Shown: positions 1-22,862 of the stretch, one piece after another | Numbering within the stretch: position 1 is the first letter of the stretch | How the letters are laid out: each line of letters begins with the position of its first letter | IMG/VR virus record: IMGVR_UViG_3300020582_000005 | Length of the DNA: 22,862 nt | Strand: one strand, 5' to 3' | Origin: a virus | Lineage: Duplodnaviria; Heunggongvirae; Uroviricota; Caudoviricetes | Notes under the pieces: model-generated | The model's input: the letters and a program-made list of their open reading frames with translations, nothing else | Databases searched by the model: none | Told to the model about the DNA's origin: nothing | Translations under genes and position numbers: made by a program

Positions 1-149
1 AGATCATTGACTTGTTCTTTAAGTGCGTCATGTTTAGCTATAGCCGTTTTTACATCGCCAGCTAAAGTTTCTTGACCAGTTTGAATCTCGCCTACTTTTT
101 CTACCATCCATAGACGAAACTGTTCTTCTGTTTGAGGGATTCCTTCCAT
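1..149 (-). CDS. Hypothetical protein, truncated at window edge (MEGIPQTEEQFRLWMVEKVGEIQTGQETLAGDVKTAIAKHDALKEQVND...)
   Basis: Manual translation from ATG at 149; open to window end; helical/coiled-coil-like composition; not in ORF track. Confidence 0.6.
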   Translation of the reverse strand, partial: MEGIPQTEEQFRLWMVEKVGEIQTGQETLAGDVKTAIAKHDALKEQVND

Positions 150-264
150 TAAATTAACCCGAAGTTAAGCAACCGACTTTCACGGTGCCGCCCTGAATTC
201 CACAGGCGTTGTCGAACTAGCAACTGGAGCCGCTTTGAGTCGGCTCCGGATGTCAGAACGAAGT

Positions 265-888
265 TTATTGTTCTAGAGCGAACTGATACATACTAGCTGT
301 GTTACCTGCGCCAGTTGTACCGAATGTTGCTCGAACAGCCAAAGCAAATGGTGCATTGGCACCTGACGTTCCAGTTGTACCAGCGGGAGCTGACATGTTT
401 ACGCCAGTTACAGCGTTTGTCAAAATGCTAAAATCACCAGCTGTTCCAGCTTCAAACGTGTTATCCAGTTCGTAGACCCACTTACCTTGAACTAGACCGC
501 TTGTGTTATCCCCCTGAAGCCAACACTCCAACATCCAAGGCTGAGTCGCCAATTGTTCACCAGTACCACCGCCTAAGTTTCTAGCTGTAGTATCACAAAT
601 TGATGTATATGTCGGAGACGCTGCTGTATAGTTAGTCGAAAGAACCAACTCTAATTTAAAAGTTGGGCAAGCGATTGTAGGATCGGGTGTTACGTTACCC
701 ATAGCGATAACGTGCAGCAACTGGTTATTGGAAGCATTATTTCCCTGAGGATAAATGTATCCAACTTTAGACGAAGCTACGTTGATCGAAGGACCGGGAA
801 CTGGAGGAAAGAATTTAGCGGTTGTACCTGTACCGCCAACCGTTACCGGGGTGTTACCATTTAAAAGCAAATTACTTACTGTCTGCAT
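265..888 (-). CDS. Hypothetical Thr/Gly/Ala-rich protein, possibly virion structural
   Basis: 207-aa ORF, SD-like AAAGGTGA upstream, beta-rich low-charge composition. Confidence 0.75.
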   Translation of the reverse strand: MQTVSNLLLNGNTPVTVGGTGTTAKFFPPVPGPSINVASSKVGYIYPQGNNASNNQLLHVIAMGNVTPDPTIACPTFKLELVLSTNYTAASPTYTSICDTTARNLGGGTGEQLATQPWMLECWLQGDNTSGLVQGKWVYELDNTFEAGTAGDFSILTNAVTGVNMSAPAGTTGTSGANAPFALAVRATFGTTGAGNTASMYQFALEQ

Positions 889-1015
889 GAGTCACCTTTG
901 TGTTTCGTATGGGTATGAAACTCGCCTTAGGCTGTTGTTCAATCCGTACGTTCTTATTCAGAGACACTATTGTGCCATCTGTGATTCCAGGTACCGATGG
1001 CACCTGCGAATATCT

Positions 1016-1771
1016 TTACCCTTCGGTGAAGGGTTCGAAATCTTGTGTATAACGCCACGACGGATCAACGTTCTTTAAAATATTTCTCAGTTGATGAATA
1101 CGTCGTTCGATATTTCCTATCGGTCTAAATTCTTCAGTACGACAATACATACGAAAACCCTGATGGGCTACCTTAGGAGTTTCCGGATACTTAACAAATC
1201 CATTAACCGAACGCATCACGTGGCGAATCAAACCGTCATCCAAATCACTAGCATCAGGAAATGGGGTGAAAATCTTATCTAAATAGCCTCTGCGATCATT
1301 GAAAAAACTATCGTTGATATGAGGAACAACCAAAACAAGAGATTCACGTCTAAATGAAGCGCCAGGGTTAGTGTAATAGTTTTCGCCGTATCTTTTAATG
1401 TACCGACCAGACGTTGCAAAACAACCACTGTCTTGTGCTTCAATTGACCAAGTAAAATAATCATGAAAGACTCGAACATCTTCCTCAACGAAGAAGATCA
1501 GGTCGGCTCCGGACTCATAACCACCTTTCATAGAGTTTAAAATATTCCAACACCCGCTTGGCGCACGAGGATGCTCTTTAGCGTGAAAGATCAAAGCACG
1601 TGGTAAGTAGGTGTCCCGAACATACTCCACTTCACTGAGACGCTTAGCATCAGTGTGGTCAACGTATATTCGAATATCGTCAGGCGATTGATCGGCCCGG
1701 TCAATTGATTCTAATGCTAGCGCCAACATTTCTGGACGCTTCAGTGTGGGCATTACGACAACATTTGACAT
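1016..1771 (-). CDS. GT-A fold (GT2-like) glycosyltransferase
   Basis: N-terminal VVVMPTLKRPEMLALALESI motif, hydrophobic strand + EED (DxD-like) motif, C-terminal VAHQG. Confidence 0.75.
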   Translation of the reverse strand: MSNVVVMPTLKRPEMLALALESIDRADQSPDDIRIYVDHTDAKRLSEVEYVRDTYLPRALIFHAKEHPRAPSGCWNILNSMKGGYESGADLIFFVEEDVRVFHDYFTWSIEAQDSGCFATSGRYIKRYGENYYTNPGASFRRESLVLVVPHINDSFFNDRRGYLDKIFTPFPDASDLDDGLIRHVMRSVNGFVKYPETPKVAHQGFRMYCRTEEFRPIGNIERRIHQLRNILKNVDPSWRYTQDFEPFTEG

Positions 1772-1878
1772 AAAATTGTGCGGGTTTTGGCTCTCGCCGA
1801 GGCACCCGCCGCACCCCTTGTCGCCCGAGGATTCTTTCGTCTCTACTCAGACTCCAACCGTCTCATAAACGGTCAAGA

Positions 1879-2652
1879 TTAAATTATCTGAAGAGAAGTT
1901 CCACAGCCTGAACAAAACTTGGCTGCTCCCTTCGCTCGTTTACCACAAGTCTGACACTTCGCTCTAATATCAACTGTCACTGGTCGTTGCACATCTACCT
2001 TACCGTGCTTACCGATCAGCTTCAAAGTCAATACTTCTGAAGCTTCTGTTTGAAATCCAGATACACTGACAAATTCTTGATTACTAACTGCTCCAGGTGC
2101 TGTAATACCAGCTGTATTTTCTTCTACCGATTTCGTGCACTGAGCCGATTTCGTGCACTGAGCCGACATCATATTCTGAGCGTGGACTGAATTACCCATC
2201 ACTGTGTTAGTGTTCCACACAGGACCTAAATAATCATAAAAAGGACGATAAGGCCAGTACTGATGGTGGTAAGTATGATGCTCAACTACTTTCGGTATCT
2301 TAAACACGTACTCTTTCTTAAACTCAACCCGGAGTAAACCGTCTTCAAGCCGAACACCACGATGATCTTCAACCGCCTGGGTACGCTCGATAAACTTGAA
2401 ACGATTACCCTGTTTCAAATTATCACTTCGCAGGAATCGCTCAACTTCCATTTCACCATTAGCTGGAAGAACTAACCACGTTGTAGCTTCCTTTCCATCA
2501 ATTGAAATCTGAGCCATAGCTCTGACAGGATTCAAATTCTTCAACAGAACCGAATATTCACTTCCAAATGGTAACTGAACTTCCTCTCCACTTTCTCGGA
2601 GAATCTTTCCATTTACCTTTACTGCCAAGACAAAGTTTTTCTTATAAGTCAT
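1879..2652 (-). CDS. Phage hypothetical protein with C-terminal double zinc ribbon
   Basis: 257 aa; SD AAAGGAGA; C-terminal CQTC...FCSGCG. Confidence 0.8.
   Translation of the reverse strand: MTYKKNFVLAVKVNGKILRESGEEVQLPFGSEYSVLLKNLNPVRAMAQISIDGKEATTWLVLPANGEMEVERFLRSDNLKQGNRFKFIERTQAVEDHRGVRLEDGLLRVEFKKEYVFKIPKVVEHHTYHHQYWPYRPFYDYLGPVWNTNTVMGNSVHAQNMMSAQCTKSAQCTKSVEENTAGITAPGAVSNQEFVSVSGFQTEASEVLTLKLIGKHGKVDVQRPVTVDIRAKCQTCGKRAKGAAKFCSGCGTSLQII
2127..2166. repeat. In-frame 18-bp tandem duplication (SAQCTK x2)
   Basis: ccgatttcgtgcactgag repeated 2.2 times. Confidence 0.9.
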
Positions 2653-2711
2653 ACATCTCCTTTAAACGGCACACAGAGTAAGTGCCCAAATTAGACTCTG
2701 TTAGATTTACT

Positions 2712-2801
2712 TCATTTATGCTTTAGGTCGTAAAGAGTACCTAGCACAAAAACCACGACATACATAATTCCAAATAAAATATAGCCAAACACCCGCTTCA
2801 T
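2712..2801 (-). CDS. Small membrane protein (29 aa, MKRVFGYILFGIMYVVVFVLGTLYDLKHK)
   Basis: ATGA overlap with upstream small ORF; one hydrophobic helix. Confidence 0.55.
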   Translation of the reverse strand: MKRVFGYILFGIMYVVVFVLGTLYDLKHK

Positions 2802-2896
2802 CGCCACAGCCATCCGCAGATGCACTTGACAATACCGTCACCTTGACGAGGCTTTCGTAAAACGTTGCCGCAACGTGGACACTTTCTTTCCCACAT
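2798..2896 (-). CDS. Small zinc-ribbon protein (32 aa, MWERKCPRCGNVLRKPRQGDGIVKCICGWLWR)
   Basis: GGAG SD; CPRC and CICG motifs. Confidence 0.65.
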   Translation of the reverse strand: MWERKCPRCGNVLRKPRQGDGIVKCICGWLWR

Positions 2897-2935
2897 AACG
2901 TCTCCGGCCTCAGGGATTGTCCACCGGGGTCTGCT

Positions 2936-2970
2936 AAATAAAAAACCCGCCACAATGGGCGGGTTGTTTT
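2936..2970 (-). terminator. Rho-independent terminator closing the tRNA array
   Basis: AACCCGCC/GGCGGGTT stem followed by TTTTTTATTT on - strand, directly after last tRNA. Confidence 0.85.
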
Positions 2971-3044
2971 GGTTGGCTGACTAGGATTCGAACCTAGATT
3001 TTATCGTTCAGAGCGACACGTGCTGCCGATTGCACTATCTGCCA
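2970..3044 (-). tRNA. tRNA-Gln(CTG)
   Basis: Cloverleaf, loop CT-CTG-AA, TTCGAAT, encoded CCA; one A-A acceptor mismatch. Confidence 0.9.
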
Positions 3045-3048
3045 ATAT

Positions 3049-3123
3049 TGGTTGCCTCGCTTGGATTCGAACCAAGATACCATGTTTCAAAGACATGGGT
3101 CCTGCCGATTGAACGACAAGGCA
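3049..3123 (-). tRNA. tRNA-Gln(TTG)
   Basis: Cloverleaf, loop CT-TTG-AA, CCA. Confidence 0.95.
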
Positions 3124-3205
3124 ATAGTCCGTTACTTTTTACGCCACGGTTTATACGACGACTTCCTTCGTACGGGCGATATCATCGATCCATGGTCACG
3201 ACGAC

Positions 3206-3280
3206 TGGCTCATCTGGAAGGATTCGAACCTACAACCCTCTCCTTAACAGGGAGTCGCTCTACCGTTGAGCTACAGATGA
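3206..3280 (-). tRNA. tRNA-Asn(GTT)
   Basis: TCATCTG/CAGATGA acceptor, loop CT-GTT-AA, G73, CCA. Confidence 0.93.
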
Positions 3281-3284
3281 ATCT

Positions 3285-3360
3285 TGGTGGACCGCCACGG
3301 ACTCGAACCGTGAACCCACTCCTTAAAAGGGAGGTATGTTGCCTCTAACACCTGCAGTCC
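3285..3360 (-). tRNA. tRNA-Lys(TTT)
   Basis: GGACTGC/GCGGTCC acceptor, loop CT-TTT-AA, CCA; A at position 8. Confidence 0.88.
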
Positions 3361-3362
3361 AT

Positions 3363-3449
3363 TGGCGGAAGATCAGTGAATCGAACACTGTCAGGCTTTC
3401 ACCTGTCACTATTTTCGAGATAGTTGCCGACCATTCAGCGCTATCTTCC
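3363..3449 (-). tRNA. tRNA-Ser(CGA)
   Basis: Long variable arm, G73, loop CT-CGA-AA. Confidence 0.92.
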
Positions 3450-3450
3450 C

Positions 3451-3555
3451 TTAAACAAACTTTGGCGGCGAACAAAAATCTTTTGAAGAGCCTACTTTAA
3501 ATCCAGAAACAAAGTATCCAATCCATAAACCTAATCTGTGCATTATAAATGACAT
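3451..3555 (-). CDS. Small hypothetical protein (34 aa) between Ser tRNAs
   Basis: GGAGAATAAA-ATG; fills the spacer exactly. Confidence 0.5.
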   Translation of the reverse strand: MSFIMHRLGLWIGYFVSGFKVGSSKDFCSPPKFV

Positions 3556-3567
3556 TTTATTCTCCAT

Positions 3568-3656
3568 TGGCGGAACGTGGTCGAATCGAACGGCCTTACC
3601 CCTTGCGAGATATCACCGTTTTCAAGACAGATGCTCACCATTAAGCGCTACGCTCC
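3568..3656 (-). tRNA. tRNA-Ser(TGA)
   Basis: Long variable arm, G73, loop CT-TGA-AA. Confidence 0.9.
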
Positions 3657-3658
3657 GT

Positions 3659-3748
3659 TGGCGGAGAGTGCAGGATTTGAACCTGCACAAGCTTTCGCTT
3701 GACTTCAGTTTAGCAAACTGACACGTTGCCGGATTCCGTCAACTCTCC
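3659..3748 (-). tRNA. tRNA-Ser(GCT)
   Basis: GGAGAGT/ACTCTCC acceptor, long V arm, loop TT-GCT-AA. Confidence 0.93.
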
Positions 3749-4182
3749 GAATTTTCTATCTTTGCATGATTCTTACGAGTGTCCACATCTCGTTTACAAA
3801 CTTTACAATAAGTGCCGCTACGACTATCATAAAACTCAGAAACCGGTAGTGCTCTCTTGTGTCGTGAACACCATCTCATGCCATCTGGAACATTATACGG
3901 TGAACGATAGTATGAATGAGGACGATTACAATCACAATGAGAAAAAGCGATATTATCTAAATCCCAAAACAAAGACGAATCTCGTCCTTCCCAAGGCTCT
4001 TTATGCTCAACACTCAAATCTTCGGCTACAGAAATTACTTGTTTACACTTAAAACAAACATTCTGTTGTAAACAAACGAGTAAATGAAAAAGAATATTCT
4101 TTCTCAGTTTATTTGCCGCTGCACCATGCGACATTCCCAATTGCTGAAAAATACGCTGCTTTCGTAATTCATCCTTATTCAT
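3739..4182 (-). CDS. HNH endonuclease-like protein
   Basis: CFKC...SVEH...DLDNIAFSHCDCN beta-beta-alpha-Me-like motif; stop lies inside tRNA-Ser(GCT). Confidence 0.75.
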   Translation of the reverse strand: MNKDELRKQRIFQQLGMSHGAAANKLRKNILFHLLVCLQQNVCFKCKQVISVAEDLSVEHKEPWEGRDSSLFWDLDNIAFSHCDCNRPHSYYRSPYNVPDGMRWCSRHKRALPVSEFYDSRSGTYCKVCKRDVDTRKNHAKIENSES

Positions 4183-4226
4183 AAGCCTTTGACTCCTTAA
4201 AGTCGTTGACTATTTAGGACTTCCTT

Positions 4227-4367
4227 TTAATCGTTATATTCGGGGTGACAGAAAATTACTGCATTATCGTCATCTAACTTTTCAACTGTCAAGACAATCC
4301 GATCTGCACCATTCAACAACTGACGCTTAACTTCTTCAGTGATAATGTTAACAGTTTCTTCAAACAT
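4227..4367 (-). CDS. Small acidic hypothetical protein (46 aa, MFEETVNIITEEVKRQLL...)
   Basis: GAGGAA SD, ATG 4367, TAA 4227; manual translation. Confidence 0.65.
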   Translation of the reverse strand: MFEETVNIITEEVKRQLLNGADRIVLTVEKLDDDNAVIFCHPEYND

Positions 4368-4379
4368 GGTTCCTCAAAT

Positions 4380-4454
4380 TGGCAGGACGGGTCTGAGTCG
4401 AACAGACACTGCATCGTTTTGGAGACGAGCCGACTACCGCTATCTTACCGACCT
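4380..4454 (-). tRNA. tRNA-Trp(CCA)
   Basis: Loop CT-CCA-AA, G73, CCA; T-T acceptor mismatch. Confidence 0.88.
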
Positions 4455-4487
4455 ATATGAACATAAATGTGTATAACGCTTCGTAAA

Positions 4488-4564
4488 TGGAGCACGGAGT
4501 GAGACTCGAACTCACTAAGAAGCGTTTTGCAGACGCTCGCCTCGACCGATTCGGCATTCCGTGC
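4488..4564 (-). tRNA. tRNA-Cys(GCA)
   Basis: Loop CT-GCA-AA, U73, CCA. Confidence 0.93.
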
Positions 4565-4566
4565 AT

Positions 4567-4642
4567 TGGTAGCGGATAAGGGACTCGGACCCATAACTTC
4601 CACTTTGTAGGAGTGGCACTCTAGCCATTGAGTTAATCCGCT
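4567..4642 (-). tRNA. tRNA-Val(TAC)
   Basis: Loop CC-TAC-AA (C33), T-loop TCCGAGT, CCA. Confidence 0.85.
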
Positions 4643-4645
4643 ATA

Positions 4646-4719
4646 TGGTAGGGCTACCGGGACTCGAACCCGGACTACTTACTTGAAAGGCAAGCGTGCT
4701 ACCATTGCACTATAACCCC
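4646..4719 (-). tRNA. tRNA-Glu(TTC)
   Basis: Loop CT-TTC-AA, CCA. Confidence 0.92.
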
Positions 4720-4721
4720 AT

Positions 4722-4797
4722 TGGTACTCTCAGTGTGATTCGAACACACGTCACTGCTTTGAGAAAGCAGTATCCTAAACCCCTAGAAGATGGGAGC
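4722..4797 (-). tRNA. tRNA-Glu(CTC)
   Basis: Loop TT-CTC-AA, CCA. Confidence 0.88.
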
Positions 4798-4813
4798 ACA
4801 TGGTCGGACTCGC

Positions 4814-4888
4814 TGGTCGGTCTACTCGGATTCGAACCGAGATTTGCCGAGTAAGAGTCGGCGCTTCTAGCCGTTGAATTATAGACCG
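4814..4888 (-). tRNA. tRNA-Lys(CTT)
   Basis: CGGTCTA/TAGACCG acceptor, loop CT-CTT-AC; zero spacer from upstream tRNA. Confidence 0.92.
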
Positions 4889-4982
4889 TGGTAGTCGGAG
4901 CCAGATTCGAACTGACATCGTGCGCCAATCTAGCGCTTATACAGTTTATAAGACTGCCGCTCTACCATTGAGCTATCCGACT
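4889..4982 (-). tRNA. tRNA with TAT (Ile) anticodon and 24-nt variable region
   Basis: AGTCGGA/TCCGACT acceptor, loop CT-TAT-AA, V arm GCGCT/GGCGC, A73, CCA. Confidence 0.88.
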
Positions 4983-4984
4983 AT

Positions 4985-5059
4985 TGGCGATCCTAGCAGG
5001 ACTCGAACCCGCATAACTAGTTTCGAAGACTAGCGCCTTTTCCATTAGACGATAGGACC
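4985..5059 (-). tRNA. tRNA-Arg(TCG)
   Basis: Loop CT-TCG-AA, CCA. Confidence 0.92.
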
Positions 5060-5061
5060 AT

Positions 5062-5136
5062 TGGCATCCCTGAGAGGACTCGAACCCCCATCCATCCGGT
5101 AGAAACGGAGTACTCTTTCCATTGAGCTACAGGGAC
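5062..5136 (-). tRNA. tRNA-Arg(TCT)
   Basis: Loop TT-TCT-AC, CCA. Confidence 0.9.
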
Positions 5137-5138
5137 AT

Positions 5139-5213
5139 TGGCGATGACGAGGGGTATCGAACCCCCACACTCTGTCGTGACAGGACAGCGCACTACCATT
5201 ATGCTACGTCACC
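5139..5213 (-). tRNA. tRNA-Asp(GTC)
   Basis: Loop CT-GTC-AC, G73, CCA. Confidence 0.93.
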
Positions 5214-5217
5214 AAAT

Positions 5218-5294
5218 TGGCTGGCCCAGAGCGACTCGAACGCTCACCCTCTCCGTTAACAGCGGAGTGTACTACCGAATTATACGACAGGCCA
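5218..5294 (-). tRNA. tRNA-Asn(GTT), second divergent copy
   Basis: Loop CT-GTT-AA, G73, CCA. Confidence 0.92.
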
Positions 5295-5305
5295 ATTAAA
5301 ACTTC

Positions 5306-5379
5306 TGGAGCGGCTTGCGGGAATCGAACCCGCCTTTAATGCTTGGCAAGCATTCGTACTGCCAATGTACGAAAGCCGC
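5306..5379 (-). tRNA. tRNA-Gly(GCC)
   Basis: GCGGCTT/AAGCCGC, loop TT-GCC-AA, U73. Confidence 0.95.
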
Positions 5380-5381
5380 AT

Positions 5382-5476
5382 TGGGAGAGGATTCTCTGAT
5401 CCATTCCGGTTTCAGATGCGAAGCATCAAGTCAAGCCTGTTTGGTCACGGTCGGCTTTCACCATCCCTTGCGGGAG
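5382..5476 (-). ncRNA. Candidate CCA-terminated structured RNA between the two Gly tRNAs
   Basis: Several hairpins, ends in CCA followed by the array-typical AT spacer; no cloverleaf; structure by eye only. Confidence 0.35.
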
Positions 5477-5551
5477 TGGAGCGAACAACGGGATTCGAAC
5501 CCGTACGTTAAGTTTGGAAGACTCACATGCTACCATTAACATCATGCTCGC
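5477..5551 (-). tRNA. tRNA-Gly(TCC)
   Basis: Loop CT-TCC-AA, U73, CCA. Confidence 0.93.
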
Positions 5552-5553
5552 AT

Positions 5554-5632
5554 TGGTAGCGGGAGTCGGATTCGAACCGACGATAACGAGGTTATGAATC
5601 TCGTGTCTTAGGCCAGACTAGACGATCCCGCA
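5554..5632 (-). tRNA. tRNA-Met(CAT), initiator-like acceptor (U1.U72 mismatch)
   Basis: TGCGGGA/TCCCGCT, loop TT-CAT-AA; lacks three consecutive G-C anticodon pairs. Confidence 0.88.
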
Positions 5633-6018
5633 ATAGAAATCAAATTATGATCAAATTCCCAATGATGATTTGGACACAACGCTACCAAATTATTCAAATC
5701 ATTTATTTGAGCAATCGTAGCGTCATCAGGAAACTCAGATACTGCTTTCAAATGAGCGATCTCAACGTAATTAGAATATCCACATTTCGAACACTTTAGT
5801 TTATTACCACTTCGTTCCCAAATAGCAGCAGCGTGTTTTCTTATTGAACTTCTAGCTGACTGCCAATTCTTTCTCGAAGAAAATAAATCTTTCTTAGTTC
5901 TACTGCCCATAACTGAGTGCGAACTCTTAAATCTAGCGGCACAAGGACGACTACAAAACCGTAATTTAGGTTTATACGCCTCGAATTCAACGCCACAACT
6001 TAAACATAAACGCATCAT
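5608..6018 (-). CDS. HNH endonuclease
   Basis: CxxC motifs, EIAH...NNLVALCPNHH HNH motif; stop inside tRNA-Met. Confidence 0.88.
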   Translation of the reverse strand: MMRLCLSCGVEFEAYKPKLRFCSRPCAARFKSSHSVMGSRTKKDLFSSRKNWQSARSSIRKHAAAIWERSGNKLKCSKCGYSNYVEIAHLKAVSEFPDDATIAQINDLNNLVALCPNHHWEFDHNLISIAGSSSLA

Positions 6019-6219
6019 AATCCCACCGATTGATAGGAGCTACCTATCAACCAAATGAAAAGTAATCACTCACGAAAACATTTCGAACTGGACGCCTTTT
6101 CATGAGCGGGTGGCCAGCCTATGTTTCTAAACAGAACGAGTCTGATTAGAACAGCCCTACATCACGCCAGCTTAGCCCTGCAGAGCTTCAGCGTCTTGCC
6201 AGCATGATGTTATGTAAAG

Positions 6220-6294
6220 TGGCGGCTACTGAGGGAGTCGGACCCTCTCCTCTTGTTCTTCAGACAAGCGCTCTACCGTTGGAGCTACATAGCC
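6220..6294 (-). tRNA. tRNA-Phe(GAA)
   Basis: Loop CT-GAA-GA, T-loop TCCGACT, G73, CCA. Confidence 0.85.
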
Positions 6295-6295
6295 A

Positions 6296-6371
6296 TGGTG
6301 GACCTAGTCGGCTCTGCCCCGACCGCCTCTGCTGTGCAAGAGCAGCGCTCTTCTTAATGAGCTACAGGCCC
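6296..6371 (-). tRNA. tRNA-Ala(TGC) with non-canonical D/T loops
   Basis: G3:U70, A73, loop CT-TGC-AC; T-loop GGCAGAG; D-loop without GG. Confidence 0.85.
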
Positions 6372-6380
6372 AATTTAAAC

Positions 6381-6409
6381 ATTGTATCAAACTTCTAACA
6401 GTTTGTCAA
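6381..6409 (-). promoter_or_regulatory. sigma70-type promoter
   Basis: TTGACA-17 bp-TACAAT with TGn, just upstream of tRNA-Ala. Confidence 0.85.
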
Positions 6410-6417
6410 GCTTTATT

Positions 6418-6801
6418 TTATACGTAATTGACAGTTACAATTACACCAGATGACGGGGAAACCGAACCCGCTGTTCCACCAGTGGTAACACAAAGTGCTG
6501 TCAAAGCTGTACCAAACGTTTTACCTGGAGCCGAACCAGTATTATAGTTCTGTGTAATTACCGCCCCACCGGGAACATACAAAATTTCATCAGGTGCTGT
6601 CGTTCCTACTACCACGGAACCTGCCGCTAAATTATACAACTTAACATACGATGCTGCGCCACCGTTAGCCGAATTATCAACTGAAATCCAGTAAACCTTT
6701 GCCGAGGACGCTTTGATAGCATCGGCTGTATTCCCCATGGCTGTATCTGTAAAGATAACCTCATTGGCTGGCGTTGCTACAGTCACTTGTGTAATAGACA
6801 T
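6418..6801 (-). CDS. Hypothetical Thr/Ala/Gly-rich protein (putative structural)
   Basis: 127 aa, AAGGAGA SD. Confidence 0.75.
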   Translation of the reverse strand: MSITQVTVATPANEVIFTDTAMGNTADAIKASSAKVYWISVDNSANGGAASYVKLYNLAAGSVVVGTTAPDEILYVPGGAVITQNYNTGSAPGKTFGTALTALCVTTGGTAGSVSPSSGVIVTVNYV

Positions 6802-6812
6802 TTAATTTCTCC

Positions 6813-7196
6813 TTATGCTCCGTGAGCTACGCCTAGATAATCAAGCCAATAAGAAATATTTCCACCAGGATTGATAACCTGTATAATATCTAACAACAAG
6901 GGATTATCAAACGCTGAAGCGAATAAAGTTGCTGTCGATCCTTGAAGAATAGGGGTAAAATAAACCCCCAAAACGGTTCCATCTGTTGGATTAACAGCTG
7001 GACTATGAACCTTACCAAGATAATCTACGTTAATCATAACGGAAGGAGCGCCACCTGTCTGACTACCAGGACTTGCAATTTGAATCAAATCTAAATTCTG
7101 CGCTTCGTTAGAAGAAAACGCATATTGAACCGACAAGCCATTAGTTACTGAAGCTTGAACTCTAGATAACACCGCCACTGATGTTGCTGCCGCCAT
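6813..7196 (-). CDS. Hypothetical protein (putative structural)
   Basis: 127 aa, GAGGTGA SD; LDLIQI/LDIIQVI internal echo. Confidence 0.75.
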   Translation of the reverse strand: MAAATSVAVLSRVQASVTNGLSVQYAFSSNEAQNLDLIQIASPGSQTGGAPSVMINVDYLGKVHSPAVNPTDGTVLGVYFTPILQGSTATLFASAFDNPLLLDIIQVINPGGNISYWLDYLGVAHGA

Positions 7197-7213
7197 GAAT
7201 CACCTCACAAATT

Positions 7214-7301
7214 TGGTCGGAGTGAAAGGACTCGAACCTTCAAGGTCTTTCGACACCAGTTTCCAAAACTGGCAAGCTTCCATTTACTTAACTACACTCC
7301 G
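7214..7301 (-). tRNA. tRNA-Pro(TGG) with long variable arm
   Basis: C1-G72, A73, loop TT-TGG-AA; V region TGTCGAAAGACCTT. Confidence 0.85.
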
Positions 7302-7304
7302 AAA

Positions 7305-7395
7305 TGGTGGATGTGGTAGGAGTTGAACCTACAACGTCGTAAGCGACGAAGTGTTTTACAGACACCAGAACCTAGCCGGTTTGTTCATCACATCC
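7305..7395 (-). tRNA. tRNA-Tyr(GTA)
   Basis: G1-C72, A73, long V arm, loop CT-GTA-AA. Confidence 0.92.
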
Positions 7396-7397
7396 AT

Positions 7398-7469
7398 TGG
7401 AGCGGAGACACGGATTCGAACCGTGCATTCAGGCTTTACGAAAGCCAAATGGTGAGCCTCACTCACCGC
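7398..7469 (-). tRNA. tRNA-Thr(CGT), reduced D arm (possibly degenerate)
   Basis: Loop TT-CGT-AA, canonical T arm, CCA; short D region. Confidence 0.65.
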
Positions 7470-7471
7470 AT

Positions 7472-7548
7472 TGGGGTGGATAACGGGAGTCGGACCCGTC
7501 CTGGCTCTTTCACAGAGAGCAGTGCCTCACCGCTACACTATATCCACC
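7472..7548 (-). tRNA. tRNA-His(GTG)
   Basis: Encoded G-1 and C73, loop CT-GTG-AA, T-loop TCCGACT. Confidence 0.92.
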
Positions 7549-7554
7549 ATAGAA

Positions 7555-7583
7555 ATTCTATCAAACTTCTTCAAGTTTGTCAA
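7555..7583 (-). promoter_or_regulatory. sigma70-type promoter
   Basis: TTGACA-17 bp-TAGAAT with TGn, 6 nt from tRNA-His G-1. Confidence 0.85.
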
Positions 7584-7589
7584 GCTATT

Positions 7590-8003
7590 TTAAGCGTGAT
7601 CTCCTTTATCTCCCTTGGGACCTTGTGCTCCATCTTTTCCATCACGACCGGGAGCGCCATCTTTACCGGGATCGCCTTTCAAACCAGCTGGACCGAAAGG
7701 ACCTTGATCACCCTTGTCTCCCTTCATACCATCTTTACCGTCTGCTCCAGCTTTACCATCTAAACCTTTCGATCCTGCGTCCCCTTTGTCGCCTTTATTT
7801 CCTTGAGGACCTGTAGGACCTTCTACTCCGGATTTACCTTGCGGACCTGCTGGACCTACTGAACCTACATGACCCGCTAGCCCTGCGGGACCGACTGGAC
7901 CACGTGGACCTGCAGCACCAGGAACTCCGGAAACTTTATGAAACAAAGAAAAAATTAACGATACACCAGCAACACCAATAGCAATAAATGCTAGATCAAT
8001 CAT
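7590..8003 (-). CDS. Collagen-like protein with N-terminal membrane anchor
   Basis: Hydrophobic N-terminus then uninterrupted Gly-X-Y repeats. Confidence 0.9.
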   Translation of the reverse strand: MIDLAFIAIGVAGVSLIFSLFHKVSGVPGAAGPRGPVGPAGLAGHVGSVGPAGPQGKSGVEGPTGPQGNKGDKGDAGSKGLDGKAGADGKDGMKGDKGDQGPFGPAGLKGDPGKDGAPGRDGKDGAQGPKGDKGDHA

Positions 8004-8030
8004 CTATCCCCCTCAGAACAGTGATTTACT

Positions 8031-8115
8031 TGGAGCAGGCTGGAAGACTCGAACTTCCGTGGGTTTTATCCGGCAGTTTACAAAACTGCTGCTGTCGCCT
8101 CTGAGCCAAGCCTGC
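8031..8115 (-). tRNA. tRNA-Thr(TGT) with extended variable region
   Basis: GCAGGCT/AGCCTGC, loop TT-TGT-AA, 14-nt V region, U73. Confidence 0.85.
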
Positions 8116-8494
8116 GAATTTTTCTTCCTTTACCCATATTCAAACTTCTGTAAGTAGGAGTCAAAGAATGACAATTCGGACACAACAAAATAAGATTCTC
8201 AATTTTATTGTTATCCCAATGTCCATCGATGTGTTCCAACTCAACTGGAGAATGTCCTGTTAAAGGATTAATCTCGTTCCAACCACACCGCTCGCACTTT
8301 TCTCCACGAACTTTAATCAGATAAGTTCGTATGTGAGCCGATGTTTTATTAGCACCCTTATTTTGAATAATACCGGATTCTTCACCCGAAAGCCATCTTT
8401 GAATCCAGTCATTCTGTAAAACTAAACGGGCACACTTTCTACAACCCTTTGCTGCTTTTGAAACTCGTATTCCACAGTACAGGCACACTTTCAT
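8078..8494 (-). CDS. HNH endonuclease
   Basis: CERCG...VELEHIDGHWDNNKIENLILLCPNCH; stop inside tRNA-Thr(TGT) anticodon loop. Confidence 0.92.
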   Translation of the reverse strand: MKVCLYCGIRVSKAAKGCRKCARLVLQNDWIQRWLSGEESGIIQNKGANKTSAHIRTYLIKVRGEKCERCGWNEINPLTGHSPVELEHIDGHWDNNKIENLILLCPNCHSLTPTYRSLNMGKGRKIRRLGSEATAAVL

Positions 8495-8535
8495 TTTTCC
8501 TCCTTTGAGAGCCTGTACTTTCTCAAAGAATGTTA

Positions 8536-8609
8536 TGGAGCTAACTCAGTGAATCGAACACTGGTCTGCTAGGTACTAACTAGCGGTAATTCCACTATAC
8601 GAAGTCAGC
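8536..8609 (-). tRNA. tRNA-Thr(AGT)
   Basis: GCTGACT/AGTTAGC, GCTAG/CTAGC stem, loop TT-AGT-AC. Confidence 0.88.
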
Positions 8610-8747
8610 TTAAATCTTTTTCAAATATAACACAATGTCTCTAATCTTGTCAAACAAATTATACTGAAACTTGTACTCAGCATAACTAGTCAGAACACCA
8701 CCGACAAATAAAGCAACGAACAAAGCGATGAATGCGTGTAGAGGCAT
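8610..8747 (-). CDS. Small membrane protein (45 aa, MPLHAFIALFVALFVGGVLTS...)
   Basis: GGAGAT SD, hydrophobic N-terminus; TAA abuts tRNA-Thr(AGT). Confidence 0.7.
   Translation of the reverse strand: MPLHAFIALFVALFVGGVLTSYAEYKFQYNLFDKIRDIVLYLKKI
8624..8653 (-). promoter_or_regulatory. Possible internal sigma70 promoter for tRNA-Thr(AGT)
   Basis: TTGACA-18 bp-TATATT with TGn; lies inside a CDS so may be coincidental. Confidence 0.45.
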
Positions 8748-8755
8748 TTTATCTC

Positions 8756-8953
8756 CTAGAGAAGTGCTTTCAAACGTGCTAACACATTTGCGGCTACGGA
8801 TTCCCCTTCTGATTCTAGCTTAGCGATTTCAACTTTGATAGATTCTTTAACTTTAGCTATTTCTTTCAAAGCTGCATTTTCTTCGACTAGCAAATCGTTC
8901 ACGACAGAAAGATTACCCACTTTTGCCATTAAACGCTCAATTGTTATATTCAT
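8756..8953 (-). CDS. Small coiled-coil protein
   Basis: 65 aa, heptad-like, AAGGAAGA SD. Confidence 0.75.
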   Translation of the reverse strand: MNITIERLMAKVGNLSVVNDLLVEENAALKEIAKVKESIKVEIAKLESEGESVAANVLARLKALL

Positions 8954-8972
8954 TTCTTCTTCCTTTTATGTT

Positions 8973-9263
8973 CTAGAACAAAAAATTTCCCGTGACCGTG
9001 ATCTGTGATCCTGTTGGCGCAACAGGCCAGTTAATGGTCAAGACTCCCGACGCTACAGAGCCGGTGATAATTTGACCGTCAGACGATCTCAGATTCGTGA
9101 CCCCAGAAAGTGTCACCGAACTTGCGCTGAACGCCGGATTAAATTCAAAACCTGGGCTAAGATAAACAGTTAACGGCACTTTTGACAACGTAAGAGTGAC
9201 AGAGGTAGACGTGCCATCAGGAACAAGATTGACCGAAAAATTTATAGTTGCGACGATGGCCAT
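8973..9263 (-). CDS. Hypothetical beta-rich protein
   Basis: 96 aa; GGAGGA SD inside upstream gene. Confidence 0.75.
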   Translation of the reverse strand: MAIVATINFSVNLVPDGTSTSVTLTLSKVPLTVYLSPGFEFNPAFSASSVTLSGVTNLRSSDGQIITGSVASGVLTINWPVAPTGSQITVTGNFLF

Positions 9264-9881
9264 TTATTCCTCCGTCCACTCAAACCACACACTGGCTAGA
9301 GGAGTAGTTCCTACATTATTTATAGTAACCCCGATATAATCATTAAGCCCTCGGATAACTCCAGTTTGCGAAAAGTAATTTCCAAACGTCCACTCAATTA
9401 CCTGTGGTTGAACAGAAACTGAAGTAGTAACAATCTCATACTGATCAGCAGCTAATGGTGATGTTCCTGCTCGTGTAGCTGATGTTGGAGCCGTTGCCCA
9501 CCCAGTAGCTGTAGCCGAAGGTGTTGGATTATTTATATCCAATGAAACAAACGCCGAATTGCCCGTACCGCCACTCAAACTGCTGTATCTAAAAACTTGA
9601 AGATCAGCGCTTGCACCTGTTGCTGCCGTCGCCGAAAATCGTATTCTCGTCAATCTAACTACTTTTGCTGGACTTCCTTGAAGAGAGAAAAAAGGCCCAT
9701 TAACTATACCACCTACAGGAGGTGTAAAACCCGAAAGTCCTGACCGATACGTTGCCTTACGGCCCTCGGTGTTAACACTTAAAGCTCCAGTCGTATCAAT
9801 TATAGTAGGCCACGACTGACCATTCACAAGAGACGGAACAACAGACTGGAACTTGTTAAATAGATACTGTCTAAGAGCCAT
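9264..9881 (-). CDS. Hypothetical putative virion protein
   Basis: Start moved to MALRQ (9881), 1 nt after upstream stop; the track start 9950 overlaps the prior gene. Confidence 0.75.
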   Translation of the reverse strand: MALRQYLFNKFQSVVPSLVNGQSWPTIIDTTGALSVNTEGRKATYRSGLSGFTPPVGGIVNGPFFSLQGSPAKVVRLTRIRFSATAATGASADLQVFRYSSLSGGTGNSAFVSLDINNPTPSATATGWATAPTSATRAGTSPLAADQYEIVTTSVSVQPQVIEWTFGNYFSQTGVIRGLNDYIGVTINNVGTTPLASVWFEWTEE

Positions 9882-9882
9882 G

Positions 9883-10590
9883 TTAAACTGGGAACTCAGC
9901 CCACAACAAAGAAGAAGCTGCAGAATGTCCAACTGGAGTTGTTGTAGCAAATAGGCCTAAAATACCTCCAGGTGATATAATTAAACTCCCATCGAAATTC
10001 TCTGTATTTTGTGATTGCATTTGTGTCATAAAACCGGCAGCAGTTGCAGTTTCAGCAACGTTGTAAATCTGACCACCACCCAAACCGGATGCACAAAGAA
10101 CCGACGTTTGAATTGAGGCTAATCCTGTTAACGCTAATCCTGCAAGACCCTTACATTGCGAACCAGCCTGAGTCAGAGTCTTTCTATTAAAAGGTGCTGT
10201 ACCTGTAGTAATTGCATTATTGCCTGTGTATGCAATCCAAACCAAACCACCGGGTCCGACCGCTGTTGTCAGGGTTGTTAAGGTAACTGAAAGAGTTGCT
10301 TGTAAAATTACAGCATTAACACCCGATATCAATGGATTATAAATTCCTATAATTGGGGTTGCGGTAGCTGCCGTAGCCAATGTAGCTGAATTAGCATCTG
10401 CTGTTGTAAAAGTGGCGGCATTAATACTTGTAGTGGTCATACCAGAACTAAACATCTGACCACGATAAGTTGCTTCATAAAAACGACCTTGAAGATCGCT
10501 AACAAGAACTTCGCCAAACTCACCCGCAGAAGCTACCGGAACCTGTCCGACTTGCTTACCTGTCGCCCCTTGCTGAACACCTATATTCAT
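9883..10590 (-). CDS. Hypothetical Thr/Ala/Gly-rich putative virion protein
   Basis: 235 aa, GAGGA SD. Confidence 0.78.
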   Translation of the reverse strand: MNIGVQQGATGKQVGQVPVASAGEFGEVLVSDLQGRFYEATYRGQMFSSGMTTTSINAATFTTADANSATLATAATATPIIGIYNPLISGVNAVILQATLSVTLTTLTTAVGPGGLVWIAYTGNNAITTGTAPFNRKTLTQAGSQCKGLAGLALTGLASIQTSVLCASGLGGGQIYNVAETATAAGFMTQMQSQNTENFDGSLIISPGGILGLFATTTPVGHSAASSLLWAEFPV

Positions 10591-10598
10591 AAATCCTC

Positions 10599-12212
10599 TT
10601 AAATCACTGGCTGAAAATCTTGAGATGTAGGATCGAAATCAGAACTTTCAACATCTCCATTTTCAGTAACCATATGGACTATGGCTGTACGCATGGCTCT
10701 AACTTCTAAAATCAACATTTGAATCAACTCTGTCAAGCCACGAGTGTCTTGGCTATTAGGAGAAATAGTAACCACTAAAGCCGAATCCGTATTAAGTGGC
10801 GCTATAGTTCCCGGTTTAACCGCAACCGGACCATTCACACCATCCGTAATTTCCATTGGCCAAGCGTTCACTAATGTATTAGGCGTGCCCTGATTCGCTG
10901 TGACTGTTCCGGAAATAGGAATTGCTATTCCACCTGTAAATCCTTCAATAATAACAGAACGACCACCTGCACCTAACGGTACGGGCTGATATTGAGGAGT
11001 GGCGTCATTTGATTCACCACCTATCACCAAGAAATTCGTTTCTGCGGTTGTACCGTCAGTTGTTGTACCGACAACATCGACATTTCCTGTGATAGTTGTT
11101 GATGTCAAAGATACAACCCAAGGACTTGTACCTTGAGTAACACTGACAGTTCCAGTAATGGCAACTGTGCCATTTGAACCTATATCTACTTTAAGTACAC
11201 CGGTTCCGGCGTCTACTTGAACTCTGCGCCAAACAGAATTGGTTGCATCCCATCCACCAAGCAAAGCAAATGTGTCTTCAGCATCCGTTGGATTTGCAAA
11301 CGTATCTGATGGAGTCTTTGCTCCCGCTACAATCCAAGGACTTGTCCCTTGTGTTACGCTGACTGTGCCGGTTATAGTTGTAGAACTTAGTGATACAACC
11401 CAAGGAGACGTTCCTTGAGTAACACTAACTGTTCCGGAGTCTACGATGACGTGTTGTGGAGCAGAAAAACTTATCGATCCGCTAATTGGAACAGCTGTTC
11501 CACCAGCGACACCTTCAATAATTACACTGCGACCAGCGGCTCCAAGCGGAATTGGTTGATACTGAGCAGTTGCATCGTTAGACTCGCCGCCAACTACTAG
11601 AAAAGGTGTCTCTGTTGTGCTACCATCTGTCGTTGTTCCGACAACGTTTACGTTTCCGGTAATCGTTGTAGAAACTAACGATACAACCCAAGGCGAGGTT
11701 CCTTGCGTGACACTGACACTTCCAGAAACAGTCACAGCAGGAGTATTCTCAATCAAAACTTTAAGTTGACCAGCCGCATCCGTTGATAGAACTCTTACAT
11801 CAGCTCCATCCCATCCTAACGCTGCTGTTCCTGTAGGAGTCGCAACTGCGGTACCCGTTGCGTACTGAGTGCCGCCACCGAAACTGGTAATTTGATCACC
11901 GTTAGCATTGACGATAGCTACGGCTATTGGAGTGGAATCTGTCAGATTGAATCCAGTGACACCAAACAAAGTGCCACCGATATTCACGCCTAGATAATCA
12001 GCGTCTGCTGGAACAGGAGCACCAGTAGGACCAGCTGCGGCGTTACCGCTTCCCCCGCCACCACCGATGCTGGTAACTTTTAAATTACCATTTATATCGA
12101 ACTGAAGAGAACAAGCCTGACCATCTGTTAAAGTAAAAGGAGCGAGATTATAAAATCCGCCGACTGTGAAAGGACCGTTATTCTGTCTTGTACTTCCCGG
12201 TCCCTGCGCCAT
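10599..12212 (-). CDS. Repeat-containing putative fibre/virion protein
   Basis: 537 aa; four VSVTQGTSPW(V/I)V motifs and two ~80-aa modules (TTITGNV..GGESNDAT.QYQP.PLGA.GRSVIIEG..PISG). Confidence 0.75.
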   Translation of the reverse strand: MAQGPGSTRQNNGPFTVGGFYNLAPFTLTDGQACSLQFDINGNLKVTSIGGGGGSGNAAAGPTGAPVPADADYLGVNIGGTLFGVTGFNLTDSTPIAVAIVNANGDQITSFGGGTQYATGTAVATPTGTAALGWDGADVRVLSTDAAGQLKVLIENTPAVTVSGSVSVTQGTSPWVVSLVSTTITGNVNVVGTTTDGSTTETPFLVVGGESNDATAQYQPIPLGAAGRSVIIEGVAGGTAVPISGSISFSAPQHVIVDSGTVSVTQGTSPWVVSLSSTTITGTVSVTQGTSPWIVAGAKTPSDTFANPTDAEDTFALLGGWDATNSVWRRVQVDAGTGVLKVDIGSNGTVAITGTVSVTQGTSPWVVSLTSTTITGNVDVVGTTTDGTTAETNFLVIGGESNDATPQYQPVPLGAGGRSVIIEGFTGGIAIPISGTVTANQGTPNTLVNAWPMEITDGVNGPVAVKPGTIAPLNTDSALVVTISPNSQDTRGLTELIQMLILEVRAMRTAIVHMVTENGDVESSDFDPTSQDFQPVI

Positions 12213-12222
12213 GTCTTCCTCT

Positions 12223-12648
12223 TTACAAATTCATTTTTATCTTTTGAATAACAGCTGTGACGATCTCACTTATACTTGGAGAATAACCAGGATCACCTTT
12301 TGGACCCTGTACTCCGGTTGCCCCGGTCGCTCCGGTCGCTCCTTGCGACCCCTGCGGACCCCGCTCCCCTGTGTCTCCCTTGGCACCTTGTGGTCCGGGT
12401 GTGTGACTGACACCTGCCTCACCACGATCCCCTTTGGGTCCGGGGATGCCTTGTGGTCCTCGTGGACCCGGCAGATTGGAAATGCCTGGATCGCCTTTTG
12501 GTCCTTGCCCACCAGGATCACCTTTGCGACTGGAAATTTGCTTTTGCTGTAATGTTATGTGATCTAAAAACTGTTGAACAGTCTTATTTTTTAAATCATT
12601 AAATTCAGCTCTAAGTTGTTCAATTTCTTTTTCTAAATCTACGCTCAT
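12223..12648 (-). CDS. Collagen-like protein with N-terminal coiled coil
   Basis: Gly-X-Y run after DLEKEIEQLRAEFNDLK. Confidence 0.88.
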   Translation of the reverse strand: MSVDLEKEIEQLRAEFNDLKNKTVQQFLDHITLQQKQISSRKGDPGGQGPKGDPGISNLPGPRGPQGIPGPKGDRGEAGVSHTPGPQGAKGDTGERGPQGSQGATGATGATGVQGPKGDPGYSPSISEIVTAVIQKIKMNL

Positions 12649-13571
12649 TACAAAACTCCTGATTCCAAATATTTAATTCGTTCTCGTAATTGCTTAATTT
12701 CCAAAGCTTGTTTAAAAACTAACTCTTCCCTCTTGTGTCGATCTCTAGGAACCCACACAAGATTACCCGGCATTATTCCTACAGATTTATCCACAACGTG
12801 GAGATCATAAAACTTACCTGGCTTAGGTCCTATTTCTTTTAACAAACAATTTTCGCCCTCAATAAAGGAACCACCTTTGTCATAATTCCAAGCATCATAA
12901 AAGGGCATATCCACATACCACTTTGTTTTAAGTCTAAAAATATAACGATGATGATTTCTAAGACTAGCAGCAATTGGGTGGCTTTGACTCCAGTTCCTAC
13001 ACCACTCATTTCTAAGCTTAGCGTGCCGCTGAACACTTTCAGACACCTTAGAATTAAGTTGAAAATTCAAAACGGCTGCTTCGTCATCGCTTCTTTCTGA
13101 AATGAATCCCACACTTTGTTTTTCTTGCAAAGAAAAATTCTTTATAAAATAATCTTTTTCTTGTAGTGGAATCGCCCACCTGAAATCGCTACGTCCTCGA
13201 CTTACAAATCTAACCTTAGTAAGTAAATTAGGGCATCGTCTATTAATTTGCGTTACTAATGTAGTACAATCGCTCTTGGTAATAGCCTTAGAAAAATTCA
13301 ACTCTTTTGCTAAATCGACTAATGGAATAAATTTTGAAGAATCTACGCCGTATCCTAATTTCTTTATAACACATTCTTTTTCCGATGCGGGAATGGCCCA
13401 TACCAAACCATCACGTACTCCAGATACTTTATCTAAATGAATTTTCCTAACTAAACCTGGAAATGCTCGCTCTATGAGTTCTCTAAAATTAGTAGAATCT
13501 GATTTCCTAATAGCCGCAGGCAAACCTAACTCTTTTGCTAAATCTAAAACCGTAATAAACCTTTCTTTCAT
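12648..13571 (-). CDS. Hypothetical protein with two N-terminal repeats and a degenerate HNH-like C-terminus
   Basis: ATG 13571 after GGAGG; repeats LDLAKELG/VDLAKELN...WAIP; C-term IGPKP..YDLHVVDK..G..PGNLVWV resembles the GxRP..SLDRIDNxxGYxPGNxRW pattern. Confidence 0.6.
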   Translation of the reverse strand: MKERFITVLDLAKELGLPAAIRKSDSTNFRELIERAFPGLVRKIHLDKVSGVRDGLVWAIPASEKECVIKKLGYGVDSSKFIPLVDLAKELNFSKAITKSDCTTLVTQINRRCPNLLTKVRFVSRGRSDFRWAIPLQEKDYFIKNFSLQEKQSVGFISERSDDEAAVLNFQLNSKVSESVQRHAKLRNEWCRNWSQSHPIAASLRNHHRYIFRLKTKWYVDMPFYDAWNYDKGGSFIEGENCLLKEIGPKPGKFYDLHVVDKSVGIMPGNLVWVPRDRHKREELVFKQALEIKQLRERIKYLESGVL

Positions 13572-13664
13572 TCTTTCCTCCACTAAGGAAAGCAGGGAGC
13601 AGTAGTGGCTGCTCCCGCCCGTTTAGCTAAACAAACTTAAATCTTTATTTATCGATAACTTACG

Positions 13665-13928
13665 TCAGTTCCCCCGGTACCCGTTGCCACTGACGCCGGG
13701 TGCTCCGTCACTACCAATGTCATTAAATCCTAGTTGCTGCCGATGTGCTTTCTTAGCAGCTGCGCCGTCATCACACTTTGCTTCTATAACTGCGCTAGCA
13801 GAAGGAAGAGAACCTTTTCTCAATGTAGCCTCTTCAGCGTTTGACTTACCACGACTATGCACCCCCGCATCGGGGTGGCTCATGTCGTGCTCGAATGCAC
13901 AATCAGGAATCGTTGTTTTAAAATTCAT
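13665..13928 (-). CDS. Hypothetical protein (87 aa; in-frame alternative start at 14021)
   Basis: AAAGGA SD before ATG 13928. Confidence 0.6.
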   Translation of the reverse strand: MNFKTTIPDCAFEHDMSHPDAGVHSRGKSNAEEATLRKGSLPSASAVIEAKCDDGAAAKKAHRQQLGFNDIGSDGAPGVSGNGYRGN

Positions 13929-14022
13929 AAAAATCCTTTTAAACCAAAAGAAAAAGCGGAAGTGTCTCCGTTTTCTTCCGCTTATTTTAATAGAAAGAGT
14001 AGCTCTGGATGTCTGCGGCATA

Positions 14023-14295
14023 TTATGCCCCAGAATCTGTAACCTGAATAACAACCGTGTCTGTGACGGCTGCGGTAGGAGTACCACTAATTAATCCACT
14101 AGATGATAGTGTTAAACCAGCTGGAAGACTACTTCCTGCTTGAAGCGACCATACATAAGGAGCGGTACCACCACTAGCTACAAGTTGTTCTGAATAAGCT
14201 TGTCCAACTTGTCCATTAGGCAACGATGTGGTAACAATAACTAGCGGTGATGGTGTAACAACTAAAGAAAAACTAGCAGTTGCTGTTTGTGGCAT
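14023..14295 (-). CDS. Putative Ig-domain (He_PIG-like) protein
   Basis: IVTTSLPNGQVGQAYSEQLVASGGTAPYVWS...LPAGLTLSSSGLISGTPT motif; GAGGGGG SD before ATG 14295. Confidence 0.85.
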   Translation of the reverse strand: MPQTATASFSLVVTPSPLVIVTTSLPNGQVGQAYSEQLVASGGTAPYVWSLQAGSSLPAGLTLSSSGLISGTPTAAVTDTVVIQVTDSGA

Positions 14296-14317
14296 ATAAG
14301 TCCCCCTCAGAACTAAT

Positions 14318-14518
14318 TTACAAATCATCTGCTCCTAAAATTCCTCTATTATCGAGCGGTGTTAATCCTACTCGTGTCAAAATAAAAATTATCTTGTCGC
14401 CAGCATACGTTTCTATCCGAAACTTAAAATCGCCATTAGCTTGTTTCTTTGTGACTAAGCGATATTCAGTCACACCTGCTTTCTCTCTTTCTGAAAAATA
14501 ATTATAAAGTGCCTGCAT
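14318..14518 (-). CDS. Hypothetical protein
   Basis: 66 aa, TAATG coupling with upstream ORF. Confidence 0.7.
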   Translation of the reverse strand: MQALYNYFSEREKAGVTEYRLVTKKQANGDFKFRIETYAGDKIIFILTRVGLTPLDNRGILGADDL

Positions 14519-14631
14519 TATTTCTTCCGTGTCAAAACGTACTCAAACTTCTTTTTCAAGAAAGTGACTAAAGTATTATGCTGCTTTTCCCACTCTTTAT
14601 ACGTCAGTTCTTGCTCAATTTTCTTATCCAC
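14518..14631 (-). CDS. Small hypothetical protein (37 aa, GTG start)
   Basis: AGGTGA SD; TAATG overlap with next gene. Confidence 0.6.
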   Translation of the reverse strand: MDKKIEQELTYKEWEKQHNTLVTFLKKKFEYVLTRKK

Positions 14632-14686
14632 TATTCACCTTTTAACTTAAGTGCCAGTTGTTTACCGTGGTGACTGGCAACCACTC

Positions 14687-14770
14687 TGGTCGGTCACAGA
14701 GGATTTGAACCTCTATGCTGTTAAGCGGCGGGGTTTAAGTCCGCTGCGTATGCCATTCCGCCAGTGACCG
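14687..14770 (-). tRNA. tRNA-Leu(TAA)
   Basis: Long V arm, A73, loop CT-TAA-AC; C1-G72. Confidence 0.9.
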
Positions 14771-14815
14771 AAGATTGTTTCTTATTTCTTCCACAATATG
14801 TTGATGTTTGTGAAT

Positions 14816-14900
14816 TGGTACGGCTAGAGGGATTTGAACCCCCATGGCTGTTAACCGGTAGGGTCTAAACCTACTGTGTCTGCCTTTCCACCACAGCCGT
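14816..14900 (-). tRNA. tRNA-Leu(TAG)
   Basis: Long V arm, A73, loop TT-TAG-AC. Confidence 0.92.
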
Positions 14901-14912
14901 ATAGTTTATTTC

Positions 14913-14997
14913 TGGTCGGTAATGAGGGAGTCGAACCCACATGAATTGCTTCGCCGCTTTTTGAGAACGGTGCGTCTGCCAGTTCCGCCAATCACCG
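14913..14997 (-). tRNA. tRNA-Leu(CAA)
   Basis: Long V arm, A73, loop CT-CAA-AA; C1-G72. Confidence 0.9.
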
Positions 14998-15001
14998 AAA
15001 A

Positions 15002-15271
15002 TTACATAATGTTTCCAAACAATAAAGCTGTTAACGAACAGCCTAACACAAAGAATAAGAAATCTATTCCAGAACTAAACCACGTTTGTTTATCTTCCCA
15101 AGGAGCACATCCTAAAGACTCCAGCGCCTCTTTGAAACCTGTAAAAAGAAGAGTCAACATAAATGGATGCCAGAAATGAACACGAGCGAATAAGAAAGGA
15201 AGATAAGCTCCCCAAGCTAAATGTGCTAACTGAGCCACCATCCAATTAAAATTATTTGGTTTCATGTCCAT
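15002..15271 (-). CDS. Small multi-pass membrane protein
   Basis: 89 aa with 2-3 hydrophobic segments. Confidence 0.7.
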   Translation of the reverse strand: MDMKPNNFNWMVAQLAHLAWGAYLPFLFARVHFWHPFMLTLLFTGFKEALESLGCAPWEDKQTWFSSGIDFLFFVLGCSLTALLFGNIM

Positions 15272-15647
15272 CTGGATACTTTGTATAATCCGATTCGATC
15301 TGCTTGACTGCTTCGGTCAAAGTCTTGAAACCGTAAACTGCCCATTTAGGTGCCGATTCGTTATCTACAGCTAAGCCTAGATTCCAAACATCTTCTGCTG
15401 GATGCTGATACAACCCAATCAAGTTATGTTCTTTTGCAAAAGCGTTAAACTGATCCCACGCTACTTGAGCTTCCTGTTCCGTTTCCGGACTATAAGCTAT
15501 CGGCTGCATCATAACAATCTTATTGTGCATCGGTTTAAATACTTCTACTCGGTGCATCTTCTGCAAATCGACAGCTGCTTGATCTAACTTCACTTTTACT
15601 ACACCAAGAGACAGTAAGGAAACCAACATTAGCAGAACTATTTTCAT
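15252..15647 (-). CDS. Hypothetical protein with N-terminal signal/anchor
   Basis: 131 aa; ATGA coupling. Confidence 0.72.
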   Translation of the reverse strand: MKIVLLMLVSLLSLGVVKVKLDQAAVDLQKMHRVEVFKPMHNKIVMMQPIAYSPETEQEAQVAWDQFNAFAKEHNLIGLYQHPAEDVWNLGLAVDNESAPKWAVYGFKTLTEAVKQIESDYTKYPDGHETK

Positions 15648-15808
15648 TTTCCACCGGGAAGGCTTAGTGATTCTGCCTTCAATTTTCTTAACTCTTCGTC
15701 CATAGCTTTCTTAAACATCTTAACGTGTCGCTTTGTCAAGATATAATCGTCGACAATCAAGCCTAACCAAATACAAATCAGATAAAAGATCAACCAAACT
15801 GGTAGCAT
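15644..15808 (-). CDS. Small membrane protein (54 aa, MLPVWLIFYLICIWLGLIVDD...)
   Basis: TAATG and ATGA overlaps with both neighbours. Confidence 0.7.
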   Translation of the reverse strand: MLPVWLIFYLICIWLGLIVDDYILTKRHVKMFKKAMDEELRKLKAESLSLPGGK

Positions 15809-16005
15809 TATCTACCGACAAAAAATGGGTTAGCTGATCCATCTAAATGCAATCGAACTTTCGGATTCGCTGGACCCCAAATAGTAATAACATAAGGATT
15901 AGGAGTTCCATCACTTAGTTTCGTTGCTTGCGAATGCAATGCGCCTGCGGCTTGCACCGATTCTTCTTCAATTTTAAATCCAACAACCGGTTTAGTTGCT
16001 GCCAT
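15808..16005 (-). CDS. Hypothetical protein
   Basis: 65 aa, AAGGAGA SD. Confidence 0.72.
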   Translation of the reverse strand: MAATKPVVGFKIEEESVQAAGALHSQATKLSDGTPNPYVITIWGPANPKVRLHLDGSANPFFVGR

Positions 16006-16014
16006 AAAATCTCC

Positions 16015-16314
16015 TTAAAATCCACCAGGGGCTGGATTGTTACTTGAATTCAAATTAACAATTTGAAAATTTACACCTGAGACATTAGCACCTGCCATCG
16101 TGACGCTATGAGAATAACGACAAGTCGTCGTAGCAACTCCTGTTGATATAACCGTCAAAACGTATGTTCTCAAGTCGGGAACAGTAAATGTAAAATTTCC
16201 GCTGGCATCACAAATATACGTTTGATTGATGTCACCTCTATCGGAGATTAATTCTATGGTGGCTCCGGAGCCAGTTGCTCCACCTACGTTTCCTGTGATC
16301 GTGAAATTTGCCAT
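16015..16314 (-). CDS. Beta-sandwich-like putative surface protein
   Basis: 99 aa; ITGNV..GATIEL...CDASGNFTF...YVLT pattern like carboxypeptidase-regulatory-like domains. Confidence 0.65.
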   Translation of the reverse strand: MANFTITGNVGGATGSGATIELISDRGDINQTYICDASGNFTFTVPDLRTYVLTVISTGVATTTCRYSHSVTMAGANVSGVNFQIVNLNSSNNPAPGGF

Positions 16315-16361
16315 GATACCTCAAAAGTGACTAGCCTTTCGTTTTCACACCGGCATAGCCC

Positions 16362-16435
16362 TGGTAGACCATCAGGGATTCGAACCCCGATTTCTCGTTA
16401 ATCGGACGAGCGTCCTACCGTTGGACGAATAGTCT
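16362..16435 (-). tRNA. tRNA-Ile(GAT) with atypical anticodon loop
   Basis: AGACTAT/ATGGTCT, loop CC-GAT-TA (C33, U37), CCA. Confidence 0.83.
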
Positions 16436-16508
16436 ATTTTATATTTATCACTGAATCTATACAAAGCCAAATCAAAACTGATAACAATATTGCTATAAGC
16501 CAAAACAT
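16434..16508 (-). CDS. Small membrane peptide (24 aa, MFWLIAILLSVLIWLCIDSVINIK)
   Basis: TAATG coupling; TAG overlaps first 2 nt of tRNA-Ile(GAT). Confidence 0.5.
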   Translation of the reverse strand: MFWLIAILLSVLIWLCIDSVINIK

Positions 16509-16642
16509 TAAAATGGTGTCAGAAAAGGAATCGAATCTTGAAGTGCTTTCTCAAATATGAAAGGACCCATGCCGGGAACTAAATCCCAAATTTCGTCATC
16601 AGTAAGTTCATCCTTTTCCGGTTTCTCTTTGTCTTCGTTCAT
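16508..16642 (-). CDS. Small acidic protein (44 aa, MNEDKEKPEKDELTDDEIWDLV...)
   Basis: AAAGGA SD immediately after the RNase P RNA 3' end. Confidence 0.65.
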   Translation of the reverse strand: MNEDKEKPEKDELTDDEIWDLVPGMGPFIFEKALQDSIPFLTPF

Positions 16643-16652
16643 AAAATTCCTT

Positions 16653-16951
16653 TGGAGAGTCGATAGCCCGGATTCTGTCTTCGCTCGTGCGAACGGAGAT
16701 GATCATTCGTCTGAGCTTCCTACCCGACCAGCAAAACTTGAGCTAGAAGGTCTGTTTGGAATTGCTACTCGTATGGAGTTATCTCCAGCCTGTAGGATAT
16801 CACTTAGGGCTGGCAGCTTTACCCGTCACGTTACCGTGCTTGCAGCTTCCACAATACGATTGCTCGTGTAGTCCGGAACTTCCTCAATCGACCAGCCGCC
16901 AATCTTATGAAGATTTGACGCTGCAATCGACTGCGATCATCTGACTCTCCA
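16653..16951 (-). ncRNA. rnpB: Ribonuclease P RNA (type A-like, reduced specificity domain)
   Basis: P1 TGGAGAGTC/GACTCTCCA; P2 AGATGATC/GATCATCT; CR-I GAGGAAGTTCCGGAC and CR-V ACAGAATCCGGGCTA forming P4; P5 CTAC/GTAG; P6 GAGC/GCTC; P7 TCGTAT/ATACGA; P15 TTCC/GGAA; L15 GGGTA; P16 GACC/GGTC; AGACGAAT before P2; P19 TTCGC/GCGAA. Confidence 0.92.
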
Positions 16952-16956
16952 GAATC

Positions 16957-16985
16957 AGAATATCGAACTCTTGGAACATTGTCAA
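16957..16985 (-). promoter_or_regulatory. sigma70-type promoter of the RNase P RNA
   Basis: TTGACA-17 bp-TATTCT; predicted start at about G16950, the first G of P1. Confidence 0.85.
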
Positions 16986-17084
16986 GCGTTATTTGCTGTC
17001 CCAAAGCTGTTGCAGAGGGTACACGAATTGTTCCAGAGTTGATAATAAAGGAATTATGCACGAAAATGAGTACAGACCTTTATT

Positions 17085-17625
17085 CTGTCACCGAGTACTG
17101 TCACTTAATGCTGTCACAAAATGGCGATCCTGTATACACCTATATAGATGTATATACCTTTATTGTCTATATAGGCGTATACACCTTATACCGTTACACT
17201 ATGTCGCCGGTCGAATTTTATGCATTTTGATACAATGACAGAATCTTTTATGCAGTGCGTCTGCAAGTTCTTTAGAATCAATTCACCACAGACGACGGAA
17301 ATATACTGTCACCTAGATAGTGTCACCTAGACGGAGAAAGAGAGAAAAGCTTATTTTTTAAATTTTTATATCAAAAGGAGAAGAAAAAGAATATAGATGG
17401 AGAACTATACCTCTTTTTATTGAAAACAAAGGACTTATAAGAAATTGAAAATAAAATGTAAAATAATCATTCAAAAATGAGATCAGATTTTTAAAATATA
17501 AGGTTTTAGTGTCTCTCCCACGGGGTGACAGTATTTTCATCGTTTTGCCAGCTAAGTCCTTTGTTCAGTAGGAGAAATACTGTCACTGAACTCGCTCGTA
17601 TTGTGTCACCTAGCCTAAGTGACAC
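17085..17625. repeat. TGTCAC iteron-like repeats with AT-rich tracts
   Basis: Copies near 17085, 17098, 17111 (13-bp period), 17307, 17321, 17581, 17604 and inverted copies near 17525, 17619. Confidence 0.7.
17151..17203. repeat. 18-bp inverted repeat with 17-nt spacer
   Basis: tgtatacacctatataga / tctatataggcgtataca (1 mismatch). Confidence 0.8.
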
Positions 17626-17683
17626 CTTCCGGCTTAACTTTTGAAAATAAAATGCAAAATAAAATTGAAAATTATTTTTAAAT

Positions 17684-18220
17684 TTAGATGTGAACTTTTT
17701 CTATAGAAATTATTATTTTGAATTCGTCGTCTCCAGCTTCTAATACTTCACTAACTAGTAGTGCCCAAGATCGCAGAGCAGTAGCCATTTCTTTCGCTCT
17801 TCCAGTTTTTTGAAATTTTGTGTAATCAGATGGTAGGTGTAATCCAGAGAGTTTAGCTCGTTCTACTAAATCCCACACTCCTAAGCCAGGACATTTGTTG
17901 GTAGCAGCTAAATGAAAGTTTTTAGAAGCTAGTTTTTGAGCAAGGTTGAGAGTTTCTTTACTCTCTTGTAGGCATGTTTTGAGTTCCCGAAGAGTTTTCT
18001 GTAATATGTTGTCATCGTTTAAATCTTTGTTTTCAAGAGCTTGTCTAAGTTGCAGTTTTAAGCAACCACAACTTTTAGTTCTTCCCGATTGAAGCTTATC
18101 TCCTCTAGCGATGGTAGTTTTACCGCAGTCACAATGGCATAACCATAATTGATGGCTTGAGTGGCTCCTCTCAAATTTTTCTACAACTAATCTTTCAAAC
18201 CGATCACCTTCTTTAATCAT
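17684..18220 (-). CDS. Protein with N-terminal Cys-rich module of HNH/AP2-family endonucleases, no catalytic domain seen
   Basis: GDRFERLVV...WLCHCDCGKT...L.SGRTKSCGCL; AGGAG SD before ATG 18220. Confidence 0.72.
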   Translation of the reverse strand: MIKEGDRFERLVVEKFERSHSSHQLWLCHCDCGKTTIARGDKLQSGRTKSCGCLKLQLRQALENKDLNDDNILQKTLRELKTCLQESKETLNLAQKLASKNFHLAATNKCPGLGVWDLVERAKLSGLHLPSDYTKFQKTGRAKEMATALRSWALLVSEVLEAGDDEFKIIISIEKVHI

Positions 18221-18259
18221 AATCGCTCCTGGGCGGGGTATTATACCCCGGTCAAGTAT

Positions 18260-18288
18260 AGGATAACACAAGTGTTAGTTAATGTCAA
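18260..18288 (-). promoter_or_regulatory. sigma70-type promoter (leftward)
   Basis: TTGACA-17 bp-TATCCT with TGn. Confidence 0.7.
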
Positions 18289-18858
18289 GAGGTATTTTGG
18301 GTTTAATAAGTCCTGGGCGGGTGTAGTGGGTGGTATACCCCACCCTGTAAGTATATGAAAATAAAGTATTTGTGGCAAATTTTAATTTCTGCCGATCTAC
18401 CCTTGGGGGCTGGTCGCACGGGTCCGATTCTAATAGACTGATTCTAAAATACTTAGCAATCAAAGCGATTTAGCCTCTTCACTAAGTCTTTTATTTTGAA
18501 TAACTTAACTTTTGCCCTCGATTCCCTTGCGTTCCGGAACGTTGCATCGCTTGCAAAACGCCTAAAATCGTTGATTCATTGCAGGTTTAAGTCTTTTATT
18601 ATCATTACATTAGCCTTGCAATAGAATACACTAATCAATCTCCCTACTGCGAGCCGAAAACAGTGAATTTTCCGCATAAATTGCTGAAAACAAACAATTT
18701 GTTGCGTATTTTCTCGAATTTTTCGGCAAAATTTTCATTTCTATAGTATTTCCTCGCACGTGTAACCTGTCCAATCGGCTCGCTATCGCTTATAACTCTT
18801 TTATTTTGTTCAATTTATCTAAGTATAAAATTATTCTTCGTTTCGCCTTGAAAATATG

Positions 18859-18887
18859 TTGACAGGACACACTCAATATGGTAAGAT
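18859..18887 (+). promoter_or_regulatory. sigma70-type promoter (rightward)
   Basis: TTGACA-17 bp-TAAGAT with TGn, AT-rich upstream. Confidence 0.75.
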
Positions 18888-19054
18888 AATTGCGGGAGAA
18901 TTGTATGCGAAAATGTAGAAAATGCAGTGTGGAAACAGTTTAAAATCAGACGCTTCCGACAAAGAGTTAATCGCTCTGGGAAGAGACGCAAAACGAAGAA
19001 AATTATCCTCGTAATATTATCATTCTAAACGTGATATTTTCTTGTAAATAAAGC

Positions 19055-19085
19055 TTGCAATTGTCAGAGTGAACTGTGATATACT
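19055..19085 (+). promoter_or_regulatory. Possible extended -10 promoter
   Basis: TGA-TATACT; TTGCAA 19 bp upstream (suboptimal spacing). Confidence 0.5.
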
Positions 19086-19104
19086 CTGATCGAAGGGAGA
19101 ACCG

Positions 19105-19272
19105 ATGCGACGATACCAAACAAAGAAGTATACCAAAGCACAAGGTGAGCATATTCTTTGGCACGTTCTAGGACACTTGCAATACGATCAACCCGGAACG
19201 TCCGAAGGATACCCGGAGACATGGCTTGCGATTCAACAAATCAAGCAATTGCTAGGCGTCTCAGTAGCTTAG
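19105..19272 (+). CDS. Small hypothetical protein (55 aa)
   Basis: GGGAGA SD, manual translation MRRYQTKKYTKAQGEH... Confidence 0.65.
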   Translation: MRRYQTKKYTKAQGEHILWHVLGHLQYDQPGTSEGYPETWLAIQQIKQLLGVSVA

Positions 19273-19311
19273 GTAATTGAGAGTAAAATCTACTCAAAGA
19301 GGATAAACAAA

Positions 19312-20133
19312 ATGCGAACCTATCACGCAATGAGCAACGAAGAGATACAACGATACGCTCCGTCGGCGTTCGCAGGGCAACCGTATCAAGCGATGTCTGA
19401 TCGTTATGCCTTCGTCCCAACGTCCGAAGTAATTGACGGTATGCGTTCCGCCGGATTCAATCCAGTTCTGGCATCGCAGTCTTCTAGCAGGATTGCAGAC
19501 AAGAAAAACTTCACTAAGCATATGATTCGTTTCCGGTCCGCAAACAGTCAATTGACTAACGTCGGAGACTCGGACCTTGAAACGGTTTTGATTAACTCTC
19601 ACGATGGAACGTCACGCTACGTTTTGATGCTTGGCGTGTTCCGTCTTGTCTGTAGCAATGGTTTAATCGTGGCAGATTCGCTTGTCACTGCCATTAAGGT
19701 CCGACACATTGGCAACATCATACAGAGCGTAATCGATGGTTCACTCGAATTGATCGATCAGGCACCGAAAATACAGAAGACTATCGACACTTGGCGAACA
19801 ATCACGTTAACGGAACAGGAGCAAGGTGTATTTGCGCAGTCTGCACATATGCTCCGTTTTCCGGAACAGGAAAGCACGCTGGCACAAGCCATCAAACCCG
19901 CATCATTGCTTAAGGCTCGCCGGTATGACGATACTGGCAGTGACCTTTGGTCTACATTCAACCGTGTGCAAGAAAACGCCATTCAAGGCGGTATGCGTGG
20001 CATAGTTCGCAATGGTTACCGCCTGTCACGTCGAACCGCACGTTCTGTCACTGGAATAGATCAGAACGTCAACCTGAACAAAGCACTATGGCGTCTAGCA
20101 GAGGAAACGGCACAAGCAAAGCAGAGCAACTAG
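19312..20133 (+). CDS. DUF932/DUF945 family protein
   Basis: APSAFA..SDRYAFVPT..KHMIRFR..LINSHDGTSRY...G.FRLVCSNG..RRYDD...DLWSTFNRVQEN motifs. Confidence 0.9.
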   Translation: MRTYHAMSNEEIQRYAPSAFAGQPYQAMSDRYAFVPTSEVIDGMRSAGFNPVLASQSSSRIADKKNFTKHMIRFRSANSQLTNVGDSDLETVLINSHDGTSRYVLMLGVFRLVCSNGLIVADSLVTAIKVRHIGNIIQSVIDGSLELIDQAPKIQKTIDTWRTITLTEQEQGVFAQSAHMLRFPEQESTLAQAIKPASLLKARRYDDTGSDLWSTFNRVQENAIQGGMRGIVRNGYRLSRRTARSVTGIDQNVNLNKALWRLAEETAQAKQSN

Positions 20134-20205
20134 TTTGATTGTAGTCTCTGTCCTATTCTCTCGGAGTAGGACAGGGGAAACAATCAAGCAATGAAAGGAG
20201 AAAAC

Positions 20206-20493
20206 GTGTTTACTATCAGTCAAGGCAAAGGGTTTCAATTGACGTTCAAAAATGGTTGGACAGTCTCTGTCCAATTCGGAACGGGCAACTATTGCGAACG
20301 TCAAAACTACCAAGCAAAATTTGAGTCAGAGCGTAACACTCGCCGATGGCAGAGTCTGACGGCGGAAATAGCTGCATGGTCCGCCCTATACCAGTTAGAA
20401 GAGACTGCCAGAGCACAAGCTAAACTCTGGCGCAACCCCGACACTGCGGAGCAACAAAAACTCGAAAGGGAACACAATATCTATTCACTCTAA
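20206..20493 (+). CDS. Phage hypothetical protein (GTG start)
   Basis: AAAGGAGA SD; GFQLTFKNGWTVSVQFG.GNYCE motif. Confidence 0.75.
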   Translation: MFTISQGKGFQLTFKNGWTVSVQFGTGNYCERQNYQAKFESERNTRRWQSLTAEIAAWSALYQLEETARAQAKLWRNPDTAEQQKLEREHNIYSL

Positions 20494-20499
20494 GGAGCA

Positions 20500-20880
20500 A
20501 TGATGCGAATATCGAACGATGCAATCCCTAAGCAACCATCAATGCTTTGTTACAATGATCAAGCAAAACTGGCACACTCTAGAAACATGCGGAGCATATA
20601 CCGTCAAGCATCAAAGCTTTTGCCTGAGTTTACGCTCAAGGTACATTTTAACAAAGGCGGAATTGCTGTTTGGGGAGAAACAAGCGCACACATATGTGCT
20701 GTAGACAATTCGCTTCCACTTGGCGAACGTCCCGTAGTCGAAGCATACGATACTTCGATGGGTTTATTGGTTCGCCAATGGAACGGGAGCAATTCCGGCG
20801 GTAATCACTACGTGCAAACGTTGGAGCAATTCGTCAACCTAGTTAAGGAGTTAGCCAGCAAACCATTCGTCAGGTTTTAA
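20500..20880 (+). CDS. Hypothetical protein
   Basis: 126 aa, AAGGAG SD. Confidence 0.78.
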   Translation: MMRISNDAIPKQPSMLCYNDQAKLAHSRNMRSIYRQASKLLPEFTLKVHFNKGGIAVWGETSAHICAVDNSLPLGERPVVEAYDTSMGLLVRQWNGSNSGGNHYVQTLEQFVNLVKELASKPFVRF

Positions 20881-20904
20881 CTCAAATTGAAAGGAGCATT
20901 AACA

Positions 20905-21378
20905 ATGAGCACACGTTGTCAGATAGAATTTTATGATGCGGAACGATTGTACGAAGGGGAGTCTTCACAATTCATCGGTGAGCCTACAGCACGCATATAC
21001 CATCATTCAGACGGGTATCCTTCGTATATTCTCCCGTCCCTAAGATGGCTTGAAAAGTTTTTGTCTACTCCTTTGCCGATGTACGGCACACGGCAAACAG
21101 ATACCGCATGGGCCGCCACAGAATTTGTCGTACAGCATCGGTTGCGGTCCGATGCAAAACGCCCGAAAAATTGTACCACTAATTTTGCTGGCGGGTATCG
21201 TTCGCACGGTTGCGTCTATATTGACAATCAAATACACGGAGATATTGAATATTTATACCGTGTAATCTGTTCCGAGCAATGGACAATCAAGGTATACCGT
21301 CCCATCTCACAGGGGTTTGAGATTACGGGATTCACAGAGATAACTCCAGATGAATTGAAAGCTTTAATCAAAGAATAG
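20905..21378 (+). CDS. Phage hypothetical protein (MSTRCQI...YHHSDGYP type)
   Basis: AAAGGAG SD; HxDGYP motif familiar from phage hypotheticals. Confidence 0.78.
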   Translation: MSTRCQIEFYDAERLYEGESSQFIGEPTARIYHHSDGYPSYILPSLRWLEKFLSTPLPMYGTRQTDTAWAATEFVVQHRLRSDAKRPKNCTTNFAGGYRSHGCVYIDNQIHGDIEYLYRVICSEQWTIKVYRPISQGFEITGFTEITPDELKALIKE

Positions 21379-21444
21379 ATTACAGTGTCTATCCTATTCG
21401 CTTGAATGGGATAGGCGAAGTAATCTCGAATTGAAAGGAGCACT

Positions 21445-22149
21445 ATGTCTAAATTGCTAAGTGTGTCTGCCGATGCAAAGACAATCAAAGGCAAAAAGTA
21501 CGGATACCTGACTGGTATCTTGTACCTTGCGCCTAGTGACATATCAGGAATCAATGTTTGCGCTATGGCTACACCCGGCTGTAAAACGGGATGCCTGTTC
21601 ACTGCGGGACGTGCCAGCATGTATCCCAAAATTAACAAGGCTCGAATACGAAAGACTCAGGAACTATTCAGCGACCGTCAAGCTTTCCTAGATCAATTAC
21701 GCAAGGATATTAGCACAGTCGTTCGCAAGGCAAAGCGTGAACGTCTCCAGCCATGTATACGCTTGAATGGAACATCTGATCTCCCATGGATCCCCCTGCT
21801 ATTGTCTAAGGAATTTCCAGACGTACAATTCTACGACTATACCAAACTGCCCAAACCCTACACCCGGATTCGTCCGAATTATCATCTAACCTTTTCTCAT
21901 TCCGAGACTAACCTGTTTGACTGTCTCGATTCACTGTGGAATGGCGTCAATGTGGCAGTAGTATTCGACACTAAGAAGGGTAGGCCTTTGCCTGATAGCT
22001 GGCATGGTTACAAGGTTATCGATGGTGACTTGTCAGACTTGCGATTCACTGATCAGACTAGAGTAGTCGTCGGACTACGAGCGAAAGGCAAAGCTAAGAA
22101 AGATTGCTCCGGGTTTGTCGAGCCTAGCAAGCTTGTCTCTATCCTTTGA
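21445..22149 (+). CDS. GP88-like phage protein (Cys-motif, radical-SAM-like)
   Basis: NVCAMATPGCKTGCL..AGR, IRLNGTSDLPW, FYDYTK, GDLSDLRF.D...VVGLRAKG. Confidence 0.8.
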   Translation: MSKLLSVSADAKTIKGKKYGYLTGILYLAPSDISGINVCAMATPGCKTGCLFTAGRASMYPKINKARIRKTQELFSDRQAFLDQLRKDISTVVRKAKRERLQPCIRLNGTSDLPWIPLLLSKEFPDVQFYDYTKLPKPYTRIRPNYHLTFSHSETNLFDCLDSLWNGVNVAVVFDTKKGRPLPDSWHGYKVIDGDLSDLRFTDQTRVVVGLRAKGKAKKDCSGFVEPSKLVSIL

Positions 22150-22225
22150 CGTTCGATAGTAGGCCTACCACGCATTAAAGAGTAGGCCTATCGATGGCAC
22201 GTCATCCTAGCAAAGGGAGAATACT

Positions 22226-22390
22226 GTGCAATGCAAAAATTGTCATCTGCCAATTGAGGAAACAGAGATAGCCTACTCTATTCTCCGGCACCATCCGACA
22301 CTAGAGCGCATGGCAAACGTTGACGGAGTAGACGTACGAATCCCTGTCACGTTCTGTCCCGATGATCTAGGTGAAGCTACGCCAGAGTGA
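22226..22390 (+). CDS. Small CxxC-containing protein (54 aa, GTG start)
   Basis: GGGAGA SD; MQCKNCHLP... Confidence 0.6.
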   Translation: MQCKNCHLPIEETEIAYSILRHHPTLERMANVDGVDVRIPVTFCPDDLGEATPE

Positions 22391-22483
22391 TTCCTAGGCG
22401 TCTAGGCGAACGTAAAATCTTGTCTGGTAGGGAGACACTAGGCAATGTTAGCACGTGCCTAGAATCGAACGAAAGGAGCACTA

Positions 22484-22651
22484 ATGTTTGATCTATACAA
22501 TGCAAAATACTTTTGGCAGTGTGATAAATTGTTAGGTAGAAAATTGCACACTAGGGTAATCAGATTTTTCGATCACCTATTTCTAACAACGTGGCGCTAC
22601 AATCGATATGTCAAAAGGAATACCCCGGTTAAAAATTCGGGGATCGATTAA
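22484..22651 (+). CDS. Small hypothetical protein (55 aa)
   Basis: GAAAGGAGCACTA-ATG, same RBS as neighbours. Confidence 0.65.
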   Translation: MFDLYNAKYFWQCDKLLGRKLHTRVIRFFDHLFLTTWRYNRYVKRNTPVKNSGID

Positions 22652-22727
22652 GCGCTTTCGATTTTCCATTTCGGGAATCGGTCATTGAGATAGGCCTGTT
22701 CAGAATGACGAATGAAAGGATGGTCAC

Positions 22728-22862
22728 GTGGATATAGGCGAAGCACGCACACTGGCACGTCAATTAATGGATCAGCATGGACTCCAACGTTGGACGTTCC
22801 GAATAGATAAATGCAAATCTCGTTTCGGTCATTGCAACTGGCGTCGTGGTCGTATCTCTCTG
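22728..22862 (+). CDS. SprT-like protein, N-terminal part (truncated)
   Basis: ARTLARQLMDQHGL..WTF..D..KSRFGHC.....ISL pattern of phage SprT-like proteins; HEXXH beyond window. Confidence 0.6.
   Translation, partial: MDIGEARTLARQLMDQHGLQRWTFRIDKCKSRFGHCNWRRGRISL

Follow-up and report, generated by a model that had tools for sequence, protein, structure and literature searches.

A 109-kb virus record from soil, whose capsid and terminase genes have relatives in the cultured phage Tunturi_3, likely carries a functional phage tRNA array. During infection of what is probably an acidobacterial host, the array would provide a backup set of tRNAs that is close to complete. Our analysis centers on a 22,862-nt stretch of this record, hereafter the window, which contains 32–33 CCA-encoded tRNA genes together with an RNase P RNA gene, structured non-tRNA cassettes, five strong promoters of the sigma-70 type, and a terminator (Table 1). 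Two other assemblies agree with the window at every base (ENA over 17,196 nt; Logan SRR7095402 over 10,901 nt), which makes misassembly an unlikely source of its odd anticodons, with the caveat that those assemblies may derive from the same reads.

Table 1. Features of the tRNA region, in the direction of the minus strand (spacers in letters or nt)
Feature	Position	Strand	Remarks
Promoter TTGACA-17-TATTCT, ahead of RNase P RNA	16957..16985	-	Sigma-70-type; consensus match only
RNase P RNA, class A, shortened	16648..16952	-	Rfam RF00010, 101 bits, E 3.6e-30
tRNA-Ile(GAU)	16362..16435	-	ARAGORN; unusual loop C33/U37, also in some relatives
tRNA-Leu(CAA), (UAG), (UAA)	14687..14997	-	ARAGORN; spacers 12 and 45 nt
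Promoter TTGACA-18-TATATT, ahead of Thr(AGU)	8624..8653	-	
tRNA-Thr(AGU)	8536..8609	-	A34; in relatives' Thr(GGU) slot, before Thr(UGU)
HNH endonuclease gene	8078..8494	-	PF01844, E 2.4e-5; end overlaps Thr(UGU) by 38 nt
tRNA-Thr(UGU)	8031..8115	-	ARAGORN; 85 nt, long variable arm
Promoter TTGACA-17-TAGAAT, ahead of His	7555..7583	-	
His(GUG) - AT - Thr(CGU) - AT - Tyr(GUA) - TTT - Pro(UGG)	7214..7547	-	His: G-1 encoded; Pro: 88 nt, long variable arm
Promoter TTGACA-17-TACAAT, ahead of Ala	6381..6409	-	
Ala(UGC) - T - Phe(GAA)	6220..6371	-	Ala: G3-U70, T loop atypical
Cassette C, about 165-nt structured non-tRNA RNA	6048..6214	-	Covariation; no Rfam family
HNH endonuclease gene	5608..6018	-	PF13391, E 6e-9; end overlaps Met by 25 nt
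Met(CAU) - AT - Gly(UCC)	5477..5632	-	
Cassette A, 95-nt non-tRNA unit	5382..5476	-	Starts directly at Gly CCA
Core block, 12 tRNAs: Gly(GCC) - 11 - Asn - 4 - Asp - 2 - Arg(UCU) - 2 - Arg(UCG) - 2 - Ile(UAU) - 0 - Lys(CUU) - 16 - Glu(CUC) - 2 - Glu(UUC) - 3 - Val(UAC) - 2 - Cys - 33 - Trp	4380..5379	-	ARAGORN; Ile(UAU): 94 nt; Val(UAC): C33
Promoter TTGACA-18-GATAAT, ahead of HNH/Ser block	4263..4292	-	
HNH-like endonuclease gene	3739..4182	-	PF01844, E 0.0016, under Pfam cut-off; end overlaps Ser(GCU) by 10 nt
Ser(GCU) - AC - Ser(UGA) - 118 nt - Ser(CGA) - AT - Lys(UUU) - AGAT - Asn(GUU)	3206..3748	-	
Cassette B, about 80-nt structured non-tRNA RNA	3127..3205	-	Starts directly at Asn CCA
Gln(UUG) - ATAT - Gln(CUG)	2970..3123	-	
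Intrinsic terminator at array end	2944..2965	-	Near-identical in relative L313

The initial annotation counted 33 tRNAs covering all 20 amino acids and all encoding CCA, and this count holds for the minus strand when ARAGORN, Rfam, and inspection by eye are combined. Confirmation by software was partial: ARAGORN returned 30 genes between 2970 and 16435 at default settings, relaxed settings contributed Ser(CGA) (3363–3449), and Rfam contributed Ala(UGC) (6296–6371, 42 bits), which is not among ARAGORN's 30. Thr(CGU) (7398–7469) was spotted by eye only and was seen neither by ARAGORN, even at -ps70, nor by Rfam at E up to 10. Its D arm is collapsed and competes with the acceptor stem, giving a degenerate look that may mark a pseudogene; given this defect and the failure of both tools to detect it, we regard 32 genes as solid and one as doubtful. 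The array spans 13.5 kb (2.4 tRNA genes per kb), with protein genes in between; 29 tRNA genes lie within 2970–8609 and 23 within 2970–6371. These values fall within the definition of a viral tRNA gene cluster (at least 15 genes, at least 2 per kb; PMC6409571).

Promoters were called by match to the sigma-70 consensus, and three directly adjoin tRNAs; by this measure the tRNA region is about five promoter-driven units. A leader-peptide attenuator ahead of the array was considered and rejected, as several amino acids are missing from the 44- and 46-codon ORFs there and these are not followed by a terminator. The A34 tRNA Thr(AGU) (8536–8609) had been overlooked in the initial annotation.

Under standard wobble, 12–13 sense codons, accounting for 16–18% of the phage's codons, would go unread. 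If U34 reads whole family boxes by four-way wobble, all 61 codons become readable on paper, including CGU and CGC via Arg(UCG). All 11 of 11 arrays leave the identical ten pyrimidine-ending codons of Leu, Val, Ser, Pro, and Ala to U34 four-way wobble, and it is in these boxes that decoding is widened by xo5U or by an unmodified U34 (PMC6599085, PMC11571807). Since CmoB is absent from Acidobacteriaceae and TrhO, likewise a host xo5U enzyme, is patchy, it remains a prediction that the U34 tRNAs would read these five boxes entire. The proposal that superwobble brings the set close to a self-sufficient decoding kit stands in part: paper coverage and the clade-wide omission pattern agree with it, but we found no RnpA, synthetase, or tRNA-modifying enzyme in the phage, and its single CAU gene, Met, is initiator-like. 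That gene combines U1xU72 and an initiator-like acceptor with an anticodon stem lacking 3-GC, and is closest to the acidobacterial initiator. An elongator Met tRNA is probably absent, which would leave the array without an initiator–elongator pair; one relative (G013) has a second, elongator-type CAU gene at the Met spot.

Neither Arg(ACG) nor an Ile2-type CAU gene occurs anywhere in the genome, which also lacks Pro(CGG). The reported reliance on Arg(UCG) without ACG is true of this phage but is no design rule: all 14 near-full relatives carry Arg(ACG) or Arg(GCG), so the absence is a local loss. Ile(UAU) in place of lysidine-dependent CAU, also pointed out initially, proved to be the clade norm (13 of 15), with long-arm (89–94 nt) and short (74–75 nt) bodies. 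Reading of AUA by tRNA-Ile(UAU) without lysidine, as predicted here, has parallels in Mycoplasma mobile and tilS-less B. subtilis (PMC3919564) and reportedly in lactic acid bacteria (work cited in PMC9976931); unlike in those cases, the tRNA here is phage-borne. Anticodon loops differ from an acidobacterial reference in 11 of 22 cases, and G37 is avoided clade-wide in Pro, His, and Leu(UAG), both in agreement with PMC10264068.

The codons ATA, TTA, CTA, and AGA make up 1–5% of their amino acid's codons in an acidobacterial sample and 8–32% in the phage, and the omitted G34 species correspond to major host codons. This would fit codon compensation, in which an AT-rich phage (GC 42.6%, GC3 36%) supplies tRNAs for A-ending codons rare in its GC-rich host and omits host-abundant ones. 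We nevertheless consider this reading unlikely, though not negligible: each of the 20 amino acids is served by the array, even those of two-codon families without mismatch, phage codon preference is not tracked by the presence of cognate tRNAs (p 0.96), and no G34 tRNA is there to read the NNU codons that the phage favors for Ala, Val, Pro, and Ser.

The presence of a phage RNase P RNA, on the same strand as the array, is upheld. The RF00010 match covers model positions 1–367 and exceeds the gathering threshold of 100 bits; in an alignment read by eye, P1 of this RNA terminates in CCA, and the GCAA segment (A248) is retained, as is the CCA-binding GGU segment. The class A gene travels with large arrays, occurring in 17 related records and in 10 of the 11 with a completeness of 90% or more and 20 or more tRNAs (the exception starts inside its own array), whereas the complete tRNA-free record has none. 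Such an array does not require it, since the acidobacterial phage Tunturi_5 keeps 42 tRNAs without one; in the present phage, the predicted activity of the RNA would most likely provide extra processing capacity for the tRNA load.

The described tight packing is likewise real: 17 of the 32 tRNA junctions measure 0–4 nt, nine of them exactly AT, and Ile(UAU) (4889–4982) adjoins Lys(CUU) (4814–4888) with no spacer. A-2/U-1 precedes 20 of the 33 genes against a background of 7% (binomial p 2e-15), and U-1 precedes 26; the A-2/U-1 leader stacks favorably in E. coli RNase P structures (PMC11143913), and its frequency supports leaders tuned to RNase P. RNase P-only processing was an overstatement, because Ile|Lys is the sole spacerless junction, making 1 of 32 at which one 5' cut yields a mature CCA, and relatives do not keep it (2, 3, 158, and 445 nt in four of them). 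At the other 16 tight junctions, 1–4 nt are left after CCA. All 17 have spacers below RNase E site size and an encoded upstream CCA, the arrangement of polycistrons separated by RNase P. Comparable spacers below 5 nt occur in T4 dimers and E. coli valT-lysW (2 nt), both handled by host RNase P (PMC11143913), and in valV-valW (4 nt), where separation by RNase P precedes exonuclease trimming (PMC2190699). We propose the same here, namely separation without RNase E and 3' ends finished by exonucleases; T4 differs in having eight tRNAs, some without encoded CCA, and T4 and E. coli rely on host RNase P only.

The suggested tie between tight packing and the phage RNase P RNA fails on these precedents and on 16 relatives that have the RNA and mostly U-rich spacers of 5–12 nt. 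An RNase E-like motif follows 80% of CCAs in the P RNA-bearing relatives with U-rich spacers versus 25% in the short-spacer group; the 14 near-full relatives, with arrays of 29–35 tRNAs and mostly U-rich, RNase E-like spacers, still encode P RNA. By sequence, then, tight packing is the mark of one subclade, and P RNA appears under both spacer styles, RNase E-like and RNase P-separated. This weighs against an array built so that phage RNase P alone matures a self-sufficient kit, independent of host modification, during host tRNA destruction. The co-occurring P RNA, the 17 tight junctions, one of zero length, and the 61 of 61 codons under superwobble speak for such a design, as do Ile(UAU) and A37, which lessen the need for TilS and TrmD; we judge it improbable given the 3' tail at 16 of 17 tight junctions, the unconserved zero junction, the norm of ACG or GCG, the lack of RnpA, and the probable lack of elongator Met. 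No tRNA-destroying nuclease was identified.

Least probable of all is that HNH homing has spread the array largely as selfish or decoy cargo, with tRNAs that are nuclease decoys or decaying and bring little translational gain: three HNH-type genes each overlapping a tRNA 5' end, one degenerate gene, C33, long variable arms, an atypical T loop, and local gene losses could be read this way, but identity bases are conserved, a near-complete anticodon set is fixed across the clade, and acceptor-stem pairs, compared with orthologs, show strong compensatory evolution (1,399 compensatory changes, 207 broken pairs).

For the backup pool that we favor, host RNA polymerase would produce several polycistronic precursors, in which RNase P, with host or phage RNA and necessarily host RnpA, would cleave each mature 5' end and, in the short-spacer subclade, also part neighbors without RNase E. 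Host 3'–5' exonucleases such as RNase PH would then trim the 1–4 nt past CCA, Ile|Lys alone being exempt, and host synthetases and modifying enzymes would complete the tRNAs; RNase PH and RNase E/G are present in 5 of 5 Acidobacteriaceae genomes. The non-tRNA cassettes would share these transcripts and be excised together with the tRNAs, and HNH genes would spread the region. The purpose is probably sustained translation once host tRNAs are depleted or cut.

Two observations point, weakly, to a probable acidobacterial host: matching tRNA identity bases and a distant cultured relative sharing 10 of 135 proteins. This nearest cultured relative, Tunturiibacter phage Tunturi_3 (PP885686), has the same terminase-portal-capsid order and a major capsid protein 38% identical; unlike the present phage, it has only 2–3 tRNAs and no RNase P RNA. 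Tunturiibacter phage Tunturi_5 (PP885688; PMC11924767) resembles the present phage in carrying 43 tRNAs for 20 amino acids, with HNH genes nearby and CCA encoded in 41 of 42 ARAGORN-found tRNAs, but is a jumbo myovirus of 309 kb that has a CCA-adding enzyme and an RNA ligase; its spacers are longer, and Arg(ACG) and G34 isoacceptors are retained. All 20 isotypes are already present in eight known viral tRNA gene clusters (Morgado and Vicente 2019, PMC6409571). Such clusters, and mycobacteriophage Rizal (36 tRNAs, PMC10264068), are alike in gene number, density, and HNH genes; clusters occur in tailed-phage genomes often with HNH endonucleases, as here. This phage is set apart by its RNase P RNA gene and by structured cassettes without an Rfam match, which lie within the array or ahead of it, and PMC6409571 makes no mention of RNase P.

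None of cassettes A, B, and C matched any of 4,227 Rfam models at E up to 10. Cassette C comprises two conserved hairpins, probably joined by GACGC:GCGTC loop-loop pairing, and a variable middle hairpin; across homologs in 7 related records plus L313, 98.9% of alignment cells are paired and 14 of 31 pairs show compensatory change (0 of 500 shuffles). Cassette B has three hairpins and a possible CGCC:GGCG pseudoknot (3 homologs, 91% paired, 6 compensated pairs), support that is weak because the structure was hand-drawn from the same sequences. Cassette A, with one homolog, ends in CCA plus AT and is a candidate structured RNA. A broader view, which we hold as a tentative possibility, is that in this clade of 100–120 kb soil phages the tRNA array is a general stable-RNA operon that includes a working phage RNase P ribozyme, in most cases lodged within the array and bearing tRNA-like ends, and a changing stock of unclassified structured RNAs flanked by tRNA processing signals, some perhaps new ribozymes or anti-defense RNAs matured by the phage enzyme.

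Arrays covering 20 amino acids and tight tRNA spacing were already known; what appears new here is covariation-supported non-tRNA RNAs (C and, more weakly, B) in an array with tRNA-like spacers. For the question of why phages carry tRNAs, the clade amounts to a natural experiment, with a fixed anticodon set that has gaps in four-way-wobble boxes, two spacer styles, and systematic G37 avoidance. This combination would allow one to test how RNase P deals with precursors whose spacers are 0–2 nt long, a question that is open according to PMC11143913, and whether phage tRNAs alone can sustain translation. For structured RNAs without an Rfam family, too, these arrays are a rich and so far untapped source.

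The phage record spans 109,128 nt at 42.6% GC and uses the standard code; the window is a part of it and exactly matches two other assemblies in the stretches matched. ARAGORN identified 30 tRNA genes on the minus strand between 2970 and 16435 and none elsewhere in the genome. Rfam added Ala(UGC), a relaxed ARAGORN search added Ser(CGA), and inspection by eye added Thr(CGU), bearing out the initial annotation's count of 33 genes for 20 amino acids, each with an encoded CCA. Thr(CGU) is doubtful as a real tRNA gene: its D arm is collapsed to a hairpin in competition with the acceptor stem, and the gene received no score from any tool. Comparison of acceptor-stem pairs with orthologs yielded 1,399 compensatory changes against 207 breaks, which argues that the tRNAs are under selection. 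Encoded CCA is not in itself a special trait, as 63 of 64 sampled acidobacterial tRNA genes also carry it. No tmRNA was detected genome-wide, and none of 79 scattered calls from relaxed ARAGORN in the window was credible.

Seventeen of the 32 tRNA–tRNA junctions measure 0–4 nt, nine being exactly AT, and A-2/U-1 precedes 20 of the 33 genes, compared with a 7% background (p 2e-15). The initial observation as such is right. So is the proposal that a single 5' cut between the directly abutting Ile(UAU) and Lys(CUU) also creates the upstream CCA end, because the upstream product of RNase P cleavage keeps a 3'-OH (PMC11143913). The broader claim of RNase P-only processing fails: the other 16 tight junctions leave 1–4 nt past the CCA, for which exonucleases are needed, and the zero spacing at Ile–Lys is not conserved. 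Relatives have 2, 3, 158 or 445 nt at this junction; a spacer of zero length was otherwise seen only at Arg–Asp in the related genome G028. E. coli valV-valW likewise leaves a remainder of the 1–4 nt type that is trimmed by exonucleases (PMC2190699), and equally short spacers in T4 dimers and valT-lysW are handled by host RNase P (PMC11143913). From its sequence, the array would accurately be labeled "RNase P-separated, exonuclease-finished." Two non-tRNA units, cassettes A and B, begin right at the CCA of Gly(UCC) and Asn, respectively, so the 3' ends of these tRNAs probably need an endonuclease cut. The 16-nt spacer past Lys(CUU), which is 3 nt in the related array L313, repeats the Lys 3' end (CCGACCA) and resembles a scar left by an insertion or by the loss of a gene.

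Using the capsid protein and two proteins encoded next to the array as queries, we gathered a clade of 100–120 kb phages. The 14 near-full arrays hold 29–35 tRNAs each, nearly all with CCA, and most relatives have U-rich spacers of 5–12 nt. The RNase E consensus, RN/WUU (PMC5222698), comes after 395 of 494 CCAs in these U-rich-spacer relatives versus 19 of 75 in the studied phage (G000), G013 and G028 combined; the rows of this comparison are not independent. In the capsid tree, a single branch (86/95) sets the short-spacer genomes apart from the rest, and this style also occurs in two further fragments; with the root of the tree unplaced, spacers may have changed in either direction. Given this one-sided distribution and the longer U-rich spacers of most relatives, tight packing is a subclade trait, and the phage RNase P RNA is clade-wide.

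This RNA was found in 17 related records (two near-duplicates), each with 14–33 tRNA hits. Of the 11 near-complete records that have 20 or more tRNAs, 10 carry it and the eleventh starts inside its own array; the one complete tRNA-free record lacks it. Among short-spacer genomes, its region is covered only in G000. In relatives it sits within the array, often no more than 10 nt from a tRNA, and has an NCCA end. The protein partner RnpA was not found in the studied phage or four complete relatives. Among 78 proteins compared with Pfam, structural and glycosylation genes aside, there was no synthetase, CCA-adding enzyme, TilS, RNase T/PH/Z or RNA ligase. A blastn search of cultured phages returned no relative of the RNA, and a literature search turned up no description of an RNase P RNA encoded by a phage, which is not proof of absence. 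Pattern scans of viral contigs for this RNA, cassette C and Thr(AGU) gave no match with patterns that were too strict.

Features of the tRNA array and of other loci. Positions refer to the window unless a locus is named (L017 and L018, stretches of the studied phage's genome; L104, L117 and L313, tRNA-array loci of relatives).
Feature	Position	Strand	Remarks
Class A RNase P RNA	16648–16952	minus	101 bits; A248 and CCA-binding segments visible in alignment
Promoter-like site ahead of RNase P RNA	16985	minus	consensus match
Promoter-like site ahead of Thr(AGU)	8653	minus	consensus match
Promoter-like site ahead of His	7583	minus	consensus match
Promoter-like site ahead of Ala	6409	minus	consensus match
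Promoter-like site ahead of HNH/Ser block	4292	minus	consensus match
Cassette A	5382–5476	minus	two members; ends in CCA-AT
Cassette B	3127–3205	minus	three members; weaker, partly circular support
Cassette C	6048–6214	minus	homologs in seven related records and L313, always in array region
Val(UAC)	4567–4642	minus
Spacer past Lys(CUU)	4798–4813
Collagen-like genes	7590–8003; 12223–12648
Zinc-finger-like ORF	2798–2953
YrlA/Y-RNA-like elements	L313:1808–1878; L104:2389–2509; L117:431–559		latter two by eye
Tyrosine integrase	L017:12913–13842		genome 66609–67541
NAMPT, NUDIX and NADAR genes	L017:15483–17874; L018:5890–6315		positions assigned from ORF list

The array is laid out as several blocks rather than a single compact operon. 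Five promoter-like sites with a perfect TTGACA and a terminator after the last Gln were recognized, all by consensus match only; a leader-peptide attenuator ahead of the array was sought and not found. Three HNH-type genes end 10, 25 and 38 nt within the following tRNA, an overlap that agrees with the expectation that homing genes spread tRNA regions (PMC6409571). Two genes for collagen-like (Gly-X-Y) proteins also break up the region, and directly past the terminator lies a small CxxC...CxCGW zinc-finger-like ORF that is kept in at least seven relatives.

Array spacers hold many conserved non-tRNA elements flanked by tRNA-type signals, three of them in the window (cassettes A–C). The structure of cassette C shows compensatory change in 14 of 31 pairs, 98.9% of cells pair, a level reached by no shuffle, and a GACGC:GCGTC loop–loop pairing contains one compensatory change. 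Single-sequence folding of cassettes A and B was no better than that of shuffles. None of the three matched Rfam, and by informal comparison by eye with consensus patterns none fit HDV-like/theta, hammerhead, SRP or ZTP RNAs. What lies in the slot between two Gly genes varies among close relatives; in L313 it is a weak YrlA-like RNA (27.8 bits against RF02553, below threshold). YrlA/Y-RNA-like elements, in which the T arm precedes the D arm, occur in three arrays. In the tRNA spacers of the relatives' loci L104–L123, conserved elements other than tRNAs fall into more than 15 clusters that relatives share at shifting positions, and seven records share an element of 97–118 nt between two Gln genes. 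In the five arrays scanned, no spacer element matched Rfam at gathering level.

Plain wobble leaves 12–13 codons, or 16–18% of phage codons, unread; four-way reading by U34 would cover them all. In each of the 11 arrays tested, one and the same set of ten codons is uncovered, namely those in the Leu(CUN), Val, Ser(UCN), Pro and Ala boxes that end in a pyrimidine; this lends clade-level support to the suggestion of U34 superwobble decoding. All five boxes are of the NYN type, in which decoding is broadened by xo5U or unmodified U34 (PMC6599085, PMC11571807). The 11 arrays retain Gly(GCC), Thr(GGU; AGU in G000, at the slot of the relatives' Thr(GGU)) and, except in G000, Arg(ACG/GCG). G000 is a reduced clade member: it has neither Arg(ACG/GCG) nor Pro(CGG), both of which all 14 near-full relatives carry, and whole-genome profile searches for hidden copies matched only known tRNAs. 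Lacking Arg(ACG/GCG), it relies on Arg(UCG) or the host for CGU and CGC (~30% of its Arg codons). Its sole CAU gene is nearest to the host initiator, with U1xU72 and without the three-GC stem; G013 has a second, elongator-type CAU gene. The use of Ile(UAU) pointed out initially is the clade norm (13/15). Whether a cognate tRNA is present bears no relation to the phage's use of codons (p 0.96).

Pro, His and Leu(UAG) tRNAs of nearly all members carry A37, compared with G37 in Pro and His of the reference host. A37 in place of G37 would remove the need for TrmD. Eleven of 22 comparable anticodon loops differ from those of the reference host, a divergence predicted for escape from anticodon nucleases (PMC10264068). 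In 15 of 19 clade members, Val(UAC) carries C33 where U33 is otherwise nearly invariant, and three members have C33/U37 in Ile(GAU). Some Met, Asn, Pro and Thr tRNAs, usually short-armed in bacteria, have long variable arms that form tetraloop hairpins; long-arm Met(CAU) and Asn(GUU) genes were seen in G001, G003, G014, G019, G020, G022, G026, G032 and others. Across the clade, long arms are sporadic on Ile, Pro, Thr, Met and Asn, with no signs of recoding; the terminase is open in table 11, and no suppressor tRNA is present. Nothing indicates that the long-arm Ile(UAU) is charged with leucine, as ATA aligns to Ile at 51% and Leu at 15% of a small sample (~50 sites), and ATT at 60% and 7%. Upstream of Pro in the G020 and G022 arrays (L109, L111) lie 70–73 nt Tyr(AUA)-like calls, one without CCA, which may be a non-tRNA cassette.

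Among cultured phages, the capsid protein matches only that of Tunturi_3 of Acidobacteriota (38%), a phage with which 10 of 135 proteins are shared, and the phage identity bases (Thr U73, Gln A73, Glu(CUC) G1-U72/A73, an initiator with a U1 start) fit an acidobacterial set. Together these are suggestive of an acidobacterial host. The capsid protein had no match in GTDB genomes, and integrase homologs yielded no host name. Five of five Acidobacteriaceae genomes encode RNase PH, RNase E/G and their own RNase P RNA; CmoB was found in none and TrhO in two. Tunturi_5 carries 43 tRNAs for 20 amino acids (PMC11924767) but, unlike the studied phage, no RNase P RNA. The phage may be temperate, given that its tyrosine integrase (PF00589) is conserved in relatives. 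Also in the genome are genes for NAMPT and for two further proteins, one with a NUDIX and one with a NADAR domain, a set that suggests NAD salvage against NAD-depleting defences.

We infer the whole mechanism, from expression through cleavage to charging, from sequence. The array is of a known kind, and its tight spacing has classical precedent; what is new is that it comes together with a phage RNase P RNA, a stereotyped anticodon set that depends on wobble, and RNA cassettes of no known class.

Follow-up and report, generated by a model that had tools for sequence, protein, structure and literature searches.

HNH endonuclease genes of a soil phage end inside adjoining tRNA genes, an overlap that looks like a side effect of docking on tRNA genes

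Introduction

The closest described systems are nucleases encoded within the tRNA gene clusters of phages T4 and T5. T4 SegB, a free-standing homing endonuclease, is a selfish enzyme whose gene sits between tRNA genes of the T4 tRNA cluster. The site that it recognises contains a conserved motif of the tRNA T arm, and SegB promotes its own inheritance together with that of the neighbouring tRNA genes (PMC2330249). The SegB authors proposed that processing of the tRNA precursor strips the stop codon from the nuclease message and thereby limits expression, and stop-codon removal by tRNA maturation has been suggested for the T5 enzymes F-TflI/II/IV as well as for SegB (PMC2330249). The processing idea considered below is this published suggestion and is not new.

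In the GenBank AY543070 annotation of T5, as re-derived by use of ARAGORN, hegC (F-TflI) overlaps tRNA-Ser(GGA) by 14 nt and hegD (F-TflII) overlaps tRNA-Gln(CUG) by 23 nt, and two further ORFs, T5.069 and T5.057, overlap tRNA-Asn by 24 nt and tRNA-Met by 6 nt, respectively. Cleavage activity has been shown for the T5 enzymes (Akulenko et al. 2004, as cited in PMC2330249), the only ones of the T5 set and the set described here for which this is so.

The three HNH genes described here resemble those of F-TflI and F-TflII in being free-standing HNH genes of a phage tRNA array that lie on the tRNA strand and end inside the next tRNA, and in T5-like phages homologs of one of them, HNH3, sit directly on tRNA-Thr (phage HdH2). 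The T5 enzymes differ in being larger (193-194 aa) and in having extra DNA-binding domains, and they were not among the relatives returned by searches with our three proteins. SegB differs in having another nuclease fold, GIY-YIG, and segB ends 5 nt before tRNA-Arg with no overlap, as given in the T4 record. In the tRNA punctuation of animal mitochondria, a single precursor carries protein-coding sequence joined directly to tRNA sequence, tRNA excision sets the mRNA 3' end and polyadenylation then creates a stop codon. The difference is that excision and polyadenylation there create a stop codon, whereas in the arrangement reported here excision would remove one.

Results

Three HNH ORFs end inside the next tRNA gene

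The DNA analysed (the window) is a stretch of 22,862 nt from the 109-kb genome of an uncultured soil phage. The three HNH ORFs and their adjoining tRNA genes all lie on the minus strand (Table 1). The nuclease catalytic motif is intact in all three ORFs (Pfam HNH or HNH_2, PHROG HNH families), and H-N-H and CxxC motifs are seen in the translations. Each ORF stands alone between intact tRNA genes with its own Shine-Dalgarno sequence (AAGGAG for HNH1 and a strong AAGGAGG for HNH3), and none belongs to an intron or intein.

Table 1 Features of the tRNA array discussed in the text.
Feature	Coordinates	Strand	Size	Assignment and support	Stop codon or junction
HNH1	3739-4182	-	147 aa	Free-standing HNH endonuclease ORF; Pfam HNH PF01844 E 0.0016; phrog_23251 E 1e-19	TGA at 3741-3739
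tRNA-Ser(GCU)	3659-3748	-		ARAGORN; Rfam/Infernal 58.7 bits	
HNH2	5608-6018	-	136 aa	HNH_2-type endonuclease ORF; Pfam HNH_2 E 6e-9	TAA at 5610-5608
tRNA-Met(CAU)	5554-5632	-		ARAGORN; Rfam/Infernal 50.7 bits	
HNH3	8078-8494	-	138 aa	HNH endonuclease ORF; Pfam HNH E 2e-5	TAA at 8080-8078
tRNA-Thr(UGU)	8031-8115	-	85 nt	ARAGORN; Rfam/Infernal 51.2 bits	
45-aa ORF	8610-8747	-	45 aa		Stop abuts tRNA-Thr(AGU) +1, gap 0
89-aa ORF	15002-15271	-	89 aa		Ends 4 nt upstream of tRNA-Leu(CAA)
24-aa ORF	16434-16508	-	24 aa	Putative; hydrophobic	Stop overlaps tRNA-Ile(GAU) +1/+2 by 2 nt
RNase P RNA	16648-16952	-		Compact type-A, phage-encoded; Rfam/Infernal 101 bits, E 1e-31	

An initial annotation had placed the three stop codons 10, 25 and 38 nt into tRNA-Ser, tRNA-Met and tRNA-Thr, and these overlaps were borne out, ARAGORN and Rfam/Infernal giving identical tRNA 5' ends (3748, 5632 and 8115). 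The HNH1 TGA is positions 8-10 of tRNA-Ser(GCU), the sequence of which encodes the final 3 codons and the stop. The HNH2 TAA is positions 23-25 (D arm) of tRNA-Met(CAU), which encodes the final 8 codons and the stop, and the conserved HNH2 motif HHWEFDH ends 7 codons upstream of the tRNA-Met +1. The HNH3 TAA falls within the anticodon loop of tRNA-Thr(UGU), as had been annotated, where it is U36-A37-A38; the tRNA sequence encodes the final ~11 codons plus the stop, and the homology of HNH3 to its relatives stops at residue ~127, which is the tRNA-Thr +1. This tRNA-Thr has an unusual variable region of 14 nt. For each ORF the stop codon is on the 3' side of the site at which RNase P cuts a tRNA of the same strand. 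That these are all the HNH genes also held, as they are the only Pfam HNH/HNH_2 matches in the 109-kb genome, with the caveat that the same genome has, outside the tRNA array, three more ORFs with a His-Me finger, which belong to the Endonuclease VII family.

The spacers between tRNA genes of the array are only 2-10 nt. Stop triplets in the 30 tRNAs of this phage cluster at positions 8-10 (14 of the 30), 13-15, 19-22 and 35-38, and 58% of the frames that enter these tRNAs close within 40 nt (44% in shuffles), with 74% closing inside the tRNA. Such rapid closure, together with the tightness of other ORF-to-tRNA junctions in the window (-2, 0 and 4 nt), would be accommodated if the overlaps were a coincidence or an annotation artefact, the meaningless result of ORFs happening to lie near tRNAs. 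We disfavour this explanation as highly improbable given the agreement of two programs on the tRNA 5' ends, the occurrence of overlap in 3 of 3 genes here, in 2 of 3 characterised T5 enzymes and in about half of the close HNH-tRNA pairs in >100 loci, and the strong association with tRNA identity described below.

The overlap recurs in both orientations

The HNH-tRNA overlap layout is recurrent, and beyond chance in the sense of recurring, and it is not new. The HNH1 ortholog of relative L065 has the identical 10-nt overlap at 69% nucleotide identity, and the TGA at tRNA-Ser(GCU) positions 8-10 is kept in both L065 and L066. HNH2 of the close relatives L091 and L092 gave junctions of -25 and -29 (negative values are overlaps in nt), and in the L092 ortholog (79% amino acid identity) the fusion is to another tRNA-Met allele and falls 2 codons past WEFDH. 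HNH3-family ORFs end at +1, -1, -9, -15 and -38 relative to the tRNA-Thr +1, and HNH-tRNA overlaps are found also in many unrelated phage contigs. Many family members end short of the tRNA with gaps of 0 to 88 nt, and many lie downstream of a tRNA or distant from any tRNA. Overlaps are not confined to HNH genes, as non-nuclease ORFs have them too. An ORF of the GGQ/RF-1 type in L067 overlaps tRNA-Trp by 22 nt and a 125-aa ORF of L065 overlaps tRNA-Arg by 10 nt. In L066 an Endonuclease VII ORF overlaps tRNA-Ser(GCU) by 10 nt, and the gap between a PD-(D/E)XK ORF and its tRNA is 0.

Our survey of relatives thus upheld recurrence, but not restriction of overlap to the sense strand, antisense overlaps being about as frequent. 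In a first tally of close pairs, 10 of 17 in sense and 4 of 10 in antisense orientation overlapped (Fisher p 0.44). Among 63 distinct metagenomic HNH2 relatives, overlaps were seen at 2 of 6 sense junctions (-29, -25, 3, 6, 31 and 61) and at 9 of 20 antisense junctions (range -51 to +81), the antisense overlaps being at least 14 nt. Antisense overlaps are 14-51 nt long and run into the 3' end of the convergent tRNA, as in L008 (-32), L026 (-32), L030 (-43) and L034 (-42), where the protein tail G-(L/V/F)-E-P-(S/T) is the antisense T arm. Hence, across the family the overlap is not a conserved and sense-specific trait, since antisense cases are equally common and the junctions vary. As the tRNA is on the other strand, RNase P and tRNA processing are powerless over the HNH mRNA in the antisense cases. 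The HNH1 family is always sense and inside tRNA arrays, and shows no preference for one tRNA identity; this speaks against the docking explanation given below, and the family may depend on transcription of the tRNA operon and thereby have a processing link.

HNH families are associated with particular tRNA genes

The immediate neighbour of HNH3 relatives is tRNA-Thr(UGU) in 13 of 21 contexts, in unrelated phages (binomial p ~1e-8 at p0 = 0.1). These 13 contexts are the window, L001, L004, L008 and L010, and phages iF6, OC, HdH2, LPCS28, DSL-LC03, GAP32, SCTP-2 and XbC2. For HNH2 relatives Met(CAU) accounts for 13 of the 26 close downstream tRNAs (5 sense, 8 antisense). The association with one kind of locus is family-wide: HNH3 with Thr(UGU), HNH2 with Met(CAU), and HNH1 with tRNA arrays generally, no single tRNA being favoured. 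When the tRNA-Thr(UGU) genes beside different HNH3 relatives were compared they were, outside the anticodon loop, little alike beyond generic features, and thus no shared recognition sequence is evident among them.

Presence and absence of HNH3 among relatives

A presence/absence polymorphism was seen for HNH3 only. The syntenic relative L062 (72-98% nucleotide identity) has two tRNA-Thr genes separated by a 7-nt spacer and lacks HNH3. The window tRNA-Thr(UGU) is not a sequence ortholog of the L062 tRNA-Thr(GGU) at that position, and homology returns only at the final 6 nt of tRNA-Thr(UGU). The second case is that of HdH2 and T5. T5 lacks the HNH3-family gene of HdH2, which stands exactly in place of the 10-nt spacer running from the T5.059 stop to the tRNA-Thr +1, its own stop being a TAG of which the G is G1 of tRNA-Thr. 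For HNH1 (L065) and HNH2 (L091 and L092) the relatives found either have the gene or are contigs that end at the site.

The L062 comparison, in which HNH3 comes together with a non-orthologous tRNA-Thr of odd variable region, raises the question of whether the weld was selected for linkage. Nuclease and tRNA would then be inseparable, retention of a useful or cleavage-immune tRNA allele would retain the nuclease, and gene conversion would carry both. The different tRNA-Met allele joined to the L092 HNH2 ortholog and the spread of surrounding tRNA genes by SegB (PMC2330249) also argue for such linkage. We nevertheless think it unlikely, as the tRNAs adjoining HNH3 relatives share only generic features and no second copy of the 5' half of the window tRNA-Thr was found in IMG/VR. 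Moreover, one tRNA-Thr is common to HdH2 and T5, accompanied by the HNH gene in the former and not in the latter, which indicates that the gene can arrive without a tRNA swap.

tRNA processing and the fate of the HNH messages

The initial annotation had read the overlaps as a built-in off switch by which tRNA maturation converts the HNH mRNAs to non-stop messages, with the alternative that ribosomes terminating within a tRNA might gate its maturation. Contigs from two soil RNA libraries span HNH2 through tRNA-Met to tRNA-Gly, and HNH3 to tRNA-Thr, and because they bridge the HNH-tRNA junctions co-transcription is plausible, although the contigs are of low depth, may reflect DNA carry-over and do not mark RNA ends. 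A single RNA-library contig ends at 3748 (the tRNA-Ser +1) and continues into adapter-like letters; here too a contig end is not an RNA end. The phage encodes its own RNase P RNA (Table 1), a homolog of which is carried by L066. Given the location of the stop codons 3' of the RNase P site, the plausible co-transcription and the phage RNase P RNA, cleavage at +1 would leave stop-less messages, and so the physical premise of the annotation stands.

The further step, that the stop is kept within the tRNA by selection so that RNase P generates a non-stop mRNA and tmRNA tagging or 3' decay caps a toxic nuclease, is in our judgement unlikely. It has several points in its favour besides its prior publication (PMC2330249): the position of all three stops, the recurrence of sense overlaps in T5 and many relatives, the 10-nt overlap common to HNH1 and its diverged L065 ortholog, the phage RNase P RNA, a stand-alone GGQ (RF-1 domain) protein gene in the tRNA array of one relative and, weakly, the RNA contigs that end at 3748 or bridge the junctions. 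The comparisons did not, however, support the view that the overlap exists in order to act as an off switch, since overlaps occur as often in antisense as in sense orientation, overlap length varies within families, many members end before a tRNA, follow one or are not near tRNAs, and non-nuclease ORFs overlap tRNAs as well. The three Endonuclease VII-type ORFs, being outside the array, are unable to borrow a tRNA stop, and neither a tmRNA gene nor an RF-1-domain gene was found in this genome. We consider it quite unlikely that selection has made the borrowed stop of the sense cases into a timer, with the nuclease and other array proteins completed only on the unprocessed precursor such that synthesis is early and brief, the phage RNase P RNA producing the non-stop RNAs and relatives having the GGQ gene dealing with their own stalled ribosomes.

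Proposed docking of nuclease genes on tRNA genes

The explanation we favour is that HNH1, HNH2 and HNH3 are probably homing-endonuclease genes of the free-standing kind, each docked directly on one of the tRNA genes of the array. Each cassette is minimal, a Shine-Dalgarno sequence plus an ORF without a 3' end of its own, in which the conserved nuclease core ends 2-12 codons ahead of the tRNA +1. Translation then enters the tRNA gene and stops at the first in-frame stop codon and, as stop-like triplets are found at fixed points of tRNAs (at U8-R9-R10, in the D arm and, in Thr-UGU, at U36-A37-A38), the ORF is always closed within ~40 nt. With spacers of 2-10 nt and the loss of unneeded DNA by phages, the cassette edge would become the tRNA edge and a separate stop codon would be dispensable. 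Docking is a DNA-level, family-specific property, with the gene placed upstream, downstream or antisense. Such orientation independence is what one would expect were the cleavage and homing site the tRNA gene or a sequence adjoining it, as for T4 SegB and T5 F-TflI/II/IV. From the association we infer that the HNH enzymes have the tRNA gene as their cleavage target, and gene conversion would spread the cassette, sometimes with the adjoining tRNA allele.

If the genes are docked in this way, it is likely that in the three same-strand cases the enzyme can be made only from the unprocessed tRNA precursor, RNase P leaving a stop-less, unprotected mRNA. This consequence of processing would plausibly hold enzyme expression low, but it is not why the overlap exists; the overlap looks like a side effect of docking on tRNA genes rather than a purpose-built off switch.

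Other features of the array

No match among sequenced phages was found for a protein of 537 aa or for 5.2 kb of the array. The small ORF at 16434 had been reported to overlap tRNA-Ile(GAU) by 2 nt, which is correct for a tRNA 5' end at 16435, the ORF itself being putative. The 45-aa ORF at 8610-8747 illustrates the tightness of ORF-to-tRNA junctions across the array.

HNH genes that end within tRNA genes

The IMG/VR genome record (109,128 bp, CheckV completeness 100%), of which the window covers nucleotides 11237-34098 on the reverse strand, contains 30 tRNA genes detected by ARAGORN, all of which lie in the window and every one on the (-) strand. The initial annotation had stated that each of the three HNH nuclease ORFs of this array takes its stop codon from the next tRNA, and ARAGORN, Infernal and inspection of the sequence bore this out in every detail. 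ARAGORN and Infernal agreed on the 5' ends of the three downstream tRNAs (3748, 5632 and 8115), and therefore the ORFs run 10, 25 and 38 nt into tRNA-Ser(GCU), tRNA-Met(CAU) and tRNA-Thr(UGU), respectively. Read directly from the sequence, the TGA stop of HNH1 occupies tRNA positions 8-10, the TAA stop of HNH2 positions 23-25 and the TAA stop of HNH3 positions 36-38 (U36-A37-A38). The 2-nt overlap reported for a 24-aa ORF and tRNA-Ile(GAU) was also correct, and other ORF-tRNA junctions in the window are just as tight (gaps of -2, 0 and 4). A caveat to "all three" is that the genome has three more ORFs of the His-Me-finger type (Endonuclease VII family) outside the window, none of them near a tRNA, which are probably additional free-standing nuclease genes.

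Among sequenced phages, neither a megablast search with the array nor a tblastn search with a neighbouring protein (537 aa) gave a match; the phage has no cultured close relative. The array also holds an ORF with collagen repeats between tRNA-Thr(UGU) and tRNA-His, which looks like a tail-fibre fragment and is conserved in the syntenic relative L062.

Coordinates of features in the window, the whole genome (G000:C1) and relatives' contigs (L066, L067)
Feature	Coordinates	Strand	Remarks
HNH1	3739-4182	(-)	147 aa; PF01844, phrog_23251
HNH2	5608-6018	(-)	136 aa; PF13391 HNH_2
HNH3	8078-8494	(-)	138 aa; PF01844
Hairpin upstream of HNH2	6010-6075	(-)	MFE -20.3 kcal/mol
Extra tRNA	6299-6371	(-)	Rfam only, 42 bits; missed by ARAGORN; directly upstream of tRNA-Phe
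Collagen-repeat ORF	7590-8003	(-)	137 aa
tRNA-Thr(UGU)	8031-8115	(-)	85 nt
Small ORF at tRNA-Ile(GAU)	16434-16508		24 aa
Type-A RNase P RNA	16648-16952	(-)	Rfam RF00010, 101 bits; compact, ~305 nt, bacterial
Endonuclease VII-family ORFs	G000:C1:3850-4110, 45063-45314, 68814-69062		135-161 aa; outside the window
Endonuclease ORFs (PD-(D/E)XK; Endonuclease VII)	L066:4392-4796 and L066:6072-6482
RNase P RNA homolog	L066:5486-5793		102.6 bits; within tRNA array
GGQ/RF-1-domain ORF	L067:728-1123	(+)	Pfam RF-1 domain, E 6e-20

The stop-borrowing layout is already known from a model phage. According to the T5 record, and as re-derived from the sequence with ARAGORN, hegD (F-TflII) ends 23 nt within tRNA-Gln(CUG), hegC (F-TflI) 14 nt within tRNA-Ser(GGA), T5.069 24 nt within tRNA-Asn and T5.057 6 nt within tRNA-Met. 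The T4 segB gene was ruled out as a further case, as it stops 5 nt short of tRNA-Arg in the T4 record. The layout seen here, though genuine, is of an ordinary kind, and adds an uncultured soil phage lineage to the twenty-year-old picture of the T5 annotation.

Overlaps in relatives occur in both orientations

That tRNA maturation might throttle such nucleases is an old, published hypothesis (PMC2330249), and a built-in off switch was likewise one of the two readings offered by the initial annotation. For the comparative tests we gathered homologs of the three HNH proteins from IMG/VR and sequenced phages (for HNH2 also from metagenomes), re-annotated their tRNAs with ARAGORN and took the distance from the ORF stop to the nearest tRNA. 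A comparison of sense and antisense pairs was used in place of a genome-wide random-stop null. The loci were in tRNA arrays in 11 of 12 cases for HNH3, 13 of 17 distinct cases for HNH1 and most cases for HNH2. Relatives obtained with a further ORF (6418-6801) were uninformative, that gene being mostly outside tRNA arrays.

Borrowed stops recurred. Sense overlaps were 23 nt in L028, L054 and L060, 36 nt in L047 and 22 nt in L048 (all loci of relatives), and 15 and 9 nt in the named phages iF6 and DSL-LC03. An HNH1 ortholog with 69% nucleotide identity (L065) has the 10-nt overlap of the window, and HNH2 orthologs overlap by 25 nt (L091) and 29 nt (L092), the latter being joined to a different tRNA-Met allele two codons past the WEFDH motif. 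The same families also enter the 3' ends of convergent tRNAs in antisense (32 nt in L008 and L026, 43 nt in L030, 42 nt in L034). In the metagenomic HNH2 set (63 distinct relatives), antisense overlaps of 14-51 nt were seen in 9 of 20 close pairs and sense overlaps in two of six. In the first tally of close pairs (overlap in 10 of 17 sense and 4 of 10 antisense), rates in the two orientations did not differ (Fisher p 0.44). The antisense-overlap proteins end in a G-(L/V/F)-E-P-(S/T) tail, which is the T arm translated antisense. As the mRNAs of such genes are beyond RNase P action, an RNA-processing purpose is not the general cause of stop-borrowing.

Moreover, the junction is not conserved: HNH3-family ORFs end at +1 (LPCS28), -1 (HdH2), -9, -15 and -38 relative to the tRNA-Thr +1, negative values lying inside the tRNA. 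Other kinds of ORF also run into tRNAs. In L066 an Endonuclease VII ORF ends 10 nt into tRNA-Ser(GCU), the same slot and stop as HNH1 of the window, and a PD-(D/E)XK endonuclease ORF ends exactly at the tRNA-Gly(GCC) +1. An unassigned 125-aa ORF of L065 extends 10 nt into tRNA-Arg, and a GGQ/RF-1-domain ORF of L067 22 nt into tRNA-Trp. The ~30 nt upstream of tRNA-Ser(GCU) are alike in DNA between the L066 Endonuclease VII gene and HNH1, although the reading frames differ. The L067 GGQ protein is stand-alone, encoded inside a tRNA array and weakly similar to ArfB and PrfH. GGQ-type factors release ribosomes stalled on stop-less mRNAs; no RF-1-domain gene, GIY-YIG gene or tmRNA was found in the genome of the window phage.

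Borrowed stops thus exist and recur, and we consider it probable that they are a by-product of docking, the footprint of minimal homing-endonuclease cassettes on their target tRNA genes. The antisense overlaps argue for such a footprint over a regulatory invention, and the comparative data gave no sign that overlap is maintained for processing. A selected switch, in which overlap is kept so that tRNA processing limits the nuclease, seems unlikely. Putative stripping of stops from sense messages by RNase P, keeping the nucleases scarce, would nevertheless be a reasonable consequence of docking.

Stop triplets supplied by tRNA genes

Docking would take place in an array nearly devoid of spacer DNA, and an ORF whose own stop was lost or never present would gain only 3-13 residues. 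In the tRNAs of this phage stop triplets cluster at positions 8-10 (14 of 30 tRNAs; U8-R9-R10), 13-15, 19-22 and 35-38. Of the frames entering a tRNA, 74% meet a stop before its end and 58% do so within 40 nt, versus 44% in shuffles. The homology of HNH3 to its relatives stops at residue ~127, exactly at the tRNA +1, and the catalytic motif of HNH2 ends seven codons short of +1.

Of the hairpins upstream of the HNH genes (z-scores of -1.1, -2.6 and -1.5 for HNH1, HNH2 and HNH3) only that of HNH2 stands out. This strong hairpin lies just upstream of the start; its perfect 8-bp stem is prolonged across the presumed Shine-Dalgarno region, and it may mask the ribosome-binding site, an effect described in T4 homing-endonuclease genes.

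tRNA identity beside HNH3 and HNH2 relatives

The immediate neighbour of HNH3 relatives was tRNA-Thr(UGU) in 13 of 21 independent contexts (binomial p ~1e-8, with the chance neighbour set at 10%), the tRNA being upstream, downstream or antisense. Among these contexts are phages of Enterococcus, Escherichia, Cronobacter, Synechococcus, Ochrobactrum, Xanthomonas and Salicola; in a Streptomyces phage the adjoining tRNA is tRNA-Thr(GGU). Met(CAU) accounted for half of the tRNAs lying close downstream of HNH2 relatives, which included sense and antisense cases; another group of these relatives is located on Arg(CCU) or Arg(UCU). One HNH2 relative (L096) has a tRNA-Met(CAU) gene on either side, at distances of 221 nt (upstream) and 3 nt (downstream). 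The same tally gave no tRNA-identity preference for the HNH1 family. The small HNH3 and HNH2 families thus keep to particular tRNA identities across unrelated phages (many metagenomic phages in the case of HNH2), suggesting homing enzymes specific for tRNA genes, by which tRNA alleles may be carried from phage to phage.

In L062, a syntenic relative (72-98% nucleotide identity to the window), HNH3 is absent and a 7-nt spacer separates two tRNA-Thr genes. The tRNA-Thr(UGU) of the window has a 14-nt variable region with no clear extra arm and is not a sequence ortholog of the second L062 tRNA-Thr, homology resuming only at its last 6 nt; therefore HNH3 and its tRNA look like one replacement. Possibly this long tRNA is an allele able to evade the nuclease beside it. 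L009, another relative's locus, has a tRNA-Thr(UGU) of comparable length. An exact-pattern scan of IMG/VR with the 5' half of the window tRNA gave no match, so no donor cassette was identified. A possible tRNA remnant upstream of HNH3 (~8513-8525), aligned by MAFFT to the 5' part of the L062 tRNA-Thr(GGU), was rejected, since these bases form one side of a local hairpin. The presence/absence picture is cleaner in T5-like phages than between window and L062: the HNH3-family gene of HdH2 sits exactly in place of the 10-nt spacer of T5 between the T5.059 stop and the tRNA-Thr +1, with the last base of its TAG stop doubling as G1 of the tRNA.

RNA-library contigs and RNase P RNA

The RNA data were Logan contigs from two soil metatranscriptome runs (depth 2-6), in which RNA ends, strand and level are not readable and uncovered bins carry no meaning. 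At this low depth, and with DNA carry-over possible, contigs span HNH2, tRNA-Met and tRNA-Gly (5451-5781) and HNH3 and tRNA-Thr (8040-8231). A single contig (3748-3888) ends at the tRNA-Ser +1 beside adapter-like letters, although contigs cannot show RNA ends. Allowing for carry-over, these contigs weakly hint at co-transcription and cutting near +1. The window also encodes a type-A RNase P RNA, and a homolog lies within the L066 tRNA array.

Consequences for annotation

Annotators should expect nuclease ORFs to run into tRNA genes and should not trim them. In Enterococcus phage iF6 (L083, MT909815) the HNH3-family ORF is unannotated and the tRNA strand of the record disagrees with ARAGORN. 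In Synechococcus phage DSL-LC03 (L087, OR003938) it is the tRNA-Thr(UGU) that is unannotated, and its 9-nt overlap is with the end of an annotated HNH gene.

Follow-up and report, generated by a model that had tools for sequence, protein, structure and literature searches.

The window analyzed here is a stretch of 22,862 nucleotides that corresponds to bases 11237-34098 of a 109,128-bp IMG/VR record of a soil phage, rated 100% complete by CheckV. Genes for a large terminase, a portal/adaptor protein, a primase-helicase, a helicase, and NAMPT are found in the record, and those in the window include the genes for GP88, DUF932/phrog_12094, and HNH proteins. On the minus strand, an RNA gene is accompanied by promoter-like hexamers, a small open reading frame (ORF), and an array of tRNA genes:

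16985-16957, minus strand: promoter-like sequence TTGACA-17-TATTCT, conserved in the related contig L248 and covered by RNA-library contigs; its role is uncertain
16952..16648, minus strand: RNase P RNA gene, bacterial type A, 305 nt, as placed by the RF00010 alignment
16508..16642, minus strand: putative conserved acidic 44-aa ORF that starts 5 nt past the RNA; conserved in L248 and L268
2970..16435, minus strand: array of 32 tRNA genes, all with an encoded CCA, with HNH and other small genes between them

This arrangement recurs in other assemblies. L248 (identical to L271) has the same succession of elements as the phage, namely the RNA, the small ORF, a tRNA-Ile, three tRNA-Leu, and a gene for a 537-aa protein that is 90% identical between the two, and L268 shares the part of the gene order that comprises the RNA, the small ORF, and the tRNA-Ile. 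With the gene order repeated in independent assemblies, it is very unlikely that the contig is chimeric or cellular. The viral context of the contig, on which the original prediction depended, is thus borne out by the terminase, portal, and primase/helicase genes, by the 100% CheckV completeness, and by this synteny. The same prediction noted that no RnpA gene was visible, and this was confirmed across the full genome: a search with PF00825 gave no match in the 109 kb at an E value of ≤1, and the same search was positive in 10 of 14 control genomes. Among 20 neighboring ORFs, Pfam and PHROGs searches detected no RNA-processing protein. Further upstream of the RNA, an AT-rich intergenic region (17076-17330) resembles an operator or iteron array: CTGTCAC-type repeats occur in it at least five times and GTATACACCT three times, together with an 18-nt inverted repeat (17131-17148 / 17166-17183).

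The RNA at 16952..16648 is a homologue of RNase P RNA. A cmscan of the window (16952..16648, minus strand) returned a full-length match to RF00010 (RNaseP_bact_a), covering model positions 1-367 with 101 bits and an E value of 3.6e-30, and the same match was returned from the whole genome record. The gathering score of RF00010 is 100 bits, and therefore the phage RNA clears the cutoff by only 1 bit. The covariance-model search proposed as a check on the claim of a ~300-nt RNase P RNA was thus significant, albeit borderline, with an end-to-end match of 305 nt above the gathering score. Among the models of the Rfam clan, the bacterial model was the best match. Two big departures from RF00010 were apparent: 104 model positions of the specificity domain correspond to 45 nt in the phage RNA, and the 24 positions of P18 correspond to none. 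The interval originally pointed out, 16653-16985, comprises the RNase P RNA together with the promoter-like hexamers. BLAST searches with the phage RNA and with the whole window gave no match among 50,697 GenBank phage records. No published phage-encoded RNase P RNA was found in the full-text literature, the coverage of which leaves out most subscription journals, and an earlier report may exist. In a 2024 review of RNase P in JBC, phages appear only as sources of substrates (PMC11143913), and a survey of huge phages nowhere mentions RNase P (PMC7162821).

Each of the helices that had been proposed (P1, P2, a long P3, P5, P6, P7, P15 with its GGU, P16, and P19) was located in the sequence. The elements of the RNA are as follows:

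16950-16943 / 16661-16654, minus strand: P1, GGAGAGUC/GACUCUCC
minus strand: P2, AGAUGAUC/GAUCAUCU
16885..16933, minus strand: long P3 hairpin of 49 nt with an internal loop, from RNAfold of the segment in eight relatives and the Rfam alignment
16872..16885, minus strand: J3/4 and the 5′ strand of P4 with its bulged U, GAGGAAGUUCCGGA, pairing with 16672-16665
16825..16859, minus strand: 5′ strand of P7, P8 (UUGUG/UGCAA), and P9 (GUAA loop), placed by covariation
16776..16824, minus strand: reduced specificity domain with P10/11 (GGGU/ACUC, 4 bp), one P12 hairpin, and AUAACUCC
16717..16765, minus strand: GCAA (A248-like), P15 (UUCC/GGAA), P16, and a loop with the 3′ strand of P6 and the GGU
16765-16762, minus strand: the A248-like GCAA
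16743-16740, minus strand: 3′ strand of P6, GCUC, whose partner is GAGC in J5/7
16724-16722, minus strand: GGU in the P15/16 loop, which would pair with the 3′-CCA of tRNA
16680..16712, minus strand: J18/2 (AGACGAAUGA) straight after P15, then the 3′ strand of P2 and the P19 hairpin
16665..16678, minus strand: J19/4 (ACAGAA) and the 3′ strand of P4, UCCGGGCU

The phage RNA has kept its catalytic core intact. P4 retains the bulged U and lies between the conserved J3/4 (GAGGAA) and J19/4 (ACAGAA); it reads AGU(U)CCGGA:UCCGGGCU in the phage compared to AAG(U)CCGGG:CCCGGCUU in E. coli M1, the latter sequence being taken from NC_000913.3. This is exactly the reading given in the original prediction, with the bulged U kept and the changes compensated: from E. 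coli M1 to the phage, an A:U pair becomes G:C, a G:C pair becomes U:G, and the terminal G:C pair becomes A:U. The P15/P16 loop contains the GGU, J5/15 contains an A248-like residue, and a P6 pseudoknot connects J5/7 with the P16/17 loop. In alignment A5, where E. coli M1 is set against seven phage RNAs, A65, A66, U69, A248, A249, G292, G293, and U294 (E. coli numbering) are invariant, as are the J18/2 and J2/4 positions. In RNase P RNA from E. coli, A248 reads the U at position -1 of the substrate.

The specificity domain (P7 to P14, CR-II, and CR-III), in contrast to the core, is incomplete. P5, P7, P8, P9, P10, and P12 are all present, and the CR-III-like AUAACUCC resembles the E. coli stretch UAAACUCC at the same place. 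Of the CR-II stretch only UAAAG is left, and P13/P14 are absent, as seen both in the Rfam alignment and in a comparison of segments. By the same two comparisons P18 is absent as well, with just GCUC between P15 and J18/2. Such losses have precedents, since P18 is dispensable in some bacteria (PMC8172020) and natural bacterial and archaeal RNase P RNAs also occur without P13/P14 (PMC8172020, PMC4919922).

Seven further members of this RNA sub-family (L248, L268, L040, L269, L272, L264, and L270) were obtained by pattern scans of IMG/VR and JGI metagenomes and by a protein-based search. All seven match RF00010 end to end, with scores of 77 to 132 bits, and three of them fall below the cutoff (77 to 85 bits); routine annotation will therefore overlook the class. 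Every member of the sub-family lies inside a tRNA array, with the RNA and the tRNAs on the same strand. The eight sequences were aligned (alignment A4; mean column identity, 51%), and the core structure, consisting of 51 pairs in P1, P2, P4, P5, P7, P8, P9, P10, and P15, was scored. With the structure as drawn, 96.3% of the cells showed standard pairing compared to 33 to 38% when the 3′ partners were slid by 1 to 3 columns. Likewise, both sides had changed in 25 of the 51 pairs compared to 4 to 8, and the covariation score was 0.518 compared to 0.065 to 0.093. None of 500 column shuffles reached the observed pairing, double changes, or covariation score.

The individual helices show the same trend. 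In P4, 100% of the cells pair, double changes are seen in three of the eight pairs (three pair types for each), and none of the eight sequences has lost the bulged U. Double changes were also found in four of five pairs of P7, two of P8, one of P9, and three of four of P15. P6, which was read by eye from the segments (the MAFFT alignment put it out of register), covaries in six complementary versions: GAGC:GCUC in this phage, GAGU:ACUC, AGGG:CCCU, GGUCA:UGACC, UUAGACA:UGUCUAG, and UAGAC:GUCUA. The periphery is variable, P3 ranging from 18 to 71 nt and P12 from 17 to 60 nt, with P19 present or absent. Six members have nothing in the P18 slot; L248 and L272 have two hairpins there. These results show selection on the fold, including the compensated P4, and the pattern of variation is that of a working structured RNA rather than a decaying copy. 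When the sub-family signature GCACNGTAANGTGACGGGTAA was searched for in 185,579 species genomes, the one match, in Canibacter, was due to chance and contained no RNase P RNA.

More distant RNase P RNAs, 225 to 365 nt in length and scoring 63 to 308 bits, were found inside tRNA arrays on viral contigs of 22 to 463 kb. An RF00010-like RNA on the same strand as the adjoining or enclosing tRNA array is present in this phage and in L016, L047, L041, L040, L004, L021, L111, L219, L248, L264, L269, L270, and L272. An IMG/VR scan with ACAGAATCCGGGCT gave 82 matches, of which L219 alone contained an RNase P RNA. The RNA of L219 (6009-6233, minus strand, in a 263-kb contig) is a 225-nt RNase P-like RNA among tRNAs that matches the whole of RF00010 at 63 bits; only 152 nt separate its two P4 strands, meaning that nearly the whole specificity domain is gone. 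Two other RNase P RNAs, at L041 5399-5667 and L004 976-1255 (both minus strand; 269 to 280 nt), keep the specificity-domain junctions ACAGAGACGAG / GUGAAACG, and in L041 a 4-nt loop seems to stand in for P12.

A number of candidates were rejected. Most matches from a scan with TGTGGAAGNTGCANGCAC were due to chance, and the metagenome matches L266, L267, and L273 were coding-sequence look-alikes. When E. coli M1 and a different phage RNase P RNA were used as BLAST queries against GenBank phages, only host-like matches came back. Among the latter, Acinetobacter "phage" contigs and a Salmonella record look like host DNA, and the match in Microcystis phage MaAM05 lies among fabI, engB, mtgA, and glyS; none of these was taken as support. 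The unannotated rnpB-like stretch of MaAM05 (MW495066.1, 111323-119518; L276) looks like host chromosome in a phage record. No RNase P RNA was seen in the contigs of L249 and L250, whose relationship rests on the 537-aa protein; these contigs may stop short of it.

A TTGACA-17-TATTCT promoter was originally proposed to point at the first G of P1. The hexamers are present, but promoter-like sites in the region are no more common than in shuffled sequence (2 found compared to 2.7 expected), and a promoter scan revealed no convincing sigma-70 promoter for a start at ~16985. Words of the RNA were found in three soil metatranscriptome runs from 2018, perhaps from one campaign, with shares of 1.00, 0.96, and 0.48. 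Run X5, with about half of the words, gave no contig and was counted neither way, and uncovered stretches in the RNA runs were likewise given no weight. The other two runs gave one contig each across the locus:

16653-16984: contig from run X2, no differences from the window, depth 54.5
16670-16986: contig from run X3, no differences from the window, depth 31.2

Every other phage piece in these two runs (window positions 12000-20000) had a depth of 2 to 6, where depth is one figure per assembled contig in runs chosen for containing the RNA, leaving the strand, the true ends, and the level uncertain. The 3′ end of the longer contig, at 16653, is 1 nt past P1. The contigs begin at 16984 and 16986, which is 32 to 34 nt upstream of P1 and over the proposed -35 hexamer, and a contig from a DNA run continues beyond the ends of the RNA contigs, to 16998. 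Because two RNA-library contigs span both hexamers, it is doubtful that transcription starts where proposed, at P1's first G. The positions 16984-16986 could be the 5′ end of a precursor or a different start site, and they weakly suggest that transcription sometimes begins near 16985. As judged from the assembled contigs, the RNA-library result fits a stable, abundant RNA.

The putative 44-aa ORF is closely associated with the RNA, its AAGGA ribosome-binding site being located within the RNA's 3′ tail. The predicted peptide is 44 to 45 aa long, has a pI of 4.05, and shares the conserved end ...VPGMGPF..DSIPFLTPF; the ORF begins at 4459 in L248 and at 1570 in L268. It has no match in Pfam. In the bolder and rather doubtful explanation given below, this acidic peptide might be a new accessory factor.

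The RNA is found at the head of the tRNA array in this phage as well as in L248 and L268. Downstream of it and on the same strand, ARAGORN detected 30 tRNAs. Two more were added, namely tRNA-Ala(UGC) at 6296-6371, which was found by Rfam only, and tRNA-Ser(CGA), which was found by ARAGORN at a relaxed threshold, giving 32 tRNAs for all 20 amino acids. The complete tRNA set that had been claimed is therefore present. The term "operon," by comparison, holds only in part: the RNA does lie upstream of the full set, but the array is broken by 1.3 to 6 kb of protein-coding genes, and a single transcript from the RNA through every tRNA is uncertain. Some of the tRNAs are tightly packed, as 14 of them are only 0 to 4 nt from the preceding tRNA, with a spacer that is usually AT. 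At such a spacing, cleavage at a tRNA's 5′ end leaves the tRNA upstream with a nearly finished 3′ end. The base at position -1 is T (U) in most of the 32, and fourteen tRNAs start with a base other than G.

Several genes in the array are unusual. The tRNA-Ala(UGC) (6296-6371, minus strand; Rfam score, 42 bits) has G3:U70, an encoded CCA, and a T loop of GGCAGAG instead of the usual UUCGAAU type, and it was overlooked by ARAGORN at default settings. A tRNA-Ile(UAU) with a long variable arm (90 to 95 nt) is found at 4889-4982 (minus strand) in the window and also at L040 2088-2182, L264 10424-10514, L269 900-990, and L270 3100-3190; it is common to most phages with this RNase P RNA sub-family. 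The stop codons of three HNH ORFs (3739-4182, 5608-6018, and 8078-8494, minus strand) lie 10, 25, and 38 nt, respectively, inside the next tRNA gene. RNase P cleavage at the 5′ end of the tRNA would strip the stop codon from these HNH mRNAs. Small proteins with collagen repeats and Ig-like/CarboxypepD_reg-like domains are encoded among the tRNA genes at 7590-8003, 12223-12648, 14023-14328, and 16015-16314 (minus strand), a content that is unusual for a tRNA region.

The explanation that we consider probable, taken as a whole, is that the phage RNA is a slimmed-down bacterial type-A RNase P RNA that acts as a functional ribozyme, made during infection and trimming the 5′ leaders of phage pre-tRNAs, likely with host RnpA. 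The activity is a prediction from the sequence and its relatives. In this scheme, the RNA would be transcribed in the infected cell and would bind the host RnpA; since the phage has no rnpA, any protein partner must come from the host. Bacterial RnpA proteins swap between species, and pre-tRNA is cleaved by the C-domain alone whether or not RnpA is present, at lower rate and affinity (PMC4919922). The RNA, together with the host RnpA, would then cut the 5′ leaders off the phage's own tRNA precursors. The cleavage site would be set by the core formed by the bulged U of P4, J3/4, J18/2, and J19/4, with the GGU in the P15/16 loop pairing with the 3′-CCA and the A248-like adenosine reading U(-1).

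Reading of the tRNA elbow would be mostly lost, as P13/P14 and most of CR-II are gone, and the P18 brace is gone too; with CR-II so reduced, binding to the tRNA elbow may be weak. Recognition of the acceptor end would suit the phage tRNAs, all 32 of which encode CCA and most of which have U(-1). An elbow-independent ribozyme might also suit the odd tRNAs, such as those with the GGCAGAG T loop, the long-arm tRNA-Ile(UAU), and those starting with a base other than G. The benefit to the phage may be extra capacity or, alternatively, not having to rely on the host enzyme under host shut-off or tRNA-directed defense. A bolder version of this explanation holds that the phages possess a specific RNase P RNA lineage that co-evolved with its own packed, CCA-encoding, partly atypical tRNAs, shed the elbow-reading domain, and came to depend on acceptor-end cues. 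This would be a semi-orthogonal maturation module that sustains phage translation when the host RNase P becomes limiting, has been shut off, or is a target; we regard it as a tentative and rather doubtful extension.

Other explanations have to be weighed against a functional phage ribozyme. One is that the RNA is a decoy or sponge, a poor catalyst that keeps the RnpA-binding core and titrates the host RnpA or another RNase P partner, thereby depressing host tRNA maturation or redirecting the protein. The need for a host protein partner and the reduced specificity domain are both consistent with this. However, the elements that handle the substrate (the GGU that pairs with CCA, the A248-like adenosine, and the P6/P15/P16 module) are conserved or covarying, and the phage's own 32 tRNAs need RNase P, meaning that the phage itself would suffer if RnpA were locked up in a dead complex. 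A decoy is therefore unlikely. It is also quite unlikely that the RNA is a specialized endonuclease for non-tRNA or hybrid phage transcripts, with general tRNA maturation being left to the host enzyme. The HNH-tRNA junctions would be the obvious targets, with three HNH ORFs ending inside the next tRNA gene, and a reduced specificity domain could relax the choice of substrate. However, any RNase P, including that of the host, would cut at the 5′ ends of those tRNAs, the arrays of the relatives have different gene content, and nothing specifically ties the RNA to the overlaps. The cutting of the HNH-tRNA overlaps, raised as a possibility in the original prediction, is a conjecture.

The remaining two alternatives deny the RNA a role in the phage. 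If it were a captured host rnpB fragment drifting to loss, a borderline Rfam score and missing P13/P14 and P18 would be expected, and these are indeed found. Nevertheless, a functionless passenger would hardly show compensatory changes in nearly every helix across eight sequences, an invariant core, retention in several phage lineages, and presence in RNA libraries. Moreover, the relatives are not one recent clone, as the mean column identity of 51% indicates, and the clade signature is missing from the 185,579 species genomes bar the one chance match; we consider this explanation highly improbable. Finally, the contig could be cellular or chimeric and the RNA the cell's own rnpB, as some GenBank "phage" records, for instance that of Microcystis phage MaAM05, do carry host rnpB. 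This is hardly credible here, given the TerL, portal, and primase/helicase genes, the 100% complete 109-kb genome, and the gene order repeated in the independent assemblies of L248 and L268.

Few ribozymes are common to all domains of cellular life; RNase P RNA, which trims the 5′ ends of tRNAs, is among them. Genes related to translation are already known in viruses and include those for tRNAs, tmRNA, and aminoacyl-tRNA synthetases. A selected, expressed phage copy of RNase P RNA adds the catalytic RNA of tRNA maturation to this list. The RNA is otherwise treated as a marker of cells and is required in checks of genome completeness (PMC8172020). The phage RNase P RNAs, with lengths of 225 to 330 nt, can also be regarded as natural minimization experiments, with P12, P13/14, and P18 being present or absent by lineage; the parts of the ribozyme needed for each substrate are therefore directly testable. 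Distinctive of the RNA described here are its position at the head of the array, the compensated P4, the archaeal-like architecture, the RNA-library signal, and the conserved 44-aa ORF.

Compared to E. coli M1 and the RF00010 type-A model, the phage RNA has in common P1 to P12, P15 to P17, and the P4 and P6 pseudoknots, and with E. coli M1 it also shares the bulged U of P4, J3/4, J18/2, J19/4, the GGU, and the A248-like A. It differs from M1 in its length (305 nt compared to 377 nt), in being without P13/P14 and P18 and with a reduced CR-II, and in its long P3 and extra P19. Moreover, it is encoded by a virus, heads a tRNA array, and has no adjoining rnpA. Archaeal type-A RNase P RNAs are also without P13/P14 and P18 (PMC4919922). 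The architecture of the phage RNA is alike in this respect, whereas its sequence is bacterial and the bacterial P15/16 loop with GGU is retained along with P6/P16/P17. The RNase P RNAs of the Candidate Phyla Radiation lack P13, P14, P18, and sometimes more, fall below the Rfam thresholds, and required manual refolding (Lui et al. 2021, PMC8172020). In those organisms, however, the RNA is the cell's only, essential copy, whereas the phage RNA is an extra, viral copy that retains P12 and the GGU.

Among viruses, the sole relative found in the literature, with most subscription journals outside the coverage, is the RNase P-like RNA of camelpox, which was reported to be without pre-tRNA processing activity in vitro (PMC3001073). 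Camelpox is a eukaryotic virus with no tRNA genes to serve, whereas the phage RNA has an intact catalytic core and 32 tRNA genes. Other ribozymes, the theta/HDV-like ribozymes, occur in phage tRNA clusters and have been proposed to aid the maturation of tRNA ends (Kienbeck et al. 2024, PMC10879173). These are small, self-cleaving, and cis-acting, with a proposed role in 3′ processing, whereas the phage RNase P RNA is a homologue of the trans-acting, multiple-turnover enzyme that matures the 5′ end.
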